Part shown: positions 1 to 64,000 of the stretch, piece after piece
How positions within the stretch are numbered: position 1 is the first letter of the stretch
Layout: the number at the start of each line of letters is the position of its first letter
Origin: a virus
Length of the DNA: 64,000 bases
Reading direction: 5' to 3' (one strand)
Virus record (IMG/VR): IMGVR_UViG_3300045988_175377
Notes under the pieces: model-generated
The model's input: only the letters and a program-made list of their open reading frames with translations
The model's database searches: none
What the model was told of the DNA's origin: nothing
Made by a program: the position numbers and the translations under genes

Positions 1-34
1 TGGAAACTGTTCATCGGGTTCCGCAGGAAGCTTC

Positions 35-223
35 CTACCTTGTATTGCCAGTCGCGTTCTGCCTCGTGCAGTGTTGCGAATCCGTTTCCTCCAGTCGTTT
101 GCAATCCGTGTTCATCCAGACATAGGTGGGAGTATTCCCAGCCTTTAGGTCGGTAGAGTAGGTACCCGTCCCACATTCCGCACATTTCGTTTTTGGCCTG
201 ATATCTGAATTTCGGGGTTCCAC
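35..223 (-). CDS. hypothetical small protein (62 aa)
   Basis: ORF at the distal end of the minus-strand array; no recognisable domain. Confidence 0.2.
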   Translation of the reverse strand: MEPRNSDIRPKTKCAECGTGTYSTDLKAGNTPTYVWMNTDCKRLEETDSQHCTRQNATGNTR

Positions 224-250
224 TGCAACATGGGCAGGTGAGCAGATTCT

Positions 251-505
251 TCACGACTGTTCCTCTCTGGTTTCCAGCAGTTTGTCCAGTTTTTCTTCGA
301 TGCTTTCCAACCGCAGTCGCAACGCTTGCTGATTTTCGTAGATAGCCGCAACCTCGCCAGAAACCGCATAGCTTTTGTCGCCATACATGTCGTGCTTGTT
401 GTCGGCTTGTTTCTCAAGCTTCGCTATCTCCCGCTCCCGTTGCGACGGCTTGCGTGATTTCAGATAGTCCCTGCATTCGGGATTGAACATGTCCTCATAC
501 CCCAT
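251..505 (-). CDS. hypothetical coiled-coil protein (84 aa)
   Basis: Start codon abuts the stop of the upstream exonuclease gene (505/506); Glu/Lys/Leu-rich coiled-coil composition. Confidence 0.4.
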   Translation of the reverse strand: MGYEDMFNPECRDYLKSRKPSQREREIAKLEKQADNKHDMYGDKSYAVSGEVAAIYENQQALRLRLESIEEKLDKLLETREEQS

Positions 506-1090
506 TCAGCGTCCAAACTCCTCTCTACGCATAGCCTCATACAGCATGTTCTCCTGAGTCGCGTCAGACAAGGCACGATGCTCCTCCACGTCACCGATAC
601 CATAGTCGCGGATAAGCACGGCAACCTTATGGCTCGGCTTTTCGGGATGGATTTTCCGACTCATTTCCAACGTGTCCACGAACCGGTGCGGGAAGAAGAA
701 CATTCCACCGTTCACGGTTTTCATGGCCGCGTCCAAGAAACTCAAATCGAATGACGCGTTATGCGCCATGATGATGGTTCGCGGGCCAATCCACTTGTCG
801 AATCGGATGATGGCTTGGCTTACGTCGGGTTGTCCGACGACCATACTGTCGTTGATTCCGGTGAGCGAGGTGATGTATTCGGGGATTGGCTGGTGTGGGT
901 CAATCAGTTGCTCGTATCGGTCTACGAGTTTTCCGTCATGGATTTTCACGGCTCCGATTTCAATGAGTTTAGCCCCGTTTTCAGGTTTGAAACCGGTGGT
1001 TTCGGTATCCAAGACCACGTAATCGTAGAGTGGTGTTTTCATTGGGTCGATTCTTCTGGGGTCTCGACTTTGGTATTTGTCCCAGCTCAT
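506..1090 (-). CDS. DnaQ-like 3'-5' exonuclease (DEDDh, DNA pol III epsilon-like)
   Basis: Motifs VVLDTETTG (Exo I), HNASFDLSFLD (Exo II), HRALSDA (Exo III); preceded by motif copy 1. Confidence 0.7.
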   Translation of the reverse strand: MSWDKYQSRDPRRIDPMKTPLYDYVVLDTETTGFKPENGAKLIEIGAVKIHDGKLVDRYEQLIDPHQPIPEYITSLTGINDSMVVGQPDVSQAIIRFDKWIGPRTIIMAHNASFDLSFLDAAMKTVNGGMFFFPHRFVDTLEMSRKIHPEKPSHKVAVLIRDYGIGDVEEHRALSDATQENMLYEAMRREEFGR

Positions 1091-1111
1091 GGTGTGGTCT
1101 CCTCGGGTAAT

Positions 1112-1140
1112 TGAATGTGTGGACGTTTCTAGTATAACGC
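1112..1140 (-). promoter_or_regulatory. conserved promoter/leader motif, copy 1 (variant: TATACTAGAAACGTCCACACA)
   Basis: Gene-orientation read GTTATACTAGAAACGTCCACACATTC...GAGGAG..ATG upstream of the exonuclease gene; same variant as the copy at 37121. Confidence 0.5.
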
Positions 1141-1410
1141 CTATTTGGTGATGGCCTTGACACGCCCGTCCAGAACCGTTCTCACGACATCCTCGAAGTC
1201 CGTGCCGTCAGGCAATAGGTGGGAGTCTTGGAGGGTTCCGATAATCTTCAACAGTTCCGTATGCCCGTGCGGAGTGCGCTTATAGTCGCGGGTCGCACCC
1301 GCCTTGTATGCGCGACGCAACTGCAACGCCAACTGCTCCCGTGTGAGCGTGATGAAGTCTCCTTCCTCGATGGGATACCGTTCTTCCAGTTCTTCGTTGA
1401 GAATGCTCAT
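1141..1410 (-). CDS. hypothetical protein (~89 aa)
   Basis: ORF with internal Met start MSILNEELEERY preceded by an A-rich RBS region. Confidence 0.4.
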   Translation of the reverse strand: MSILNEELEERYPIEEGDFITLTREQLALQLRRAYKAGATRDYKRTPHGHTELLKIIGTLQDSHLLPDGTDFEDVVRTVLDGRVKAITK

Positions 1411-1435
1411 TTTTTTGTTTTTCCTTTCTGTTTTT

Positions 1436-1831
1436 TCAGACGTACATTCCCTCATGCCAGCCGTGTAGCAAACCCCATTCGGATAGTTTCCGGAACCATT
1501 TCTCGCATTCGTCAGCCACCTTGTTGGGATAATCCAACGTCGGGTTCACGTTGAGTAAATACTGGTAGTCGTAGGGTTGGCAGAAGTTCTCGTCCAACAC
1601 GTCAATCTGCCAGTCGCTACCGTCCTTGGCAATCTCGACATTCAATGTCATGTCATGGTCGGGGGAGACTGAACGGCAGAGGTACCAATACCCCTCACGG
1701 TGGTCGGTGAACCCCAGTCGGCGCATGGTCGAATCTTCGGCGGAACTCATGCTAAGCGCCGCATTGTTCTGATGCTTCGTGTAGGTGACGCCTATGGTCG
1801 AGAATCGAGGCGTGTTCTGATTGTCGGACAT
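1436..1831 (-). CDS. hypothetical protein (131 aa)
   Basis: ORF in the same-strand operon; no recognisable domain. Confidence 0.4.
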   Translation of the reverse strand: MSDNQNTPRFSTIGVTYTKHQNNAALSMSSAEDSTMRRLGFTDHREGYWYLCRSVSPDHDMTLNVEIAKDGSDWQIDVLDENFCQPYDYQYLLNVNPTLDYPNKVADECEKWFRKLSEWGLLHGWHEGMYV

Positions 1832-1839
1832 GTTCTCTC

Positions 1840-2211
1840 CTATTCTTCGCTTTCGCGCAAGTCGATTACCGGAATATGGGTATCGGCGGAATAGTGGACG
1901 GAATAAGGGTCGATTGTCCTATGCCGCCAACTGACACCACCTTCCACCGGCCAAGCCAACCAGCTTATGCCGTCCAAATAGTTCAGAATGCTGACGTGAG
2001 CAATCCAACGGCACCATCTTGCCGGGCATATCACGTCGAACATGGGAGTATCCTCGGTTCCCGGTCGGCAGGAATGCCGTTGCCAAGAACGAAGGCATAC
2101 GCGGTAGAGCGCATAGGAGTCATATGTTGGCAGTTCCTTGGTGTCGAATACCGCGCGAGTTGGGTGGTCATCGAAGAGGATTCGTTTGCCGAATTTAGTT
2201 GCTTGATTCAA
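1840..2211 (-). CDS. hypothetical protein (probable TTG start)
   Basis: ORF 1840..2403 begins inside motif copy 2; likely true start is a TTG after the AAAGGAGG RBS (~2211). Confidence 0.3.
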   Translation of the reverse strand: MNQATKFGKRILFDDHPTRAVFDTKELPTYDSYALYRVCLRSWQRHSCRPGTEDTPMFDVICPARWCRWIAHVSILNYLDGISWLAWPVEGGVSWRHRTIDPYSVHYSADTHIPVIDLRESEE

Positions 2212-2244
2212 TGCGTCCTCCTTTTTGGGTTTTGTCTTTGTTTT

Positions 2245-2272
2245 TGTTGTGAACAATCCCACTATAACACAA
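2245..2272 (-). promoter_or_regulatory. conserved promoter/leader motif, copy 2
   Basis: Gene-orientation TGtTATAGTGGGATTGTTCACAACAAAAAC followed by AAAGGAGG. Confidence 0.6.
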
Positions 2273-2299
2273 GGGGGTAGAAAAACGCAACACGCAAAC

Positions 2300-2755
2300 C
2301 TAAGCCAGCGTCCCGTTAAAAAAGAACTCCCTCTTCCCAACCCGATACAAACCCACACGAGAGACGGACAGACGAAAATCAAAACGACGGAAGAAACCCT
2401 CATACATCGGCAACAACTCTTCCGGCACTGTCACCAGAGGGAACCGTTCATCCAGCGATTTCAATGCATATTCGACCAGCGTGGAACCAACCCCTCGACT
2501 CCGAAAACCCTCGTAGACATACAAAGTGCAAATCTTCCGTTCAGACGGATTTCTCTTGAGAACGCAAAACCCCGCCAACTCACCGTCTATATAGGCTAAA
2601 AGAATCACACGGTCTTCCCCCAATGAGGGGAGAACCGTGCGGTCGAACCAAATATCGAAGCCGGGATAATACGTTCGGATTGTCCCCGGAATGGGAATAG
2701 AAGCCGCAGTGCCAGCGTCCCGAACTACACTAATCCTCAACGAACTCGAACACAT
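2300..2755 (-). CDS. GNAT family N-acetyltransferase
   Basis: GFCVLKRN...LYVYEGFRSRGVGSTLVEYAL matches the acetyl-CoA binding motif (R/Q-x-x-G-x-G/A) of GNAT enzymes. Confidence 0.65.
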   Translation of the reverse strand: MCSSSLRISVVRDAGTAASIPIPGTIRTYYPGFDIWFDRTVLPSLGEDRVILLAYIDGELAGFCVLKRNPSERKICTLYVYEGFRSRGVGSTLVEYALKSLDERFPLVTVPEELLPMYEGFFRRFDFRLSVSRVGLYRVGKREFFFNGTLA

Positions 2756-2975
2756 GAAAATCCGTCACACGCTCGACGTTGACATGACTCGTATCATCCG
2801 GCCAAATATATAAGACCGGCATGTAACCGGACAGTTCACGAACTGCGAGATTGCTGAAACCGTCCAAGTAGAGGGTTCCGGCCATGGGTTTGCCGTTCCA
2901 TTTGAATATCGCGGACTTGCCTTCGAATTCTTTCCAGTTGATTCCGTCTTGATAGGGAAGTTCTTTTAAGGCCAT
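2730..2975 (-). CDS. hypothetical protein (81 aa)
   Basis: ORF overlapping the GNAT start by 26 nt; operon member. Confidence 0.4.
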   Translation of the reverse strand: MALKELPYQDGINWKEFEGKSAIFKWNGKPMAGTLYLDGFSNLAVRELSGYMPVLYIWPDDTSHVNVERVTDFHVFEFVED

Positions 2976-3056
2976 TGGTTTTCCTTTTTTGGTGTGGGCT
3001 ATCTCACTCTAACACAACAGGGGTAATGCAAAGAACGAAAAACCACCTTCCCACAC

Positions 3057-3332
3057 TTAGAATTCCGGCTCCTCAACATTCAACAACACCAGTTTCGGAC
3101 GGCGGCGCAGAATCCTGCAATCCTCTGCCCACGCGTCCAAAATTTCGCAAGCCAATACGGGTGCTTCCGGAGCCAGAGTAGGCATGGTGTTCAGAATCGA
3201 CTGGACGGAGTCTAAGTCTGCGAAGGGAAGTTCCGTCGCATTATTGGCTGCATCCAAAAGATAGTGGGGCATTCGTGCTCCTTCCAAAAATTGAAAAGAA
3301 AAAGCCTGTGGGCAACGATTTTCCACAGGCAT
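3057..3332 (-). CDS. hypothetical protein (91 aa)
   Basis: ORF only. Confidence 0.35.
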   Translation of the reverse strand: MPVENRCPQAFSFQFLEGARMPHYLLDAANNATELPFADLDSVQSILNTMPTLAPEAPVLACEILDAWAEDCRILRRRPKLVLLNVEEPEF

Positions 3333-3600
3333 TCTTAGCTTATTATTCGATTTCGCGAGGCTTCAGAACTTTGTCTGAAACACCAGCGCAATCGCGCTCA
3401 ATAATAGACTTTTTTACCGACTTTTATTCGTCGCACAAGTCGGTGTTGCGTCTGCCATATTCGTTTCGTTTCTTGGCTTGCGGATTCCAAGCGCTACCTG
3501 CATCCCATTCGATGTGAGTGGAACGGTTTTCCCTGTGAGTGTTGTTCTTGTTGGCATTGCCGGTGTTAATCCAGTCGTGGTTGCTCATTTTTTTCTACTT

Positions 3601-3975
3601 TCAGTAGCAGTCATCGCACCAACCGGTGTCCCCGCACGGATTCTCGTTTTCGTCGGTTAGCAGACAACCGCAACCGCTGCAATACATGTTGTCCGGATTG
3701 TCGGACGAAGCGAAAGAACCTTCCCTGACAATGTTACCAGCCAAGTCGGTGATGGTGTAGATTGCCCGAGTGTCGGCTTCCGGTGCGGGATAGCCGGACA
3801 TGCCTAGAATCCTGTTGTACACGTTCGTCAGTAGAGTGCGAACGTTTCCCACCTGACGAGTCCCATTCAGAATGGGAGCCGTCAAATGGTCGAAGAATCC
3901 TACCGTCGTATCCCAAGAATGCTGACCTTCGTGGATTTCAATTTCCAGCTTTTCCTTGCCGTCCGTGAATCGCAT
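3601..3975 (-). CDS. hypothetical Cys-rich protein (124 aa)
   Basis: C-terminal CSGCGCLL...CGDTGWCDDCY cysteine cluster; start 10 nt after the upstream stop. Confidence 0.4.
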   Translation of the reverse strand: MRFTDGKEKLEIEIHEGQHSWDTTVGFFDHLTAPILNGTRQVGNVRTLLTNVYNRILGMSGYPAPEADTRAIYTITDLAGNIVREGSFASSDNPDNMYCSGCGCLLTDENENPCGDTGWCDDCY

Positions 3976-3985
3976 TTTCGTTTTT

Positions 3986-4348
3986 CTACAATTCCCTCAT
4001 GGCCTTGTCTAAATCGGACACAATCGCGTCATACAGTCCGTCAACATCCAACGATTCCAGCTTGTGCGACGGCAAATCCACGGGAGTGTATTCCCCGTCG
4101 TCGAAAGTCCAATGCTCGACCGAAACCGTGTATACTCCTCCACTCCAACGGTAGGAACGTCTGCCGTTATGTTGCGAGTCTGCCACAAGATAGTATTCGA
4201 ACATCTTGCCCATGTATGGGCATTGGAATGCGACTTCGATTCCGTCTCCGAAGATGGCGTGGGTGGCGTGTGCGCCGGTCACGTATGGGATTTTGACAAG
4301 CTTGTCAATGAGTTTCCGATAGGTGTCTTCGCTGATTTTCGAGTACAT
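3986..4348 (-). CDS. hypothetical protein (120 aa)
   Basis: ORF; operon member. Confidence 0.45.
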   Translation of the reverse strand: MYSKISEDTYRKLIDKLVKIPYVTGAHATHAIFGDGIEVAFQCPYMGKMFEYYLVADSQHNGRRSYRWSGGVYTVSVEHWTFDDGEYTPVDLPSHKLESLDVDGLYDAIVSDLDKAMREL

Positions 4349-4411
4349 TCTGATTGTCCTTTTTTCGTGTGGTCGGTTTTGTGTGGTTGGGGTTTTTGTG
4401 GCGATTGTTTT

Positions 4412-4672
4412 TCAGCAACAGTATTCGTTGACTGCGTTGACGAGTTCAGCCATGCTCATGCCGTACACGTCGCTGTGGTGGGCGTAGATGTCTTTTGCGA
4501 AGAGTCTGTTTTGCATGACGTCGCGGGCTTCGGCGCTTTGTGCGAGTTTTACGCTTTCGGGGAATGTGCCTGTGGGGTTGTCATTGATTTGTTTGGCGTA
4601 TTCGATGGCTTGGGCTTTGGGCATTTTCCTTACGTTCATTGCGCCGCCGATGTAGTGGATTGCGTACATGTT
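4412..4672 (-). CDS. hypothetical protein (~86 aa, start MYAIHYIGG)
   Basis: ORF 4412..4798 extends through motif copy 3 (N-terminal YSGIVHTK is a motif translation artefact); real start is the ATG after the AAAGGAGC RBS. Confidence 0.4.
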   Translation of the reverse strand, partial: NMYAIHYIGGAMNVRKMPKAQAIEYAKQINDNPTGTFPESVKLAQSAEARDVMQNRLFAKDIYAHHSDVYGMSMAELVNAVNEYCC

Positions 4673-4694
4673 ATGTGCTCCTTTTTGCCTATCG

Positions 4695-4725
4695 CTCTTT
4701 GTGTGAACAATTCCACTATAGCACA
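4695..4725 (-). promoter_or_regulatory. conserved promoter/leader motif, copy 3
   Basis: TGcTATAGTGGAATTGTTCACACAAAGAG in gene orientation. Confidence 0.6.
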
Positions 4726-4801
4726 CTTGAGAGAAACCGCAAAACCCCAAAAAACAAAAGCAGGACACCAAAACAGCATCCCGCCTCCCCTCCATCAAAC
4801 C

Positions 4802-5767
4802 TCAATCGGACAAACCGGCACGGGCACGCATCTTGCGTTTAATCTCGCTACCCTTGGCAAACAAGCGCTCCATACGGGCCACGGTCTGCAACGCCTTCTT
4901 ATACTCCTCCAATCGAGAAGAGATTTGCCAATTACGAGGTTCCGCCAACGACTCCTCAATCAGAGAATCGGGAACATCCCACATAAAGGACATAATCCAA
5001 CGGCGGTTTTCCCCGCCCATGCGACGCCACAAGCGCACGGCACGCTTACCTTTGACCCATTCCGGATTATTAAACAAGACTTGGATGGCGGATTCGTCGG
5101 AGAGGGAGTCCAGCAATGGGTCTATGTCCGTTTCTTCCGCCAATGGTGCCGATAGGGCGCGAATGGTTTCGTCTTCGCTTTTTACCCAATGCTCGAAGCA
5201 GAGCCTATCGGCCAGCTTGTTTTCCACCATGTAGCGGATAACGTCGTAATCCGTCTCCTCCCAGTACATGCTTGCAACGGTATGCTTTGCGGCGAGCTTG
5301 CGTAGTTCGGGGTCTTTGTCCTTGGCGAGACCAATCGCGGTCTTATAGTTAAGCTTTCCCTTGTATTCCAAATAGTCGGCCACTTTGCGGCGAACGTCAC
5401 GACTCCGGTCTTTCAACACGGTTTCACGCAGTCCGTCGTATATTTTTCCGTCCTCGATTTTCATGTTGTACTTCAACTTGCAGTTGATGTAGTAGTGACG
5501 GAATGGTAGGGGGAGCAGAAATATTCTTCCACTCCGGTAGATGTTCTTGATGCTTTCCAGCAGGTCGATTCCCTTGTTGGTAAGCTTCCAACGGTCGTGT
5601 TCCTTGGTCAGTTCGATTAGGTTGGCTTCCTTGATTTTGTCTAAGGGCTTCTGGTCGATGTATGCGCTCAGTCGTTGCGAGTGGGTTTCGTTGTCGAAGT
5701 CCTCGAAGTAGTAGACGAGGTTGGCGTTCCACTTTTTGGTGAGAGTTTTGATTTCGTTGTTGTCCAT
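4802..5767 (-). CDS. hypothetical protein, paralog A (N-terminal winged-helix-like region plus HEAT/armadillo-like helical repeats)
   Basis: 321 aa; shares architecture and C-terminal RLEEY...FAKGSEIKRK block with the 6215..7156 product. Confidence 0.5.
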   Translation of the reverse strand: MDNNEIKTLTKKWNANLVYYFEDFDNETHSQRLSAYIDQKPLDKIKEANLIELTKEHDRWKLTNKGIDLLESIKNIYRSGRIFLLPLPFRHYYINCKLKYNMKIEDGKIYDGLRETVLKDRSRDVRRKVADYLEYKGKLNYKTAIGLAKDKDPELRKLAAKHTVASMYWEETDYDVIRYMVENKLADRLCFEHWVKSEDETIRALSAPLAEETDIDPLLDSLSDESAIQVLFNNPEWVKGKRAVRLWRRMGGENRRWIMSFMWDVPDSLIEESLAEPRNWQISSRLEEYKKALQTVARMERLFAKGSEIKRKMRARAGLSD

Positions 5768-5778
5768 GGTTTCTCCTT

Positions 5779-5805
5779 TTCTGGTATATCTTGTGTGAAC
5801 AATTC
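5779..5805 (-). promoter_or_regulatory. conserved promoter/leader motif, copy 4
   Basis: TGaTATACTGGAATTGTTCACACAAGA. Confidence 0.6.
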
Positions 5806-5906
5806 CAGTATATCATATTTAAGAGAAAGCGCAAAAGCGCAAAAAACAAAAAGCCGTGCAAATACAAAAAGCATTCACATGACTCGGAAATTTTTCCCAC
5901 TATTAG

Positions 5907-6203
5907 TTAGTCAAAGTCCGACGGTTCACCATTGACGTAGTTTAAAAACTGGTCGAAGGCATATTGCGCGGTATCTTCATAACGGCATGGCTTCGGCTGT
6001 GCGTTCTTTTCCTGCTCTTTCTGCTCTATCAACTGGTCTATTTGGCTTTGCTCATTGCGGTGCTGCCATGAAAGTGGTTCGTTGCCTTGGGCTAGGTTCT
6101 CATACACCGTGTATTCGTGCCCGCGATAGCTGTAGACAAGATAGACCATATGTGCGTCGTATCCGTGCCCGTAGTATTTTCTGATAAATGTCGCTTTTCG
6201 CAT
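5907..6203 (-). CDS. hypothetical protein (~98 aa)
   Basis: Internal Met start MRKATFIRKYYGHGYD just downstream of the paralog B stop. Confidence 0.35.
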   Translation of the reverse strand: MRKATFIRKYYGHGYDAHMVYLVYSYRGHEYTVYENLAQGNEPLSWQHRNEQSQIDQLIEQKEQEKNAQPKPCRYEDTAQYAFDQFLNYVNGEPSDFD

Positions 6204-6214
6204 TGCTATCCCTT

Positions 6215-7156
6215 TCAACCAATCTCGCGCTCGGCACGCTCCCAAATCTTCCGGCGAATCTCACTGTCCTCGGAGAACATCGTACCCAACTCCAACACTT
6301 GACGGACAGCTTCTCGGTATTCCTCCAAACGGTCATGCAAGGCCATGTACGCGTCGCTTTTGAACGCCTGATTGATGAATGAGTCCGGCATGTCGCGCAT
6401 GACCTTGACCAGCCTGTAACGTCCCGCCTCGTCCGCGTTCTCCCAAGCGTTCATGACTCGTTCACGCGTGGCCCACTGCGGCTTGCAGGCCAGTACATGC
6501 GCCACATCCTGTGAGTCGAGGCGGGCCAACACTTCATCCACCTTGCCGTCTTCGGTCAGAAGAGCCGCCTGAACGCGAATCTGACTGTTGGGATTGTCCA
6601 GCCAATGTTCGACGCATTCCTCATCGAAATTATGGTTATAGATAAGAGTCTTGACCACGCGCTCGTCCGACTCCTCGAAGAAGAGGTGAGGGTCTGCGTT
6701 CTTTGCCGCCATGAGTCGAATCTGATAATCCTCGTCGTGGGCCAAACCGTTCGACGTTTCCTTGTCGAGCTTGCTGAACTTGTTGAGCATTGTGGCCGCT
6801 TTCTTGCGAATCTCGGCGCTCCTGTCATGTAGGGCAACTTTGGATAGTTCCTTGACGGGTAGTTTCTTTTCGTCGTATACGCGCCAGTCGAAGTAGTAGT
6901 TACGGACTTTCAGGGGTAGTTCGGAGAGTTTGCCGGAGTTGAAATGCTGTCTGATGTTGGCGAGTTCGTCTTCGCCTGTTTGGGTGAGAGTCCAGTCGCC
7001 CGTCTCGTTTTCCTGAATGAGTCCGGCTTTGGCGAGTTTGGTGATGTCGCGGTCGGGGAATACTCGGCGTTCGGGTTCACGCTCGAATCGCATGAATTCG
7101 TAGACTGCGGTTTCGTTCCAGTTGATGTCGCTCATTTTTTGCTCCTTGGCTTCCAT
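6215..7156 (-). CDS. hypothetical protein, paralog B (HEAT-like repeat protein)
   Basis: Start MEAKEQKMSDINW after motif copy 5; paralog of 4802..5767. Confidence 0.5.
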   Translation of the reverse strand: MEAKEQKMSDINWNETAVYEFMRFEREPERRVFPDRDITKLAKAGLIQENETGDWTLTQTGEDELANIRQHFNSGKLSELPLKVRNYYFDWRVYDEKKLPVKELSKVALHDRSAEIRKKAATMLNKFSKLDKETSNGLAHDEDYQIRLMAAKNADPHLFFEESDERVVKTLIYNHNFDEECVEHWLDNPNSQIRVQAALLTEDGKVDEVLARLDSQDVAHVLACKPQWATRERVMNAWENADEAGRYRLVKVMRDMPDSFINQAFKSDAYMALHDRLEEYREAVRQVLELGTMFSEDSEIRRKIWERAEREIG

Positions 7157-7157
7157 A

Positions 7158-7185
7158 TTTTTGTGTGAACAATTCCAGTATACAA
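7158..7185 (-). promoter_or_regulatory. conserved promoter/leader motif, copy 5
   Basis: TTGTATACTGGAATTGTTCACACAAAAAT. Confidence 0.6.
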
Positions 7186-7261
7186 TTTGCTTGGACAAAA
7201 CACGCTAAAAAACAAAAAAGCGGGAACTACAGCAACAAGCCAATAATCCCCGCAAACCCAA

Positions 7262-7480
7262 TCAGCAGACGCTCGCGGAACCATCATCGCAAAGAGAGCA
7301 TAACAGGCAACCGATGCCGTTAATATCCCTTGTCAGATGCACGCCCTTGGTGGAGCCGCACTCCTCACAACGAATGCCACTGCGCTTACGAGCGGTATTG
7401 GGAGTGCGGGAGAGGGCAGACCCACGACGGTAGGTTTCCTTCCTTGGCGTGCCTATGACGTATTCCACACCGTCCAACAC
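7262..7480 (-). CDS. hypothetical small zinc-ribbon-like ORF, possibly the 3' remnant of an IS-disrupted gene
   Basis: CEECGS...CLLCSLC Cys pairs; lies between the motif-5 promoter and the left end of the IS. Confidence 0.2.
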   Translation of the reverse strand: MLDGVEYVIGTPRKETYRRGSALSRTPNTARKRSGIRCEECGSTKGVHLTRDINGIGCLLCSLCDDGSASVC

Positions 7481-7499
7481 GAACGGCTTGCTGACCTTG

Positions 7500-9150
7500 A
7501 CGGTTTTGTTGCGTGTAAGCCCGGTATTTTAATGCCGGGTTTGCACGCTATGCGTGTTTTTTGTTGATTACTCAAGGTATATGGTATCATATTGGTATGA
7601 GCCAAAAAGTACGAATCCTGAAAGTCCGGCATGCGGGGTGCAGTGTGTTCCTCGGCTTGGACTCTTACGGGAATCGTATGTGGACTCGTAGTCCGGAACG
7701 TATCATGGACTGGTTGTGCGACGGGTGGAGAAGCCGGTACAACCAGCATAGGGCGCATCGTCCCCAGCGTAGGCTCGTGGAGGATGTCGAAACCCGTGAG
7801 CGTATTTGGGTGGACGTGCCTTTGGGCGGCGCGGATGTGAAGCCCGCAGTCAAGGACAGTCAGGCACGATTGGATTGTCTTTGGCTGGCGTGCATCCCCT
7901 CGCCTATCCTCTCCTCGTGCGAACGTGTCGAGAATACGGGATGGTTCGCCGGATTGAAACGAAAGAAGACCAGTGGTGGCCGGGTTCCGGGTTTCCGTTC
8001 CCGTCATAAGGCTCCTCAGTATTTCGTGTGCTGGCGTAACCAGTCGAAGACCGGTAACGCCTTGTATTATCGGACGGGCAAGCGTGCCGGTGTGGTCGTC
8101 ATCACGGGCAGTGTGCCGAGACAGTATCGTCGTGAGGGTGAGAACGAGGCTCGTTGGCGTATCGCCATTCACGTGCGGGTGAGCCAACCCATTCGTGAAT
8201 ATACAAGTGTGGCGGTGAACTGGACGAACAGGACACTCGTGTTTACCAATAGTCCACTCCCTATCATCCGAACCGATACCGGTATGATGGTCGGTTTGGA
8301 TAGGGGTTGCGTGCATACCCTCGCCACGTCGGATGGACTGTTCCTCGACATGCTGCAACCGTCGGCGAAGGAAGTGGACGAGTATAAGCGTCTGCAACGC
8401 AAGCTCGCCCGACAGGACAGGACGAACGAGAAACGTGGCGGCAGGAACGCCAAATTCGCGTCCAAAAGCCGCAAGCGTACTCTCCAAGCCATGCGGAGCA
8501 TCCAACGTCGGATAGACAATCGCAAGGACGATTGGATAGCCAAAACGACCACCATGCTCGTCCGGGAATACGATTTCATCGCCATGGAACGGTTGAACGT
8601 GAAAGCCATGAGCCGAAGCGTCCGACCGAAACCAGACCCCGACAATCCGGGACATTATCTCCCCAATGGGCGGAAGAGGAAAAGCGGTTTGAACCGTAGC
8701 ATCCTCGCCAACCGTTGGACTGACCTCCTGCATTGTCTCGAATACAAAGCCAAGCTTGCGGGAACCCGACTCGTTCAGGTACCCGCCTATGACACGTCAC
8801 GCATTTGCAACGTCTGCGGATACTGCGACAAGAACAACCGTGAAAGCCAAGCGGAGTTCCACTGCCACAATTGCGGACATGAGGCGAACGCCGACGTGAA
8901 CGCGGCCAAGAACATTCTCAACCGCGCTTTAGAACCGGAAGGCACGGACGATGCCTACGAGTGGAGACAACAAGCTTCCACACTGGTGAAAACCGATGGG
9001 AAGCAACGTCGATGAAACTCAAACCCCTGCAATACCGGTCGGAATCTCTTCCATTAAAAAACATTAAGAAAGACACGTCCGACCGGCAACAGGAATCACG
9101 GGATTTCAATCCCGTGAGGAAGTCAAGATGTTCACGTGAGACACCTCGCC
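7500..9150 (+). mobile_element. IS200/IS605-family (IS1341-like, TnpB-only) insertion sequence
   Basis: TnpB ORF plus 3' structured region (GAATCACGGGATTTCAATCCCGTGAGGAAGTC hairpin) typical of omega-RNA/right end; exact ends not determined. Confidence 0.6.
7597..9015 (+). CDS. tnpB: IS605-family transposase accessory protein TnpB (RuvC-like RNA-guided nuclease)
   Basis: GLDRGCVHTLATSDG (RuvC-I), IAMERLNVKAM (RuvC-II), C-terminal zinc finger CNVCGYCDKNNRESQAEFHCHNCGHEANADVNAAKNIL. Confidence 0.8.
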   Translation: MSQKVRILKVRHAGCSVFLGLDSYGNRMWTRSPERIMDWLCDGWRSRYNQHRAHRPQRRLVEDVETRERIWVDVPLGGADVKPAVKDSQARLDCLWLACIPSPILSSCERVENTGWFAGLKRKKTSGGRVPGFRSRHKAPQYFVCWRNQSKTGNALYYRTGKRAGVVVITGSVPRQYRREGENEARWRIAIHVRVSQPIREYTSVAVNWTNRTLVFTNSPLPIIRTDTGMMVGLDRGCVHTLATSDGLFLDMLQPSAKEVDEYKRLQRKLARQDRTNEKRGGRNAKFASKSRKRTLQAMRSIQRRIDNRKDDWIAKTTTMLVREYDFIAMERLNVKAMSRSVRPKPDPDNPGHYLPNGRKRKSGLNRSILANRWTDLLHCLEYKAKLAGTRLVQVPAYDTSRICNVCGYCDKNNRESQAEFHCHNCGHEANADVNAAKNILNRALEPEGTDDAYEWRQQASTLVKTDGKQRR

Positions 9151-9300
9151 GTTGGCTTTGAATACCGGGAACTCGTCGGTTTCACCAGCCTCGCTCCAAT
9201 TGTCCCACCACTCTTTCGGGATTCGGACTTTCCAACCGTCCTTTAGCTTCGTCCAAATCGGACGGGGTTCGGTCTTGGCGTCTTCGATAGTTTCACTCAT
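9106..9300 (-). CDS. hypothetical protein (64 aa, MSETIEDAK...)
   Basis: Start 12 nt after the upstream stop; the C-terminus abuts the IS right end and may be altered by the insertion. Confidence 0.35.
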   Translation of the reverse strand: MSETIEDAKTEPRPIWTKLKDGWKVRIPKEWWDNWSEAGETDEFPVFKANGEVSHVNILTSSRD

Positions 9301-9311
9301 TTTTTGTCCTT

Positions 9312-9689
9312 TCAGCGAGTGTATCCGATTTTCCTCAGCACATGGTCTTCGGGGTCGGAGAGATGCTTGATGACCTCTTCCGGCGTAAGGCTGATTCTCT
9401 TCGTGTGGAGCAGGGGTTGGAACGAGCAAGTGCGGAGGAACTTCGTGACCACGCCGTCTCTGCTCATGCGGGAGGGAATCTTCTGGTTTCGATACTGGCG
9501 GTAGGTGAAGCGGAGCCAACGAATCGCCTGTTTCGAATCGATGGTCTTCACATGGGGATTATCAGCGTAGGCTTTCACCCAGTTATTGCGTTCGGTGGCG
9601 CTGTGGAAAATCTGGATTAGTGGAATGTTGTTGTCAGGGTCGAGCTTCTGGTTGGGATGGTTGACTATGGCGGCGTAGTAGGTGTTCAT
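9312..9689 (-). CDS. hypothetical protein (~125 aa, MNTYYAAIV...)
   Basis: Real start after motif copy 6 and an AAAAGGAGC RBS. Confidence 0.4.
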   Translation of the reverse strand: MNTYYAAIVNHPNQKLDPDNNIPLIQIFHSATERNNWVKAYADNPHVKTIDSKQAIRWLRFTYRQYRNQKIPSRMSRDGVVTKFLRTCSFQPLLHTKRISLTPEEVIKHLSDPEDHVLRKIGYTR

Positions 9690-9711
9690 GGGTTGCTCCT
9701 TTTGTAGACCA

Positions 9712-9741
9712 AGTTTTTGTGTGAACAATCCCAGTATATAT
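9712..9741 (-). promoter_or_regulatory. conserved promoter/leader motif, copy 6
   Basis: ATATATACTGGGATTGTTCACACAAAAAC. Confidence 0.6.
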
Positions 9742-10150
9742 TCAAGAATAGCAATCACGCAAGTCGGCACGTCAAAACAAACTACCCAATCACACAAAAA
9801 CCAGCAAGCCTATCAATGCAATAATCGACAGATAGGCCAGAACCATAAGAGACAATCCAACCCGCAGACCCCATCCCCAAGCCAATACGCGAGAATCGTT
9901 CTCCCTACCGACCTCTTCCATTTTGCGGCTCCAAGCCTGAACCTTATCGGTCAACTCGTTCTGCGTGAGCCAATTGCCGTCACGGTCGAACGGGCTAGGC
10001 TGATACGGCAGGTAGAAGAATCCCCTCCATATCCAATGGTGGCAATGCCGGATACGGTGGAATATTATGCCGCCAGATTTGCGCGGAACGGCGCAACCCC
10101 ATACGGAACGCCGGATTACGCACCGTGTCCAATAAACCCATTTTCTACTC

Positions 10151-10561
10151 CTATCGAAAAGTTAACGGCTCTTCGCCTATCCTCACAAGCAACTCGTTCA
10201 GTTCAGGTATGAGAATATCCGTTCCAAGCGCTTCAACATCATGTTTGGTGAGGTAGAACACTTGCCCGTCCTTGTAACGCAACATGCCGTCAGTGTCGAA
10301 CGATAGGCTTTCGAACATGGTTTCGACCATATCCCAGAACAGGCTTCCGAACTGCTCTTTAGTCCGTTCGTCATGCAGAACCGTGTACACCGCGCGGGAA
10401 TACTGTTCACCGCGTTTCAAATCCTTGTTCAGGCAACGTTCGCAACGATGGCATCCGTCCAAGTCTTTCATGCAGTCGGAGCATAACGGTCGGGAGCATT
10501 CGGGGCAGAGGATAGTCCACTTGTTTGTTTTGCAGATTGCGCAGATTCCGTTGTTCAGCAC
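10151..10561 (-). CDS. hypothetical Cys-rich zinc-finger protein (136 aa, GTG start)
   Basis: CAICK...CPECSRPLCSDC...CHRCERC motif pairs; RBS AAGGAG 8 nt before GTG; degenerate motif-like promoter at 10575-10611 (TTAATCTGGAAGCAATCACACCCAC). Confidence 0.4.
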   Translation of the reverse strand: MLNNGICAICKTNKWTILCPECSRPLCSDCMKDLDGCHRCERCLNKDLKRGEQYSRAVYTVLHDERTKEQFGSLFWDMVETMFESLSFDTDGMLRYKDGQVFYLTKHDVEALGTDILIPELNELLVRIGEEPLTFR

Positions 10562-10611
10562 GTCGAATGCTCCTTACCGTAGTGGGTGTGATTGCTTCCA
10601 GATTAACTCAA

Positions 10612-11334
10612 TCAGTCCAACGGTTTGCCGCGTCCGACAATCTTCTTACCGTCCGCGTTCCGCAACCATGCCAAGCCGTGACCATAGGAAACAACACCAG
10701 CTTTGACGGTCGGATTCTGCTGGAACGTGTAATAAACTTCCACCAGTCCGCCGCCACCGTTCGCTTGCAGAATACGAATCCTGTAATCCTTTTCCACGGC
10801 TTTGACGGCCATATCCCGTTCGAGTTCATCAAACCAACCGTAAAGTGGGAGCATGGCGAAAGCGGCTAATACTCCTACGGTGATGAACCGCCAATATGTT
10901 TTGGCCCCTACCAGTAGGGCGATTACCGCCACGAGAACGCCGATGATGGCGATTCCGGCCACGAGCTGGCGCCAATTGCCGTTGCAATCGTATTCGACGG
11001 GAGCATAGGGATTGGTGAGGGTCGGCGCGGATTTGACGGGTTTTGACTGTTTGTGTGGGATGGTCGGCCTGTAGGTCTTCGGCTCTTTCGTGGACACGGT
11101 TTCGGTCTTTGCTTTAGGTTCCGTCTTGACTGTAGGGTCGTTCTTCGGTTCGACGGGCTTAGGAACGTTCTTCTTTTCAGCTTCCACGGGCGGTGCCGGT
11201 GGTTTCAACATTTTCCGTTCCGTCTCTTTGACCACTCTTTGAAGTTCGATGGTGGTGGACGAGTCGGGTTCGTCCATCGGTTCCTGACCTAACATCATGA
11301 GGTCGTTTTCCAGCGAGACATCCCGTTCTTTCAT
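10612..11334 (-). CDS. membrane protein with Pro/Lys-rich linker
   Basis: PPAPPVEAEKKNVPKPVEPK repeats and two hydrophobic helices (LVAGIAIIGVLVAVIALLV; ITVGVLAAFAMLPLYGW). Confidence 0.45.
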   Translation of the reverse strand: MKERDVSLENDLMMLGQEPMDEPDSSTTIELQRVVKETERKMLKPPAPPVEAEKKNVPKPVEPKNDPTVKTEPKAKTETVSTKEPKTYRPTIPHKQSKPVKSAPTLTNPYAPVEYDCNGNWRQLVAGIAIIGVLVAVIALLVGAKTYWRFITVGVLAAFAMLPLYGWFDELERDMAVKAVEKDYRIRILQANGGGGLVEVYYTFQQNPTVKAGVVSYGHGLAWLRNADGKKIVGRGKPLD

Positions 11335-11357
11335 ACAAGGCTTCCTTTCTTTTTTGT

Positions 11358-11390
11358 CGGATATGAGAGAGGGGAGAAGCGGTCTGGATG
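11358..11390 (-). terminator. rho-independent terminator-like hairpin
   Basis: GGGGAGAAGCG-N10-CGCTTCTCCCC perfect 11-bp stem followed by a T-containing run on the minus strand. Confidence 0.45.
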
Positions 11391-11419
11391 ACGCTTCTCC
11401 CCGAGGCTTTTAGCATAGG

Positions 11420-11716
11420 TCAGAGGATTCGGGTTCCCTTGCGGGTGACGAGCATGATTCTGTTTTCGTAGCGGTTCTCGAAAACGTCCCAGTTGCCGCT
11501 CAGGACAGCCAAGCACACATTGCCTTTGATGAGGTTCCAACGTTCGTCGCAGTTGGATACGACGTGCTTCCAGTTGATTGGATTGGGCTTGTGGTGGGAG
11601 GTTTCCACGATGGCTTCGGTCATAGGCCTGTCTGCGTAGGCGTGGTCGTAGGTGTTGTCACTCGCGACGATGCTGATGGTGCCGTTGTCGAATGCGATTG
11701 GCTGGATGGTGTTCAT
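11420..11716 (-). CDS. hypothetical protein (~98 aa)
   Basis: Start MNTIQPIAFD after motif copy 7. Confidence 0.4.
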   Translation of the reverse strand: MNTIQPIAFDNGTISIVASDNTYDHAYADRPMTEAIVETSHHKPNPINWKHVVSNCDERWNLIKGNVCLAVLSGNWDVFENRYENRIMLVTRKGTRIL

Positions 11717-11748
11717 GTTTTCTCCTTTTGTTGTTGTGAGGCCGAACC

Positions 11749-11782
11749 CTTTTTGTGTGGACATGACCACTATAACACATGG
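11749..11782 (-). promoter_or_regulatory. conserved promoter/leader motif, copy 7 (variant)
   Basis: TGtTATAGTGGTCATGTCCACACAAAAAGG. Confidence 0.55.
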
Positions 11783-11867
11783 TCTGAAATATCACAATAC
11801 GAAAAACAAAAAATGCCGACCAGCGCCTAGAAGCGGAAGACCAAGCCCTGCGCCCTGACGAAAGACC

Positions 11868-12017
11868 TCAGAGCCTTCGGGGGGGGTCGAGGATGGTTCC
11901 CCCGTGTTCGTGGGTATACTGTTCGGCGCTCTCAAGCGAAGTTAAGAGTGTGAGCTGGTCTTCGTATTCGACTGGCCACACCTGCTGTGTCTGCTGGTAG
12001 GCGTGTTCTATATACAT
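11868..12017 (-). CDS. hypothetical small protein (~49 aa)
   Basis: ATG 20 nt after motif copy 8 (MYIEHAYQQTQQVWPVEYED...); below the ORF-track size cutoff. Confidence 0.2.
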   Translation of the reverse strand: MYIEHAYQQTQQVWPVEYEDQLTLLTSLESAEQYTHEHGGTILDPPRRL

Positions 12018-12036
12018 GTTGTTCCCCTTTTTAAAT

Positions 12037-12069
12037 GGTTTTTGTGTGGACGATTCCAGTATACCACAG
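12037..12069 (-). promoter_or_regulatory. conserved promoter/leader motif, copy 8
   Basis: TGgTATACTGGAATCGTCCACACAAAAACC. Confidence 0.55.
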
Positions 12070-12142
12070 AGGGATAATGCAAAAATCCCTCACTGCACAG
12101 CCGCAAAAAGCTAAACCCGTCGAATCCAACGGGTTTAGAATC

Positions 12143-12481
12143 TCAGGGAATCAGCTGCCAAATCCGCCAGCCGACCAACCCCAACAGTACGAGCACCCCA
12201 ATCGCATACATCCACGTGCCCGCGTATCCGCCCGCGAGGAACGCGCTCATCCGACGTTTCCGTTGCTCCAGCAGTGCGTACCATTCGCTCTCGCAACGGT
12301 CGAACATGTCCGCGTCCATGCGGGTGCCTCCGTACATGTCGAGCCAATCGCGCACGGTCGGCATGGGACCCAACGGGTCACGCAGACGGGCGTGCGGTAT
12401 GAGGGCTATTTTCAACCCCTGCCACACGCCCTTGAGAAAGAACGCGGGTAGCCTGTCCCCGGTCATGACAGCTCCCCACAT
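12143..12481 (-). CDS. hypothetical C-terminally membrane-anchored protein
   Basis: C-terminal hydrophobic helix AGGYAGTWMYAIGVLVLLGLVGW. Confidence 0.35.
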   Translation of the reverse strand: MWGAVMTGDRLPAFFLKGVWQGLKIALIPHARLRDPLGPMPTVRDWLDMYGGTRMDADMFDRCESEWYALLEQRKRRMSAFLAGGYAGTWMYAIGVLVLLGLVGWRIWQLIP

Positions 12482-12547
12482 GGTTCGACGGTTTGCCTCA
12501 GCCCCCGTTCGACCAGTGCTCTCACCGCCGCGTTCCACGTGAGTTCG

Positions 12548-12805
12548 TTATCGTCGGCGTACTGCATGGTCAGCCGGTACAGGTCGGCGGGCAACATGAC
12601 CACACGGTTCACGTTCGGCATCGCGTTGCCTCCAGAACAGGTGGGCGAGCGAATCGGCGTCGATGTACCGGCGTCGTCCGATTTTGTAGGTGCGTATGCG
12701 ACCGGCCTTCAGCAGGTCGTACACGTGCTGGCGTGAGCAGGAGAGGTAGGCCATCGTGTCAGCTATAGTGAGGATGGCTGGCAGTTCCTTGGCTTTGGTT
12801 CTCAT
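12548..12805 (-). CDS. Xis/AlpA-type helix-turn-helix DNA-binding protein (excisionase family)
   Basis: LTIADTMAYLSCSRQHVYDLLKAGRIRTYKIGRRRYIDADSLAHL matches the HTH_17/MerR-like excisionase domain. Confidence 0.6.
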   Translation of the reverse strand: MRTKAKELPAILTIADTMAYLSCSRQHVYDLLKAGRIRTYKIGRRRYIDADSLAHLFWRQRDAEREPCGHVARRPVPADHAVRRR

Positions 12806-12822
12806 TGTCAAGTCCTCTTTCG

Positions 12823-13212
12823 TTAATACCGGCATTCGCAACCGGAATCCAAAAACTCGTGTTCGCCGTCGCTCCACAGCACGGCCTCTATGGTCGAAGG
12901 GTCGTTCAGGTCGATGAAAAACGCGGCAAGCTCGTCCGCCGACAAGCGGGAGAACTCCTCGCCCACGGCTTTATAGAATTCGTCCCAAGCGGCTTGGTCG
13001 GCGTCCGATTCCATGAGCGTGGAGAACCGTTCCGCCAGTTGCGTGGATGGGAGTATGGCATGGGAGAAGCCTTCATCCGTGATATCGAGCCATGCATTCA
13101 AGCACCTGTCGGCCAGTTCTCCGACCGGGAAGGTCAGCATTCTCGTGGCGGTGCCCGTCCACTTGGTTTTTTTTAGAAAACTGACTTCTACGGCCTTGGT
13201 CTTGTGTTCCAT
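12823..13212 (-). CDS. acidic ArdA-like (antirestriction-like) protein, paralog 1
   Basis: Acidic 129-aa protein; motifs ...GxWLDIxDxG near the N-terminus and W-x-D-x-x-x-C/E-x-x-x-Y/F at the C-terminus recall ArdA DNA-mimic proteins (comparison from memory only); paralog of 14048..14425. Confidence 0.35.
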   Translation of the reverse strand: MEHKTKAVEVSFLKKTKWTGTATRMLTFPVGELADRCLNAWLDITDEGFSHAILPSTQLAERFSTLMESDADQAAWDEFYKAVGEEFSRLSADELAAFFIDLNDPSTIEAVLWSDGEHEFLDSGCECRY

Positions 13213-13238
13213 GGTCTAACTCCTATTCAATGGCTTTC

Positions 13239-13269
13239 TGTTTTTGTGTGAACGATTCCAGTATACATG
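13239..13269 (-). promoter_or_regulatory. conserved promoter/leader motif, copy 9
   Basis: CATGTATACTGGAATCGTTCACACAAAAAC. Confidence 0.6.
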
Positions 13270-13327
13270 AATGCACAAGAACGTCAAACCAGCTTCCAGC
13301 CAAGCGCGTTTTCAATGCATTAAGGCG

Positions 13328-13543
13328 TCAAAGCGAACCATGTCCGCGTGTCCTCTCCAAGGCGAACTGATAGGCGACTTCATCCAGTTCCTTGGGTTCC
13401 AACCCGTCCAGCACGGCGAGTGCGAACCTCACACGCTCACGGTCATCGACCGGCAACCAGATGTCGTCGGCTCCCGCGACGACGTGAATGCCCATGCCGT
13501 CGTTGTCGCTGATGTAGTCGAATCCGGTGAACTTGACATTCAT
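13328..13543 (-). CDS. hypothetical protein (~71 aa)
   Basis: Start MNVKFTGFDY after motif copy 10 and an AAAAAAGGAGG RBS. Confidence 0.35.
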   Translation of the reverse strand: MNVKFTGFDYISDNDGMGIHVVAGADDIWLPVDDRERVRFALAVLDGLEPKELDEVAYQFALERTRGHGSL

Positions 13544-13605
13544 GCTTCCTCCTTTTTTCTCAGTCTTCCCCGTTGTCTGAACGATGCGACGTAATACGGT
13601 TCCAA

Positions 13606-13637
13606 TGTTTTGTGTGAACAATTCCAGTATAGCGCAC
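13606..13637 (-). promoter_or_regulatory. conserved promoter/leader motif, copy 10
   Basis: GCTATACTGGAATTGTTCACACAAAAC. Confidence 0.6.
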
Positions 13638-13713
13638 TTTGTAAAACAGGCAACACGGACACGTCAAAAAAACAAAAAGCCCCGCCAAAACGACGAGGCC
13701 ACAATCCTGAAAA

Positions 13714-13914
13714 CTAACGATTCATGCTCAAACGAACCTCAACCGCGACGGTCAGCAACACCACCGTAATGGCGCACACGGATACGATACCGAACGTGCG
13801 GCCAAACGTGAACAGCCAAGTGCCGAACGAGTAGATGCCGAACGCGACTGCGGTTGCCACCCCACCGAAAGCGATGGTGACAAGCGTCATAAGCAGAACA
13901 TCCTTGATATACAT
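13714..13914 (-). CDS. small two-TM membrane protein (66 aa)
   Basis: Two hydrophobic helices; start 16 nt after an AAAAGGAG RBS following motif copy 11. Confidence 0.4.
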   Translation of the reverse strand: MYIKDVLLMTLVTIAFGGVATAVAFGIYSFGTWLFTFGRTFGIVSVCAITVVLLTVAVEVRLSMNR

Positions 13915-13947
13915 TTTTTCTCCTTTTGGTGATGGGTTTTACGAACC

Positions 13948-13979
13948 CTTGTTTGTGTGAACAATTCCAGTATACATCA
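13948..13979 (-). promoter_or_regulatory. conserved promoter/leader motif, copy 11
   Basis: GATGTATACTGGAATTGTTCACACAAAC. Confidence 0.6.
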
Positions 13980-14047
13980 TGTTGGGTACGACACGCCAAA
14001 CAAAAAGCGCCCCACCCATCCAAGGGAGAGGCGCTAAAACCCGACGG

Positions 14048-14425
14048 TCAGAACTCATACTCGCAATCGGAATCGAGATACCATTTGTCGCCGTAACCCC
14101 AAAGAACACGACGGATGGTCGCAGGGTCGTTTAGCTCAACGAACTTGGACGCCAGTTCATCCACCGACTTGGCGGAAAAAGCCTTGCCGACGGAAGCGTA
14201 GAATTCATCCCATTCCGCCTGTTCGGCGTCGGAATCGACCAGCTCACGGAACCGTCCGGCAAGCTTCTCGTCCGGCAGTGTCGCTTCCGCAGAATTCGTG
14301 TCCTCTATATCCAACCAAGCGCCGAAACACTTGTCGGCCAACGATTTAACCGGAATGGTGAGGATGCTGGAATACGTGCCCTTCCAAGCGTTCTTCTTGA
14401 AGAAGCTAACGTCTCGTGCCTTCAT
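14048..14425 (-). CDS. acidic ArdA-like (antirestriction-like) protein, paralog 2
   Basis: MKARDVSFFKKNAWKG...CFGAWLDIEDTN...GDKWYLDSDCEYEF; paralog of 12823..13212. Confidence 0.35.
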   Translation of the reverse strand: MKARDVSFFKKNAWKGTYSSILTIPVKSLADKCFGAWLDIEDTNSAEATLPDEKLAGRFRELVDSDAEQAEWDEFYASVGKAFSAKSVDELASKFVELNDPATIRRVLWGYGDKWYLDSDCEYEF

Positions 14426-14439
14426 TTTCCCCGTTCCTC

Positions 14440-14934
14440 CTATTCTTCCTCGCCGTCCGCCTGACGGAGCGGAACGATACGGTTCCACTGTTCCTCATAC
14501 TCGTCCTCCGCGTCCTTGGAACCATTGTCCAGCAGTTTGTTCAACGTGGCTCGTCCTACGTCGCTGAGACGACTGATGCTGCGGAGAATGCTCGCCACGT
14601 CGTCGGCTTCGTATAGTTTATTGCGATTGTCCGACAGTTCTTGATACTTCGAGTCGGTGAGGTTCCAAACATAGTCTTCCAGCAGTTTCCAGTCTTCTTT
14701 TTCGGCAGAGGGTACTGGAATCGGCTTGGTGAGCCGCCAATCTTCGAGAATGTCCACCCAAAGGTCGGTCTTGACGTTGTATTCGCCAAGGTCTTCCTCG
14801 TGGGTGAGTTTTTCGATTCGTTGTTCTTCGCCGTTCTCGTCCAAGTAGTCTATTGTGAGATATTCACTATCCACTGACAAGGTGGAGAGTTCGCGTAGCT
14901 TGGTGATTTTGAGGTTGGTGATTGTGTTAATCAT
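14440..14934 (-). CDS. hypothetical acidic protein (~164 aa)
   Basis: Start MINTITNLKI after motif copy 12; no recognisable domain. Confidence 0.4.
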   Translation of the reverse strand: MINTITNLKITKLRELSTLSVDSEYLTIDYLDENGEEQRIEKLTHEEDLGEYNVKTDLWVDILEDWRLTKPIPVPSAEKEDWKLLEDYVWNLTDSKYQELSDNRNKLYEADDVASILRSISRLSDVGRATLNKLLDNGSKDAEDEYEEQWNRIVPLRQADGEEE

Positions 14935-14958
14935 TTTTGTTCCTCCTTGTTGGAATCT

Positions 14959-14990
14959 ATCTTTTGTGTGAACAATCCCAGTATACCATG
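14959..14990 (-). promoter_or_regulatory. conserved promoter/leader motif, copy 12
   Basis: CATGGTATACTGGGATTGTTCACACAAAAG. Confidence 0.6.
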
Positions 14991-15046
14991 TTTGTTGGGA
15001 AAACAAAAACAGCCCACTCCCCAAAACAAGGAAGCGGGCTGAAAAG

Positions 15047-15871
15047 TCAGGCATTCAGCAAAGCATGGGACGAAACACCCATTTCAGACAAACCCAAACC
15101 CACATTGTTCGCGTCACTCACACCACGAGCAAAACCATCCTTGCTACCACGAGCAGTGGCCGCACGACCCGGCACCAGCTCAAGCTTGTCAAAATACTCG
15201 TTCAGACGCTGACTCTTGCATGACACCAGCTCACGACCGGAAGGAATGGCGAGACTCTGCTTGCGAAGCTCCTCGAAACGTTCGCTCAAACGTTCGTTGA
15301 ATCCACCGCGATAACCATAATAGAACTTGGCGCGTGGATAATCACGACGCATGTACTGTTTGCATTCCGTCAGCGTCGGATAGGATTCACGTCCGTAATG
15401 CGTTTCGACGTATTCCTTGTTGTCCTCATAGTACGCTTTGGCGTGCTGGTCAATCATGTCCGCGTAGCTAGTGCGGGCGTGGACTGAGCAGTACAGGTCG
15501 ATGCTTTGGAAGAGAAGGACTGCGGCGTTCACATCGTCCTCCTCGCCTACGAACATGACGGCACGTTCCTTAATCCTTCCGCCACACCGGCTTTCGTGAA
15601 TGTAGGCGCGGCATTCGTTAGCTTGGGCGATGATGGTCGCAAGGTAGCCTTGCTGATGGTAGATGGTGGTTTTGCTTACGTTCACGCCACGTTCGATGAT
15701 TGGCTTGTTCGTGCGGGTGCGGTCGCGTTTCCAGTCTTCGATACGATATTCGTTGATGAGTTTCTGTGCCCGCTCGAACGCCATTTGCGCCTCATTGTCG
15801 CTGGAAGCTTCGTTTTCGGCTATTGCCATGAGGTTGTTGATGCGTTCGATGATGCTGTCGATGTTGCTCAT
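15047..15871 (-). CDS. DUF2786-like protein (plasmid/phage-associated)
   Basis: N-terminus SIIERINNLMAIAENEASSDNEAQMAFERAQKLINEY matches the DUF2786 signature (KIRKLLALAE...EAEAALLKAQELM pattern, from memory). Confidence 0.5.
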   Translation of the reverse strand: MSNIDSIIERINNLMAIAENEASSDNEAQMAFERAQKLINEYRIEDWKRDRTRTNKPIIERGVNVSKTTIYHQQGYLATIIAQANECRAYIHESRCGGRIKERAVMFVGEEDDVNAAVLLFQSIDLYCSVHARTSYADMIDQHAKAYYEDNKEYVETHYGRESYPTLTECKQYMRRDYPRAKFYYGYRGGFNERLSERFEELRKQSLAIPSGRELVSCKSQRLNEYFDKLELVPGRAATARGSKDGFARGVSDANNVGLGLSEMGVSSHALLNA

Positions 15872-15894
15872 TTCTTGCTCCTTGGTTTTTCTTT

Positions 15895-15925
15895 TATCTT
15901 TTGTGTGAACAATCCCAGTATACAG
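15895..15925 (-). promoter_or_regulatory. conserved promoter/leader motif, copy 13
   Basis: GCTGTATACTGGGATTGTTCACACAAAAG. Confidence 0.6.
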
Positions 15926-16024
15926 CGTGCGAAAAAACGACACACCCAAAAAACTATAAACAACCTCCGAAAAAACAAACCCCTCCAACCTATAAGGGAA
16001 GGAAGAGTACTGTTACAGAATCGC

Positions 16025-16339
16025 TCAGGCGTCCAAGTGGGAATGATGCAGAAGCCTACGAACATTGATATTGTGGACAAACCTATCCTGACCGACAATC
16101 CTCGAAGCAAACTCCCTATCGGTATATCCACCGTCGGAAACACCGTCCAAAACAGTCTCGGGAATATTGTCCAACATGTAATAGCTGACGCCGGTCTGAC
16201 TCTCGACATGCTCGAAAAGCATGTAGTAGACGCCCTCGGGGTCGTCTGTGAAACGACTCATGACATACGACTTGTCCTTGACTACGAAGATGTTGTAGTC
16301 CTCTGCGCCGAACTGCTTGAAGTATGCAGGCTTATTCAT
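16025..16339 (-). CDS. hypothetical protein (104 aa)
   Basis: Start MNKPAYFKQF after motif copy 14 and an AAGGAGAAAAAA RBS. Confidence 0.4.
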   Translation of the reverse strand: MNKPAYFKQFGAEDYNIFVVKDKSYVMSRFTDDPEGVYYMLFEHVESQTGVSYYMLDNIPETVLDGVSDGGYTDREFASRIVGQDRFVHNINVRRLLHHSHLDA

Positions 16340-16361
16340 TTTTTTCTCCTTGGTTTTTCAA

Positions 16362-16393
16362 CTTTTTTTATGTGAACGATTCCAGTATACTCC
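16362..16393 (-). promoter_or_regulatory. conserved promoter/leader motif, copy 14 (first/outermost of the array)
   Basis: GAGTATACTGGAATCGTTCACATAAAAAAAG. Confidence 0.6.
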
Positions 16394-16410
16394 AAGCGTG
16401 GAAACAATAC

Positions 16411-16450
16411 AAAAAAAGAGGGACGGAGACCAAAACGGAAACCGTCCCTC
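16411..16450 (-). terminator. rho-independent terminator (minus strand) insulating the array from rightward read-through
   Basis: Minus strand reads GAGGGACGG-N15-CCGTCCCTC followed by TTTTTTT; perfect 9-bp GC stem. Confidence 0.6.
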
Positions 16451-16626
16451 AATGCCTTTTAGAAAAGTGACCTTATCTCAAACAAGAATCTATTTTAAAC
16501 CACTTCCGTTTAGGCCGTCAACCTCTACTCTCGACAAAGCTGCCCATTATCGAACTTAACCCCTTGGTACATGCTTTTTTAAAGTATTATACTTATTATA
16601 ATTATTATAAAATCAAGGAAACAGAC

Positions 16627-17784
16627 ATGACCAACCCATTCAAACCAACCGCCGGACGTATCCCACCGATACTCGTCGGACGAGAAGAAATCATCGAAGA
16701 CTTCGACTATGCGCTGAAAGACGGTGTAGGAAGCCCCGGACGGCTGATGTTCCTCACCGGAGCCAGAGGCGTAGGAAAAACAGTCATGCTGGACACGTTA
16801 GGAACACACGCGCAAAAGCAAGGCTGGAAAGTCTATAACGAAAGCGCCGATAGAGGTTTCACCCAAAGACTGGTGGACGCACTTACCGGCAAGGACACGA
16901 CTCGCATATCCGCCTACGACATGCCTAGCGTCGGATTGAAAGGTGATGTAGGGAATCTGGAACTGAGTTTGGGGAGAATCGAACTCGAACACAATGAGGA
17001 ACGTTCCTTGACGCTACGTCAAGCGGTCGGCAAACGTTTGGACAAGATAAATGAAAGCAAGCAGGGCATTCTCATCACATTGGACGAAGTGCAATCCGGT
17101 TCCATGGACGAAATCAGGGCTTTGTCCACTGCCGTGCAACATCTTATCCGCGAAGGACGGAACATCGCGTTCATTTTCGCTGGGCTACCGTCCGCCGTGA
17201 ACGACGTGCTGTCGGATAATGCCATCACCTTCCTTCAACGGGCAGAACGGTATCATTTGGGTTCCGTGCCAACGGAGAAGGTTCTGAAAGCATTCGAGGA
17301 GTCTTTCAGCGGGGAGAAGAAAGCCGGGATGGAAACGTTGATACGGTTGACCAATGCCACTCATGGTTATCCGTTCATGATTCAGCTGGTGGGTTATTGG
17401 GCTTGGAGGGTTTCCGAAACCAACGGTCATGTGAATCAAGTGACCGAGGAGGACGCGGTCAAGGGTATCGAAAAAGCCCAAGCCAAACTAGGGGATATGG
17501 TTCACGCCCCAGCATTGCATGGCTTGCCTTCTCATGCGGTGAACTATCTGCTTGCCATGTCGGTGGATGATACGGTGTCGAATACAGGTGAAATCGCCCG
17601 TCGGTTGAACCGTTCGCCGCAGTTCGCCAACGTGTATAGAACCAAGCTGATTGAGAACGATTTGATTGAGCCTGTCGGTTACGGTGAAGTCGCTTTCAAA
17701 ATGCCGTATTTGCGGGATTACTTGCGTGAGCATGGGGCTTATTTGCAGATGCGGGAGAATATCAGCGAACGCTCGGAGAACTAG
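16627..17784 (+). CDS. AAA/Arch-type ATPase (PF01637-like) with C-terminal winged-helix
   Basis: Walker A LTGARGVGKT, Walker B-like ILITLDEVQ; preceded by an 85% AT promoter region atypical for this replicon. Confidence 0.6.
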   Translation: MTNPFKPTAGRIPPILVGREEIIEDFDYALKDGVGSPGRLMFLTGARGVGKTVMLDTLGTHAQKQGWKVYNESADRGFTQRLVDALTGKDTTRISAYDMPSVGLKGDVGNLELSLGRIELEHNEERSLTLRQAVGKRLDKINESKQGILITLDEVQSGSMDEIRALSTAVQHLIREGRNIAFIFAGLPSAVNDVLSDNAITFLQRAERYHLGSVPTEKVLKAFEESFSGEKKAGMETLIRLTNATHGYPFMIQLVGYWAWRVSETNGHVNQVTEEDAVKGIEKAQAKLGDMVHAPALHGLPSHAVNYLLAMSVDDTVSNTGEIARRLNRSPQFANVYRTKLIENDLIEPVGYGEVAFKMPYLRDYLREHGAYLQMRENISERSEN

Positions 17785-17857
17785 GTTTTGTTGTTCTGGG
17801 CGGTTTAGCATGGACAAGCTGGAAGAATTCAAGCTTGCCACCATTTGACATTTACCA

Positions 17858-17890
17858 GAAAGCCCCTCAACTAAGGGGCTTTCCTCTTTT
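17858..17890. terminator. bidirectional rho-independent terminator
   Basis: AAAGCCCCT-caacta-AGGGGCTTT hairpin followed by CCTCTTTT on the plus strand; lies between convergent genes. Confidence 0.5.
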
Positions 17891-17891
17891 G

Positions 17892-18899
17892 CTATCCCTT
17901 GTGCGTTTTCTCATACCATTCCACGAATCCCAGCATGGCTTGCTGGAATGATGGTTTGAATTCGCCGTTTACGGGAATGTTTCTGTTGAGTGGCGTGGTC
18001 TTATAGTTTTCCGGTAAGGGTGTGGCGCACCATTCGGGTGGTATCCGGTCGGTGAATGGTTCCTCGCAATCGTCGCTGAACATGAGTCCTACGGGCTTGC
18101 CGTTGAGGAGGATTGTTGCGTGGGGGCTGATTTGTCCTTTCGCCAACCGGTATTCTCCTCTTGTCGTGTGTATTGGATAGTGGAAGGTTTCAGGCAGTCC
18201 TCCCCGCCGGTATTCGTCGCGTAATAGTCGAATCGGATTATAGTAGCGTTCCAATGCGGGGTATGCCCATTCGCATCCGCTCCAACAGTCGCGTACCCTG
18301 TCCATTCCGTCCCAGTTTTCTTTCGGATTGGGTTGGATGCTGAGTTTGCGGTATCGGTCGGTTTGGCACCAATGGGTGGGATTGTTCAGGGCATAGTTTG
18401 GCGTGGTTTGTTCGGCTAACCGTATGAGAGTGCTGAGGGTGCATGAAGCATAATGTTGCTTGTCGTATCGTGCGACAAGCCGATACGGGTCGGCATCATC
18501 CTTGTTGAATACGGGTTTCAACATGCGTAAATGTTCCTCCGTTACGGGAATATCAAGGTCGGCGGGTAAGCCCAACACTTCCATCCAACCTCCAAGCCTG
18601 TTCGTATCCCACTTGTAATCCTTGCAGTATTGCGCTTGCAACAGCCAAACCATCCAACGGCGCACATTCCGCATCAGTACGGGATGGGATGCGAATTCGA
18701 GAGGACGCCCCAGCATGTCATGATTCACATTATCCGGCGTGGTAATACTGGTTCGATTACCGTACTCGTCCACTGCCGTCACGACGATATTGTGTCCGGC
18801 GTCCACAGCCTTGAACATGTCGCTGATGTTGTCTTCCACGAACGTGGGCGGAATGAGACGCGGCTGGACTTGACCATTAATCGGCACGGAGAGCATCAT
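17892..18899 (-). CDS. hypothetical protein (335 aa)
   Basis: ORF overlapping the upstream gene by 4 nt (operon); no recognisable domain. Confidence 0.45.
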   Translation of the reverse strand: MMLSVPINGQVQPRLIPPTFVEDNISDMFKAVDAGHNIVVTAVDEYGNRTSITTPDNVNHDMLGRPLEFASHPVLMRNVRRWMVWLLQAQYCKDYKWDTNRLGGWMEVLGLPADLDIPVTEEHLRMLKPVFNKDDADPYRLVARYDKQHYASCTLSTLIRLAEQTTPNYALNNPTHWCQTDRYRKLSIQPNPKENWDGMDRVRDCWSGCEWAYPALERYYNPIRLLRDEYRRGGLPETFHYPIHTTRGEYRLAKGQISPHATILLNGKPVGLMFSDDCEEPFTDRIPPEWCATPLPENYKTTPLNRNIPVNGEFKPSFQQAMLGFVEWYEKTHKG

Positions 18900-19504
18900 T
18901 CACCATCCTCACTATTAGAGGCGAGTCGGGTTCGGAGTTCCCTCAACCGGCCTAACCGTTCCTCCACAGCCTGAATACGAACGTCAACCGCAGTCAACGT
19001 ATCACCATCCGGCTCAGACAACTCATACTTGCCGGACGACAATCGTTCCAGAAAACTGGTGGGAACATCCCATACCAATAATCGGAGTTTGTCGGGACTG
19101 AGATTCAACCCCGTATACAAGCCGGTTTTAGGCCACATGCCATCCACGAGAGCCACATTCGGCATCATGCGCGGTGGACGGTCGGGCTGATATTTTTCGA
19201 CTAGGATTCGACCAGCGAACCAGATAATGTCGCTATCCTGCTTGGAGTACGCGTACAAGTCGTAGGGGTCGATGGTGACTGTGACACGCTTTTCAGCGTC
19301 CACGCCCTTATGCCACCAGAAGTATTTGTCTAAAGCTTCGAACACCAGCCTTTCCACACGAACATTGAACGTCCAAGTCTTCAACTTGTCATCAAACGTT
19401 CCACCCAACGCGCGGGAGCGACGGGCGAACAACGGATTATACGGAGCCTTAACCTTCAAACGGCCATCACTGCGAGTGACCGTAATATCATCAAAACCTG
19501 CCAT
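18896..19504 (-). CDS. hypothetical protein (202 aa)
   Basis: ORF 270 bp downstream of the DGR reverse transcriptase on the same strand. Confidence 0.45.
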   Translation of the reverse strand: MAGFDDITVTRSDGRLKVKAPYNPLFARRSRALGGTFDDKLKTWTFNVRVERLVFEALDKYFWWHKGVDAEKRVTVTIDPYDLYAYSKQDSDIIWFAGRILVEKYQPDRPPRMMPNVALVDGMWPKTGLYTGLNLSPDKLRLLVWDVPTSFLERLSSGKYELSEPDGDTLTAVDVRIQAVEERLGRLRELRTRLASNSEDGE

Positions 19505-19774
19505 GACAGTTTCCTTTCACTCAAACGGCATACTCTGACCAATGCGCTGATAACCTCTAAAGCCCCACATGGGCGAAGTCCCGAGGAAGGAAATGCAAGT
19601 AAACCCAGTGTAACACCAAGCTGGGAAGAAAAACTAGCCGACAAGCATGCCGATGTGGAATACGATACAATCCAAGCCTCACGAAATCTCATCCAAACGA
19701 TTGAGGAAGCGGAAGATTCTGCGCCACCGCTTCCAGCAGATTACACCCCTCCACCAATCTGGAAAGTCCGGAAA

Positions 19775-21004
19775 TCACGGGTGAAAAGCCAGCTTCCGCA
19801 TTTCACAATGCCTCCGATACCACGCTTTCTCCCGAGCGCACAGTCCACGACGGTGAGTTAGACCCGACAGTGTGCTCTCATGGCTCGTCCAAGAATCCTG
19901 AACTGTCCGCAATCCCACATGCACGCCATCATATGAGCGGATAAGGTTACGCGCATGCCGTCGGCTTGCACGCAACGCCTTATGGTGCATGCAGATAAGA
20001 ATACTGCCGTCATCCTGTACGCTGTATACGCGTTTCAGGAATGTGAGTTGACTGGTACGACAGTCCACTATGCGGGTCTTGCGCTTGTTTAACCGCAATC
20101 CCAATTGATTGACACGCCGCTCATAACCGGCCAGCACACGTTCGGCCTGTTCACGATTCTTGCAGAAACAGTAGGCATCATCCATATACCGTCCGTAGAA
20201 TCCTTGCGACATGCACCAGTGGTCAACCTTGTTCAAATACCAGATAGCCATGGTTTGGCTTGTCTGATTACCTAAACCCAAGTGAGGTTCGTCCAATACG
20301 AAGATTCTCAATACGGTTAGAATCCGTTCCACATCCTGCTTCTCCCGTCCGGTGCGGGCGATGCTCCGGTACAGGGTGGAAATCATATCGAACGCTCGTT
20401 GGGAGCTGATACTTCCGAAATAGTTGGAACAGTCGAAGATGACAGCATACGGATGCTCCCATTTGCCCAAAGCCCGCTTATAGTGTAGTTCGAACCGTTT
20501 TCGGGCGAACGATGTTCCACGTTTCGGTAGGCTTGCCGCATTATCGTATATCAGTTGGCTTTCCACGATGGGGACGAGACTGTTGTCGCATAAGGCGCGT
20601 TGCACCACCCGGTCTCGGAAGGATACCGCGCTGATGTGGCGGAGTTTGCCTCGTTCGGAAATGTCGAATCGGATTGGCGCTCTCTTCTTGTATGTGCCGT
20701 CCTCTAATTCTTGGGCGAGTTTCCAACAGTTGACGGCACGCCTATTGTCGAAGTTCAACACTGTGTTTTTCCACGTGACGCCGCGTTTGCATTTTCTTGC
20801 GGCTTGGTAGAGCGCGTCGAATCCGAATGTTTGTTGGAAGTCGATGTAACGGTGGAGCTTCCTGTACTTATCATCCGAGCGTTGTTGCAGTCTGCGTTGG
20901 CGTCTTCTACGTCTTTGACTCGCATTCACGATTTTAATGCTTCCTTCACTAGGGAAAGAGAAAAGAATGGTTGAGGGCAGGTCGTCGGCAACAACCCAAG
21001 ACAT
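19775..21004 (-). CDS. diversity-generating retroelement (DGR) reverse transcriptase
   Basis: RT motifs SAVSFRDRVVQRAL (DGR-typical FRDRVV), FDCSNYFGSI (motif A), LGLGNQTSQTMAIWYL (DGR-specific xGxxxSQ replacing QGxxxSP), YGRYMDDAY (YMDD motif C); Arg-rich N-terminal tail. Confidence 0.85.
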   Translation of the reverse strand: MSWVVADDLPSTILFSFPSEGSIKIVNASQRRRRRQRRLQQRSDDKYRKLHRYIDFQQTFGFDALYQAARKCKRGVTWKNTVLNFDNRRAVNCWKLAQELEDGTYKKRAPIRFDISERGKLRHISAVSFRDRVVQRALCDNSLVPIVESQLIYDNAASLPKRGTSFARKRFELHYKRALGKWEHPYAVIFDCSNYFGSISSQRAFDMISTLYRSIARTGREKQDVERILTVLRIFVLDEPHLGLGNQTSQTMAIWYLNKVDHWCMSQGFYGRYMDDAYCFCKNREQAERVLAGYERRVNQLGLRLNKRKTRIVDCRTSQLTFLKRVYSVQDDGSILICMHHKALRASRRHARNLIRSYDGVHVGLRTVQDSWTSHESTLSGLTHRRGLCAREKAWYRRHCEMRKLAFHP

Positions 21005-21199
21005 GCAATGATGTTGGACGCCCAGCTTAAGGGGCGAGTATCCGTCGTTTCCGACAGTCTTAATATCTCCCTCAACCTATTTCACACGCAACCCATTTTT
21101 CGAGGGGCCGCGCATTCGACCATATCCCCTTCCCCTTCGGGAGGCTTTCACCCATTGGGCTACTGGCCTATCTGATGTTAGTTTTTTGGTAAGAGGAAT

Positions 21200-21352
21200 C
21201 GGGGACAACGGAGTAGCGATAATTCGCATTGTTGTTGTTGCTGGGGTCACCGTTCGAGTTGACTTGGAGGAAATTGTTGCTGTTGTTCGGGTTGGGCGAA
21301 CGCTCCCACCAATTGTTGTTGTTGGCACCGGAGGGTGCTGAACCGGAAACGG
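21200..21352 (-). repeat. DGR template repeat (TR)
   Basis: 153 bp matching 21989-22141; contains coding-strand AAC runs (CAACAACAACAAT etc.); 23 mismatches with VR, all at TR adenines on the minus strand. Confidence 0.85.
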
Positions 21353-21386
21353 AAACACCATTTTGGATATGGCCGGTTTTGTTTAG

Positions 21387-21908
21387 TTATATTTGGGGTT
21401 GAACCCAAGTATCCATTCTAGTGGTGGTCTTTGACTCGACGGTTTTGGCTTTCTTCAACTGGTCTCGCTCGTATCGGACTGCCCCCGTGAACACTCCCAT
21501 GGCTTTGTAGAGTGTGCCCGCATAGTTGACAAATTTCTTCTCCTTGATTACGGGATTGTAGGTGGGGTCGCCTTCCTGACTGTTCTGGTAGGCTTTCATG
21601 TCGCGTTCTCGTGGTGGATAGTCTATCCAGTCGTCTACGAGGCCGGAGAGTGCGTTCAGCATTCCTTGGGCCTTGCATAAGAGTTGCAGTTTCATCTTAT
21701 GCTCTTCGAGGGTGCTCGCGTAGATGGTGTCGGCGCTGTAGGCGGCTGTGTACATGTCGTAGGCGATGTGCATGACGTGTATGGTTTCGATGTTGTCTCG
21801 GCTTTTGGGCCATTTCCGGAAGAGGTTTCTGGTGGCGTAGAGTACGATTCTCGCTTGGTTCGCATATTCGCTTTTTGCTTTTGTCCGCTTGCTGGCGGGT
21901 ACTGTCAT
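21387..21908 (-). CDS. putative accessory variability determinant (Avd-like helical protein)
   Basis: Position between target gene/VR and TR/RT is canonical for avd; predicted all-helical; longer (173 aa) than typical Avd, so family assignment is by context. Confidence 0.4.
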   Translation of the reverse strand: MTVPASKRTKAKSEYANQARIVLYATRNLFRKWPKSRDNIETIHVMHIAYDMYTAAYSADTIYASTLEEHKMKLQLLCKAQGMLNALSGLVDDWIDYPPRERDMKAYQNSQEGDPTYNPVIKEKKFVNYAGTLYKAMGVFTGAVRYERDQLKKAKTVESKTTTRMDTWVQPQI

Positions 21909-21936
21909 AGGGGCTTCTTTCGTGTGATGTTTTAGC

Positions 21937-21961
21937 GGGGGTGGGGATGAACCCCACCCCC
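21937..21961 (-). other. GC-rich hairpin immediately downstream of VR/target stop
   Basis: GGGGGTGGGG-atgaa-CCCCACCCCC perfect 10-bp stem, 14 nt after the target stop codon. Confidence 0.6.
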
Positions 21962-21974
21962 TAAAGATGGGGGA

Positions 21975-22958
21975 TTAGAAGGAGAAAGCGGGGACAACGG
22001 AGCAGCGACAACCCGCACCGCTGCCGTAGCTGGGGTCACCGTTCGAGCTGACTCGGAGGAAACTGTAGCTGTCGCTCGGGTAGGGCGAACGCTCCCACCA
22101 ACAGTCGAAGTTGGCACCGGAGGGCGCTGAACCGGAAACGGTTTCGTAGATTCCAGACAGAATATTATTGTTTGAATAGTTGTGCATCACCTTGCCTTGG
22201 AAATACTCGTATTGACTTCCCTCCTGACTTAACGCTGGGAAACCGTTATAGCTTTTCCACCCGTCGTATATGGTTGGTACGAGTTCCCTGTAGGAGACGA
22301 GCCACACCTTGTCTGCTGTGGCGGATGCGGCGGAGCCGGAAGTGTTTCCGTAGTACATGTTGTTGGTTTGCTTCAATACGGTGGTCACGTTGTTTTGGAA
22401 GTCGGTGGGGAATTGGTTCCAGATTTCCCCAGTGTTCATCCATTGGCGGAGGTTGCTGTCGCGCCATCCGCCTTTGTTGGTGTAGCCGTCAGAAGCACAC
22501 GTAGTGGTGTTGTCATTGGGCATAGTTCCGTTCATGCAGTACGCTTTCGGCAACGAGTTCCACGCCATGAACGTCAAACCAGCCTTTTTACCGCTACCGT
22601 CGGCCTTGTCGTCGTGGAGGATGCCGATGAGTTTGAACGGGAGGTTAGACCCGTCCGATAGGGTGAGCGAACCTTGCGTGCCTTTATTAAGGTTGTCTTC
22701 CATTTCCGCATAGTAGGAGCTTCCCTTGCCTTTGTCGCTCAAATCGTCGGCAATCTGCTTCAATCCTGCGGCGTTGTAGCCCGCATAGCAGACCTTGTCC
22801 ACGCCGGTCGAACATTTGGCCGGTTCCGAAGCGATGGCGCTACCGGTGATGAGTCCGCCGCAGACCGCCGCCGCGATGGCGAGGGTGGCGAGGATTCGTT
22901 GTCCCAAGTGGCGGTTCACACGGTTACTGGCGTGCATGCCCATTTTTGTTCCTTTCAC
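21975..22958 (-). CDS. DGR target protein: secreted lipoprotein with C-terminal variable (C-type-lectin-like) region
   Basis: Signal peptide with lipobox-like AAAVCGG; C-terminal ...GANFDCWWERSPYPSDSYSFLRVSSNGDPSYGSGAGCRCSVVP encoded by the VR; start overlaps the upstream adhesin stop (ATGA). Confidence 0.8.
   Translation of the reverse strand: MKGTKMGMHASNRVNRHLGQRILATLAIAAAVCGGLITGSAIASEPAKCSTGVDKVCYAGYNAAGLKQIADDLSDKGKGSSYYAEMEDNLNKGTQGSLTLSDGSNLPFKLIGILHDDKADGSGKKAGLTFMAWNSLPKAYCMNGTMPNDNTTTCASDGYTNKGGWRDSNLRQWMNTGEIWNQFPTDFQNNVTTVLKQTNNMYYGNTSGSAASATADKVWLVSYRELVPTIYDGWKSYNGFPALSQEGSQYEYFQGKVMHNYSNNNILSGIYETVSGSAPSGANFDCWWERSPYPSDSYSFLRVSSNGDPSYGSGAGCRCSVVPAFSF
21989..22141 (-). repeat. 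DGR variable repeat (VR) at the 3' end of the target gene
   Basis: 153-bp homolog of TR ending 12 nt before the stop codon; substitutions confined to positions that are A in the TR coding strand. Confidence 0.85.
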
Positions 22959-25900
22959 TTACGGTCTTCCTTTCTCAACAGGATGATTGCGGTGACGAGT
23001 CCCAGAATGCTGACGAGTATGAGGATTGGCAACAGTAAACCCATGCCGGTGTGGGGCATGCTCATCATCCATGTTTCTGGTAGGACGCCCGCGTCCACAT
23101 TCTCCTTGTCCGGCTTATCCTGTGTGAGGATGATGGTGAACGTGGATTCACCGTACTTGTCGTCGCTCGTGTTCGCGTCGGAGTCGGTGGAACTCGCGTC
23201 ATTCGGAATGTCCATGTCGTTCGCATCCGGCTTGGTGAACTCTTGGTGGGTGACGCGGCTGAATTGGATGGTGTACTGGTCGCCGTCCGCGTCCAAGTGT
23301 TCGAACTTGTACTTGCCGTCCTTGTCGGTCTTGGTGGATGCCACCTGCTTGCCGTCCTTGTCATAGAGAATTACGGTCTGGTTGGCGAACCGTTTCGATT
23401 CGCTGTCGCTTCTGACTCCGTCCTTGTCAGTATCCTCCCAGTAGAGTCCGCTGATGGTGCCGAGCTTCTTCGCGCTGGCGGTCGGGGTGATAGTGGTGCC
23501 GACTTGGTCGCAGGAGTCCTCATCACCGGTGCTGAACCAGTGTTGGCGTCCATCCTCCGCATAGTCCGAGTCGGTGCGGCATGTCATGTTGCCGGTCACG
23601 TCGCTGGTGTTCGAATCCAGTTTGGACGCGTCCGGATTGTCCGGCGTGGTTTTACCGTTCGCGTGCGGCGTGCCCGAATATGGCGTGTGTTCGGAGTCGA
23701 ACCATGCCTGATTGAGGATGGTCTTCGTATGCTCCTTGACCCATGTGCTGATTTGTTCGTCCGTCCACTTGGTCGTGTCCGTCGTGTCACGGTCAACGGT
23801 GCCGGTGAAATGGTAGATGACGTAGCCTCCCGGTTCAATACCGTATGGCAGATTGTACGTGCGTGTCGTCAACCCCTTCTCCGTGGACTCGCTCAACGGT
23901 TCGACCGGTACGGCGGTCGGGTCGGACGATACGACCATTCCCTTCAAACCGGTGGAACGTGCGCCACCCGTCTTGCCGTCACCATACGGGTCGAAGCCCG
24001 CAATCATGACCTGCTTGCCGACAATGAGCACGTCACGGTCGCCGCCCGCAACGTCGGATGCGGTAATGCCCGTATCGATTGGCGTGGAAACAATATCCGC
24101 GTTGCCGCTCGTACTGCCGTTGGTCCAATACCTGCCTGTACCGGTCTTACCGTTCGCTAATTGGCCGTCACCATTCCAGCCAGCCGCCCACAAGTGTTGG
24201 TTCTTGTCGATGGCGTAGAAAGTGTTGTATCCGCCACCGATACGGGTGATGTACCTCAGATTAGACACATTGGACTGGTCGATACCGCTATCACCTCCGC
24301 CGACGAGCACTATCACTGTACCCGCGTCAGTCAACCCGTAGGCGTTGCCGAATGAGGCGACAACTTGCGTGAAACCAATAGAGAAAAACTCGTCGCCGTC
24401 CACCACACAACCGCCGTAGGACGTCAACGCGACCCACCTGTACGTGCTGGCGCTGACCTGCGTGAACGTCTTACCCGACTGGATTTGCGTCCACGTTGAA
24501 TACGAGGTGGAACTGACTTTTCCGACCACCCACAAGGTGCCGTCACTTGCTATCGCCACAGTGAACTGGTTGCCGCACGCCACGTCAACAAACGTCTTAT
24601 CTTCTGCGACTAGAGTCCACTGGTCACGATTATCCGTATCACCCGTACCCAATTGGCCTTTACCGTTCCAACCAGTCGTGTACAAGTGGCCGTCCGTGCT
24701 GATGGCGGCGGAGTGTTTGCCACCGGCGGCGACTTTCAGCCAACTACCGTTCACGATGGTCGGCTTGTTCACGTTCGTTGGGGTAGCGGTATTCGTCGTG
24801 TCAGGCTTGAAACCTAATTGACCATACTGGTTGTTACCCCACGCATACAACAAGCCCTCGTTCGTCAACACAAACTTATGGTCGCCACTCGTCGCAACCT
24901 GCTTCGCGCCACCAGATTCGATGGAAACCGTACCGGCGGTAGCGGAAACATCATGCACATCAGCGCTCATACGGTCAGAAACGACACTGGACGTGTCAAA
25001 ACGGCTAGTGCCAGAATTCTGTACTTTGACATCCCAGTTGATGACGCATTTCGTGTCGGTGCAGCTGGTGCCGGTGACGGTTTTGTCCACGGTGGCTTTC
25101 GGGTCTGGTTTCGCATACCCGTAGTCCACGTTTTTCTGGTCTGCGCCGATGCCTAGGTGGATGTCGTCGGACGTGTCTTTCGCGTTGGACTTGATTTTGT
25201 TCGACCAGCTGCGCGTGTTCGTCACGTTTTCGAGCTTGTTGTAGTAGGTTTTGACTTGCGTCTGTACGCCATCACCCGTACTGGTGCCAGTGTTGCGTTT
25301 CACCGAAGTACGGTAGGTGCCGGAGTGGAGCAGGTTGAACTCGTAGTAGCCGTCCTTGTCGGTCTTCACCGTTTTGACGGTCTGCCAGCCGCCGCTTGAA
25401 TCCTGCTTGCCGAGGGTGACTTCCACTCCTTCGATGTGCTCCTCATTGTCACCGATGAGCGTGTTCTCATCCTTATCCCACCAGACGGCGCCGCTGATGC
25501 TACCGGCCACTACCTTCGCCACGTCAGGCCACGGCTGGTTGCCCGCCGGTTTGTCGGAAGCGTCGGAATAATAGTTGCGGCCAAGCCACAGCGTGTACTT
25601 GTCGTCTTTCACATTGTCGGATGGGGTGAGCGTGATGGTGCCGTTCACCGCCGAATAGGACAGTTTATCGTCGGACGCGACGACAGTGCTGGTCAGTCGG
25701 ATGGCGGTGATGTTCTTCTTCTCGGTGGCGGACAATTCATCCCATGTCTTCCACTCGTAGTCAGCCGGGTTATCCGACTTCTTTCCGGTGGTGGTTGAAT
25801 AGTAGACGGTCGTACTGGTCGAATTGTCCATATTGACCGTGACGGGCTGGGTCAGTTCGTAGGAGCCATGATAGTTGCTGTATCCACGCTCATATTCGAC

Positions 25901-28345
25901 CAGCTTGTCCTGCACGTACTTCTCATCACCATTCGCAGGAAGCAGTAGCATGCTATCCATGGTGCCGGTATGGCCGTCGCCCTTGCCGTACACGTTGAAC
26001 TCCCAAGTAAGCGGGTCGCCGATTTCAGCCTTTGTGGTCTTCACACGCATGATGCCACTGTTGGTTTCCGCATTGGAGACAGGGAATGGGACGCTGGGCG
26101 TATTGCTTTTGATGGTTTGGGCTTGCAATGCGCCGTTCTCGTCAACGTCCACGCTCATATTCGCACTGGCGGTGACAGTCCCGGTGGCGAGATTGGATAC
26201 GATGCCACTGAAATGCAGGTCAGGCAAAGTGGCCGACCCCATACGGTCTACTTCAGGCGTGACTTTGCCGGAACGTGGCGTGAACACGAGATTATTCCCG
26301 TCCACTTTCATCTGCCAGAACGAATCATCACAGGTCGGATTGTACAAGCCTTTCGGTTTCGGCACCGTGATGGTCGGCGTCATGCTCGTATTGGACAGGA
26401 GAATGGTGCGCAACTGTTCCGTGACCGTATAATCCACTCGCATGCCGGGAGTCAAATCGACTGCGCTTCCGGACGGGTGATTGGAACTGTTGTTCGCATA
26501 CACTTGATTGCCTTCACCATCGTAGGCTTTCAGACTGATGTCGATACTGGTGGTCGGGTCTACCGGCTTGGCAATCCACACCCAATTGGTGACGCTCGCC
26601 TTATCGTCTTCGGTAAGCCATGCGGTCAGCGTATCCAAAGCTTCCACATTGCCTTTGGACACGTCGGCTATGGCGAGCGTGTTGAACGTGACCTGAACGT
26701 TCGGCGCACCCTTTCCCAAAGTCAAAGTGTCGGGGTTGAACGTCACCCGAATCTTCTTGACGTTCGGAGCGTCCGTGTCGGATGGTTCCCCGTCATGCCA
26801 ATTGTCTCTGCTATCAGCCCATTGAACTTTGTAGTCGGAAACCGGAGCGCCGTTCTGGGTGACTTCCAAGCTTCCATCCCACCGCATGCGCGTATTATCC
26901 CACTCGTCCTGCATGGTCGGCGTAGTGTTTTTAAGCTTGTCCGCCGTAACGTTCGCCGCATACATTTCCAAAATGGTTTTGACTTGCGTTCTACGGGACA
27001 CGGTGTCGCCGGAACCGTCGGAATAGTAATGGTAGATGTCAGCTTTGCCTTCGGCGGCGTCGAACGTCAGATTCTCCTTGTCGAACATGGTCTTGGACGC
27101 AGTGTTAGGACGTTGCAGTCCTTTGCCGAACAGTGGAATCTTGCCAGCTGGAGTCGGCTTGAGCCGTTGGATGATGGCTCGTGACCAGTCATTGTTCGCA
27201 TACGGGTAGCCTACGCGGGCACCCGTATCCTTGTCGTAGGTGCTCTTGTCCCGTCCAATGTTCCAGCCGGGTTCGCCGCCCTTGCCCATGTTCAACAGTG
27301 CGTCGCCGTTATCGTCTTTGACACTGAACACGGTTTCGTCGGGAACAAGGTGGACATCGTAATATTTGACGTCTCCTTCTTTCATGTTTTTGAGCGCGTC
27401 GGTTCCGGCGGGAATCCTGTAGCTGATTGTCGCCGCCGCACCGTTCTTGCCACTGGATACGGTCAAATACTGTTCTTTATCACTGTTACGGGTAATCCGC
27501 TGACCGCCTACAGTCCACACGGTGCCCTGCGGGAAGTCGGAAATATCCACTTTGGTCGTCCAATCGATGCTGGTGGACGCGCCCTTCGTGGACGAATAAC
27601 CCGGATAGGTCAACGCGTCGGCACGAATAGTGAAATCGCCGGTCGCGTCGGTGTTCTGACTCCAATAAGTACGATGCTCATACGAGTATTGGCCTTTCAC
27701 CGGATTGCCGCCATTGTCAATGACCAAGTCAGCCGCCGGAGCGGATACTACAGTCAACTCATCCGTACGATACGTGGTTGACGTTCCACCTTCGCGGGCG
27801 ACGACGATTTTCGGAATCTGACCCGGCTTGACCAAGCCTCCCGTGTCTTTTGCTTTCAGATAGAAGGTTTGGGTCATGGTTTCCACGCCACCGGCTGGGA
27901 CCGTGTAGGAGCAGGAGCCGTCACTGTTTTTCTTCGCGGTGACGAGTTGTCCCGGCTGGCAGAAGCCACCACCATCAACAGTCTGCAAATACGGCGCGTC
28001 GTCCAAGTCGAACTTCACGTTGATGGTACGCTTGCCCGCCGCGTTGAAGTTCAACGTCAATGAATATTCGACCGTATCACCGGATGCGACCACGCCATCG
28101 GTAGGGGAATCATCGCCCGTGGCGAACCCGTTCTTCGAATTCACGAACGTTTGCGAACTCGTGCCATGCCCCGTACCGTCGGCTTTCTTAACGATTTTCG
28201 CAGTAGCATACGCAGGTTTCAACTCGTCCGCATGCGCTTTTGGAGAGGCTACCGGATTGGTCATGCATGTCAGGCCGGATGCCAGTGTGGCGATTGCGGC
28301 CAATAATGCTACCGGATGTGCCACATGCTTTTTGAGAATACTCAT
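22955..28345 (-). CDS. giant sortase-anchored surface adhesin (1796 aa) with RCC1-like repeats and CnaB-type domains
   Basis: N-terminal signal peptide; GNNQYGQLG / GWNGKGQLGTGD / GWNGDGQLANG RCC1 repeats; DGYYEFNLLHSGTYR and DGKYKFEHLDADG CnaB-like motifs; C-terminal MPHTG plus hydrophobic helix plus RKEDRK sorting signal. Confidence 0.8.
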   Translation of the reverse strand: MSILKKHVAHPVALLAAIATLASGLTCMTNPVASPKAHADELKPAYATAKIVKKADGTGHGTSSQTFVNSKNGFATGDDSPTDGVVASGDTVEYSLTLNFNAAGKRTINVKFDLDDAPYLQTVDGGGFCQPGQLVTAKKNSDGSCSYTVPAGGVETMTQTFYLKAKDTGGLVKPGQIPKIVVAREGGTSTTYRTDELTVVSAPAADLVIDNGGNPVKGQYSYEHRTYWSQNTDATGDFTIRADALTYPGYSSTKGASTSIDWTTKVDISDFPQGTVWTVGGQRITRNSDKEQYLTVSSGKNGAAATISYRIPAGTDALKNMKEGDVKYYDVHLVPDETVFSVKDDNGDALLNMGKGGEPGWNIGRDKSTYDKDTGARVGYPYANNDWSRAIIQRLKPTPAGKIPLFGKGLQRPNTASKTMFDKENLTFDAAEGKADIYHYYSDGSGDTVSRRTQVKTILEMYAANVTADKLKNTTPTMQDEWDNTRMRWDGSLEVTQNGAPVSDYKVQWADSRDNWHDGEPSDTDAPNVKKIRVTFNPDTLTLGKGAPNVQVTFNTLAIADVSKGNVEALDTLTAWLTEDDKASVTNWVWIAKPVDPTTSIDISLKAYDGEGNQVYANNSSNHPSGSAVDLTPGMRVDYTVTEQLRTILLSNTSMTPTITVPKPKGLYNPTCDDSFWQMKVDGNNLVFTPRSGKVTPEVDRMGSATLPDLHFSGIVSNLATGTVTASANMSVDVDENGALQAQTIKSNTPSVPFPVSNAETNSGIMRVKTTKAEIGDPLTWEFNVYGKGDGHTGTMDSMLLLPANGDEKYVQDKLVEYERGYSNYHGSYELTQPVTVNMDNSTSTTVYYSTTTGKKSDNPADYEWKTWDELSATEKKNITAIRLTSTVVASDDKLSYSAVNGTITLTPSDNVKDDKYTLWLGRNYYSDASDKPAGNQPWPDVAKVVAGSISGAVWWDKDENTLIGDNEEHIEGVEVTLGKQDSSGGWQTVKTVKTDKDGYYEFNLLHSGTYRTSVKRNTGTSTGDGVQTQVKTYYNKLENVTNTRSWSNKIKSNAKDTSDDIHLGIGADQKNVDYGYAKPDPKATVDKTVTGTSCTDTKCVINWDVKVQNSGTSRFDTSSVVSDRMSADVHDVSATAGTVSIESGGAKQVATSGDHKFVLTNEGLLYAWGNNQYGQLGFKPDTTNTATPTNVNKPTIVNGSWLKVAAGGKHSAAISTDGHLYTTGWNGKGQLGTGDTDNRDQWTLVAEDKTFVDVACGNQFTVAIASDGTLWVVGKVSSTSYSTWTQIQSGKTFTQVSASTYRWVALTSYGGCVVDGDEFFSIGFTQVVASFGNAYGLTDAGTVIVLVGGGDSGIDQSNVSNLRYITRIGGGYNTFYAIDKNQHLWAAGWNGDGQLANGKTGTGRYWTNGSTSGNADIVSTPIDTGITASDVAGGDRDVLIVGKQVMIAGFDPYGDGKTGGARSTGLKGMVVSSDPTAVPVEPLSESTEKGLTTRTYNLPYGIEPGGYVIYHFTGTVDRDTTDTTKWTDEQISTWVKEHTKTILNQAWFDSEHTPYSGTPHANGKTTPDNPDASKLDSNTSDVTGNMTCRTDSDYAEDGRQHWFSTGDEDSCDQVGTTITPTASAKKLGTISGLYWEDTDKDGVRSDSESKRFANQTVILYDKDGKQVASTKTDKDGKYKFEHLDADGDQYTIQFSRVTHQEFTKPDANDMDIPNDASSTDSDANTSDDKYGESTFTIILTQDKPDKENVDAGVLPETWMMSMPHTGMGLLLPILILVSILGLVTAIILLRKEDRK

Positions 28346-29250
28346 TAGTGTTCCTTCTTTGCGTGGTTTTTTCTACGGATGATGAGAATGGTGATGATGA
28401 TTACCGCAAGCCAGAAGCCGCCGACGTACAGCATGAGCCATTGGTTCGTGTGGTCTTTCGGCGCGTTTTCGGGTTTGGGTGCGGGGTGCGGCATGCTGGC
28501 GCGCGTGCCGGTCACCAAGAGTCGCTTGTTGTTGATGCCGTATGGCGTGCAGGTCAATAGTGTGGAGAGGTCTTTTCCGGTGACGATTTTCAGTTTAGAA
28601 AAGTCGGATGGGTCTACCACGCTAATATCCGTGACCTTGTAGGCGAGCGTATGTCCGGCGGTTATCAGATAGAAGACGTCTCCCTTTTTGGCTTCACTGC
28701 CGAAGCCTCGCAGCTTGTCGAACATGAGCTGGTCGGCCAAACCCGTGTGCGCGGATATGACAGTATGCGTGTTCTTGCCGCCGACGGGGAGACTGGAACC
28801 GTATAAGTGTCCGGCTCCAGCGGCCAACACGTTTTGCGACGTGCCATGCCGGATGGGCAGGTTGATGCCCAAGCGTGGATATTTGACGGTAGCCATGACC
28901 CCATCCTTGGGGGTGGATAGTTGCTTCCGATACGTGTTGTCCGTTTCGGACTTGTTGACGCCCGTCCAAGGGTCTTCCGCCTCACCAAGAATGGGTTGGC
29001 CTTCCTCGTATAGGCGTTGATTGTAGGCTTGCGCGTCCGCATACTCTTGGGCGATTCGTTTCACGTCGGTGTTTTCCACGGCTTGCGTGTGGGAGTCGGT
29101 CAACCGGTTGGATTGGCTGCTGTTCGAAATCATGAGAATGAATGGGATAGTTCCGGACAGGGCGGATAGGATTAGGCAGAGAAGTCCCGCTATGGCTCGA
29201 TTTCCCAAGCCTTTCGGTTTCGCCGTATGTTTTCCCAAAACCCCTCCCAT
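28345..29250 (-). CDS. class C (pilus-associated) sortase
   Basis: TLLTCTPYG (TLxTC catalytic motif), N-terminal signal/TM and C-terminal TM plus basic tail typical of class C. Confidence 0.8.
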   Translation of the reverse strand: MGGVLGKHTAKPKGLGNRAIAGLLCLILSALSGTIPFILMISNSSQSNRLTDSHTQAVENTDVKRIAQEYADAQAYNQRLYEEGQPILGEAEDPWTGVNKSETDNTYRKQLSTPKDGVMATVKYPRLGINLPIRHGTSQNVLAAGAGHLYGSSLPVGGKNTHTVISAHTGLADQLMFDKLRGFGSEAKKGDVFYLITAGHTLAYKVTDISVVDPSDFSKLKIVTGKDLSTLLTCTPYGINNKRLLVTGTRASMPHPAPKPENAPKDHTNQWLMLYVGGFWLAVIIITILIIRRKNHAKKEH

Positions 29251-29385
29251 GCGGTTATAAAGAATCTAAAAGGTGGCGTGTCGATATTTGGGTTCCCGAC
29301 ACGCCAAGCGGAACATTTCATGCTTTTCCAACCGTCAAACGGTCAGAAAAGTTTTCTCATACGGCAGTATTCCAATCTTCCAATC

Positions 29386-31104
29386 TCACGCTTTGCGACG
29401 AAGCAGCAGGGCGGAAGCGCCAGCCAACAGGACGGTCATCACGCCGAAGATGGACAGCCAGACCGCACCGGTCTTCGGCATGTCAGCGATGTTGCGGGCG
29501 TTGATGACGGTCACTCCATCGTCACTGCTCTTGGAGGCCAGCTTGTTCGAATCTTGTCCGAATGCGGTGAGGGACGAAGTGCTGGTGTTATGGTCTGTGG
29601 ACTGGGCCACGCCAACGGTCAGAGTGAACTCCGGCAGAATGCTGCCGCCGAACGGACTCTTGGTTTCAGTCACCGTGTAGGCACCGTACATGCCCTTCAA
29701 GGTGATGACGCCATTTTTCTCATCGGTGGTGGTGATGTCGGCGCTTGCGGTAGCGGCCTCAGTCGAGTCGGCAACACGATACTCGTTATTGCCCACCTTG
29801 ACGAACTTGACGGGAGTGTTCTTGGCATCCTTGATGTTGAACACGGCACCCGCGAGAGGAACGTTGTTCGTATCGGTCTTGGTCAGAGTGAACTTGCCGA
29901 CGTACACGTAAGTGGTGTCGCCCGGAGTCTTCTGATGGTCGGTGACGGTGTTCGGATTGTGGGAGTATTCGACCTCGCTCGTGTTGGTGTCAACACCGTC
30001 CACGTGGGCGTTCTTGTTCACGGTCATGTCATAAGTGACAAGCACTTTCGCACCGACCGGGAACGTGGTCTTGGCGGCGATGATGTCGGAAGAATTGTCA
30101 GCGGTCGGGGCGAACAGGATATGGAACTTGCCTGTCTCGTTCGTCACCTTGTAATCCTTGCCAGCAGTCAAAGCCTTACCACCGACAGTGACTTTCACAC
30201 TATCCGCGTTGAACGTCAGACCATCCGAATACGTATCGTTGAGCGCATAATAGTAGTGGTCGTAGCCAGTCCAAACAGGCACCCAGCTGGTCATCTTGAA
30301 AGAGACCTTCTTGCCGATGGAGGTCTTGGCTACCGCATATTCGCCACTAGACTCTTCCCTCTCAAGTTTGATTTCCTCTTCCTTGACACCATCCTCAACA
30401 CCGGTGATAGCCTTCCTGACTGCGGTGTCACTCACCTTATAGTCCACGGTGCCCAGCGTGTAGGTCTTGGCGCCGTTCTTCAACGCCAACGTGGTCTTGC
30501 CGTCGATGCCGGTGCCGTTGAACATGACGATGGACGCCTGACCGGTCTTGGTGGTGTCCACGACCGCGTACACGCCCGGACGGACGGATGCGGTCATATG
30601 CTTGACGTCGGCGCCCTTGGCGAACGCGGTGCCCTTGTCGCCGGTGACGGCGGCCTCGTTCTTCAACTGGTCGATGAAGTCACGAAGCTTGCCAGCCCAC
30701 GGACTGTACTCGGAATCAAGGAGATTCTGCACGACCCACACCATCGGATTGGACGCATTATAGTCGTATCCGGCAGTCTGGTCTTTCTTGGACTTAGTGT
30801 CAATATTGGCTTTAGTCAATGCGTCAGCAATAGCAGAAGCCTTACCGGCGTCAATCAGGTCAAAGCCGGTAATATTAGTGCCATCAGTCTGCGCATACGA
30901 ATAGTAGGCGAGCGGCACAGCCTTCAACGTGCGATTGCTAATATCACCATTAGCAGCGACGGTCAACGTCTGACGAGCAGCCGCACCAAGCTTGGATGCG
31001 TCAACACGAGTATCAGCCGCCATGGCGGAGCCGACTCCAGCCAAACCCATGGCACCGGCCACAAGCGTGGCGACCGTTGCCTTCAACAGGTTTTGGTTTT
31101 TCAC
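29386..31104 (-). CDS. cell-wall-anchored pilin-like surface protein (572 aa)
   Basis: Signal peptide; E-box-like YTVTETKSPFGGS; C-terminal MPKTG plus TM plus RRKA sorting signal. Confidence 0.6.
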   Translation of the reverse strand: MKNQNLLKATVATLVAGAMGLAGVGSAMAADTRVDASKLGAAARQTLTVAANGDISNRTLKAVPLAYYSYAQTDGTNITGFDLIDAGKASAIADALTKANIDTKSKKDQTAGYDYNASNPMVWVVQNLLDSEYSPWAGKLRDFIDQLKNEAAVTGDKGTAFAKGADVKHMTASVRPGVYAVVDTTKTGQASIVMFNGTGIDGKTTLALKNGAKTYTLGTVDYKVSDTAVRKAITGVEDGVKEEEIKLEREESSGEYAVAKTSIGKKVSFKMTSWVPVWTGYDHYYYALNDTYSDGLTFNADSVKVTVGGKALTAGKDYKVTNETGKFHILFAPTADNSSDIIAAKTTFPVGAKVLVTYDMTVNKNAHVDGVDTNTSEVEYSHNPNTVTDHQKTPGDTTYVYVGKFTLTKTDTNNVPLAGAVFNIKDAKNTPVKFVKVGNNEYRVADSTEAATASADITTTDEKNGVITLKGMYGAYTVTETKSPFGGSILPEFTLTVGVAQSTDHNTSTSSLTAFGQDSNKLASKSSDDGVTVINARNIADMPKTGAVWLSIFGVMTVLLAGASALLLRRKA

Positions 31105-31283
31105 CTTTGTTTTCCTTTCCTTACTAGACCCGGCGCGCGTTCATTCATCGAACGGGGTCAATATCGGATTACATTCCTAATATACCGCACGCACCCTCAT
31201 TAAAAACCTTGAAAGAACGCTTTCAGCCCTTAAAAATAAGGAGGGCATGGCTTCCCATACCCTCCAACATGCCCCTGAACAGG

Positions 31284-32681
31284 TTAGTTTCCGGACTGTT
31301 CGGAAACTTTCCCACCTAGTGCGGAACCGGCGGCATGACCGGCCACCATACTGTTCAGCAAAGCTTTCAAATCGATGCCCAAGGATTGCGACAAGCCTTC
31401 GCTCAACTGGCTCACACTGTTCACCGTGTCGCCCACGAGCTTCGTGCTGTTTCCGTCGCCGTACATGGTGATGTGGTCAACCTTGGTGAGCGGTTCGGCG
31501 GCGGCTCGAACCATGTCGGGGAGAATCTGAATATACTGTTGGGCGAGGATGTACGTGTTGTTCATCGCATTGTAGGCTCGGCCTTGGGCGCGGATTGCCT
31601 CGGCTTCGCCCACACCCTTCGCCTGTGCGGCGGAACCCTCGGCCTTGCCTTTGACTTCGGTCGCGTGTGCGTCCGCGTCGGCGGTGGATTGGGTGGCCTG
31701 AGCCTCCTGCTGGCGTAGATACAGTTCCGCATCCGCATGCTTGCGGGTCGTGTACATCTGCGCGTCGGCCTGCTGTTCGGCGGCGTATCTGTCGGCGTCG
31801 GCCTTCTTGCGGATGGTCGCGTTCAGTTTCTGCTCTTCGATTTCGGCGTTCTTCTGTTCGAGGACTGCCTTCTTTTCGGCGGCGGCGATTTCCGCCTCCT
31901 GCTCCTTGACCTTGAGAGTCTTGGACTGTTCGGCGGCGGTGATGCCCTTCACCGCGTCGGCCTCGGCCTGCGCCTTGTCGGAGATGGATTGGAGTTCGGC
32001 TCGTTTCAGGTCGAGCTGGTTCTGACGGACGGCCACGTCCTGTTCCGCGTTGATGGACGCGAGCTTCGCATTCCGGCTGATTTCGGCGGCCATTTCAGCG
32101 CCCATGTTGGCGATGACGTTCTGACGGTCGGTGAAGTCTTGAATGTTGAACGTGGTCAATTGAAGGCCAAGCCGTTCCATGTCCACACGGGCGGATTCGG
32201 CCACGGTCGCGGCGAACGTGTCCCTGTTCTCCATGAGCTCCTTCAACTCGGTCTTGCCGATGACCTCGCGCAGCTTGCCCAAGAGCACCTGCGTCACGTC
32301 CTTCTCCATTCGCTCCTTGGACTGGTTCAGATAGTTCTTGGCGGCGTTCTCCAACGCCTTCACCTGTTTACCGTTCTCGTCCACGGTCATGGTCTCGGAC
32401 GCTATCTGGAAGTTCGCGACGGCGTTCACGTCGATGAGGATTGCGTCCTTCGTCGGAATCGGCGTGTCGGTTCTCAGGAGCGACTGCACCGCTCCGAGGG
32501 AGAGCCAGTCCACGCGCATGATGAACGGTATGATGAACGCGCTTCCGCCGGAAACGAAGCGTCGTCCACCCGGCCCGGTGATGACCATTACCCGGTCGGC
32601 GGGGCAGACCTTGTAGCTTGCGGTCGCGAGCAGGATGATGAGTATCGCCACTGCCGCGACGATTATCAATGTTGTTGGCAT
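31284..32681 (-). CDS. flotillin-like SPFH/band-7 domain protein
   Basis: N-terminal TM, SPFH domain, long Ala/Glu/Gln-rich coiled-coil (AEIAAAEKKAVLEQKNAEIEEQKL...). Confidence 0.7.
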   Translation of the reverse strand: MPTTLIIVAAVAILIILLATASYKVCPADRVMVITGPGGRRFVSGGSAFIIPFIMRVDWLSLGAVQSLLRTDTPIPTKDAILIDVNAVANFQIASETMTVDENGKQVKALENAAKNYLNQSKERMEKDVTQVLLGKLREVIGKTELKELMENRDTFAATVAESARVDMERLGLQLTTFNIQDFTDRQNVIANMGAEMAAEISRNAKLASINAEQDVAVRQNQLDLKRAELQSISDKAQAEADAVKGITAAEQSKTLKVKEQEAEIAAAEKKAVLEQKNAEIEEQKLNATIRKKADADRYAAEQQADAQMYTTRKHADAELYLRQQEAQATQSTADADAHATEVKGKAEGSAAQAKGVGEAEAIRAQGRAYNAMNNTYILAQQYIQILPDMVRAAAEPLTKVDHITMYGDGNSTKLVGDTVNSVSQLSEGLSQSLGIDLKALLNSMVAGHAAGSALGGKVSEQSGN

Positions 32682-32731
32682 TGACTTTTCCTTTCTTTTT
32701 TGTGGGCGTACCCACTATGACAGAACTTGTT

Positions 32732-34072
32732 TCAGAACTCGTTTTCGAAGTCTGCGGCCATGTCCGCGAATTTGGAGCATTCGCCCATGAACGCGAGATT
32801 GAACGTTTCGGTAGGCCCGTTGCGATGTTTGGCGAGAATCACGTCGGCTTCGCCCGGACGTTCCTCACGGTCGTAGTATTCGGGACGATGCACAAGAAAC
32901 ACCATGTCGGCGTCCTGTTCGATGGAACCGGACTCTCGCAGGTCGGACAGTTCCGGTCTTTTGTCGGCGCGTTGTTCCGCATTACGGTTCAACTGGGAGA
33001 GCACGACCACGGGGCATTGCAGTTCCTTGGCGAGCATTTTGCATTGGCGGGAGAAGTTCGATACTTCCTGCTGACGGTTCTCGACGGTTTTACCGGAGGA
33101 CATGAGTTGCAGATAATCGATGACGATAAGCTTCAACCCGTTGACCTTGCGGCTGAGAGCACGGCATTTCGCACGGATGGTGCTCATGTTGATGATGGCG
33201 GAATCATCAACCCACAATGGTGCCTTCTCGACCTGATGGCAAAGCGCGTTGAGTTTGTTCCAATCATTCGAGTTCAGATTCTCGGGATGTTGGAACGATG
33301 CGAGACGGATGCCTGTTTCGGCTGCGAACATGCGTTGCATGAGTTCGTGACCGCCCATTTCCAGACTGAAAATCACAGTCGGCAGACCCTTGTGCAGTGC
33401 GGCGTTACGCGCGAAATCCATGCCGAGAGTACTCTTGCCCATGCCCGGACGGCCCGCGACTATGACCATTTGTCCGGCTTGCAATCCGTGCGTCAACGCG
33501 TCGATGTCACGGAAGCCGGTGGGTGTTCCGAACTCGTTCGGATTCTGTGACATTTCATCCAACTGTTGGAGCATTTCGTCGGACAGGCGGTATGCGGTCT
33601 TCAACTCGTCGTCTTCGGAACGGCTTGAATCCTCCAACGAGAACGCGGCCTCCAACGATTTGCTGAGCACGTCTTCGGCTGACGCGTCGGATACGTTGCT
33701 CATCTGTTGCAACTGCTGTCCGACCACGTTGATGTGGCGGAGGATGGCCGCGTCACGAATCTGCTTGATGAAATAGTCACTGTTGTTCGACGTGGGCGCG
33801 GAGCCGACAAGCTGGGCGATGTAGTCGATGCCGCCGACCTGTTCCAACTGTCCGTTGTCCATCATGTGCGAGGACAGCATTTGCGCGTCCACACGGTTAT
33901 TGTCTGCGGCCAGTTCCTTTATATTATGGAAGATGGTCTGGTTGGTCGGCTGGTAGAAGTCCTCTTCGGAAAGTTGGCTGATGACCTTGTCCAACGTTTC
34001 CGCGTCTTGAAGCATGGCCCCCAACAACACTTGTTCGGCCATGTCCTTGTGGATTGGTGTGGGGACGCTCAC
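32732..34072 (-). CDS. dnaB: replicative DNA helicase (DnaB family)
   Basis: N-terminal AEQVLLGAMLQDAE...; Walker A GRPGMGKSTLGMDFA; RecA-like core and LSQLNR motif. Confidence 0.85.
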   Translation of the reverse strand: MSVPTPIHKDMAEQVLLGAMLQDAETLDKVISQLSEEDFYQPTNQTIFHNIKELAADNNRVDAQMLSSHMMDNGQLEQVGGIDYIAQLVGSAPTSNNSDYFIKQIRDAAILRHINVVGQQLQQMSNVSDASAEDVLSKSLEAAFSLEDSSRSEDDELKTAYRLSDEMLQQLDEMSQNPNEFGTPTGFRDIDALTHGLQAGQMVIVAGRPGMGKSTLGMDFARNAALHKGLPTVIFSLEMGGHELMQRMFAAETGIRLASFQHPENLNSNDWNKLNALCHQVEKAPLWVDDSAIINMSTIRAKCRALSRKVNGLKLIVIDYLQLMSSGKTVENRQQEVSNFSRQCKMLAKELQCPVVVLSQLNRNAEQRADKRPELSDLRESGSIEQDADMVFLVHRPEYYDREERPGEADVILAKHRNGPTETFNLAFMGECSKFADMAADFENEF

Positions 34073-34539
34073 TTGTCGCCGTTCTCCTTCTTGTCAGGAT
34101 TGGTTTGCTTGTTGTTCAACGTCTCATATAGGCGGTGTTCCGCTTGCCAACGTCTGATACGGGTTTTGCTGGGATGGTTGACCCACCGGTATATGCAACG
34201 TTCTATGCGCTTGTATCCGAGGACTTCCGGTCCGAGATTGTGACTGCGGAATATCTCCGAGGGACGTTCCCCTTGCAGATATCGGAGGGTCACTTCGTCT
34301 TGGAATTGGGTGGTGAAGATTACCCACCATCCGTGCTTGTTTTTCAAGACGTTGACGACTTCCGGTCGTCTTCCCAAGGCCAAAGCCTCGTCTGCGGTCA
34401 GAAGCTTCGCCGGGGATGTGTTCGGTTTTTCGACCATGCTTTTGTTCGTCCTTTCCAAGGTCAGATTGCGTCCGGGAACTGTTCGTTCGGAGAGAATTTG
34501 AGGAGTTTCACAGTCGCTCCCCCACGCCATTTGTTCCAC
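34069..34539 (-). CDS. hypothetical protein (start uncertain)
   Basis: ORF overlapping the dnaB start by 4 nt; possible HTH (KRIERCIYRWVNH). Confidence 0.3.
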   Translation of the reverse strand: MEQMAWGSDCETPQILSERTVPGRNLTLERTNKSMVEKPNTSPAKLLTADEALALGRRPEVVNVLKNKHGWWVIFTTQFQDEVTLRYLQGERPSEIFRSHNLGPEVLGYKRIERCIYRWVNHPSKTRIRRWQAEHRLYETLNNKQTNPDKKENGDK

Positions 34540-36224
34540 GCTTTGATGGTGATTCCGACGATGCGTCGGCGGGTTGGACGGTCGCTGTGCGCTCCACGCT
34601 TATTGATATCGAACAGCGTGTTGCGGAGTACGAGAATGGGGCTTCCCTCGTCAAGGTTAGCGCCGGAGGCGAGCATGTCGAAGAACCGTTCGCACGCCTC
34701 ACCGTCGATTTCGTTGAACGTCCAGTAGAGGAGCGCGGCCATGCTGGTGGACATGAGATGATTGCTTTTCGTGTAGAACGTGCTGGCCTGTCGTAGCGTA
34801 TCCTCCAATTGCGGAGTGCTTTCGATGAACGTCAGCAGTTCATTTCGGGTCGGTGACATGTTGTTGACGCATGCGGCTTCCACACCCAACTGTTCGCTCA
34901 GATAGATGGAACGGGCCACGGTGGAAAGCTGTTTGGCGTTGTTACGGCCTTTCAGTTCGAGCACGTTAGCCATGGTGCGGCTCTTGCCTGCATCCATGGT
35001 CTCCTGCGTGTCTTCGGGCAGTCCGCGAATGACCAGAGTGCGGAACGGAACACCGGATTCGACGCATGCGAGGAGCCTGTGCTGGCCGTCCAACAAGCGT
35101 CCCGTGTTGCTGAATTTGATGGCTTCGCCGTTCATTTTCCAAGCCTTCTGCGCCATGGTTCGGGCGAACAGTTCGACCTGTGTGCGGCTCACGTTGCGGT
35201 TGTTGGTGTTCACGCCGAGCATTTCCTTGGCAACGTCCGGGGTGATGGTTTCAACCCGTCCGGTGATGCTGTCCCAATCGTATTCGTCGGTTTCACCGGC
35301 GTAGGATGGCGTGGCCTTGGGTGCTGGCTCTTCCGGTTTCAAATGGATAAGCAACGTGGTTTTCGGAGCGCCGGAATGCCGTCTGATTTCGGTTTTCGGT
35401 GGTTTCACTTCGACCGTCTCGTACTGTTCGGATTCCTCGACCTGATTCATGGCGAACGCGAACGCGGTCATGGTGAACGCGAGCATGAACCTGTCCACGC
35501 TTCGTTTCGGAGGGAACTGTCTCATCCCGTCGATGATGCGGGTGGCGTCCGAATGGGTGATGTATGGGCAGTGGTTCACAACCGTGTCCAGTCCGCCCTC
35601 GTATTCCTTATGGGTGAGGAAGACGAATGGTGCGAGGGGAGTACTCGCCTGTGCCATTCCCTTGAAGCATTGTCCGACCTCATTGTAGATTTCACCAACC
35701 TGACGGTAACGTGAAACAGTGTCGATGCCATACTCGTCCACGGGATTCGTGTACTCGTATTCGTTGCTTTTGAAGATGCGTTCGTTGTATCGGCTGGCTT
35801 CGCGTAGTCCGGGGCAACGTCCGAAACCGAGCGTGGTTCCGTTGCCTTTCGTACCGTCAGTCCGTTTCAGATTGTCCTTGCTCAGCCAGTAGGCTTCCAT
35901 GTCCGCGATGAATGTTTTCGCCGCGACTTTCTTGGTGAGGTTCCGTCCGGTCATACGGGCGAAGTATTCTCCTTCGACGCCGGTGAGTACCGGCAGTCCG
36001 GTTCCGACGAACAGATTATCAGGCAGGAGGCCGTACCATTCGGGGTTGATTTCATGGTCGCTCATGTAGGAGAGAATCCGTCCCACGCTGTCACGGTCGA
36101 TGAACACGGTTCGCGCGTTGGCGAACGGGTCAACGTCGAGATTCAACGCCTTGCATGTCGGGAGGAGGTCTTTCTGAATCATGGTCATGAACCGTGGTTC
36201 GGTTTTGATGTCTTTGTTAGGCAT
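34461..36224 (-). CDS. ParB/Srx-fold nuclease-domain protein (587 aa)
   Basis: C-terminal FSNTGRLLDGQHRLLACVESG...IRGL matches the ParB N-terminal/sulfiredoxin nuclease motif (DGxHR). Confidence 0.6.
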   Translation of the reverse strand: MPNKDIKTEPRFMTMIQKDLLPTCKALNLDVDPFANARTVFIDRDSVGRILSYMSDHEINPEWYGLLPDNLFVGTGLPVLTGVEGEYFARMTGRNLTKKVAAKTFIADMEAYWLSKDNLKRTDGTKGNGTTLGFGRCPGLREASRYNERIFKSNEYEYTNPVDEYGIDTVSRYRQVGEIYNEVGQCFKGMAQASTPLAPFVFLTHKEYEGGLDTVVNHCPYITHSDATRIIDGMRQFPPKRSVDRFMLAFTMTAFAFAMNQVEESEQYETVEVKPPKTEIRRHSGAPKTTLLIHLKPEEPAPKATPSYAGETDEYDWDSITGRVETITPDVAKEMLGVNTNNRNVSRTQVELFARTMAQKAWKMNGEAIKFSNTGRLLDGQHRLLACVESGVPFRTLVIRGLPEDTQETMDAGKSRTMANVLELKGRNNAKQLSTVARSIYLSEQLGVEAACVNNMSPTRNELLTFIESTPQLEDTLRQASTFYTKSNHLMSTSMAALLYWTFNEIDGEACERFFDMLASGANLDEGSPILVLRNTLFDINKRGAHSDRPTRRRIVGITIKAWNKWRGGATVKLLKFSPNEQFPDAI

Positions 36225-36768
36225 GGTTTCCTTCCTTCAATCGTTTCAGTATCCGGTAGGTTTTGGGGGCGCAACCGGATGGATTGTGTTCCTCTTTCCG
36301 ATACTGTTTTTCGAGTTCGTCCCAATGGTCGATGATGGTTTTCCAATCGTCCGACACATCGCGCATGAGACTCAGATAGGCACGTGCGACTGGCACCATG
36401 TCGAACATTCCGAGTATCCGACGTAGGTCTCCGGGGTCTTTCGGAGTGTCCTCGCAACCATGTTTGCGCGTGCCGTTCACGGTCATTGTGATTCCGGTGA
36501 GCCGTTGGACGATGGCGAGCGAGCTGATGCCCACGTCACCGTTGGCGAGCCATGCGGCGAACAGTTCCAACGGAAGTCTGGGACTGTCCGTCATGCCGTC
36601 GGAGGCTGGGTTGAGGTTGGCAACGAGCCTGTTCTTCGGAACGTCCGCGATGATGTCCGGCTGGGTTTCGGAGTCGGGCATCCGACCGTAGACGAGATGG
36701 TTGTTGACGAGTATGGACGGTTGTCGGCCACCATATACGCCGATGGTGCAGACGGTGTCTTCGACCAT
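36217..36768 (-). CDS. hypothetical protein (183 aa)
   Basis: ORF only. Confidence 0.4.
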   Translation of the reverse strand: MVEDTVCTIGVYGGRQPSILVNNHLVYGRMPDSETQPDIIADVPKNRLVANLNPASDGMTDSPRLPLELFAAWLANGDVGISSLAIVQRLTGITMTVNGTRKHGCEDTPKDPGDLRRILGMFDMVPVARAYLSLMRDVSDDWKTIIDHWDELEKQYRKEEHNPSGCAPKTYRILKRLKEGNHA

Positions 36769-36771
36769 GGT

Positions 36772-36996
36772 TCACGCTTCCATCCAGCGGATGCTTTCGT
36801 TGAGGAAGTCTCTGATTTTGCGGAGGGTTTCTATATCGTTGACGACGACGCTGGTCGCGGTGTCGCTGTCGGTGATGGTGAACATGAGTTCCTTGCCGAA
36901 GCTGGGGGATTGGAGGATGGTGAGCTTGTTTGTTCCCTCGTTGTCGATGACTTGGAGTGCGGATGTGTTGCCGTTGTCGTATTCGGTTGCGCTCAT
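36772..36996 (-). CDS. hypothetical protein (74 aa)
   Basis: ORF; first gene of the minus-strand block. Confidence 0.35.
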   Translation of the reverse strand: MSATEYDNGNTSALQVIDNEGTNKLTILQSPSFGKELMFTITDSDTATSVVVNDIETLRKIRDFLNESIRWMEA

Positions 36997-37120
36997 TGTT
37001 TTTGTGGTCTTTTCCGTTCCTGTGGAATGTTTTGTGTGGGCGAGGTCAGCTTAACACACTAGGTGGGGGTATGCAAGCGTTCGGAGATTCGCAGTCGGAT
37101 GATTTGCGTTCGACCACACC

Positions 37121-37153
37121 CTTTGTTATACTGGAAACGTCCACAAAAAAGGG
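37121..37153 (+). promoter_or_regulatory. conserved promoter/leader motif, copy 15 (plus-strand orientation)
   Basis: TTGTTATACTGGAAACGTCCACAAAAAAGGGAG upstream of the plus-strand block starting at 37196. Confidence 0.55.
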
Positions 37154-37195
37154 AGCCACACACTCCCCAACACGCCAGAACAAAAAGAAGAAACC

Positions 37196-37372
37196 ATGAG
37201 CAAACAGACGGAAAACAACATCAACCTGACACTGACACTCATCACAATCGTCAGCGCACTCCTCATGTGGAGACAGGATTACGGACACGTGGTAATGGCA
37301 ATCACCAGCATCACATTCCTACTCAGCTCCACCGCACTGTTCGCTCACTTCATCAAGAAACTCGACGCCTAA
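37196..37372 (+). CDS. small membrane protein (58 aa)
   Basis: MSKQTENNINLTLTLITIVSALLMW...; two hydrophobic segments; below the ORF-track cutoff. Confidence 0.3.
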   Translation: MSKQTENNINLTLTLITIVSALLMWRQDYGHVVMAITSITFLLSSTALFAHFIKKLDA

Positions 37373-37440
37373 AACAAACAGGAATGCCCCAGCCCGAACG
37401 GACTGGGGCATAGGCATGTTCGCAGGAATGAAGGAAACCA

Positions 37441-37821
37441 ATGGACGATAAAAACAACACCGAACGAGAGCCGAGAACCGAAGTGGAACGACTCCTGTTC
37501 AAGAACGAACGCATGCAGGACGCGCTGCTCGACCTCAAGGACACCATGAGCAGAATGATTGGCGAAGGCCGACTGCCAAACGACGACGAGGTACACCAAT
37601 GGTTTGAGGGAATCGACCGCAAACTCGAACACGAAGCCGCCGACCGTGAGGTGTTGCTGTTCAACCATGGGGCCATGACCACAGTGCTCCCGAAGTCCAC
37701 TGAACGATACCAACCCGACCTTCAAGTCCGATATCAGGAAATCCTCACCACATGCAACAAAGCGTATGCGGACGCCGACTACAAATATTGGATTGGCCGT
37801 TTCCAACAGGCCGGACTCTGA
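37441..37821 (+). CDS. hypothetical protein (126 aa)
   Basis: ORF only. Confidence 0.4.
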   Translation: MDDKNNTEREPRTEVERLLFKNERMQDALLDLKDTMSRMIGEGRLPNDDEVHQWFEGIDRKLEHEAADREVLLFNHGAMTTVLPKSTERYQPDLQVRYQEILTTCNKAYADADYKYWIGRFQQAGL

Positions 37822-37879
37822 CCTGAAAAACGCAATCCGAGCACAGTGGACAACACGAAAGGAGTATTCGGACAGGACA

Positions 37880-38221
37880 ATGCCGGAAACCATACAGACA
37901 TACCATCCAACGTTCGAGAAGGCCAAGAAGCTCTTCAACCTGCGTAAAAGATTGTGGGAGATAGCCGACGGTAAAAGCGACGGAACAATCTCATATGAGG
38001 AGGCGAACCATCTCGCCGTGGACGCGGTGGCGACCACCAACGGAGGAATGCCACGAGCCACGAGCGGCCCCATGGTACGACTCTGCAAGCTTTGCACCAA
38101 CGGTTGGATTCGTGAAGCGGCAAATGAGATGGGCTTGGTTTACCCGGACTTGGACTATCCGGAACGGTGGGGCAAACATCGAGACCATAGCCGTAAAAAG
38201 GAAAGGAAGGCAACGATTTGA
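37880..38221 (+). CDS. hypothetical protein, paralog pair member 1
   Basis: Shares ...CxNGWIREAxxxxxLxYPxLDxPxxW motif with 38218..38559. Confidence 0.4.
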   Translation: MPETIQTYHPTFEKAKKLFNLRKRLWEIADGKSDGTISYEEANHLAVDAVATTNGGMPRATSGPMVRLCKLCTNGWIREAANEMGLVYPDLDYPERWGKHRDHSRKKERKATI

Positions 38222-38559
38222 GCGGCAACGGATTCGGCAAGGAAGACATAAGCAGAACAGCCATTCCGGCACGCCCATACGCCAAGGATATGGCTACCAT
38301 CAACCGTCTGATAGCAAGGTTGCAAACCATTTCGGACGATAAGGCCAAAGGGAAAATCACATTCCAACAGGCGAACAAGAAGGCTGTGGAAGCAATCCAC
38401 AAGGCACGGAACACCAAGTCGAAGTCCCTGCAACGCAAGCCATTAGATTATTTAGAACGTATCTGCGAGAACGGTTGGATTCGGGAAGCTGTGCGAAAGA
38501 TTCCCGAACTGTACCCGTATCTCGACCATCCAGATTTGTGGCTTCGTAAAGGCGTCTGA
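38218..38559 (+). CDS. hypothetical protein, paralog pair member 2
   Basis: ICENGWIREAVRKIPELYPYLDHPDLW; overlaps the upstream gene by 4 nt. Confidence 0.4.
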   Translation: MSGNGFGKEDISRTAIPARPYAKDMATINRLIARLQTISDDKAKGKITFQQANKKAVEAIHKARNTKSKSLQRKPLDYLERICENGWIREAVRKIPELYPYLDHPDLWLRKGV

Positions 38560-38789
38560 TGTATTCCAAAGAGCAGATATGTTGCATGGTTTCTCTCATA
38601 ATATTGTCGGCGTTGAGCTTGACCGCGCTGGTGCATTACGCTCGACTGTCGATAGGAAGAATGAGTCGGATGCCTGACGAGAAATCCCGTTCAGACCTGT
38701 TCAACTATCGGCTGATGACCGTCGTGTCACTGCTGGTGTTGTCGGTTTCGGTGGGTTCCATCATCGTCTATGGTTCCTCTCTCAAATAA
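38559..38789 (+). CDS. small membrane protein (76 aa)
   Basis: Two hydrophobic helices. Confidence 0.3.
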   Translation: MYSKEQICCMVSLIILSALSLTALVHYARLSIGRMSRMPDEKSRSDLFNYRLMTVVSLLVLSVSVGSIIVYGSSLK

Positions 38790-38885
38790 TTGGAAGACTG
38801 CCGTATTTATATTTCCTTCTACTTCCCAAACATTGACCATAACGTTTATTGACAAGAATCATTTTCAGAAAGCAGGAAGGTCAGT

Positions 38886-39842
38886 ATGTTAAACAGCACG
38901 GAAATGCTTCGACTGGTCAGAGCTGCATGCAACGGAGACCATTTGAAATTTGCACAGCAAATCGAACTGCTTGCGGATTCTGCGGAGAAAGCCAAGCCGA
39001 CCGCTTACACCACGAATCTACGTCGGCTGGCGGAGTCGGAACGCGAGAAGGGACTGGCTGTCAATGCGAGTCTGGTACCGGTTGACGGGTTGACCGAACC
39101 GTTGCTCCCACCGGACGGTACTCATAAGCCTGTGTGGGATAAGACCGTGCGGGAACTATTGGACGGACTGGTTGCCGAGTATAAGAAACTGGATGTTCTG
39201 ACAGCGCATAATCTCGCTCCCCGTAATCGAATCATACTCACTGGAGCGCCCGGTACGGGCAAGACCACCTTTGCTTCCATCCTGTCGGAGAGGCTTGGAC
39301 TGGACGGTGTTATTCTTCGTGCAGACCGTGTTATCAGCAGTCAGCTCGGTAAGACGTTAACCAATATCGCCTTGGTGTTCGACCGGCTACACGTGGAACG
39401 AAAGCTCCTGTTCATAGACGAATGCGACATGCTTCTTGCCCGACGCGACAACTCCCATGACGTTGCCGAAATGCGTCGAGCCACCAATCTCGTACTCCAG
39501 AAAATCGACACGCTACCAGATGATTGCATTCTCGTCTGCGCCACCAACATGAGCAGTCTTATAGACCGTGCCGCATGGCGTAGGTTCGACGTCCGGGTTC
39601 ATATGACACTACCGGACAAGGCGACTTCAAGACTCATCATCATGCGCCGACTCAAGGAGTTGAACATCCAAGCCGACGTTCAACCGCTCGACATCGACAT
39701 AGAAGACGTTAGTCCGGCCCTGCTTGTCCAAACCGTGGACAATCTGTCCCGTAAGACTTTGATTTCCGGTTCGGAAACCATTCCGACCGACCTGTTCGTC
39801 AATGCTTTCAACTCTCTGAAGATGGAGGTTTCCAACCAGTGA
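38886..39842 (+). CDS. AAA+ ATPase (classical AAA family)
   Basis: Walker A ILTGAPGTGKTT, Walker B LLFIDECD, sensor/arginine finger region; N-terminal helical extension. Confidence 0.65.
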   Translation: MLNSTEMLRLVRAACNGDHLKFAQQIELLADSAEKAKPTAYTTNLRRLAESEREKGLAVNASLVPVDGLTEPLLPPDGTHKPVWDKTVRELLDGLVAEYKKLDVLTAHNLAPRNRIILTGAPGTGKTTFASILSERLGLDGVILRADRVISSQLGKTLTNIALVFDRLHVERKLLFIDECDMLLARRDNSHDVAEMRRATNLVLQKIDTLPDDCILVCATNMSSLIDRAAWRRFDVRVHMTLPDKATSRLIIMRRLKELNIQADVQPLDIDIEDVSPALLVQTVDNLSRKTLISGSETIPTDLFVNAFNSLKMEVSNQ

Positions 39843-40105
39843 ACCGTGACGGATACAAGTTCGATATCAATGTCCGCAGAAACGGTTTCATGTCATATCT
39901 GTGGAGCGCCGAAGTGGAAGATGAAGGATTCTTCACTCCCATTGCGAACGGTACTGCCCACACTCTCAACGGCGGCAAGAAAGCCGCTATGAAACAAGCG
40001 AGAAAGTGGGCGCAACACCAGCTCGCCCACCCCAGTGAAAAGGAAAGGTGGGCGGAATGTGCGACGATGAGCAACACCAAAACCAGACACCGGCGAAGTC
40101 ACTGA
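39839..40105 (+). CDS. hypothetical protein (88 aa)
   Basis: Overlaps the AAA gene stop by 4 nt. Confidence 0.35.
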   Translation: MNRDGYKFDINVRRNGFMSYLWSAEVEDEGFFTPIANGTAHTLNGGKKAAMKQARKWAQHQLAHPSEKERWAECATMSNTKTRHRRSH

Positions 40106-40356
40106 AACGTTCCGGAAGGCAACCGAAACTATCCGATGTCGTCATGCTCGACCGGGGTTGTCAACTGTGGATTCGTGAAGCCCGTAAAGGGAACATCACG
40201 GACACGTCGAAGACCTTGGAGAAGATTCGGTATCAGCTTCGATTGGAACGTCGTGTGGCCGGACAATCCGGTTCTGGACTTCGTAGACCTGTGGGTAGGG
40301 ATAAAAAACCCGATACGGATGGGAACGGTTTAAAGCCGGATAGGAAAGACTTATAA
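40048..40356 (+). CDS. hypothetical basic protein (102 aa)
   Basis: ORF; followed by a terminator. Confidence 0.3.
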   Translation: MGGMCDDEQHQNQTPAKSLKRSGRQPKLSDVVMLDRGCQLWIREARKGNITDTSKTLEKIRYQLRLERRVAGQSGSGLRRPVGRDKKPDTDGNGLKPDRKDL

Positions 40357-40364
40357 CCTATAAG

Positions 40365-40400
40365 GGTGCCGGTGGACGATGCTGTCAACCGGCACCTTTT
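40365..40400 (+). terminator. rho-independent terminator
   Basis: GGTGCCGGT-N-ACCGGCACC hairpin followed by TTTT. Confidence 0.55.
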
Positions 40401-40480
40401 GGTATCCGACCTCACAATACTGGGGGTATCATTGTGTTATCGACGGAACCACACGCCCGTCATTTTTATAAGGAGACACA

Positions 40481-41245
40481 ATGAACGAAGGAACCTATGG
40501 GCTGGAGACCCTGAAAGCCGACTATCATACGATACTCGGCTACGATATCGGCTATCTCACCGCGGAATCCTATCCACTGTTCGCACCCTATCGTGCGAAA
40601 ACCAAGAACAGTTTCTCCGGTAGAGTACCGAGACTGTTAAGCATAATCATCACCACTCTCATCAACACGCCAAGCCGCGAATGGGATGCGGAAACCCGCA
40701 CGCTCACCATCGGTGACGACTTCTTCTTCCTCGCCAACAAATGCGGGTTGAACAGTGGAGGAGACGGACGCACTACCGTCCGGAACCAGCTTCTCATGCT
40801 CTCGTCAATCCAGTTCACCGGAGCGGACGGAGTCAAAGTCACGCCGGTCGAACACACCGAAATCACCGCCGACAGTCTCACTATCGAGCATCGGAAAATC
40901 ACGTTCACGGAACCGTTCGTAAAAATGATGACAAGGAACGTCCGGCAGATGCCGTTGAAGTGTCTGTACCCCAACGCGGGTAGCGCCATAGCGATAGACC
41001 TGCTCGTATTGGCGGCATTGTATTGTCCGAACGACCATAGGCTCATCATCGAACGGGCAGACCTTCCATCACTGCTTCCAGCAAGCAGGCAAAGCCTCTC
41101 CAAGCAGAATCTTCTAAATAGATTCAAGGAGTTGAACGACAGTCAGAACGAGTGGACGTATCGTATAACGAAATACAGCGTGACCATCAGCCCGTTCGGA
41201 GTGTACTCGTCCGAAGACGCTTTGAGATTACGTCGCAGACAATAG
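40481..41245 (+). CDS. hypothetical protein, possibly replication-initiator/winged-helix-like
   Basis: 254 aa; assignment is weak, by general resemblance and plasmid context only. Confidence 0.3.
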   Translation: MNEGTYGLETLKADYHTILGYDIGYLTAESYPLFAPYRAKTKNSFSGRVPRLLSIIITTLINTPSREWDAETRTLTIGDDFFFLANKCGLNSGGDGRTTVRNQLLMLSSIQFTGADGVKVTPVEHTEITADSLTIEHRKITFTEPFVKMMTRNVRQMPLKCLYPNAGSAIAIDLLVLAALYCPNDHRLIIERADLPSLLPASRQSLSKQNLLNRFKELNDSQNEWTYRITKYSVTISPFGVYSSEDALRLRRRQ

Positions 41246-41267
41246 TCCAAGCTTGAAAAGAGGGGAG

Positions 41268-41300
41268 CCGACCGTAAGGCCGACTCCCCTCAATGATGTC
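41268..41300. terminator. bidirectional terminator-like hairpin between convergent genes
   Basis: AGGGGAGCCGACC-gtaa-GGCCGACTCCCCT imperfect stem. Confidence 0.4.
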
Positions 41301-41311
41301 GGAATGGGAAC

Positions 41312-42034
41312 TCAGATTTTCAGCTCATCGATAACGGAAAGGTCAACACCGTCACCCCAATTATCGACAATCTTGCTCAGGTTCTTACGCATTCCGGCAG
41401 GAGACTGGTCGTCAACTGGACGGCCGAAATTCTTCTCCGGCGCGACCGCGTTCAGCACGGAGAACAGCAGGTTGGTCATATCCTTGCCCTGCGCGAACAC
41501 CAACGTCACCTCTGCGGCAATCATGCCCGGCTCGGCTGTAGCCAACCCTTCCAACGCGGACGCGAACTCGGAGATTCGACGTTGGTTCTTCGGCTCGGTC
41601 AATGCGTCCAGCACTGCTTCCGGAGTGCTCTTCTTCGTATCGGTCAACGCCTTGGCAAGAGAAACCACACGCTCGTCATCCAACGATTTGACAAGAGGAA
41701 TCAGCTTCTTGCCGAACTGTTCCTCGATGTGCGGCATGGTCTTTTCACGCGGTTTGCGATTGGAACGGCCCTTACCTTTCCCCTTCGGCTTGTCTTCGGT
41801 TTCAGTGGACTCAGCGTCCACGTTCATGTCCTCACCATCAGCCGGTGCGGACACGTCAGCGACAGGTTCCGAACTCTCCTGATTAAGAGAATCGGATTCC
41901 GTCTGCGACTCCTCGACAGAAGACTGCTCCGGTTCAGCATAATTGTCGGAACCGTAACCATTGTCCTGCTCCGACTGCTGGTTGTTGTTGAATCCCCAAT
42001 TGGTGAAGTCTGGCATCATACCTTCTTTCGTCAT
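41312..42034 (-). CDS. hypothetical acidic protein (240 aa)
   Basis: Asp/Glu/Ser/Gln-rich N-terminal half, KGKGKGRSNRKPREK basic patch, structured C-terminal half. Confidence 0.45.
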   Translation of the reverse strand: MTKEGMMPDFTNWGFNNNQQSEQDNGYGSDNYAEPEQSSVEESQTESDSLNQESSEPVADVSAPADGEDMNVDAESTETEDKPKGKGKGRSNRKPREKTMPHIEEQFGKKLIPLVKSLDDERVVSLAKALTDTKKSTPEAVLDALTEPKNQRRISEFASALEGLATAEPGMIAAEVTLVFAQGKDMTNLLFSVLNAVAPEKNFGRPVDDQSPAGMRKNLSKIVDNWGDGVDLSVIDELKI

Positions 42035-42289
42035 ATCCAGCGAACACTCCGGTCGTACAGGCTGTTAACAGTCGGAACGAGGTGTTCTGTATTTTCAATT
42101 TACGAGTGTAACGCCCGACGGCATCCCTAAACGGGGAAAACGGGAAAAACAATTCCCCGCGCCGCCCGCGCCGGTAGTTCCAACAGAAAAGCGGAACCAA
42201 AAAGAGTCCCCAACAAATATGAAAAAAGGAACAGCACCTGACCATTATCAGAAAAACCATGAAAACCATCCAGTCCACGCCGGTAGGTC

Positions 42290-42960
42290 AACATGAATAG
42301 CAGACTCAAAAAAGAAAAGAGAAAAACCAAAAAACAAAAAGACAAAAAGATAGAAAACACTCCCCACCAAAAATCAGAAAACAAACACCATCACATCAAA
42401 AAGAAGAACCAAGAAAACCAGAAAGAAAAGAAAAAAAAAGAAAAAGAAGAACATAAGAGAAATAAGAGAAGACATCCTAAGCAAATAGAAGCAACAGAAG
42501 AACAGGACAATACTCAGCAACATAATCAGGAAAGGAACAACAGAGAAAAGGACAATAGAAGAAGAAACGTCTACCCCTAAATCGGGAATACAACGTATGA
42601 AAACAACAGAGGCAACGCAACCATCCACCAAAAGAACAACATATCAACCCATATGACATACAGGACAGAAGAACAACAGTACCCAAACGCCCCAAGAAAC
42701 AAGAAAAGCAACAAGCCACACCATCACAAGACAAACCGAACACCAGTATCAACACGACGGCACACAACAACCACAGCACAAAACGACAACAGCGAAAAGG
42801 TCAATAGTCTCACTAACAAGGTCAACGACAATCAGAACAAGGTAACATCAATACAGGAACAGCCAATGCAATGAAAAAAGCAACAGCAAAACCAACAAAA
42901 AACTAAATATCAAAAACTATAAATGCCAGAACTCGGACAAAACCGTAAACGTTCCGATGA
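42290..42960 (+). other. T-depleted, A-rich intergenic tract (low complexity, strong strand asymmetry)
   Basis: ~670 bp with roughly 50% A and ~5% T on the top strand in an otherwise high-GC replicon; ORFs here are composition artefacts. Confidence 0.7.
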
Positions 42961-42972
42961 AAACAACGGAAC

Positions 42973-44187
42973 ATGACCCATCAGGAGGCGGTCTTATTGG
43001 AAAAACGAACGATTTCCCTGATAATCGGCTCCGGAGGGCTACTCACAACCATCAAAAAGGCCCTTACGAGAGCCGGAAACATGCGTTGGCAGGTGCCCGC
43101 CGCAGACAATATTCAAGCACAGGCCGACTATCTGATAAGACATCCGGTGCCCTCCGGGTTCAAAGGAATCATCTTCACCGACAGGGCTGGAAACTGGCTT
43201 CCGATAGCCAACGCCGGATACATGGTCTACTGGTGCAACACCGGTCAGATACCGGTCGGAGCCATGGGCATGAGCGAACAGATGTTACGCATGAGCGTGG
43301 CTGATTTCGCACGGACTTATTGGGGAATCCAGCTTGCGGACAAGCGTCTCGTAGTCGATATCCTCCAAAACAAAGTGAAGGAGACTGCGGTTCTCCTACC
43401 CATCACATCCAACACCGGAGGAGTGGGGAAGACCACGTCCAGCCGACAGTTGGCAGACCGTGCGTCGCAAGCCGGATTGCGTGTTCTACTCATCGACGGG
43501 AACATCCGGCAGTCCAGCCAACGTAGTTTTTTTGACCCGAGACAGGACAAGCCATTGCATACGATAGCCGACTGGCGACCGGGCATGCAGGTGCAGGTTG
43601 GAGCCAATCGAGGACGTGACCTTGGGGTTCCATACGATATCTGTTTCGCACCTCCAGCGGGCGTCGGAGTGGACTGGCAGATATACCGTCAGTACATCCA
43701 AGCGGCACGCCGACTGTGGGATTTCGTCGTGCTCGACCTTGACCGAATCAGCGCGGACGATTTGGATGATAGGGAGAATATCGCCAACGGTTTACTGCTT
43801 CCATACATTCAATCGGGAGACCCTTGTCTGGTTATCGTCAAGGCTGGAAGGCAGACGCAGATAGACGCGTTGAATCTGCTGACGGCCTTGGCTGAGCATC
43901 ATCTTCCGAAGGAACTCATCGGCATCAAGGACACTGTTCCGGTCGGATTGCAAGGTTACAGGCGACTCGACTATACGAGATACGGAACGTTTCTCGGAAC
44001 CGAATATCAGACGGTCGAGGCAAGCAACCATATCGCCAACGGTGATGTCAGATGGGATGACCCCGGTCTTGCTTTTGCTAGGGAGAACATTCTTAACTGG
44101 GCTTTGCCCGACCGTGGTTTTAATCCGGAAAGATTCAATCCGAACGCTAAGAACAGTGAAGGAAAGAAAGGTCGTGGGCGTAAGTGA
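42973..44187 (+). CDS. ParA/MinD-superfamily ATPase with N-terminal extension (CpaE/TadZ-like)
   Basis: Deviant Walker A ITSNTGGVGKTTSS, LLIDGN Walker B-like; N-terminal ~150-aa receiver-like extension. Confidence 0.55.
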   Translation: MTHQEAVLLEKRTISLIIGSGGLLTTIKKALTRAGNMRWQVPAADNIQAQADYLIRHPVPSGFKGIIFTDRAGNWLPIANAGYMVYWCNTGQIPVGAMGMSEQMLRMSVADFARTYWGIQLADKRLVVDILQNKVKETAVLLPITSNTGGVGKTTSSRQLADRASQAGLRVLLIDGNIRQSSQRSFFDPRQDKPLHTIADWRPGMQVQVGANRGRDLGVPYDICFAPPAGVGVDWQIYRQYIQAARRLWDFVVLDLDRISADDLDDRENIANGLLLPYIQSGDPCLVIVKAGRQTQIDALNLLTALAEHHLPKELIGIKDTVPVGLQGYRRLDYTRYGTFLGTEYQTVEASNHIANGDVRWDDPGLAFARENILNWALPDRGFNPERFNPNAKNSEGKKGRGRK

Positions 44188-45380
44188 CATTCGATGACCG
44201 TTTTCTTTTCGACCCGAACGACGAGAATCTTTGGAAGACCGGAAGCATTGCCGACTGGTATAAAGGCAACGACATGTTCGAGATGGAGCATCCCGGATTG
44301 TTCGCGCAGACCCACCCGTGGTTCGTTGCGAACAAACTGTTCGCGGAGACAATGGTGAAAGCGAACAGCGAACTCGTTTCGAGTATCCTCGGAGCATTGT
44401 TCACGTGGAAGACATGCACGGTTGACCAACTACGTGCGGGACTTTCCATCAAAGGCGCTCCCGCTTTCGAACGTGACGAACCGAACCTGTATGGTGCGAT
44501 GAACCGTTTGGGAATCATCAACGTCGGTTTCAGTCAGGCGGAACGATTGTACGGTCAGACCGTGAATCATGTTTGGCTTTCACCGTCGAACAGTCCACGT
44601 CTTATCAACCGTGCGATGAAATTGTACGGGATGGAAAAGTGGATGCGTGAGACGATGGCGGTTTCCTATTACGCGGGGAATCGTTTCCATGTTCGGCATA
44701 ACACTTATGCGGCGCACGCGGGATTGATGTTGGCACGCGATTCACGTGTGAAATTTTCATCCGGTGATGGTTGGGGGAAATTCCGTAGCGTTGACCCACA
44801 GGCTGTTGCCGAGTCGAAGGTTGGCAAGGCTTGCGCTACCGATGTGGTGACGTTGTGCCGGAACAATGTGTTGGCGGGTATCGAAATCCAAACGTCCAAC
44901 AGCGAATTGGATAAGAAGATGCAGAACTGGGCGAAGATGCTCGCCTACTCTCCGATGAAACGTCGCGGACTCATCTGCGTATGGTTGCAGATACCGAAGG
45001 CGAACGAAGGTTACGAATCGTTCAATGCGGTGATACAACGCACGCAAGGCATGACGGAAATGGTCGTGGGCAATCCGACCGTGTCGCAACGAATGGGAGT
45101 CGCGGTTTGGGATGAATGGTTCGAGCATGGGATGCCGACCGACAGGTTCGGTGAATATACGGACATGAGTGGAACACGGCGCAACATTTTCTCCGACGAG
45201 TGGGTGCAATACACTCCGCAGGTTCGTGACGTTCGCAAAGTCAGCGAATGGGGTTGGGACGTGACGCGGGACATCATCAAAAAGGATTGGGGTTGGGACG
45301 TTTCCGGTTGGACGATGCCGGAAGCGTACCGTGGCGGTTTCTACGGTTTCATTGGAAAGGATTGCGATGGTCTCCACTGA
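44184..45380 (+). CDS. replication-relaxation-like family protein (actinobacterial conjugative element protein)
   Basis: 398 aa; resemblance to the Replic_Relax family recalled from memory; position next to the coupling ATPase. Confidence 0.35.
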   Translation: MTFDDRFLFDPNDENLWKTGSIADWYKGNDMFEMEHPGLFAQTHPWFVANKLFAETMVKANSELVSSILGALFTWKTCTVDQLRAGLSIKGAPAFERDEPNLYGAMNRLGIINVGFSQAERLYGQTVNHVWLSPSNSPRLINRAMKLYGMEKWMRETMAVSYYAGNRFHVRHNTYAAHAGLMLARDSRVKFSSGDGWGKFRSVDPQAVAESKVGKACATDVVTLCRNNVLAGIEIQTSNSELDKKMQNWAKMLAYSPMKRRGLICVWLQIPKANEGYESFNAVIQRTQGMTEMVVGNPTVSQRMGVAVWDEWFEHGMPTDRFGEYTDMSGTRRNIFSDEWVQYTPQVRDVRKVSEWGWDVTRDIIKKDWGWDVSGWTMPEAYRGGFYGFIGKDCDGLH

Positions 45381-45807
45381 GGAATCATTCCAACAGACGC
45401 AGGACGCGTTGGATGTAGCAAGATTGGAACGTGCGCGGGCTTTGCAACAGGTTCAGACATTATGTGAGACGGGACGTAGACATTTGGTCATTCCGTTTCT
45501 GATGGCGAACATGCAACGTGTTCCCGCATTACGGAAGATACGACTCTGGCAGTTGGATTCGATAATGTTCAACACTTCCCGGCGGATTGCGAACAAAACA
45601 ATCCGCGTCATGCGTGAAACCATCAACGATGATTCGAGTGTGAACGATGGTTACGTGACATTGGGTTGGGCTTTGGAGTCGAAGGAGAAAACCGTCCGGA
45701 TGACTACATGGCTTCTCCAATTGTCGTTACGTGAGAAGCTTTCCACTTTCCAGAAGCCGGAAGGTTTTCCATACGCGCAGTTGTATCAGCAGAGCACGAA
45801 TGATTAA
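45367..45807 (+). CDS. hypothetical protein
   Basis: ORF overlapping the upstream gene end. Confidence 0.35.
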   Translation: MVSTEESFQQTQDALDVARLERARALQQVQTLCETGRRHLVIPFLMANMQRVPALRKIRLWQLDSIMFNTSRRIANKTIRVMRETINDDSSVNDGYVTLGWALESKEKTVRMTTWLLQLSLREKLSTFQKPEGFPYAQLYQQSTND

Positions 45808-45833
45808 ACAAAAAAAGGAAAGGAAGGTAAAAC

Positions 45834-48494
45834 ATGGGTAATCCGAACTGGTATCAGATAACCAGAACATTGCAACAGCTTGACGCGGACGAGCAACGTT
45901 CGAAAATGGAAAGCATTCCAGCCGAACTGGATGGTTGCACCCTTCTCCTCATCAAGAAGGGCGAGGAGCCGGTCAAGGAATACATTTACGGCGACGGCGA
46001 GGGAATCATCAACGCCGGACAGTTGGCTGGATTCGATGCGAAATTGGTCGAAGACGACGACGGGCCGGTGTTGCCGGATGGCGTGAACAGTGCGGCACAT
46101 CCTCTTGTACCATTCCGCGCCCGGTTGAACTCGAAAAGCAACATGGAGAAAATGCGGACGAACTATTCCGGTGTTCGTACAAGTATCGAGAAGGTCATGC
46201 CGCCGGACAGTTACGTGAGCATCACCCTTCGCAATCAGGGATACTTCGAGCAGATTCGTATTCGCAATTGGATTAGCGACGAATACAATGCGGTGGAGGA
46301 TTCAAGCGAACTCGCTTCGACCAACACGATGTGCGCCCGTGTGAGTTTCGGTTGCCGTCAGGCTTCGCGTAACCGACAGCTTGCGCAGAAGATTGGTCAA
46401 ATCATCTGCCCGCTCATATCCAACATGTCCAGTCATGCGAGCCGTCCGAAATTCGGGTTGCTGTTCGTCACCATGCTGTTGGAAGTGTTGTCCGTGATTT
46501 GGAGTGTGTGCGGTCTTGCAAGAGGATACGTGATGGATGGGATTTTCCCATTGTTCCATTCCGCTTGGGGTTTCGGAATCGCGCTTCCGTTGCTTGCTGT
46601 GACGTTGGTCGTGTTCCTGTTCCTCATGCTGTTGTCGTGCATTCCGTTCGTTTACATTCCAAGACCTCAGATTGCCGGTGGCGCGGTGGCGCTCATGCTT
46701 TACCTGCTGTTGGGGTTGCTTCCGCTCCCGACATTCATTCCGATTCTTTTCGTTCCTCTTCTTGTATTCGCGTTCATCCGTTGGAAGAACTGGACGTTGT
46801 GGGATGACATTTTCCAAACGCCACGAAGATATTATGCGATTGCGAACGACCGTGGCGCGAACGAGTCCGATAATCAGACCCGTCTTGGCGTGCGCACGCA
46901 TAAGGAGCGCGTGTCGGCTTATGGTGCGCAACGTACCACGTTGATTCTTCCTCCGATTATCGTAAGCTCCGTGTTCACTCCGGTCACTCAGGGAGTGGCG
47001 ATGAAACAGGAATTGCATCCCGTTCCGGAAGTATTGTCGCATGATGGCATCTTCCTTGGGAAGGATGATACGGGACGTAACTGTTATCTTGACCCGTCGC
47101 AATTGTTCGGCGGTATCGCCATCAACGGCGAGGCCGGTTCCGGTAAGACCGTGCTCACCCATGGCATCAGCCAGTGGGCCATCAGCGCACGCGAGACCAC
47201 CAGTCCGAAAATCTGGGGGCGCGACTCCCGTATCATCCATTTTTGGATGAAGGATGATACCGGTGTTAACGTGTTGGAACGTTATCGCAAACGTCACGTT
47301 TTCACCAGTCCGCAACGCGTCGTCTATTTGGCCGACCCGAACAGTGTGTGCTTGGACATGCTCGGCATGAAGGACGGGAATAATGCGATGGAGACTGCGG
47401 CGAGCGTGGCGAAGACCATGCGTTACTCGTTCGATGACGGTGATATTCTGAACGACTCGCAGAACATCATCACCCAAGCGTTGACCATCGGCGTGGCGGT
47501 TGACCGTTACGTGCAGGAGGAACGCAAGCATAATCCCGAATCCGCGAACAAGGATTGGGAAAGCGAGATTGTGAAACGTTGCCATCAGCTCGAACAATCG
47601 TATCCGGGTGCGGAACAGTTGCGAATGCAGTTGAGTCCAATCGGATGGGCCGTCGTCGCATTATGCGGTTCCGACGGTCAGGCCGGTTCCGCGAAAGCGT
47701 TGGGTCATGTGTGCCGCGCGTTGAGTATGGAATTGAAGAGTGGCTACATGTTCGAGGAGATGACGTATGCCGCCCGTGCCGCCGAGCAATTGTATGGCCG
47801 TCCGGACGCGGCTGGTCATACGGTTCGTTCCGACCGTGACATTCTCGCCAAGACGAACGCCTCGTTGAACAAGGTGAATCAGTTCCTTCCCATCGAACAC
47901 ATGTTCACGGCACGTCGTGGCAGAGTGACTTGGACGAACATTCTCGACCATGCTGGCGATTATCACATTGTGCTCGCACCTCATAATGGTTATTCGTTGC
48001 CGGAACGTATGGATAAGATTCTCGGCGGCTGGCTCATGTACCGTTTCTGGAATACGGTGTTCGCGCATTGCAAGGATTGGGATAAGGCTGGCAAGTGGAC
48101 GATGCTCGTGTGTGACGAGTTGAGCTTGTTGGCTAACGGCAATGACGGTATCATGCCCGCGTTGCGTGAGCAGGGTCGTTCGTTCGGTCTTCTTCTCGTG
48201 TTCGCCACCCAGTATCCGACCCAGTTGTCCGACGCGATGTTGGATTCGTTCATCGGCTATTCGACGTTCATCACATACAATACGACGATTCCGCGTATTG
48301 CCGATATGACGGCGAAACGTTTGACAAACAATGACGGTGAGGATGGTTGGCGTTCGGGCGCGGTCATGAATCTTCCACGTTATGCGGCGGCTGTTCGCAC
48401 TCGAACCCAAGAACAGTTGCAACCGACATTCCTTGTTCATGTGAACGATTTCGATAACGGTTATCGCAATGGTGACATGGACGATGATGACTAG
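45834..48494 (+). CDS. FtsK/VirD4-like conjugative coupling ATPase (T4CP/TcpA-like) with polytopic N-terminal membrane domain
   Basis: Several N-terminal TM helices; Walker A GEAGSGKTVLT; Walker B MLVCDELSLL; FATQYPTQL motif. Confidence 0.55.
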   Translation: MGNPNWYQITRTLQQLDADEQRSKMESIPAELDGCTLLLIKKGEEPVKEYIYGDGEGIINAGQLAGFDAKLVEDDDGPVLPDGVNSAAHPLVPFRARLNSKSNMEKMRTNYSGVRTSIEKVMPPDSYVSITLRNQGYFEQIRIRNWISDEYNAVEDSSELASTNTMCARVSFGCRQASRNRQLAQKIGQIICPLISNMSSHASRPKFGLLFVTMLLEVLSVIWSVCGLARGYVMDGIFPLFHSAWGFGIALPLLAVTLVVFLFLMLLSCIPFVYIPRPQIAGGAVALMLYLLLGLLPLPTFIPILFVPLLVFAFIRWKNWTLWDDIFQTPRRYYAIANDRGANESDNQTRLGVRTHKERVSAYGAQRTTLILPPIIVSSVFTPVTQGVAMKQELHPVPEVLSHDGIFLGKDDTGRNCYLDPSQLFGGIAINGEAGSGKTVLTHGISQWAISARETTSPKIWGRDSRIIHFWMKDDTGVNVLERYRKRHVFTSPQRVVYLADPNSVCLDMLGMKDGNNAMETAASVAKTMRYSFDDGDILNDSQNIITQALTIGVAVDRYVQEERKHNPESANKDWESEIVKRCHQLEQSYPGAEQLRMQLSPIGWAVVALCGSDGQAGSAKALGHVCRALSMELKSGYMFEEMTYAARAAEQLYGRPDAAGHTVRSDRDILAKTNASLNKVNQFLPIEHMFTARRGRVTWTNILDHAGDYHIVLAPHNGYSLPERMDKILGGWLMYRFWNTVFAHCKDWDKAGKWTMLVCDELSLLANGNDGIMPALREQGRSFGLLLVFATQYPTQLSDAMLDSFIGYSTFITYNTTIPRIADMTAKRLTNNDGEDGWRSGAVMNLPRYAAAVRTRTQEQLQPTFLVHVNDFDNGYRNGDMDDDD

Positions 48495-48660
48495 CTTTTA
48501 GCGTTCATCATATCGCTTTTCAAAATCCGTTCGGAACTTTCAACTTCCGGACGGATTTTTTATACCTAAAAACCTCGCTATGGCTGGAAACAACCGCGTA
48601 GGTTGATAGGATGAAAAATGCAGGAGAGTTCCGTTTGGAAAACGAAAGGGAACTCAAAAA

Positions 48661-49005
48661 ATGGGTGGAACCATTACCTTGGCTGGAAGCAGCCTTGAGA
48701 GCACCTATCATAAGATGTTCGACACCATTTTGAGCAGTAGCGCGGGAACCGTGTTGACCAACATCGGTCTTGCCGCAGCAGTGCTTCTCGCACTCGGCCT
48801 TATCGCCGGTGGCATTTGCAAGGCGTTGGGACGCCAAAACAAGCTCGTGCAGATGTTCTGCCCGAACATCGGACGTATTCTCGTCGTCCTCGCAGTCGGA
48901 TTCATTCTCGCTGGCCCGACCATCACCATTCCGGCAATTCTTAAGTTGATTGACTGGTTCGTTGACGCGGTTGGCGGCAGTGGAAAGACCTATCTGGGAA
49001 TCTGA
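48661..49005 (+). CDS. small membrane protein, candidate T4SS pilin/VirB2-like component
   Basis: 114 aa with two long hydrophobic helices; position in the transfer block. Confidence 0.35.
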   Translation: MGGTITLAGSSLESTYHKMFDTILSSSAGTVLTNIGLAAAVLLALGLIAGGICKALGRQNKLVQMFCPNIGRILVVLAVGFILAGPTITIPAILKLIDWFVDAVGGSGKTYLGI

Positions 49006-49110
49006 CATCCGCAGAGGGAAAACCGGAGTGGATATGCGAAGAGGACCTTTCCGGTTCTGTTCCCACTCCGGTTTTCTTTTAAGAACCTTACGTACGAAAA
49101 GAGTTGAATC

Positions 49111-49533
49111 ATGAGCGATGAGGAAGACGAAGGATACAAAGGTCCCTTGCATCCGAGGTTGACGATGGACGACATCACGGAAGTGTCCGGCCCGGAGGAA
49201 ATCGAACGGAAGAACACGTTCCAGATAACCAAGAACACTGAGGCCCGTTCCAAAACCGTGTTCTCCGTTATCGTCGGCGCATTGGCGGGCTTGGCTCTTT
49301 GCCTCATATTCGCCCCGTTGCTCGGATACATGTTCAGCTCGTTCTTCGTACTGTTGGGCGGAATACTGGCTCCGTTCTTCGCAGTCGGCACCATTAGAGA
49401 CCGCACCCAACAGACACGGTGGAAGAGAACCTTGCAGGATATGAAGAGCCGCAAGATTGAAGGGCAGGTCTTCTACCCGAATTCCACTCAGCCGGAAAAC
49501 ATTATCGACCTTCAAGAAATGGAAATCCGTTGA
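49111..49533 (+). CDS. small membrane protein, candidate VirB3/PrgI-like component
   Basis: 140 aa with a central double hydrophobic helix; overlaps the downstream gene by 4 nt. Confidence 0.35.
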   Translation: MSDEEDEGYKGPLHPRLTMDDITEVSGPEEIERKNTFQITKNTEARSKTVFSVIVGALAGLALCLIFAPLLGYMFSSFFVLLGGILAPFFAVGTIRDRTQQTRWKRTLQDMKSRKIEGQVFYPNSTQPENIIDLQEMEIR

Positions 49534-52500
49534 ATACAAAATATCGAGACCCAGTGAAACGGGCGGGTAGAAGGAACCTGCTCGTCATTCTGATGTTGTG
49601 CGTGGTCATGACATTGTTCGTCTTGCCGTCCAGCGTGTTCGCCGCACAGGTCAACGATTCGACCACGACGATAACATGCGCCAACGGCGGGACTGACAGT
49701 GCTACATCAGACATCTCTAGTTGTCTTCCTTCCGGACGTTGGGGAAACTACGTTGGGGAAATCACTTCGCGTACGGAACCGTACAGTGGCAGCGATGTCG
49801 CCGGTTGGTTCTCGAACGTCAAGCAGACCATCAGCTCGCAGACCCATATCGTCCTTCCCAACATTCTGATGCAGTTGACTCAGGTCTGCTGGTCTTCCGC
49901 ATTGTCCATCAGCCAGTTCGCCGCTTCGTTCGAACCGATGAAACAGGCTGGTGCGAACATCGACTCCGCAGTGTCCACCATGGTGACGAGTCTGATGGAC
50001 GGCGGTATCCCCGCCACCATCGCAGTGCTCGGCATCGTGGCTTGGGTTGGCGCGGCTGGATTCCAAATAGGCACCGTCAAAGAGGCGAGCAAACGAATCG
50101 TCATCATGGTTCTCTGCTTCGCTTCAATCACGATGCTTGGAGCTGGAGCGGCCAAGACCGGGAAGAACGCCACAGAACCGGCGACCGGAAGCCCATGGTG
50201 GGTCGTGCAGACAATCAACAACACCATCAACAAGCTTTCGGTCAACCTCGACCTTGACGGTATGGCCGACAGTGATAAAAACATGATGTCCTACCATCAT
50301 GCGGCGAACGGTGCGAAAACCAATTGTCAGGATTACCTGTACTTCATGCATCAGGCGTATGACGAACAGGCGAAGTCCAACGGCAATCAGGATACAAGCA
50401 ACGTCACCAAGGCCATCAACCGTATTTGGGAGGAGACCTCTCTTCGCTCGTTCGTGACCATGCAGTACGGAAACCCGCAGACCACCGGAACATCCTCGTT
50501 CCGTATCGCGGAAAACGCCCGGCAAGGTTACTGCCACGTGTTGGAGATGAAAGCCAACACGAACACGACCATCCAGAAGGATTTGACCAACAAGGCCATG
50601 GCGTTGCATATCAGCGACCAGCGAGCCAAATGGTTGTTCTCCGTGGACGGTTGGGTAGACCCGCGTAATCCTTACTTCACCGACAAGCCGTTGGAAAGGG
50701 AGAACGCGACATATCTCAGCCGTGCGGGCGTGTTCTGGGAAACCTGTGGCACGAAACGCAATCAGGAAATCTACGCGCGAGCCGGATGGGCGACACTCAT
50801 CAACAATCTCGGTGACACGGGAACCAAGAACATCAAGAACGGCAGTACGAAAGTACGTGTCAAAATTGACGACTTGGACAATGTGAAACCGACCAACGGT
50901 GGCAAAGGCGTGATGGACGCGAAACAGAACGGCAGTGAAGACGAAACCATCCAACAGACCACTTCGGTCTGCCAGACGATTCTCAAACAGGGTTCCGTAA
51001 TCTTCTCCCGTTCCACCGATATCAACAAGGAGGACGACGGAACCTATAAAGACCAGCAGAACGACACAAACTGGGGTGACTCCGCCACGGTCGGATGGCG
51101 TTTCGACGTGCCGAACGTTTCCGGAACTTGGAGTGAGGCGAATCTTCGTGACGCTCAGGATGATTCCACTGTCACGGGCGGTGCGAAGAAAACCATCGAC
51201 TACATGTATGGCAACAACAACGTCGATACGTTGGGTGCTTGCGGAACACTTATCGGAGGCATCGTCAATCTTGTGGTCTGGGGATTGTTGAGCCTTGTTC
51301 TAATACTGACGAAGCTCATGATGATAATGATGGCGTTGTTCCTCGTGGTCACGTTCCTTGTCCAAGCGTTCCCGATTGGCGAGAAGCCGAAGAAGGCGTT
51401 GAAGAACTGGGCGACGTACACCTGCCAGTTGAGTATGGTAGGAGCGTTGTACGGTGCGCTCGGCGCTCTCGCAACATTCATTTGTGGCCTGACGTTGAAG
51501 TTCACCTCTGCCAGCAGTGGTTCGTTCACCTACCAGTTGATTGCGGGATTGAGTCCGCTGTTGGCTCTCGCCGCAATCGGCATGTTCTGTTCGAAAGTGT
51601 TGAAGTGTGGTAATCCGTTCAGCGTCAACGCTCTCATGGGCATGGCGGGTGGAACCGCAATGGCGTCCGGTCTTCGCAAGGGAATGCACATGATTGGACA
51701 GTACCGTATGATGCAAGCCATGCGTGGCGGATTCCGTCGTGGCGGCAATGGTGTCGGACGTTTGTCCACGAACGGTACCGGCGCTGGCATGGCCCATAAC
51801 GGAGCACGTCAAAGCGAGACCGTCCTAAGCAAGATGAGCCGCGCGCAACAGGATTCGTTGAGTCAGGGCGATAGGAATCTGATGAATCGTAACGCCAAGG
51901 AGTTCGAGGCGATTCAGACGCGCGGACGCGGAAGCAAGAACTGGGCACGAATGGACAAGAACACGGTGAGAGGAAGTCTTGCCGGTGCGAAACTCCATTT
52001 TGAGGATTCCACGGGCAAGTTCAAGGGACGGTTGAACAAAGCCGTTTCCAAGTTCCATGGCGAGGACAATACGGAGGCGTTCGCCCATAGTATCGCCCAA
52101 CGTCACCCGGGCATGTCCCTCAACGATGTGCAACGCAAAGCGCAAAGGATGAACCATCTGAACAATGCCGGACGCAAACTCCAAGGTGCGGCAAGAGTCG
52201 CCGGAGCCGGAGCCGCAATGGCCGGTGCTGGTCTCGCTTTCGCCGCACGAGCCGCGAAGAGCGCGCCTTTGCGTAACGTAGCCGCACGCGGGGCGAAGGT
52301 CGCCGCGAAAGCCGCTGTCACCGGAGCTTTGTTCTCCAATCCGATTACCGCACCGTTGGGATTGATTGCCGCTGGAAAGCTGGCTACCGACCGTGACGCG
52401 TGGCATGGTGCCGCACAAGTAGGTAAAGGCATCGCGCACGCTGGTGGGAAGGGATTGCAGTTAGGCCATGACGCTTTGCAGAAGCGACTCGACCGCACTC

Positions 52501-53486
52501 AGAGAATCATCGACATGGCTAACGGTGACGCTCCGTTGCCGTCGCCGTTCACTGGAACTGGTGATGGCAATGGGGGAGCCGGTGGTCCGGTTCCCACACC
52601 GTCCGGTTCGGATAATGGAGCCGGTAGTGCGATGCCGACTTCGGATGGGGCGCCGACCGAAACGATTCCAACTTCCGATGGAGCGCAACAGGCTCCCCGA
52701 ATGGGAGAGAACGAAGCGTTCAATCAGGTACGTGCGGGAATGATGGCCGACTTCGTGGATAACCAGCACATGTCTCAAGAGGATGCGGAACAGGCTTTCC
52801 AAGAAGCCGTGGCCTCCGGTGAAGTCGATAATTCTGTCCAAGCGTATATAAGCCAAAACAATCAATCTCCTATCGAGAATGCGACGGCTCAACCTGAGAT
52901 GAATGCCAATCAGCCGGTGTACAACACTGAGACAGGTGAGATTGTCGGTGAGACCCTACCCTCCGGAACGATGGACGCCGCCGTGTCCGCCGCCTCCACT
53001 TGGCAGAACGCGACCGGAAACACGACTCCGATGCCTGAATCGGTGAACAATGCACTGCAACAGGCATACATGCGCGAGAATCCGGTACAGCAGTCTCCGG
53101 AAGAGCATTTGCGGATGGCGCAGGAGGAGTGGACTAGGACGACTGGTCTTCCGAGCGATATGATGCCTGCGAGTGCGGAACGTGCCATGAATCCGAATGG
53201 AATTCAGCCGAGTAGAGAATTCACGGTTGATTCCGGTCGGACGCAACAGCAGGGTTCGGTACAGGCGCAAGCTCCGCGACAGCAGTCTCAACCGCAGCCA
53301 CAAGCTCAGGTGAGGCAGCAGCCGTCGGTTCGAATGCAACCGCCAACCACACCGTCACCGACCGTCAAACAGCCAGTGGACGCCAACCCGTCAAACCTGA
53401 CAGGTTTCCCCTCCGTAGGCAATCTTCACATGAAGAAACCGCCGACCGGAGGACAGCCGACACCCAAACCGCCGTTCATGAAGTGA
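49530..53486 (+). CDS. large polytopic membrane protein (1318 aa), VirB6/TrbL/ConG-like T4SS channel component with Ala/Gly/Pro-rich C-terminal extension
   Basis: Signal peptide, large extracytoplasmic N-domain, cluster of ~6 TM helices (residues ~570-720), long low-complexity C-terminus. Confidence 0.5.
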   Translation: MNTKYRDPVKRAGRRNLLVILMLCVVMTLFVLPSSVFAAQVNDSTTTITCANGGTDSATSDISSCLPSGRWGNYVGEITSRTEPYSGSDVAGWFSNVKQTISSQTHIVLPNILMQLTQVCWSSALSISQFAASFEPMKQAGANIDSAVSTMVTSLMDGGIPATIAVLGIVAWVGAAGFQIGTVKEASKRIVIMVLCFASITMLGAGAAKTGKNATEPATGSPWWVVQTINNTINKLSVNLDLDGMADSDKNMMSYHHAANGAKTNCQDYLYFMHQAYDEQAKSNGNQDTSNVTKAINRIWEETSLRSFVTMQYGNPQTTGTSSFRIAENARQGYCHVLEMKANTNTTIQKDLTNKAMALHISDQRAKWLFSVDGWVDPRNPYFTDKPLERENATYLSRAGVFWETCGTKRNQEIYARAGWATLINNLGDTGTKNIKNGSTKVRVKIDDLDNVKPTNGGKGVMDAKQNGSEDETIQQTTSVCQTILKQGSVIFSRSTDINKEDDGTYKDQQNDTNWGDSATVGWRFDVPNVSGTWSEANLRDAQDDSTVTGGAKKTIDYMYGNNNVDTLGACGTLIGGIVNLVVWGLLSLVLILTKLMMIMMALFLVVTFLVQAFPIGEKPKKALKNWATYTCQLSMVGALYGALGALATFICGLTLKFTSASSGSFTYQLIAGLSPLLALAAIGMFCSKVLKCGNPFSVNALMGMAGGTAMASGLRKGMHMIGQYRMMQAMRGGFRRGGNGVGRLSTNGTGAGMAHNGARQSETVLSKMSRAQQDSLSQGDRNLMNRNAKEFEAIQTRGRGSKNWARMDKNTVRGSLAGAKLHFEDSTGKFKGRLNKAVSKFHGEDNTEAFAHSIAQRHPGMSLNDVQRKAQRMNHLNNAGRKLQGAARVAGAGAAMAGAGLAFAARAAKSAPLRNVAARGAKVAAKAAVTGALFSNPITAPLGLIAAGKLATDRDAWHGAAQVGKGIAHAGGKGLQLGHDALQKRLDRTQRIIDMANGDAPLPSPFTGTGDGNGGAGGPVPTPSGSDNGAGSAMPTSDGAPTETIPTSDGAQQAPRMGENEAFNQVRAGMMADFVDNQHMSQEDAEQAFQEAVASGEVDNSVQAYISQNNQSPIENATAQPEMNANQPVYNTETGEIVGETLPSGTMDAAVSAASTWQNATGNTTPMPESVNNALQQAYMRENPVQQSPEEHLRMAQEEWTRTTGLPSDMMPASAERAMNPNGIQPSREFTVDSGRTQQQGSVQAQAPRQQSQPQPQAQVRQQPSVRMQPPTTPSPTVKQPVDANPSNLTGFPSVGNLHMKKPPTGGQPTPKPPFMK

Positions 53487-53499
53487 CGTCGGTTTGACC

Positions 53500-53546
53500 A
53501 TCCGGCGTCGAATGTTTTGAGCATCTTCCACAGCATTCGACGCCGG
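53500..53546 (+). terminator. terminator-like inverted repeat
   Basis: CCGGCGTCGAATG-N19-CATTCGACGCCGG followed by TTTCCCTTTCG. Confidence 0.4.
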
Positions 53547-53587
53547 TTTCCCTTTCGTAAACCTTCCAACGTCAAGGAGATTAAAAA

Positions 53588-53941
53588 ATGGAAGAGGTAG
53601 GAAACCAAGCCGCTGACACTGCGGGACGAACGTTGGGTGACGTGCTCACTGTGTTCTTCTCTTGGGTGTTCACACCGACGGGCGCAATCCTCACTTTGTT
53701 GATGATTATTATTTGCGCCGGTAGTGTCGTGTTCGCAATCTTGCAGAAAAGCACCCGCGCGTTGATGACCGCGTTGACCATCTGCGCGTTCCTGTTGTTC
53801 GTGTGGATTATCACCGGTGTCTTGGAGGTCATGGGTTTGCCCGTGCGTGAATGGATGAAGGATATCGCGGCCCAGATGCCTGATATCGGTTCACTGTTCA
53901 TGGAGTTCCTTCGCAAACTGGTGTTCACCGCTACCGAATGA
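53588..53941 (+). CDS. small membrane protein (117 aa)
   Basis: Three hydrophobic helices. Confidence 0.4.
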   Translation: MEEVGNQAADTAGRTLGDVLTVFFSWVFTPTGAILTLLMIIICAGSVVFAILQKSTRALMTALTICAFLLFVWIITGVLEVMGLPVREWMKDIAAQMPDIGSLFMEFLRKLVFTATE

Positions 53942-54178
53942 TTTTTGTTCGGCGGTAAAAACGAAAGAAGGCCGTATCCGTTTCATCGCGGACGCGGCTT
54001 TCTGTTTTTCTGTTCCGCCTGTAAACTTGTACGCCGTTCAACTGTTTTACTGGAATGTTTCTCCGAACGGTTTTCTGGTTCGGCGTGCCGACTTTTCGCC
54101 GTTGTTATCATCGAAACAAAAAGACATACCCCCACCATGATTCCGTCCACACCGGAAGCAGAAAAAGGAAACCAGAAC

Positions 54179-54841
54179 ATGAGAGTCAAAAACCATACGG
54201 TCATCATCACCGTCGCAATCATCAAAGGCGGTTCAGGAAAAACAACCACATCAATGGCATTGGCCGAACTATTGCACAAACGCGGGGAACAAGTCACAGT
54301 CTTGGACTCCGACAACACGGGCGGCGCGACCATGTGGGAAATGTACGTCGAACAGGAAAACCGCAGACGCAGACAGGACAATCCGGACGCGGAACCATAC
54401 ACGCTCGGCTTCCCCGTCGTGCAAACCAACGAAGCCGTATTGAACAATCCGGAACTCATCCGCGAAAAATATTCAGGCTGGGTCATCATCGACACCCCAC
54501 CGTCCGACGCGGGAGTGGTGCAGGCGGCGATAAACGCGGGCGACGTGGTGATAATCCCATGCCAGCCATCCGTATCCGATTTGACCCACGCGGGACGCAC
54601 ATACGCGGCGGCACGCAACGGCATCGTCCTGTTGACACGCGTGAAGCCGAGAACGAAACTCGCCCGGAACAGCATCAGCGAACTGGATGAGGAAGGCATC
54701 GCACGGTTCGAAACCGTCATCACGGAACGTGAAGCCGTCAAGAACATGTACGGCACAACCGAAATCGACAACAAGGAATATTCCAGCGTCGTGCAGGAAC
54801 TCATCGACTATCTGTCTGAAATCAATCTGGTGGAAGAATAA
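54179..54841 (+). CDS. parA: ParA-family partition ATPase
   Basis: Deviant Walker A IIKGGSGKTTTS; typical ParA length (~220 aa); ORF-track start at 53945 is too early. Confidence 0.8.
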   Translation: MRVKNHTVIITVAIIKGGSGKTTTSMALAELLHKRGEQVTVLDSDNTGGATMWEMYVEQENRRRRQDNPDAEPYTLGFPVVQTNEAVLNNPELIREKYSGWVIIDTPPSDAGVVQAAINAGDVVIIPCQPSVSDLTHAGRTYAAARNGIVLLTRVKPRTKLARNSISELDEEGIARFETVITEREAVKNMYGTTEIDNKEYSSVVQELIDYLSEINLVEE

Positions 54842-54871
54842 AAACAGGAGCAGGGGAGTAAGTAGGCAATC

Positions 54872-55327
54872 ATGGTCAAGAACATCAAACGCAACGCTTT
54901 CGCAACAGGAATGCAGGACAAGCGTGACATGCGCCCATTGGAATCACCGGAAAACATTAGCGAACCGAACACGGAGCAGGAACCGACACAGGCCGTTCCT
55001 GAAACGCGGGAACCGTCAGACCAGTCAGTCCAAACGTCCGCCGACATGCATGCCCAAACGCTCACGGAGGAAGAAGCCGACCGTCGGGCACGGCTCATCA
55101 CCGACATAACCCATCCTGAAACACCGGCACCATCCGAAACGCATCAGCCGCCGAAAGAGAAAAGAATCGGAAGCAACGTCACCGTCGAGAACTGGCGGGC
55201 ATGGAAATTGAAAAGCATCGAATACGGGACGAAACAGGCTGTATTGTTGAATGCCGCGATGGACTACTGCTTCCAGCAGGGGCACTTCGACCAGACGCTC
55301 ATCGACAAATATGAGCAGAAGGATTAG
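54872..55327 (+). CDS. putative centromere-binding partner (ParG/RHH-like) of ParA
   Basis: Disordered acidic N-terminus, C-terminal KRIGSNVTVENWRAWKLKSIEYGTKQAVLLNAAMDYCF consistent with ribbon-helix-helix; position directly after parA. Confidence 0.4.
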   Translation: MVKNIKRNAFATGMQDKRDMRPLESPENISEPNTEQEPTQAVPETREPSDQSVQTSADMHAQTLTEEEADRRARLITDITHPETPAPSETHQPPKEKRIGSNVTVENWRAWKLKSIEYGTKQAVLLNAAMDYCFQQGHFDQTLIDKYEQKD

Positions 55328-55435
55328 GCTCCGGTATATTAATATTCGGATGAACAAAAAGACTTCACCGGAGTTTTCCAGATGGGGCGACACTCACAAC
55401 AGAGCGGACGCCCCATTGGTTTCTCTAAAACACAG

Positions 55436-56305
55436 TCAGGATACGAACGGGTTCATCGGCTCTTCATCATCCGCCACGCCCGCGTCCGTGTCGGCATCAT
55501 CGTTAGCCGACTGGATGGAAGGAAGACTGGGACGGACTATGACACCGGTTTCCGTGATTTCGGCTTTCAATTCCGGCCATGCGAGCTGAATCTTCTCCAA
55601 CGCTCTTCTGAACTTGCGTCTGAATTCACGCATCGGATACCCGTCGTACTTGAACTGCATCAACAAGGCTTCCCATGTCACGCGCGTCTCATGGCGCATG
55701 GCATGGGCACGGAACGCGAGCCACTGGTATACGTCCAACGCGAGGGCATCGTTGCGAAGCTGGCGAACGATGGATGGGTTGAGAGGAACGCAGTTCTCGG
55801 TCAGCAGTGCCCACATCTCGGGGGAGAACTTTATGTAAGACTTCTTCGCCCCGTCATCGTCGTAGTTGAGTGACACTATGTTGGCAACGAAGAAAGAGTG
55901 GGCTGTGAATCCGCCAGTGGACCAGTTTTCAAGGACGATGGAGGTTGTCGCTAGATTCCTGACCATGTTCATCACCGTCTCCTTGCTGGACCCTGAATAG
56001 TGGATTCCAGTGCTCTTGCAGAATGAACGATAGGTGTCGTCCAAGTAGACGGTATGATTCTCTGCGTCCACACAGTCGCTACTGTTCTTGATGAGAGAAC
56101 GGATGTGGATGAGGAACATTCTGGGGGCTGCTCCGTATGCCCATTCTCCGGTGGAGGCCGAGACTGTGATTGACGAGTTTCCGTTAATTTTTCTCATGGA
56201 CTGAGATTCCGGTTTCGACTGCGGCAGGAAACTCAGCTTAGACATAACCGACGGCGTGTAGTTGTATGTATTCGACTTGTAGAGGTCTTTGCTATGATTG
56301 GTCAT
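55436..56305 (-). CDS. putative plasmid replication initiator (Rep) protein
   Basis: 289 aa; located immediately next to iterons and an AT-rich region; motif LDVYQWLAFRAHA resembles winged-helix Rep proteins (context-based). Confidence 0.45.
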   Translation of the reverse strand: MTNHSKDLYKSNTYNYTPSVMSKLSFLPQSKPESQSMRKINGNSSITVSASTGEWAYGAAPRMFLIHIRSLIKNSSDCVDAENHTVYLDDTYRSFCKSTGIHYSGSSKETVMNMVRNLATTSIVLENWSTGGFTAHSFFVANIVSLNYDDDGAKKSYIKFSPEMWALLTENCVPLNPSIVRQLRNDALALDVYQWLAFRAHAMRHETRVTWEALLMQFKYDGYPMREFRRKFRRALEKIQLAWPELKAEITETGVIVRPSLPSIQSANDDADTDAGVADDEEPMNPFVS

Positions 56306-56482
56306 GTGACCACGACTCCTTCAGTGTTAGGTGGTTGCCATTCCCCGGCTGGTTCCAACAGTGCGGGGATTTTCTTTTCTCAGAACAGTATACGTCACTA
56401 CCTACCCCTTATAGATTCTTTTCTACCCTCCGTCTTTTTGTAGCTTCGAACTGCTTACGAAAAAGGTCGAACGGGGCATGAG

Positions 56483-56920
56483 GAAGTGCCACAGAACGTG
56501 AGAAAGCGGAACCAAAAGTTGGAACTTCTGACACACATAGACAAAAAAGTGGGCACTTTCGACACGGAAAGTGGGCACTTTCGACACGCTTTCGACCCGA
56601 AACGCCTACTCCCATAAGGGATTTCGACACCTGCAAAAGATATACAAAAGATTACAAAAGATATTAATATCCCTTGTATTCCCTTCTTTTTCAAAAAACA
56701 AGTTTTTCAAAAAGAAGCAAAAAATCAAAAAATTAGAATAAAACCATTTTTTTGATTCTACGTTCAGACAGGTCTAAACCTGCTTAAGGGTATCTTCAAA
56801 GCTTTTAAGAAAAAAAGTCATGTCAATATGACCGTTCAGACAGGGTGAACCCTGAGCGACGATTATCCTCAATGCTGTTTTTCGTTTCAACAACGTTGGC
56901 GTTTAGACAGGTCTGAATGT
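56483..56920. repeat. origin-like region: iterons, AT-rich stretch and three spaced 21-bp repeats
   Basis: GTGGGCACTTTCGACACG x2 direct (56549-56566, 56571-56588) plus partial/inverted copies; ~150-bp AT-rich segment 56640-56800; GTTCAGACAGGTCTAAACCTG-like repeats at 56762, 56834, 56901; DnaA-box-like TTATCCTCA at 56871. Confidence 0.55.
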
Positions 56921-57087
56921 TTTCGAGGGAAGAGAGAAAAAGAAAAGTTCCGGAAAAAGAAAAACAGAGAAGCCAGCACGGCCGGTGGATGCATGTCGAA
57001 AACCCCGAAGCCGATATAGGAAACCTCGGACGGAAGGTAGACTTGAAGACAGTGCATGACAAACGGAAATGAATTCGGAGCGGAACT

Positions 57088-58368
57088 GTGTTCGGAAGCA
57101 AGAAAGACAAGAACGGCAAACAGCCGATGGGCCAGCAAAAGGCGAAGCAGAACCCGAACAATGAGACCGACCTGTTCGCTGACGAAAAAGAACGCAAGGA
57201 CGAGATAGAACTCACCGCGTGGAAGAAGGCGTTGAAGAACACCCAGAAGTGGAAGGTTCTCATCATCCTGTTCATCTGCACCGGTCTGGTCGCTCCGATG
57301 ATTTCCGTCCGCGCAATCAACACGTTGAACGAAATGGGTTCCTACCTGACGGAGAAGTACAAGGAAATCAGCGGCGACAAGCCCGGCAAGCAGGTCGCGT
57401 TGCAAGCCGTGTACAGTTGGCTGGATGATGACAAGGGCGCTTTCCAATACGGGTATGCGAATTTGTGGTGGAATGGTGCCACCGAGGTCAGCACATCCAC
57501 TTCGGACGATTCCAACGGTTCCACCACCCAGTATTGGAGCCATCAGATGTCCCTCACTGACAAGTCGGATGGAAGCACGAGGGATATCACCCAGCTTGTC
57601 GCCGTCACCGACGGAGTGGCTACTGCGGTGGGAACGCCGACCGTGCTTCCAAAGACCGTCACTTCGAACAGCAATACGGACACGTACCGTCCCGACGATT
57701 ACATTCAGCTTGACCAGAACACGAGCCTGACAAACGTGGTCAGCGCTTGGTCTAAAGCATACATCGGCAAAGACTCCAACGCTTTGACGGTTCTTGTCGG
57801 AGACCCGAACAGCGACCACATGTACCAGCCAGCAAGCTTGGGTTCGTATCTGAACTCGTCCCTCGACTGGCTTGTGCAATGCACCAAGGACGGCAAGACC
57901 GTTGACAAGCAGAACAAGTCCGACAATCCCGAATGGGCGGCGGCAAGCGTCAGCATCTCGTTCAAACCCTACGAGAAGAAGGTTGATGCGAGTACGGCCA
58001 ACGACCCGAACGCGGACACTGGTTCAACGAGCGACGTGGAAACGAGCGTCACCGTCCTCATCCATAATCCGACCCGTGGTAGCGCGAAAATCGTTGACTG
58101 GGGTGCCGAAGGCAGTCTGACCACGTTGAAGGCGTTCAGCAATGCCATCGACCGTTCGCTGATTGGCTCCTCCAGCAGTGATGACGATGATGATTCTTCC
58201 GATTCCAGTTCATCGGATTCCGATAGCGGTTCCGGTGATGACGGTTCCGACAATGACGATTCCGACTCCTCCGATTCGGATTCGTCCGACAACAACAGCA
58301 GTAGTTCATCCCAGAATTCCGATGACGGTTCCGTAACCGGCGACCCCAATGAGGGGCCGAACGACTAA
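57088..58368 (+). CDS. membrane-anchored extracytoplasmic protein with Asp/Ser-rich acidic C-terminal tail
   Basis: Single N-terminal TM (WKVLIILFICTGLVAPMI); C-terminal SSSDDDDDSSDSSSSDSDSGSGDDGSDNDDSDSSDSDSSDNNSSSS. Confidence 0.45.
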   Translation: MFGSKKDKNGKQPMGQQKAKQNPNNETDLFADEKERKDEIELTAWKKALKNTQKWKVLIILFICTGLVAPMISVRAINTLNEMGSYLTEKYKEISGDKPGKQVALQAVYSWLDDDKGAFQYGYANLWWNGATEVSTSTSDDSNGSTTQYWSHQMSLTDKSDGSTRDITQLVAVTDGVATAVGTPTVLPKTVTSNSNTDTYRPDDYIQLDQNTSLTNVVSAWSKAYIGKDSNALTVLVGDPNSDHMYQPASLGSYLNSSLDWLVQCTKDGKTVDKQNKSDNPEWAAASVSISFKPYEKKVDASTANDPNADTGSTSDVETSVTVLIHNPTRGSAKIVDWGAEGSLTTLKAFSNAIDRSLIGSSSSDDDDDSSDSSSSDSDSGSGDDGSDNDDSDSSDSDSSDNNSSSSSQNSDDGSVTGDPNEGPND

Positions 58369-58386
58369 TCCGAAAGGAAAACTAAA

Positions 58387-58521
58387 TTGACAGGACATAA
58401 CAAGCCCAGTGAGGGTGACAAGTTCGCTGAGTTCATCAACAGCAATGGCCCGTTGACCGGTGCGATTATCGCCATCGCGTTCATCGTGTGTCTCGTCATC
58501 AGCATCATCCTGAACCTGTGA
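58387..58521 (+). CDS. small membrane peptide (44 aa, TTG start)
   Basis: RBS AAAGGAAAA; hydrophobic C-terminal helix; below the ORF-track cutoff. Confidence 0.25.
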   Translation: MTGHNKPSEGDKFAEFINSNGPLTGAIIAIAFIVCLVISIILNL

Positions 58522-58543
58522 TGAGTTTTTTTGGAGGTTTCCT

Positions 58544-59569
58544 ATGGCTAAGAAGAAAGGCGGCATGTCCGCCGGTTCGTTGATTGGCAGCATTCTGGTC
58601 GTGTTGACGGCCATGGTGCTCATCGTGAATCTGGGATTGTGGACTCCCATGTCGAAGATTTTCGGATTGCCGGAAATCAACAGTCTATCCCAGTTGATGC
58701 CGGGTGAGGATTCCAAGGTAAAGCCGGATGTGAAATTGGGGTTGAAGGAGCCTTCCTTGAAGTCGTCCGGCTCCAATTCGCAAACCAATACTCCAGAAGC
58801 CACAGAAACGCCCTCAGAAACGACGCAGACACAAAACGGGGACAATTCCTCAAGTCAAACACAAAAAGCCTCTACAAGCGTTCCTGAAGGTGCTTTAAGC
58901 CCCATCACCACGAAACAGGCGCTTGACAAACTCGCTGACATCGAAACCGCAACCCCGCACACCAAAGGATACAACCGCAAAACCGACTTCGGCACATGGC
59001 AGAACAGCAACCAGCTCTGCGGTTACGGCACCACCCGCGACTACATCCTCAAACGCGATATGACCGACGTGACCATGGACAAGAATTGCAAGGTGCTCAC
59101 CGGCACCCTCCAAGACCCATATACAGGCAATGTCATCAAATTCCAGCGCGACACCTACGAGACCGTCAACGGCAAACAGAAGAAAACAGGCGGAGACAGT
59201 ATGGCCGTCCAAATCGACCATGTGGTGGCGGTCAACGACGCTTGGGCCAGCGGACTGTGGAAGGACTCGCGCAAGGGCGACCGCATCACCTATGCGAACG
59301 ACCCGGAAGTGCTCGTCGCGTCCGAAGGAGAAGCGAACAACATCAAACAGCAGGGCGTGAACCTTGTTAAGGACGAGGCGTTGAACGGTTCCTCGACCAA
59401 GTGGAAGGACGCAACGCCCAGCATTTGGCTCCCGTCCAACAAGACGTACCAATGCTCGTATATGGCTAAACGCGTGTACATCAAAGACAAGTACAAACTG
59501 TCCATGAGCAGTTGGGAGAAGGCCGAAACGAAGTCGTTCCTCACGCAATGCGTGGCCGACGGCAACTGA
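58544..59569 (+). CDS. membrane-anchored DUF1524/HNH-like (His-Me finger) nuclease
   Basis: N-terminal TM; C-terminal QDPYTG...MAVQIDHVVAVNDAWASG...ANDP...N...WLPSN...C.Y...YIKDKYKL...FLTQC matches the DUF1524 (GmrSD C-terminal) pattern. Confidence 0.6.
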   Translation: MAKKKGGMSAGSLIGSILVVLTAMVLIVNLGLWTPMSKIFGLPEINSLSQLMPGEDSKVKPDVKLGLKEPSLKSSGSNSQTNTPEATETPSETTQTQNGDNSSSQTQKASTSVPEGALSPITTKQALDKLADIETATPHTKGYNRKTDFGTWQNSNQLCGYGTTRDYILKRDMTDVTMDKNCKVLTGTLQDPYTGNVIKFQRDTYETVNGKQKKTGGDSMAVQIDHVVAVNDAWASGLWKDSRKGDRITYANDPEVLVASEGEANNIKQQGVNLVKDEALNGSSTKWKDATPSIWLPSNKTYQCSYMAKRVYIKDKYKLSMSSWEKAETKSFLTQCVADGN

Positions 59570-59817
59570 TTTTGGTTAGAAAAACTTTTCCTGTTTTTCC
59601 GGTTTTTCACCAGATGAATGTTCGAAGTCGTTTACTGTAACAGTTGAGACCGGGTTTTCGTGGTATATCTTCCACCATCTGGTTTCTTCCCCGGTCTCTG
59701 TGGAAAGCTCCTCTCGGGGAGTGTGTTTCGGGTTCCGCCACCCGTGTGTGGATTCTTTTTTTGGGTGGCGGAACCATTTCCTTTCCTAATCGGCATTGTG
59801 GCGATTCGAGAAGAAAA

Positions 59818-59849
59818 TGATGTTATACTAGAAGTGTTCACACAATAAT
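59818..59849 (+). promoter_or_regulatory. conserved promoter/leader motif, copy 16 (plus orientation)
   Basis: TGtTATACTAGAAGTGTTCACACAATAA followed by CCAAGGAG and ATG at 59876. Confidence 0.55.
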
Positions 59850-59875
59850 AGAAAAAGCCAGCCAAGGAGAAAAAC

Positions 59876-60247
59876 ATGAGCAACTACTTCAACAGCATCG
59901 AACACCAAATCAACCTCATGCTCGACAGGGAACAAGACCTCCAAGACGAACAGGAACAGCGTCTACGGGATATTCACGACGGCATCGGAGACTACGTGCT
60001 GTTGCCCGAAGGCGACCCGTGGAACATCGATGACTACGAGCAAGACCCACAGCCCACCAACATCAACAACACTTGCAGTCACGGACTCTATGTTGACGAA
60101 GGTGTGAAATCTGGAACCATGTATCATCTCAACCCCGACCTCGGACTGTGGGCGGCTTGCGACGACTACGAGGACATAGAAAAAATGGTCAGGGAAGGCA
60201 AGACGCTCACCCAGCCCATCGACGATTACGATTCGAAGCTCGCCTGA
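59876..60247 (+). CDS. hypothetical acidic protein (123 aa)
   Basis: ORF after motif copy 16. Confidence 0.4.
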   Translation: MSNYFNSIEHQINLMLDREQDLQDEQEQRLRDIHDGIGDYVLLPEGDPWNIDDYEQDPQPTNINNTCSHGLYVDEGVKSGTMYHLNPDLGLWAACDDYEDIEKMVREGKTLTQPIDDYDSKLA

Positions 60248-60289
60248 GAAAGAATTTTTCCTGCAACCTTCCTTGTTTGCGAAAAACTA

Positions 60290-60319
60290 CGTTATAGTGG
60301 AACCAGTCACAAACAAGGA
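60290..60319 (+). promoter_or_regulatory. conserved promoter/leader motif, copy 17 (plus orientation, variant)
   Basis: CGTTATAGTGGAACCAGTCACAAACAAGGAAGG. Confidence 0.45.
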
Positions 60320-60330
60320 AGGTTCCTTTT

Positions 60331-60662
60331 TGAACACCGAAACGGACATCACGGACAGTCAAACCCAAGAACGTTCCCGTCCACGCAAAGACCTTGACAC
60401 CGTAGGAGGGTTTCTTGACTCCTGCAAGGACGAGACACCAATCCTGATTTACTTCAACACAAACGACGGAATACAAAGAATCCCCCACATCCTAGGAGAC
60501 CCGCCCACCGTCGGGCAACTCCGACTCAACAAATATCTGCGGCCACTGAAAATCCAACGAAGAGTCCGCTACCAGATTGCCGGAACCAGCGACACCGGCT
60601 GGGTCATCCGGGTCGATGAACGATTCAAGAAAAAGAAATACATCAAAGCGTCGAAAGCCTGA
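60331..60662 (+). CDS. hypothetical basic protein (probable TTG start)
   Basis: ORF-track start at 60273 lies upstream of the motif; TTG at 60331 follows the AAGGAAGG RBS. Confidence 0.3.
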
Positions 60663-60688
60663 ACTTTTGGATAATCAAGACTACACCG

Positions 60689-61416
60689 TGAACAAAACCC
60701 CTTTACGTTCCAACGGAGACCGGGAAGCGGTCTTGCAGACCATCTTCCGTAGGGGAGTCCTGCCGCAAGCCGTGGTGTACGCGCTCGGACTACTGGTGGC
60801 GGTATGTCTCCTCGCATATTCGAACTCCCTGACGGGAGGATGGAAAATCATCTTCCTGTTCCTGTCCATCCTGAATTTCGTGGCGGGAATCTGGGGACTC
60901 GTCAAGGTAAGCGCCAGCTGGACTACAGTCCGTGACTGCGCGTATCCGAACATCGACGCGAACGCGGCTGAAACATGGGATTTGGCAGTATGGCTCGCCA
61001 ACAGTCCGCAATTCGGAGGAACCCCAATCCGGGATATGCGACAGCAGGAACTACGTGAGGCATTGGATGAGTACGGGACACTGTTCCAAGCGAACAATCC
61101 GGAAGACGTGACCGTCCAACTGAACCGGTTGGAACGGCTCATGCATGACGTGGATTGGACAGGCCAATACGTTCATGCGCTCCTTCTATTCCGACAGTTG
61201 AAAGACTCACATCTCAAATATTGGAGCCAACTGGACGGAGCCTACCGTCAAACGTTAATAAAACTGACGTCAGGCATGCGTTTGGAAAACCTACGCGAGG
61301 ACGTGCAACTCTCCCCACACCGCATGGTCATCTTGGACGGATTGCAGATTAACTGCGGACTGCATGGTACCGCAGGAAAGTACACCGTCGGCTATGAGGA
61401 CGGCGGTGTACTGTGA
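60689..61416 (+). CDS. membrane protein (probable GTG start)
   Basis: Two adjacent TM helices (AVVYALGLLVAVCLLAY / IIFLFLSILNFVAGIWGLV); the upstream part of ORF 60577 overlaps the preceding gene. Confidence 0.35.
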
Positions 61417-61730
61417 ACTATCAGATGCTACGGGACGTTCGTAGTGGACGAATCCACATGTTCTCCGACAACTGCTGGATGCTCCGGGACTGGGTGGCAA
61501 AAAACATCGGACTGGAAGAGAACGGCGTAGCACTCATACGCAGACTCGACCTGTTGGAAATGAAAAAATACTCCACCAAAATGATGGACAATCCCGAATC
61601 GTCCAGCGAGGAATACTGGCAAGCGAAAACCATGCATGACGGCGTGGTCAGAACATTCAAAGAACTCTCGCCGGTGGCGCGACTCGAATACTGGGACTGT
61701 CTGAACGACACTCCCGTCAACATCCTCTGA
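61413..61730 (+). CDS. hypothetical protein (105 aa)
   Basis: Overlaps the upstream stop by 4 nt. Confidence 0.4.
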   Translation: MNYQMLRDVRSGRIHMFSDNCWMLRDWVAKNIGLEENGVALIRRLDLLEMKKYSTKMMDNPESSSEEYWQAKTMHDGVVRTFKELSPVARLEYWDCLNDTPVNIL

Positions 61731-61767
61731 GCTTAGAAAAAACCCAAAACCTCTGAAAGGAGCAGCA

Positions 61768-62211
61768 TTGGACGAACAATCTTCCACCCAACGTTTCCGT
61801 GTTCTCATGGCCGGTATCAGCGAAGGTGAGACCAGAATCCTCTACAACATCGAAAAAGGAAGGCTGACAGCCGACATCCTCAAAAGCAACATCGGCAGAC
61901 GACTGCTGGATGCCGGACTCATCCTCTGTAACAAACAATCCAATCCGACCCTCACCAAGGATGGAACACGCCTAGTGACCCTGCTCTCCCAAGGAGAAGG
62001 AGACCGTCCAATCCACCTGTACGAGCACAATAGCGAAGACCTGCTCCGCCAAGCCGGACAAGGAACAGCCAACGCATACAAGACCGGTTTCGAAAACGCC
62101 GCCGTCGAACTGTTGACTGACCGGCTTGTCCGACTTGACATCGCCTCCGGAACCCTCACCCTGCTTCCTGCGGGAACGGAACTCCTGTCCAAGCTCGACA
62201 AGGCGGCTTGA
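61768..62211 (+). CDS. hypothetical protein (147 aa)
   Basis: ORF only. Confidence 0.4.
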   Translation: MDEQSSTQRFRVLMAGISEGETRILYNIEKGRLTADILKSNIGRRLLDAGLILCNKQSNPTLTKDGTRLVTLLSQGEGDRPIHLYEHNSEDLLRQAGQGTANAYKTGFENAAVELLTDRLVRLDIASGTLTLLPAGTELLSKLDKAA

Positions 62212-62212
62212 C

Positions 62213-62416
62213 ATGCTGGGCTGGCTGACTCAACAGAACGTGCTTGTGGCGATTGCTATTGGAGCCATCATCCTACTGCTCATGTTCCTCATCCCCGCCA
62301 TCGAGGAACTGGTCGGCACGTATACTCCGTTGGGAGAATTCTGCGAAAGGCCGAACATGAGATGGGCTGTGGTCATCCTGACCATCGTAGCGGTTCTCAC
62401 GGTAGTGGTCATCTGA
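62213..62416 (+). CDS. small two-TM membrane protein (67 aa)
   Basis: MLGWLTQQNVLVAIAIGAIILLLMFLIPAI... and AVVILTIVAVLTVVVI helices. Confidence 0.35.
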   Translation: MLGWLTQQNVLVAIAIGAIILLLMFLIPAIEELVGTYTPLGEFCERPNMRWAVVILTIVAVLTVVVI

Positions 62417-62428
62417 CTTTTCCTTGAC

Positions 62429-62460
62429 GGGGACGGCTTGATGCCGTCCCCTTTTTTTTG
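62429..62460 (+). terminator. rho-independent terminator
   Basis: GGGGACGGC-ttgat-GCCGTCCCC followed by TTTTTTTTG. Confidence 0.7.
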
Positions 62461-62599
62461 TTTCCCGAATTGAAAACCGGTGGCAAGTTCCGACGGATAT
62501 TCTGGAAATAAAAGTACCTAAAAAAGAAAGTTGAAGTATCGTGAAAGACTTCATGATTTTTTGGCGAGGATACCCCACCTCTTGTGGGTGGGGAGGAAT

Positions 62600-63990
62600 C
62601 GCCTTTCTTTTTTCACTAGTATGCTATAATTATAGCAGTTATTGAAAGTATGACGGACGGCAAAGGAGGATTGGAATGCTCAGCACGCTCACCTACGCGG
62701 TGCGGGTCAAAACTACCTCCACCCAGTCAGAAATACTCGACGCCACCTGCTCCGCCTACCTCGACTGCTGCAACATGGTCAGCAAAACAGCGTGGGAACA
62801 TAAGACGTTAAGTCAGAAAACCCTCAACCAGCTCGCCTACCACAGGCTCCGCGACGAATACCATGTCGGAGCGCAAATGGCGCAATCCTCCATCATCCGC
62901 GTCATCGGCAACTATCGGACAATCAAAGAGACGCATGGAACCCCTTGGGCGACCAGCCAGCCGGAATACCATTCCCTTGGATACGACCTTGTATGGAACA
63001 GGGATTACAGCATCCTAAAAGACGGACGGTTGAGTGTGAACACGCTCGAAGGGCGAATCAAATTCCCTATCGACTGGACGCACATGCCGGAAACCTATCG
63101 TCACGGAAAATTCGGCACGGCCCGACTATTGAACCGGAACGGGGAATGGCTACTGCTTATCCCCAGCACCATAGAACTTCCTCACCCATCCCAACCACAG
63201 CAGGTGGTCGGAGTGGATTTGGGCATACGTTTCCTCACCACCACCTACGACAGTGACGGCCATACCGACTTCTATGACGGGAAGGAGGTGAAGAACAAGC
63301 GCGAGCATTACAAGAGGCTTCGCATCACCCTCCAGAAGAAGGGGACGCGTAGCGCGAGACGCAGACTCAGGAACATCGGCAACAGAGAAAACCGTTGGAT
63401 GCGGGACGTGAACCATCAGGTCTCGAAGGCACTCGTCAACCGACAGTCAAAGCCTACGCTCTTCGCGTTGGAAAACCTCGAAGGCATTCGCCACGCCACG
63501 GAAAAAGTTCGCAGACAAGACCGGTATACGCAAGTCAGCTGGGCATTCCACCAGCTACGCCAGATGATTGAATACAAGGCTCTGAAAGCCGGGCATTCCA
63601 CCATTGCGGTTGACCCGCATTACACGAGTCAGACCTGTCCGAAATGCGGCATGATACGCAAGGCGAACAGGAACAAACGGTTGCACGAATACCAATGCTC
63701 GAACTGCGGCTACAGGTCCAATGACGACCGTGTGGCCGCTATGAACATTCAACGGCTCGGATATCAGAGTCTAGTTGAATCCCATTCGGACAAGCTCTGA
63801 ATTGGGAGGGGTGCAGTCAACCATCCCATGATGTTCCGCCAGTCCACAAGGATGATAAAAGCGGGAGGAGTTGAAAATACTAATCGACTCCACCATCACC
63901 GCCGGGCAGGAACAAGCCGCAATGCTCGCCATCGCGGTAGTTGACAAAGAATCTGTTGGTATTGGCTGGACTGGCTTCGGTTGGTGCCGC
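62600..63990 (+). mobile_element. second IS200/IS605-family (TnpB-only) insertion sequence
   Basis: TnpB ORF with flanking non-coding ends; ends not mapped. Confidence 0.55.
62676..63800 (+). CDS. tnpB: IS605-family TnpB (RuvC-like nuclease)
   Basis: VGVDLGIRFLTTTYDSDG (RuvC-I), FALENLEGI (RuvC-II), zinc finger CPKCGMIRKANRNKRLHEYQCSNCGYRSNDDRVAAMNI. Confidence 0.8.
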   Translation: MLSTLTYAVRVKTTSTQSEILDATCSAYLDCCNMVSKTAWEHKTLSQKTLNQLAYHRLRDEYHVGAQMAQSSIIRVIGNYRTIKETHGTPWATSQPEYHSLGYDLVWNRDYSILKDGRLSVNTLEGRIKFPIDWTHMPETYRHGKFGTARLLNRNGEWLLLIPSTIELPHPSQPQQVVGVDLGIRFLTTTYDSDGHTDFYDGKEVKNKREHYKRLRITLQKKGTRSARRRLRNIGNRENRWMRDVNHQVSKALVNRQSKPTLFALENLEGIRHATEKVRRQDRYTQVSWAFHQLRQMIEYKALKAGHSTIAVDPHYTSQTCPKCGMIRKANRNKRLHEYQCSNCGYRSNDDRVAAMNIQRLGYQSLVESHSDKL

Positions 63991-64000
63991 AGTCTGCTCT

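What the first reader, a model, noticed from the sequence alone, without database searches (positions are those of the whole stretch)
35..16450. Unidirectional ~30-gene array resembling a conjugative-plasmid leading / anti-defence region
All genes from 35 to 16339 are on one strand, are short, and are mostly of unknown function. They are driven by the repeated promoter element and bounded on the outer side by a strong terminator (16411-16450). Recognisable members are a standalone DnaQ-like DEDDh exonuclease, a GNAT acetyltransferase, a DUF2786-like protein, an Xis/AlpA HTH protein, two acidic ArdA-like paralogs, two HEAT-like paralogs, Cys-rich zinc-finger proteins and small membrane proteins. 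This composition and architecture match what is described for plasmid leading regions rich in anti-restriction and anti-defence genes, so the unknown members are candidate novel anti-defence proteins. No relaxase or oriT is identifiable in the window, so the leading-region assignment is by analogy.
Basis: inference. Interest (0 to 1): 0.7.

Follow-up and report, generated by a model that had tools for sequence, protein, structure and literature searches.

The report
Shared-promoter gene array, Bifidobacterium megaplasmid
About 30 small, mostly unknown genes, switched on in groups by one repeated promoter, form half of a ~28-kb accessory block on a ~220-kb Bifidobacterium adolescentis megaplasmid that is common in human guts; a role in plasmid establishment or evading host defences is plausible, but neither that role nor a first-to-enter position is shown.

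Summary
The array is real. About 31 minus-strand ORFs lie between 251 and 16339. They have AGGAG ribosome sites and a coding-type substitution pattern. Thirteen copies of a 23-nt promoter element drive them, 11 of them near-perfect, and seven of the eight copies tested follow an intrinsic terminator.

The array runs about 11 kb past the left end of the window, for roughly 28 kb and 55 genes. A plus-strand TnpB insertion (about 7503-9126) splits one gene.

The replicon is a ~220-kb Bifidobacterium adolescentis megaplasmid. It is collinear with the conjugative plasmid pMP7017 at about 50% amino-acid identity, and IMG/VR files it as viral. The promoter element is the diverged counterpart of the published pMP7017 "regulon" motif.

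The exonuclease, GNAT, HTH_17, DUF2786/DUF7168 and HEAT-like calls hold. "ArdA-like" does not. No in-window gene matches a known anti-defence family, but ArdC sits at 4349-4411 in 9 of 17 variants.

No relaxase or oriT is known for this plasmid family, so leading-region status cannot be tested. The array does point toward FtsK-like coupling-protein genes about 10 kb downstream. In pMP7017 the motif is dispersed, on both strands, active in steady state, and also drives CRISPR-Cas.

Verdict: a plasmid-specific regulon of variable cassettes, with an anti-defence role plausible but unproven.

The parts
1..254 (-). 5' part of a 189-aa ORF that runs off the left end of the window. The array continues about 11 kb beyond it.
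   Evidence: Metagenome gene calls L007 10837-11406; walk in IMG/VR contigs.
251..505 (-). ORF, 84 aa, no family match; start overlaps the stop of the exonuclease gene
506..1090 (-). DnaQ-like DEDDh 3'-5' exonuclease, 194 aa. The DxE, NxxFD and HxxxxD motifs are visible in the sequence. 56% identical to the pMP7017 exonuclease.
   Evidence: Pfam RNase_T 1e-32; PHROG 192; NCBIfam; PADLOC DEDDh
1141..1410 (-). ORF, 89 aa, no family match
1436..1831 (-). ORF, 131 aa, no family match; 57% identical to a hypothetical protein of B. longum megaplasmids
1840..2043 (-). ORF, 67 aa, no family match
   Evidence: gene call L007 9048-9251
2244..2266 (-). weak copy of the promoter element (4 mismatches)
2300..2755 (-). 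GNAT acetyltransferase, 151 aa
   Evidence: Pfam Acetyltransf_1 8.7e-9; PHROG 13728
2730..2975 (-). ORF, 81 aa; 42% identical to a pMP7017 protein in its DUF2786 array
3057..3272 (-). ORF, 71 aa, acidic (pI 4.3)
3424..3588 (-). ORF, 54 aa; coding signal weak
3601..3975 (-). ORF, 124 aa, acidic, Cys-rich C-terminus
3986..4348 (-). ORF, 120 aa, no family match
4349..4411 (-). Intergenic junction. A 284-aa ArdC homolog (ArdcN + Peptidase_M78) is inserted here in 9 of 17 sampled variants. It is empty in this window.
4412..4669 (-). ORF, 85 aa, no family match
4698..4720 (-). promoter element copy (1 mismatch), preceded by a terminator hairpin at about 4745-4790
4802..5767 (-). winged-helix + HEAT-like repeat protein, 321 aa; paralog of 6215-7135 (31% identity)
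5790..5812 (-). promoter element copy (1 mismatch), with an upstream terminator
5907..6203 (-). ORF, 98 aa, no family match
6215..7135 (-). winged-helix + HEAT/ARM-like solenoid protein, 306 aa. The pMP7017 homolog (79231-80163) is also preceded by the family motif.
   Evidence: AF2 pLDDT 88; Foldseek alphaRep/YibA/ARM
7160..7182 (-). promoter element copy (perfect), with an upstream terminator at about 7205-7253
7262..7502 (-). 3' remnant (Zn-ribbon end) of a 137-aa gene split by the IS insertion
7503..9126 (+). IS200/IS605-family element carrying only TnpB (ORF 7561-9015). It is a secondary insertion, absent from variant L088, and 88% nt identical to a B. longum plasmid copy.
9106..9300 (-). 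5' part of the split 137-aa gene. It now reads as a 64-aa ORF ending in IS-derived codons.
9312..9689 (-). ORF, 125 aa, basic
9716..9738 (-). promoter element copy (1 mismatch)
9995..10141 (-). ORF, 48 aa; doubtful, with no third-position excess
10151..10561 (-). ORF, 136 aa, Cys-rich N-terminus (9 Cys)
10612..11334 (-). ORF, 240 aa, Pro/Lys-rich with a hydrophobic segment (putative membrane protein)
11420..11716 (-). ORF, 98 aa
11752..11774 (-). weak copy of the promoter element (5 mismatches)
11868..12017 (-). ORF, 49 aa
12041..12063 (-). promoter element copy, with an upstream terminator at 12111-12138
12143..12481 (-). ORF, 112 aa, C-terminal hydrophobic segment; 37% identical to the pMP7017 protein next to Lar
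12548..12805 (-). HTH_17 / excisionase-family DNA-binding protein, 85 aa
   Evidence: Pfam 2e-11; TIGR01764
12823..13212 (-). acidic 129-aa protein; paralog of 14048-14425 (54% identity); uncharacterised family, not ArdA
13243..13265 (-). promoter element copy (perfect to the degenerate consensus), with a TTGACG -35 box at 16 nt
13328..13543 (-). ORF, 71 aa, acidic
13609..13631 (-). promoter element copy (perfect), with an upstream terminator at 13678-13700
13714..13914 (-). ORF, 66 aa, two hydrophobic segments (small membrane protein). Replaced by a different cassette in variant L082.
13952..13974 (-). promoter element copy (perfect), with an upstream terminator
14048..14425 (-). acidic 125-aa protein, uncharacterised family (46 representative clusters in 1.84 billion); not ArdA
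14440..14934 (-). ORF, 164 aa, very acidic (net charge -20, pI 4.35)
14963..14985 (-). promoter element copy, with an upstream terminator at 15010-15041
15047..15871 (-). DUF2786 + DUF7168 protein, 274 aa. 31% identical to the pMP7017 DUF2786 protein, which is also preceded by the family motif.
15900..15922 (-). promoter element copy
16025..16339 (-). first ORF of the array, 104 aa
16367..16389 (-). outermost promoter element copy
16411..16450 (-). intrinsic terminator (9-bp GC-rich stem + U7) upstream of the first promoter
   Evidence: -20.9 kcal/mol, z -3.75

Best explanation
WHAT IT IS
The array is the promoter-dense half of a one-strand block of roughly 28 kb and 55 genes. It lies on a ~220-kb Bifidobacterium adolescentis megaplasmid of the pMP7017 (conjugative) family.

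HOW IT IS BUILT
It is made of insulated transcription units. Each unit has four elements in order:
1. An intrinsic terminator.
2. A family-specific promoter. Its TATACT -10 box is followed at once by the invariant GGAATTGTTCACACAAA, which must cover the transcription start and contains a small TGT-N2-ACA dyad.
3. An AGGAG ribosome site.
4. One to five small ORFs.

HOW IT MOST LIKELY WORKS (inferred)
- The host RNA polymerase uses the -10 box.
- A plasmid-encoded factor that has co-diverged with the motif reads the invariant 17 nt. This makes the array, and a few sites elsewhere on the plasmid, one plasmid-specific regulon.
- The contents are a gene-by-gene mosaic of mostly orphan proteins around a few conserved nucleic-acid enzymes: the DEDDh exonuclease and, just outside the window, an RNA ligase and a DUF3310 protein. 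ArdC is a presence/absence cassette.
- The most likely role is plasmid establishment and conflict with host defences and other mobile elements, for at least part of the gene set.

OPEN
Whether this is the first DNA to enter a recipient is unknown.
For: REPLICON
- The exact window proteins occur on 217-229-kb contigs in more than 1000 assembly blocks.
- The same proteins are in NCBI B. adolescentis records.
- DnaB is 54% identical to that of pMP7017.
- Window 36-61 kb is collinear with pMP7017 60->35 kb.

ARCHITECTURE
- 13 motif copies against 0 expected.
- Terminators lie upstream of 7 of the 8 copies tested.
- Ribosome sites are present.
- The substitution pattern is that of coding sequence.

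REGULON HOMOLOGY
- The motif aligns without gaps to the published pMP7017 34-bp motif.
- In pMP7017 the motif precedes the orthologs of the DUF2786, HEAT-like and exonuclease genes, the RNA-ligase array and ssb.
- The two motif versions differ at fixed positions, as expected if a specific reader co-evolves with them.

VARIABILITY
- 48 promoter-to-promoter unit types occur in the sampled relatives.
- Breakpoints run at about 15 per kb in intergenic DNA against 3.4 per kb in coding DNA.
- ArdC is present in 9 of 17 variants.

CONTEXT
- The block is transcribed toward an AAA_10 ATPase and two FtsK/SpoIIIE-like genes about 10 kb downstream.
- A type-IV-secretion-like cluster lies 26 kb upstream.
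Against: - No function has been tested, and 27 of 31 in-window ORFs match no family.
- No regulator has been identified. The invariant 17 nt could instead be a conserved mRNA leader or part of an unusual promoter.
- In pMP7017 the motif was found at genes highly expressed in log phase in an established plasmid. It also drives CRISPR-Cas, a sortase and a methyltransferase. A dedicated early or anti-defence programme is therefore not implied.
- Motif-bearing spacers are no richer in breakpoints than other spacers.
Confidence: 0.6

Rival explanations
1. True leading region. oriT lies to the left of the window, near the FtsK-like coupling-protein genes. The plus strand is transferred 5'-first. The array is then among the first DNA in the recipient, and its main job is early anti-defence expression.
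For: - Orientation is uniform and points toward the putative transfer module about 10 kb downstream. This is the orientation expected if the transferred strand is the template (my reasoning from the F/ColIb model).
- ArdC is polymorphic inside the array.
- In pMP7017 ssb, an adenine methyltransferase and the array that holds Lar lie downstream of the same motif.
- Leading regions are described as one-strand and rich in anti-defence genes (PMC11541004).
Against: - No relaxase or oriT is known or recognisable in this family. No oriT-like repeat lies upstream of the FtsK-like gene.
- No inverted repeat with arms of 18 nt or more occurs in the array, so nothing resembles the hairpins expected of a leading-region ssDNA promoter.
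- In pMP7017 the motif sites lie on both strands all around the plasmid and are active in steady state.
- No in-window gene is a known anti-defence gene.
Confidence: 0.25
2. Cargo for defence or inter-element competition rather than counter-defence. The cassettes act in the resident host against phages or rival plasmids, or modulate the host.
For: - The motif regulon of pMP7017 includes type I-E CRISPR-Cas and was described as enriched in defence functions, with steady-state expression.
- The neighbouring genes include a reverse transcriptase with DRT-like matches and an IetA-like ATPase.
- The DEDDh exonuclease matches PADLOC models.
- A GmrSD_C nuclease lies at 58544-59569.
Against: - Apart from the exonuclease's DEDDh/PDC-S48 matches, neither of the two array proteins scanned matched a PADLOC defence model. 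The other array ORFs were not scanned against PADLOC.
- Most ORFs are under 150 aa with no enzymatic domain.
- ArdC is a counter-defence gene.
Confidence: 0.1
3. Early or host-takeover region of a jumbo phage or phage-plasmid.
For: - IMG/VR holds the element as viral contigs of up to 217 kb.
- Several genes match phage families: PHROG 192, 421, 5931 and 1229, an RNA ligase of the PHA02142 type, and DUF3310.
- The terminator-promoter-small-ORF layout resembles phage early regions.
Against: - No capsid, terminase, portal or tail match was found in the large window ORFs that were scanned. The left extension received only Pfam annotation.
- The pMP7017 annotation has no capsid, terminase or portal gene.
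- Plasmid features are present: ParA, RepA_C, a DnaB cluster, a sortase-pilus locus and a type-IV-secretion-like cluster collinear with an experimentally conjugative plasmid.
Confidence: 0.05

Closest known systems
The 34-bp promoter-overlapping motif and 'pMP7017-specific regulon' of the B. breve/B. longum conjugative megaplasmid pMP7017 (Dineen et al. 2024, PMC10832533)
   Same: - The motif is homologous and of the same length: TATACT -10 followed by ...GT(C/T)CACA(T/C)AAA.
- It lies within about 60 nt of start codons.
- It precedes orthologous genes (DUF2786, HEAT-like, exonuclease, RNA-ligase array).
- The backbone is collinear.
   Different: - The host is different (B. adolescentis) and backbone proteins are only about 50% identical, with no nucleotide similarity.
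- The motif sequence has shifted: GGAATTGTTCACAC here against GAATATGTCCACAT in pMP7017.
- Here the copies are packed into one same-strand block (13 in 16 kb). In pMP7017 about 24 copies are spread over 190 kb on both strands.
- Most of the genes driven are unrelated between the two plasmids.
Leading-region anti-defence islands of conjugative plasmids (Samuel et al. 2024, PMC11541004)
   Same: - One-strand arrangement of many small genes.
- High turnover between variants.
- A known anti-restriction gene (ArdC) is present in some variants.
- The block is close to transfer genes.
   Different: - oriT and the relaxase are unknown, so the defining position cannot be shown.
- The promoters are double-stranded -10-type promoters with terminators, and no ssDNA-promoter hairpins were found.
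- ssb, psiB, ardA and methyltransferase genes are absent from this array.
ArdC of IncW plasmids (an ssDNA-binding N-domain plus an M78-type metalloprotease that overcomes recipient restriction; from my own knowledge of the family)
   Same: The variant cassette at the 4349-4411 junction has both the ArdcN and the Peptidase_M78 domains.
   Different: It is not present in this window, it belongs to an actinobacterial plasmid, and its function is untested.
Promoter-early stem-loop (PeSL) cassettes in hyperplastic regions of T4-type phages, and phage 'morons' (recalled from the literature, not checked here)
   Same: Repeated terminator-plus-promoter modules flank small novel ORFs, and variants differ cassette by cassette.
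   Different: The element is a plasmid, not a phage. Breakpoints are enriched in all intergenic spacers, not specifically at the repeated promoter, so repeat-mediated shuffling is not shown.

Membership tests
Conjugative-plasmid leading region | Lies next to oriT on the side transferred first | not testable with these tools
   No relaxase or oriT is known or recognisable for the pMP7017 family. No oriT-like repeats lie near the FtsK-like genes.
Conjugative-plasmid leading region | Genes uniformly oriented on one strand | tested here: met
   About 31 of 32 genes in the window are on the minus strand. The only exception is a secondary TnpB insertion. The off-window continuation has the same orientation.
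Conjugative-plasmid leading region | Enriched in known anti-defence, SSB, methyltransferase or SOS-inhibitor genes | tested here: inconclusive
   None occur in the window by Pfam, NCBIfam or PHROGs. ArdC is present in 9 of 17 variants. Lar, methyltransferases and ssb are associated with the motif in pMP7017.
Conjugative-plasmid leading region | Single-strand (Frpo/ssi-type) promoters formed by long hairpins | tested here: not met
   No inverted repeat with arms of 18 nt or more within 150 nt occurs in 1-16600, although imperfect hairpins could be missed. The units have ordinary -10 promoters and terminators.
pMP7017-family motif regulon | Conserved motif overlapping the -10 box, within about 60 nt of start codons | tested here: met
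   13 copies, aligning without gaps to the published consensus.
pMP7017-family motif regulon | Replicon homologous to pMP7017 (replication, partition and type-IV-secretion backbone) | tested here: met
   DnaB, ParA-like genes, the T4SS-like cluster, RepA_C, and the AAA_10 and FtsK-like genes are 34-66% identical and collinear.
pMP7017-family motif regulon | Orthologous genes sit behind the motif in both plasmids | tested here: met
   The DUF2786 and HEAT-like genes carry the motif directly in both plasmids. In pMP7017 the exonuclease and RNA-ligase genes also sit behind a copy. Here the nearest copies upstream of them are a weak one about 1.2 kb from the exonuclease and a 4-mismatch one about 2.4 kb from the RNA ligase.
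ArdA (for 12823-13212 and 14048-14425) | Sequence match to the ArdA family or to the solved ArdA structure | tested here: not met
   There is no Pfam or NCBIfam hit. None of 27 family members, down to 24% identity, matches ArdA or any other Pfam family. Profile searches of PDB sequences give only chance-level hits. The AF2 model is too poor for a fold test (pLDDT 42).
ArdC (variant cassette at the 4349-4411 junction) | N-terminal ArdcN domain plus C-terminal M78-type metalloprotease domain | tested here: met
   Precomputed Pfam gives PF08401 + PF06114 on the 284-aa product, and the M78 domain was re-found. The cassette is absent from the window itself.
Tailed phage / jumbo phage | Capsid, portal, terminase and tail genes | tested here: not met
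   The large window ORFs scanned give no structural PHROG or Pfam hit. The 30-kb left extension had Pfam annotation only, with none. The remaining ~120 kb was not seen.
IS200/IS605 TnpB element (7503-9126) | OrfB_IS605 and Cas12f1-like TNB domains; presence/absence polymorphism | tested here: met
PeSL-type shuffling cassettes | Recombination breakpoints concentrated at the repeated promoter/terminator module | tested here: not met
   A naive test looks positive. Against the proper baseline, motif-bearing spacers (14.6 per kb) equal motif-less spacers (15.1 per kb).

The most novel reading that the evidence does not exclude
The block is a phage-like 'early programme' carried by a conjugative megaplasmid. 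A plasmid-encoded factor reads the invariant 23-nt promoter. On entry into a new B. adolescentis cell it fires dozens of insulated cassettes drawn from a pool of at least 50 unit types and about 100 orphan protein families. Many of these would be new inhibitors of restriction-modification or other Bifidobacterium defences. If so, one of the commonest large plasmids of the adult human gut would be a major untapped source of anti-defence proteins, and a Gram-positive alternative to ssDNA-promoter leading regions.
Probability: 0.25. Interest if true: 0.7.

Novelty: new variant of a known kind. Interest (0 to 1): 0.45.

Why it matters
- **Tractability.** Bifidobacteria are hard to manipulate genetically, largely because of their restriction systems. 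This plasmid appears in more than a thousand gut assemblies, and its array polymorphically carries ArdC among dozens of orphan cassettes. That makes it a concrete place to look for proteins that disarm those systems.
- **A testable switch.** The shared 23-nt promoter offers one experimentally tractable control point for the whole set.
- **Scope of the pMP7017 regulon.** The published regulon is conserved, with a co-diverged motif, in a separate plasmid lineage of another Bifidobacterium species.
- **Database error.** IMG/VR lists this plasmid lineage as viral.

Tried and rejected
- **Nucleotide searches.** The array against phage and plasmid collections returned only the TnpB element. The T4SS half returned nothing.
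- **Host from GTDB representative genomes.** The motif search gave only chance single hits. The host was later obtained from exact-protein look-up.
- **ArdA test for the acidic paralogs.** The homolog search found only near-identical relatives. PDB profile searches were negative. AF2 gave pLDDT 42, so no fold search was run. The exhaustive profile search found a small orphan family with no Pfam match.
- **Motif-mediated cassette shuffling.** It looked significant against a uniform null but disappeared against an intergenic null, so it was dropped.
- **oriT near the FtsK-like genes.** No convincing repeats were found.
- **Relaxase.** None is annotated in pMP7017. Its RepA and the window homolog are RepA_C-type, not HUH-type. 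The 2015 discovery paper is not held.
- **The two 886-aa ATPases against PDB sequences.** No hits.
- **Pan-repertoire Pfam scan.** Among 51 novel cassette ORF families it found only the ArdC protease domain and one Ig-like domain.
- **Rfam and tRNA scans.** Nothing in the window.
- **Fold search of the HEAT-like protein.** It returned only generic solenoids and gave no functional lead.
- **Literature.** DUF2786 has no functional literature in the held library. No paper on a B. adolescentis megaplasmid was found.

Full report

Yes, in its main points.

- Between 251 and 16339 the minus strand carries about 31 ORFs of 48-321 aa. Most have an AGGAG-type ribosome site 5-10 nt before an ATG.
- Independent gene calls on metagenome contigs that hold identical proteins give the same genes.
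- Across related sequences, variable sites fall 717/565/1380 at codon positions 1/2/3 of these frames. The ORFs are therefore translated and under purifying selection. Only the 48-aa ORF at 9995-10141 looks doubtful.
- The long plus-strand ORFs that overlap them, such as 4064-5155, have no family match. They are antisense artefacts.

**2. Corrections to the observation**

- *Strand exception.* One gene is on the other strand: TnpB at 7561-9015 (OrfB_IS605 + Cas12f1-like TNB). It is 88% nt identical to a copy on a B. longum plasmid. Variant L088 joins window 7502 directly to 9127 and there encodes an intact 137-aa protein. The IS is therefore a recent insertion that split a gene of the array.
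- *Left boundary.* Coordinate 35 is not a boundary. A 189-aa gene starts near 254 and leaves the window. The same-strand run continues for about 11 kb and includes an RNA ligase (PF09414) and a DUF3310 protein. The whole block is about 28 kb and about 55 genes.

**3. The repeated promoter element**

- TATACTGGAATTGTTCACACAAA has 13 matches at 3 or fewer mismatches in the window, where none is expected. Eleven are in the array, all on the minus strand. Two weaker copies are at 2266 and 11774.
- Each copy lies 15-60 nt upstream of a ribosome site.
- Upstream of seven of the eight copies tested is a stable hairpin followed by a U-run.
It is one of a series.
- The unit is therefore terminator, then promoter, then ribosome site, then one to five ORFs. 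A -35 box is recognisable at only a few copies.
- The invariant 17 nt after the -10 box must span the transcription start. It contains a short TGT-N2-ACA dyad, read directly from the sequence.

**4. What replicon is this?**

- The exact DUF2786 and exonuclease proteins occur in 1110 and 1506 blocks of the assembly index. Many of the contigs are 217-229 kb and come from adult human gut metagenomes.
- The same sequences are in NCBI records named Bifidobacterium adolescentis. Relatives at about 64% identity are named B. pseudocatenulatum and B. catenulatum and lie on ~180-194-kb contigs.
- DnaB is 54% identical to that of pMP7017, the 190-kb conjugative megaplasmid of B. breve.
- A local tblastn shows window 36-61 kb collinear with pMP7017 60->35 kb. 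The shared stretch includes the type-IV-secretion-like cluster (42973-53486), ParA, a RepA_C gene (55436-56305) and a GmrSD_C/DUF1524 gene.
- The window also carries a sortase-pilus locus and a 1796-aa surface protein.
- There is no nucleotide-level similarity to any PLSDB plasmid apart from the IS.
- IMG/VR holds the element as viral contigs. However, no structural phage family was found among the large window ORFs scanned. The left extension, which had Pfam annotation only, shows none either. The pMP7017 annotation has no capsid, portal or terminase gene.
- I found no paper on a B. adolescentis megaplasmid in the held library.

**5. The motif is already known in the sister lineage**

Dineen et al. 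(PMC10832533) described a 34-bp motif in pMP7017:

- The motif is AWAYATGY-TATACT-GAATATGTCCACATAAAAWA and overlaps the -10 box.
- It was first seen at six highly expressed genes. It was then found at 19 sites predicted to drive 56 genes.
- It is absent from bifidobacterial chromosomes. The authors interpreted it as a transcription-factor site.

The window motif aligns to it base for base, with fixed differences (GGAATTGTTCACAC against GAATATGTCCACAT).

In pMP7017 I find 24 copies at 5 or fewer mismatches. They precede:

- the DUF2786 gene;
- the HEAT-like gene;
- the exonuclease;
- the RNA-ligase array, which also holds Lar;
- ssb;
- the tRNA/tmRNA block.

The published regulon table also lists type I-E cas genes, a sortase and an adenine methyltransferase.

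Two conclusions follow. Regulon membership of orthologous genes is conserved while the motif has co-diverged, which is best explained by a plasmid-encoded reader (inference). The regulon is also functionally mixed, lies on both strands in pMP7017, and is active in an established plasmid.

**6. Gene content**

Confirmed assignments:

| Coordinates | Assignment |
|---|---|
| 506-1090 | DEDDh exonuclease, catalytic motifs intact |
| 2300-2755 | GNAT acetyltransferase |
| 12548-12805 | HTH_17 / excisionase-type DNA-binding protein |
| 15047-15871 | DUF2786 + DUF7168 (PHROG 421, function unknown) |
| 3601-3975, 10151-10561 | Cys-rich proteins |
| 10612-11334, 12143-12481, 13714-13914 | proteins with hydrophobic segments |

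- *HEAT-like paralogs* (4802-5767 and 6215-7135, 31% identical). The model is confident (pLDDT 88) and shows an N-terminal winged helix plus an alpha-solenoid. Its nearest structural neighbours are generic HEAT/ARM proteins.
- *Acidic paralogs* (12823-13212 and 14048-14425, 54% identical). These are not ArdA by any test available. They form a small uncharacterised family of 46 representative clusters.
- *Charge.* About a third of the products are acidic (pI < 5), which is not diagnostic on its own.

**7. Variability**

- Related loci contain 404 motif copies and 295 promoter-to-promoter units, which fall into 48 types. About ten of these occur in the window.
- Of 51 additional ORF families, only an ArdC fragment and one Ig-like domain have Pfam matches.
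- Alignment breakpoints are about four to five times denser in intergenic spacers than in coding DNA. They are not denser in spacers that carry the motif.
- The mosaic is therefore gene-by-gene, and a special recombinogenic role for the promoter repeat is not supported.
- The one clearly interpretable polymorphism is a 284-aa ArdC homolog (ArdcN + M78 protease). It sits between 4412-4669 and 3986-4348 in 9 of 17 variants and is absent here.

**8. Is it a leading region?**

The defining feature is position next to oriT on the entering side. This cannot be tested. The two pMP7017 papers read never mention a relaxase or oriT, none is annotated, and MOB-suite calls the plasmid non-mobilizable.

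Walking left in a 217-kb IMG/VR contig gives the following order after the end of the array:

1. Two LRV/HEAT-repeat proteins.
2. An 886-aa AAA_10 (VirB4/TraC-type) ATPase, 66% identical to its pMP7017 counterpart.
3. A 256-aa protein.
4. A 778-aa protein homologous to the pMP7017 protein annotated 'phage tail tip lysozyme'.
5. Three genes on the opposite strand.
6. Two FtsK/SpoIIIE-like proteins, 53-59% identical to those of pMP7017.

The array is thus transcribed toward a probable DNA-transfer module about 10 kb away. That orientation fits the F/ColIb model, in which the transferred strand is the template (my reasoning).

Against the idea:

- no oriT-like repeat lies upstream of the FtsK-like gene;
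- the array contains no long hairpins;
- the promoters are of the double-stranded type;
- the pMP7017 copies of the motif are dispersed and bidirectional.

**9. Conclusion**

The finding is a real and well-organised feature. It is a new lineage-specific version of the pMP7017-type regulon, concentrated into one long same-strand block of insulated cassettes.

A role in establishment and counter-defence is plausible for part of it. The evidence is ArdC here, and Lar, methyltransferases and ssb behind the same motif in pMP7017. The role is not shown, and the leading-region label remains an analogy.

I rate the structural and regulatory description at 0.6. I rate the strict leading-region reading at 0.25, a defence/competition cargo reading at 0.1, and a phage reading at 0.05.

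Noticed in passing
window 7262-9300: The TnpB-only IS200/IS605 element (about 7503-9126, plus strand) has split a 137-aa Zn-ribbon gene that is intact in variant L088. The element is 88% nt identical to one on B. longum plasmid NZ_CP143940, which suggests recent exchange between Bifidobacterium megaplasmids.
   Followed up: yes
window 16564-21004: A divergent AAA_16 ATPase (52% identical to a pMP7017 protein that also sits beside a motif copy) lies next to two unknown genes and a 409-aa reverse transcriptase. The reverse transcriptase gives only generic RT and DRT-like PADLOC matches. This may be an unclassified RT-based defence module. The RT start varies between contigs (328 or 409 aa).
   Followed up: partly
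window 38886-39842: An AAA ATPase matches PADLOC IetA models strongly (1e-62). No obvious IetS protease gene lies beside it.
   Followed up: no
window 21975-31104: A sortase-dependent pilus/adhesin locus: a 1796-aa RCC1/SdrD-repeat surface protein, a class C-type sortase, a SpaA-type pilin and a DUF6273 protein. In contig L006 the large surface-protein and DUF6273 genes are replaced by an IS1595 transposase, RelB and an N6_N4 methyltransferase.
   Followed up: no
window 55436-56305: A RepA_C-family gene is 34% identical to pMP7017 repA. That gene is dispensable for pMP7017 replication, yet it is highly conserved and sits beside the FtsK-like genes there. Here it has moved next to ParA. Its real role is unexplained.
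   Followed up: partly
window 59800-64000: A second, plus-strand run of small genes starts here, with degenerate motif copies at 59824 and 60293. It is collinear with the start of the pMP7017 DUF2786/methyltransferase array. A GmrSD_C/DUF1524 nuclease gene (58544-59569) precedes it, and another TnpB (62676-63800) lies within it.
   Followed up: partly
IMG/VR loci L014-L154: IMG/VR lists this plasmid lineage as uncultivated viral genomes of up to 217 kb. This looks like a misclassification, because no virion genes were seen.
   Followed up: partly
proteins P0256, P0260: Relatives of the HEAT-like protein at about 64% identity are named B. pseudocatenulatum and B. catenulatum and lie on ~180-194-kb contigs. 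The megaplasmid family seems to span several adult-gut Bifidobacterium species.
   Followed up: no
L141 3468-5920 (left of the window): Two LRV/HEAT-repeat proteins of about 400 aa close the array just before the AAA_10 ATPase. Together with the two in-window HEAT-like paralogs, solenoid proteins are recurrent in this block.
   Followed up: no
window 37127-37149: A lone plus-strand motif copy (3-4 mismatches) lies upstream of the small-gene run that leads to the IetA-like ATPase. The regulon therefore extends outside the array.
   Followed up: no

Follow-up and report, generated by a model that had tools for sequence, protein, structure and literature searches.

The window (the whole stretch of 64,000 nucleotides analysed here) is part of a widespread megaplasmid of Bifidobacterium adolescentis, ~222 kb in size. 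We find that a 24-30 bp element repeated through the window is a variant of a motif published earlier for this plasmid family. The explanation that we favour overall, and consider likely, is that the element is a family-specific promoter and transcript-start module of the pMP7017-type Bifidobacterium megaplasmids. The 16-kb array that it punctuates is a mosaic of terminator-promoter-gene cassettes, a new result, and the points where homology between relatives breaks off lie within copies of the motif.

The recurrence that the earlier note had described is real and far above chance. Fifteen strong copies, of the form (TGn)TATACT-GGAATT-GTTCACACAAAA, and six weaker ones are present in the window (Table 1). 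The 18-mer GGAATTGTTCACACAAAA, with up to three mismatches allowed, matches 13 times, against 0.11 +/- 0.31 in shuffled sequence (none of 100 shuffles reached 13); and with a weight matrix of 29 columns, set against a background of 20 shuffles, the strong copies score 36-49 bits where the best shuffle scores 11.9. The positions listed earlier were correct to within a few bases, except that 5779 should be 5788, and the degenerate copy suspected near 10575 was present. Copies 2987, 32695 and 37029 were missing from that list; the last scores inside the shuffle range, its support coming from context, as it is half of a divergent promoter pair syntenic with the pMP7017 pair 56058(-)/56132(+).

Every copy is intergenic and reads in the same direction as the next gene, and each has an SD sequence and a same-strand start codon downstream, with 33-76 nt from +1 to the start codon. 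Conservation is full over TATACT and the 18 nt after it, and about half of the copies have TGn in front; neither the -35 region nor the sequence past about +12/+13 is conserved, limiting the block to about -17 to +12. This agrees with the anatomy first suggested, in which an extended -10 runs straight into a conserved stretch covering the start site and the first ~12 bases of the transcript, with SD and ATG after it. Terminator-like hairpins lie upstream of several copies.

Table 1. Copies of the element, and the insertion sequence, in the window
Position	Strand	Feature	Bits	Context
1112..1140	-	Weaker copy, GTTATACT AGAAAC GTCCACACATTC	24.6	Heads DnaQ-like 3'-5' exonuclease gene 506-1090 (RNase_T Pfam match, 1.5e-33); pMP7017 orthologue 82026-82622, motif copy at 81991
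2242..2270	-	Strong copy	40.0	Leader 43 nt; heads gene 1840-2211 (123 aa, no family)
2987..3015	-	Weak copy, TAGAGT GAGATA GCCCACACCAAA	16.7	Heads gene 2730-2975 (81 aa); pMP7017 homologue 32205-32420
4696..4724	-	Strong copy	42.7	Heads gene 4412-4669; terminator-like hairpin 4788-4756 before copy; cassette junction 4760/5790 in 4 loci
5788..5816	-	Strong copy	41.2	Heads 321-aa HEAT-like gene 4802-5767; 29 alignment ends break at 5780-5840
7158..7186	-	Perfect copy	48.7	Heads 306-aa paralogous HEAT-like gene 6215-7135; homology breakpoints 7130/7180; junction 7130/14010 in 7 loci
7503..9126	.	IS200/IS605-type TnpB insertion		Interrupts array
9714..9742	-	Strong copy	44.2	Heads gene 9312-9689 (125 aa); junction 9740/14960 exactly within 24-nt motif in 6 loci (checked base by base)
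10582..10605	-	Degenerate copy, TAATCT GGAAGC AATCACACCCAC		Direct reading, below matrix cut-off; precedes gene 10151-10561 (GTG start)
11750..11778	-	Strong copy	36.1	Heads gene 11420-11716 (98 aa); breakpoints 11700/11780
12039..12067	-	Strong copy	46.2	Heads 49-aa ORF 11868-12017; terminator-like hairpin 12138-12111 upstream
13241..13269	-	Strong copy	43.4	Heads operon 12823-13212, 12548-12805 (HTH_17 match, 2.8e-12), 12143-12538
13607..13635	-	Perfect copy	42.8	Heads gene 13328-13543; longest leader, 76 nt; terminator 13700-13678 upstream; 17 alignment ends break at 13610-13620
13950..13978	-	Strong copy	44.1	Heads 66-aa membrane-like gene 13714-13914; GGGTT...AACCC hairpin in leader; junction 13950/14990
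14961..14989	-	Strong copy	46.1	Heads genes 14440-14934, 14048-14425; 13-bp-stem terminator 15041-15010 upstream; junctions
15898..15926	-	Strong copy	43.8	Heads DUF2786/DUF7168 gene 15047-15871 (Pfam matches); pMP7017 orthologue 27466-28245, motif copy at 28278
16365..16393	-	Strong copy, CACAT variant	39.4	Heads gene 16025-16339; entire cassette missing in some relatives (junction 15920/16340, 55-nt overlap, 4 loci)
32695..32723	-	Weak copy, CATAGT GGGTAC GCCCACAAAAAA	15.1	Between dnaB and Band_7/flotillin-like gene
37029..37057	-	Weak copy	9.4	Heads replication operon (74, 183, 587, 122 aa, DnaB)
37123..37151	+	Strong copy	36.5	Heads rightward backbone operon (37196-37372 onward); orthologous pMP7017 gene has motif copy at 147938
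59820..59848	+	Strong copy	38.5	Heads gene 59876-60247 (123 aa); pMP7017 orthologue 34788-35150, motif copy at 35184
60289..60317	+	Weak copy, TATAGT GGAACC AGTCACAAACAA	15.4

B. breve pMP7017 is a distant relative of the window plasmid, with a syntenic backbone (DnaB 54% and ATPase 59% identity), and carries ~26 promoter-coupled copies of a homologous element, ATATGYTATACT-GAATAT-GTCCACATAAAA; allowing up to one mismatch, GTCCACATAAA matches pMP7017 30 times, mostly fused to TATACT-GAATAT and then followed by an SD. In the literature this element is the "34 bp motif overlapping the -10", which came out of promoter mapping by RNA-seq, upstream of highly expressed transcription units, at start sites 'presumed' from RNA-seq coverage; it heads about 24% of the coding capacity, with 56 genes predicted to be driven by it and no regulator identified (Dineen et al. 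2024; PMC10832533). The promoter reading of the window element is upheld by this homology, and the motif stands at orthologous genes or operons in both plasmids in at least five cases. In log phase, expression is high for several of the pMP7017 genes that the motif heads (PMC10832533), which makes simple tight repression unlikely.

We propose that host sigma-A RNA polymerase would recognise the extended -10 (TGnTATACT), with a weak or variable -35, and that the invariant 6-nt spacer would set initiation on an invariant G, so that every transcript would start GUYCACAYAAAA, with a leader that is short, A-rich and free of structure between this and a strong SD. The +1 to +12 box, with the unusually fixed -10 region, would most likely be the docking site of one putative sequence-specific factor, joining establishment, anti-restriction, replication and accessory genes in one plasmid-wide regulon. 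We infer the exact start site, the use of sigma-A, and the existence and nature of such a factor; that the box is an operator bound by it we put forward tentatively, at somewhat short of even chances.

The conservation of the box extends to a third variant, TATACT-N6-GTCCACACAAAA, in B. callitrichidarum; TATACT, a 6-nt spacer and GTYCACAYAAAA are common to all three. Across 261 unique instances the flanks are nearly information-free, while the box is fixed and its spacing to the -10 invariant, and 231 have C at the fifth -10 position. The untranscribed spacer and the -35 vary by lineage, but the box is common to all hosts and lineages and remains almost unchanged where identity between the plasmid proteins has fallen to 35-55%. 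A slow-evolving host machine (RNA polymerase, ribosome or RNase) would explain this constancy equally well. Among 185,579 species-representative genomes a strict pattern had no matches, and a degenerate pattern was multi-copy in only one, B. callitrichidarum TRI 5.

The element could instead, with no dedicated regulator, be an intrinsic promoter/5'-UTR module, that is, a very efficient core promoter made up of the extended -10, a G-rich discriminator start, a favourable initial transcribed sequence and an unstructured A-rich 5'-UTR, spread by copy-and-paste with incoming genes and kept uniform via descent and inter-copy recombination. Such an origin would fit the closer likeness of array copies to one another than to backbone copies, the exchange of cassettes at the motif, the highly expressed log-phase genes among those that it heads, and the T4 PeSL precedent (PMC2839356). 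In pMP7017, moreover, the whole 5'-UTR including the SD is duplicated upstream of a tRNA array, where no start codon is nearby. However, purifying selection is evident, as orthologous promoters keep the box with randomised flanks ahead of these diverged proteins, and positions dispensable for sigma-A (C at -8, +3 to +12) are fixed. A generic optimum might turn up occasionally elsewhere, so the absence of multiple copies from other species-representative genomes, including other Bifidobacterium species, also counts against a purely intrinsic module, which we regard as rather doubtful.

Alternatively, the signal may act in the RNA, with a trans-acting RNA-binding protein, RNase or ribosome reading the 5'-terminal GUYCACAYAAAA as a single-stranded tag that controls stability or translation, the 6-nt spacer being fixed so that RNAs start at G. 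Three pMP7017 box copies lack a -10 and yet keep the box-SD(-ATG) arrangement, one of them being kept in 5 relatives, and a role in the RNA, or as a roadblock, suits these better than that of a promoter operator. The box also starts precisely at the predicted +1 at its invariant distance from the -10, every copy lies in sense orientation, folding predictions leave the box mostly unpaired (mean P(unpaired) 0.58-0.94), and it has stayed constant while the untranscribed spacer and -35 drifted. Against this, untranscribed positions are conserved too (TGn, C at -8 of TATACT and G at -6), about 16 to 60 nt separate the box from the SD in the window, depending on the copy, we found no conserved RNA structure or Rfam family, and no RNA-binding candidate was identified. 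We consider it unlikely that the box works at the RNA level.

Returning to the favoured promoter module with a docking factor, the earlier note was right as to promoter and leader anatomy; no single regulator of the kind that it supposed was found in this analysis. The Xis/AlpA-like HTH_17 protein (12548-12805) is lineage-specific and, lacking a homologue in motif-bearing pMP7017, makes a poor candidate for regulating the whole family. The XRE and ImmR-like proteins of pMP7017 were not found in the window-lineage sequence searched.

A T7-type promoter spans -17 to +6, and the length (24-30 bp, about that size) and rigidity of the conserved block might suggest promoters read by a sigma factor of the plasmid's own, by a sigma-appropriating factor or by a single-subunit RNA polymerase of phage type. 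In 85% of the B. callitrichidarum copies a conserved non-canonical box, GGCGTGTC, lies upstream of TATACT at a distance of 16 nt, and a WhiB-family protein, of the class binding sigma-A region 4, is encoded within motif-driven operons of the pMP7017 and B. callitrichidarum lineages. The WhiB homologue was seen only there, with none found in window-type contigs by a pattern-limited search. However, TGnTATACT makes a good extended -10 of the host type, the window and pMP lineages are heterogeneous in the -35 region, and the 223 annotated features of pMP7017 include neither a sigma factor nor an RNA polymerase. The element shows no sign of needing a sigma factor or RNA polymerase of its own, and we judge this origin to be very improbable. 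The 886-aa window protein is not a polymerase but a conjugation-type AAA ATPase, conserved in pMP7017.

Two likenesses drawn earlier are not supported. Unlike KorA/KorB operators, the site is asymmetric, its sole symmetry being a TGT-YC-ACA mini-dyad, and it occupies one fixed position; no KorA, KorB or ParB was seen. Nor does it resemble the Frpo-type promoters of single-stranded leading regions, since its ssDNA folds do not surpass those of shuffles (z = -2.2 to +1.0), with upstream terminators as the only consistent hairpins. Many copies do lie at cassette boundaries, and the array resembles the anti-defence/establishment islands of plasmid leading regions, which might suggest either such a promoter or a mobile repeat (MITE-like or integron attC-like). 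Conservation, however, stops at about -17 and +12 with no larger repeat unit, terminal inverted repeats or target duplications, so that the element is not a MITE; Pfam calls over 0-26 kb include no integrase or recombinase, the sole transposition-related gene being the IS TnpB; and backbone operons, too, begin with copies, whose positions are orthologous between distant plasmids. We give a mobile repeat or Frpo-type promoter hardly any credence.

Of 304 homology end points, 49% lie no more than 60 nt from a copy, where uniform placement would give 13%, although breakpoints at promoters are expected anyway from the gain and loss of genes as whole units. The array has 20 distinct junction types, and in seven of them there is a copy at each end, with overlaps of 24-87 nt. 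As a ~30-bp module that follows an intrinsic terminator in many units, the element acts as a portable junction, and recombination between copies, probably homologous, would delete, insert and reorder terminator-promoter-gene cassettes, with a precedent in the PeSL cassettes of phage T4 (PMC2839356). The kinship with the published motif, and the copies as junctions of cassette gain, loss and reordering, go beyond the earlier note. Separate from the element, the TnpB insertion is missing in 12 related loci, which have a precise junction 7500/9130 (gap -1), and its TnpB shares 88% identity with one from a plasmid of B. longum.

The repeat described in the earlier note is real and strongly non-random: the 18-mer GGAATTGTTCACACAAAA, allowing up to three mismatches, gives 13 matches in the window where shuffles predict 0.11, and a 29-column weight matrix, built on the copies themselves, finds 15 strong copies at 36-49 bits against a top score of 11.9 over 20 shuffles (see table). 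Thirteen strong copies lie within 16.4 kb, and the next 10 kb adds only two. The weaker copies include 37029, accepted from its context at 9.4 bits, a score inside the shuffle range, and the degenerate copy suspected near 10575 is also present, at 10582-10605. The proposed anatomy, of a -10, a conserved start-site segment, and then a Shine-Dalgarno sequence (SD) and start codon on the same strand, proved correct. Read in the direction of the genes, full conservation extends over TATACT GGAATT GTTCACACAAAA; TGn stands upstream of the -10 in about half of the window copies, there is no fixed -35, and conservation ends at +13, counted from the invariant G as +1. TATACT or TATAGT is found at the 6-nt spacing in 15/15 strong copies, and each window copy has an SD and start codon downstream on its own strand, with leaders of 33-76 nt from +1 to the start codon.

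The copies are asymmetric, occupy short intergenic spaces and hold a single orientation relative to transcription; the sole dyad of the box (the conserved segment from +1 to +12) is TGT-YC-ACA, with arms of 3-4 bp. All intergenic boxes of the window are fused to a -10-like hexamer; three box-like matches without one fall within coding sequence and appear to be chance matches. Terminator-like hairpins with T-runs are found 5′ of at least five copies, conserved neither in sequence nor in position, and the terminator count of 28 is a modest excess over the 19.8 +/- 4.9 of shuffles. Most genes downstream of copies in the 16-kb array have no Pfam family. Two of them (4802-5767 and 6215-7135) encode paralogous proteins of ~310 aa with weak HEAT-repeat and winged-helix signals, each behind its own motif promoter; alleles of this pair in related contigs are 74-79% identical in DNA, with identical promoters.

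Features discussed in the text, with positions in the window, in the B. breve megaplasmid pMP7017 (and its pieces L107-L110) or in related contigs
Feature	Sequence	Position	Strand	Basis or remark
Strong motif copies (13)	window	between 2242 and 16393	minus	weight matrix
Strong motif copies	window	37123 and 59820	plus	weight matrix
Weaker motif copies	window	1112, 2987, 32695, 37029, 60289		weight matrix
Terminator-like hairpins 5′ of copies	window	4788-4756, 12138-12111, 13700-13678, 15041-15010, 15999-15980		T-runs
IS200/IS605-type TnpB genes	window	7503-9126, 62676-63800
AAA_16 ATPase	window	16627-17784
Reverse transcriptase (RVT_1)	window	19775-20929
AAA ATPase	window	38886-39842		sub-threshold IteA match
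Promoter-less box	pMP7017 (L108)	60343-60384 (10340-10400)		after TCCACAA units
Box inside WP_052791208.1	pMP7017 (L109)	107040-107090 (7040-7090)		perfect box, SD and ATG
Motif copy with SD-like leader	pMP7017 (L109)	120557 (20557)		no nearby start codon
18-tRNA-gene array	pMP7017 (L109)	121375-125804 (21375-25804)
Type I-E CRISPR arrays	pMP7017 (L107-L110)	67.7-68.4 kb and 72.6-73.6 kb
87-89 aa shared protein	L247; pMP7017; L222	18196-18465; 82946-83209; 2211-2477		outside the window
Motif loci of B. callitrichidarum TRI 5	L217, L222-L224, L227, L231, L234, L235, L239

The window comes from a large Bifidobacterium adolescentis plasmid, a relative of pMP7017. Its proteins have identical counterparts among NCBI entries named from B. 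adolescentis; in public assemblies they occur in 533-1506 index blocks, on metagenome contigs of 222-229 kb (ENA contigs L243-L248, L300), plasmid contigs which IMG/VR classes as viral. Complete contigs of ~222 kb number in the hundreds in ENA and Logan. SpaA-type pilins, a sortase, DnaB, a ParA-like ATPase, a reverse transcriptase and TnpBs are encoded, and the context is that of a conjugative-type megaplasmid. The DnaB is closest to those of pMP7017-family megaplasmids of B. breve and B. longum (52-54%); against pMP7017 itself, DnaB is 54% and an AAA ATPase 59% identical, and window 37-61 kb is syntenic with pMP7017 56-35 kb in inverted order. Window and pMP7017 proteins are ~35-59% identical overall, and the host species differ. 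Among deposited phages and plasmids there is no close nucleotide relative of the window except for a TnpB insertion sequence, and we found no paper describing a B. adolescentis megaplasmid.

For pMP7017, Dineen, Bottacini, O'Connell-Motherway and van Sinderen (2024, PMC10832533) described a 34-bp promoter motif, 5′-AWAYATGYTATACTGAATATGTCCACATAAAAWA-3′, which overlaps the -10 within about 60 bp 5′ of the translation start, is predicted to drive 56 genes (~24% of coding capacity) and is absent from bifidobacterial chromosomes; they interpreted it as ‘likely a transcription factor binding site’ and named no regulator, and their RNA-seq on motif-headed units covers pMP7017 in B. breve UCC2003 only. 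Judged by sequence comparison, the window element is a new lineage variant of this plasmid-family promoter motif. A consensus test against AWAYATGYTATACTGAATATGTCCACATAAAAWA gave the core TGYTATACT-G.A..T-GTYCACAYAAAA as common to both plasmids, so that they share TGY-TATACT, the 6-nt spacer and GTYCACAYAAAA, followed by an SD and start codon, and both motifs are multi-copy and plasmid-specific in plasmids of one family. The window consensus departs from that of pMP7017 at about five linked positions (-5, -3/-2, +3, +8), reading GGAATT-GTTCACAC where pMP7017 reads GAATAT-GTCCACAT. In pMP7017 we counted 30 matches to GTCCACATAAA at up to one mismatch, nearly all joined to ATATGYTATACT-GAATAT, with a conserved leader that carries an SD coming next; the whole leader of ~30 nt is conserved there, whereas only its first 12 nt are conserved in the window. 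Unlike those of pMP7017, the window copies are packed into a 16-kb array, mostly as single-gene units with their own putative terminators.

In both plasmids the motif stands ahead of orthologues: a DnaQ-like exonuclease, a DUF2786 protein and the proteins of window 59876-60247 and 37196-37372. A divergent motif pair before the DnaB operon, in the window 37029(-)/37123(+), is likewise present in both. Since the motif heads orthologues in both plasmids, its association with these genes predates their divergence, which has left proteins 35-59% identical.

Sought beyond the window, as had been proposed for related plasmids, the element was found in pMP7017 and, as another variant, in B. callitrichidarum TRI 5. 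The consensus of 261 unique instances, drawn from the window, pMP7017 and IMG/VR contigs, is AT(A/G)TGnTATACT G(G/A)A(A/T)(T/A)T GTYCACAYAAAA, with a spacer that is always 6 nt and C at the fifth -10 position in 231. A strict pattern had no match among species-representative genomes; a degenerate one gave 27 loci in 185,579 such genomes, nine of them on B. callitrichidarum TRI 5 contigs (plasmid or chromosomal), where alone it was multi-copy, and the other 18 isolated single matches in unrelated taxa. The B. callitrichidarum lineage reads GGCGTGTC-N16-TATACT-GTAAnT-GTCCACACAAAA, and because this variant too keeps them, TATACT, N6 and GTYCACAYAAAA are common to three lineages; spacer sequence and -35 region vary by lineage. 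An extra, non-canonical box, GGCGTGTC, lies 16 nt 5′ of TATACT in 85% of B. callitrichidarum copies, and CGTGTY at the same spacing occurs in ~13% of window-type copies (e.g. window 13950, 7158 and 15898).

To our knowledge, pMP7017-type plasmids are the largest known bifidobacterial plasmids. Megaplasmids of this type are common in the human gut, with relatives of pMP7017 reported from about 10% of the microbiomes sampled (PMC10832533). A single cis element heads about a quarter of pMP7017 coding capacity as well as most units of the accessory array in the window, and it is almost unchanged over three plasmid lineages in different Bifidobacterium species. Whatever reads the box would, once found, offer one point of access to establishment, anti-restriction, replication and cargo expression and, for a genus in which engineering is difficult, an expression signal that is plasmid-specific, compact and portable.

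As to mechanism, the -10 of the motif is a good host-type extended -10, and B. breve promoters are of the canonical sigma-70 type (PMC5746004). The annotation of pMP7017 contains neither a sigma factor nor an RNA polymerase, and the large proteins of no known function in the window are homologues of the conjugation backbone; a dedicated sigma factor or polymerase was therefore rejected. Given the 6-nt spacer, initiation would be expected on the invariant G, from which it follows that transcripts would start GUYCACAYAAAA. We lean, tentatively and at somewhat less than even confidence, towards a dedicated factor that binds the box as an operator; a DNA-level factor is favoured because untranscribed positions that are dispensable for sigma are conserved. 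That the element is instead an intrinsic promoter and 5′-UTR module with no regulator at all seems rather doubtful to us. A conserved host machine reading the box would account equally well for how little it varies across hosts.

A signal in the RNA 5′ end we consider improbable. Three pMP7017 copies that have the box and SD but no -10 hint at a role at the RNA level or as a roadblock; one of them, located between a gene of the replication region and the following ORF, is conserved across five related contigs and carries two more, tandem TCCACAA units 5′ of the box (ATCCACAATCCACAACAACTGTCCACATAAAA). The motif leaders share no conserved RNA fold, a GGGTT...AACCC hairpin 3′ of the box is found in a minority of leaders only, and neither known RNA families (Rfam) nor tRNAs were found within the window. 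Such weight as these three readings leave goes to others. A quite speculative reading, a long shot in our estimation, is that GUYCACAYAAAA is a 5′-terminal ‘self’ tag on plasmid mRNAs, read by a plasmid- or host-encoded RNA-binding factor that tells plasmid from host transcripts. Were this true, the rigid 6-nt spacer would exist only to place the tag precisely at the 5′ terminus, and the promoter-less box-SD copies in pMP7017 operons would be processing or re-entry sites. The tag might then serve to have plasmid mRNAs translated preferentially or stabilised immediately after transfer, or to spare them from a plasmid-encoded RNase or toxin.

Within WP_052791208.1, an annotated XRE-family HTH gene of pMP7017, a perfect box followed by SD and ATG (GTCCACATAAAActcgaaaaaggaaaacccATG) occurs in frame at Met69, and may mark an internal start, the scar of a gene fusion or a site of autoregulation. 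Elsewhere in pMP7017, a motif copy with an SD-like leader but no start codon nearby is found ~0.8 kb 5′ of the array of 18 tRNA genes.

The KorA and KorB operators of IncP-1 plasmids are palindromes at various distances from promoters, with known repressors, and KorB is a ParB homologue. With these the element shares the principle that a single cis site recurs at many promoters of one plasmid and would tie together its replication, transfer and establishment functions; however, the window site is asymmetric and always at +1, and the likeness to KorA/KorB-type operators drawn in the earlier note fails on the non-palindromic box and its fixed position. ParA-like ATPases are present, with no ParB or KorB annotated on pMP7017 and no Kor or ParB homologue seen in the 64-kb window of the ~222-kb plasmid. 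The stoperators of mycobacteriophage L5 and other cluster A phages are reportedly 13-bp asymmetric sites for the gp71 repressor; most are not fused to promoters, and they block elongation. Here too dozens of short asymmetric sites lie in one orientation in the short intergenic spaces of an actinobacterial mobile element, and a few pMP7017 copies lie within operons without a promoter, but all window copies are at a fixed distance from a -10 and only 3 of ~30 in pMP7017 are uncoupled; no gp71-like repressor was identified.

A likeness to leading-region promoters of conjugative plasmids, also suggested previously, may in the case of the Frpo type extend to early expression of ssb, anti-restriction and similar establishment genes, and ssb and orphan methylases are headed by the motif in pMP7017. 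It does not extend to structure: there is no long imperfect hairpin rebuilding a -35 and -10 in single-stranded DNA, folds of six copies gave z = -2.2 to +1.0, and the only consistent hairpins were the upstream terminators. The element is ordinary duplex promoter sequence. Sites of LexA (Cheo), CRP/GlxR, NrdR and omega-heptad type were rejected by eye on spacing or half-sites. CCACA units, as in iteron-like arrays, show no general enrichment around copies, with one promoter-less site in pMP7017 and the divergent pair before the DnaB operon as exceptions; at the latter (window 36990-37200) each leader/promoter has two such units in addition to the box, namely GACCACAAAAA and TTCCACAGG for the minus-strand member of the pair and GACCACACCC and AGCCACACAC for the plus-strand member.

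Among candidate regulators, the HTH_17 protein of window 12548-12805, put forward in the earlier note, does lie within a motif-driven operon but has no homologue in pMP7017. The proteins flanking the divergent pair have no recognisable domain or family; WhiB was found only in the pMP7017-type and B. callitrichidarum lineages, and neither it nor the XRE and ImmR-like/ImmA proteins of pMP7017 was found in the window-lineage sequence examined. A protein of 87-89 aa, of no family, is among the best conserved small proteins common to the three motif lineages (48-55% identity); in pMP7017 and the window lineage its gene lies on the same strand as, and 1-8 kb 3′ of, the exonuclease gene. Natural CRISPR interference at the motif by the type I-E system of pMP7017, whose gene table has no cas3, was also considered and rejected, as none of the pMP7017 spacers matches the motif. 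One spacer does match pMP7017 itself at 4384-4411 (27/28), another a related megaplasmid contig (L161 1256-1287, 31/32) and a third L191/L151 (21/21), a pattern of matches which suggests plasmid-against-plasmid targeting.

Alignment of the window against related contigs adds a new finding on the motif, that its copies mark cassette junctions, a role not reported for pMP7017. The 16-kb array is a mosaic whose cassette order varies between contigs, and of the 304 homology end points 49% fall no more than 60 nt from a copy, compared with 13% for uniformly placed points, an excess partly expected near promoters whenever complete gene units move; the remaining end points are mostly at gene 3′ ends. 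Among the 20 distinct array junction types, seven are bounded by copies on both sides, overlapping by 24-87 nt, and a further ten on one side. In one related locus (L038), for example, the sequence follows window 9657-9738 up to the motif and continues as window 14962 onward, the switch falling inside an identical 24-nt block, and the cassette at 15924-16335 is missing from four loci, with an overlap of 55 nt. We infer that homologous recombination between copies shuffles the cassettes. The reading as an integron or as a larger mobile repeat such as MITE ends, the latter foreseen in the earlier note, was discarded: there are no terminal repeats, and the only recombinase among the Pfam calls for 0-26 kb is the IS-borne TnpB.

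A parallel is found in the promoter-early stem-loops (PeSLs) of T4-like phages, mobile regulatory cassettes that form mini-circles and combine a terminator hairpin, a strong host-type promoter and an SD before small ORFans in a hyperplastic region, and in which the end points of insertions, deletions and replacements between close relatives fall (Arbiol et al. 2010, PMC2839356; Comeau et al. 2014, PMC4122927). The window array likewise holds small genes of unknown function behind many copies of a promoter-SD unit, at least five of them preceded by terminator-like hairpins, with rearrangement end points at motif copies. In contrast to PeSLs, the window belongs to a plasmid of a Gram-positive actinobacterial host, its terminator-like hairpins are at no fixed distance and not conserved in sequence, and its motif is conserved at and after the -10 and start site, where PeSLs are conserved at -35/-10 and in AT-rich sequence upstream. 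By this comparison, the window cassettes are an analogue of PeSLs and not a member, carrying the PeSL idea from T4-like phages to a Gram-positive plasmid and showing how such plasmids renew their small-gene cargo.

The first of the two TnpB genes is a separate, precise insertion, absent from 12 related loci and 88% identical to a B. longum plasmid copy. The reverse transcriptase gene lies ~2 kb from that of the AAA_16 ATPase, with two genes of unknown function between, and the AAA ATPase of window 38886-39842 matches the anti-phage ATPase IteA at 176.8 bits, below the cut-off of 510; these genes are possible defence cargo.
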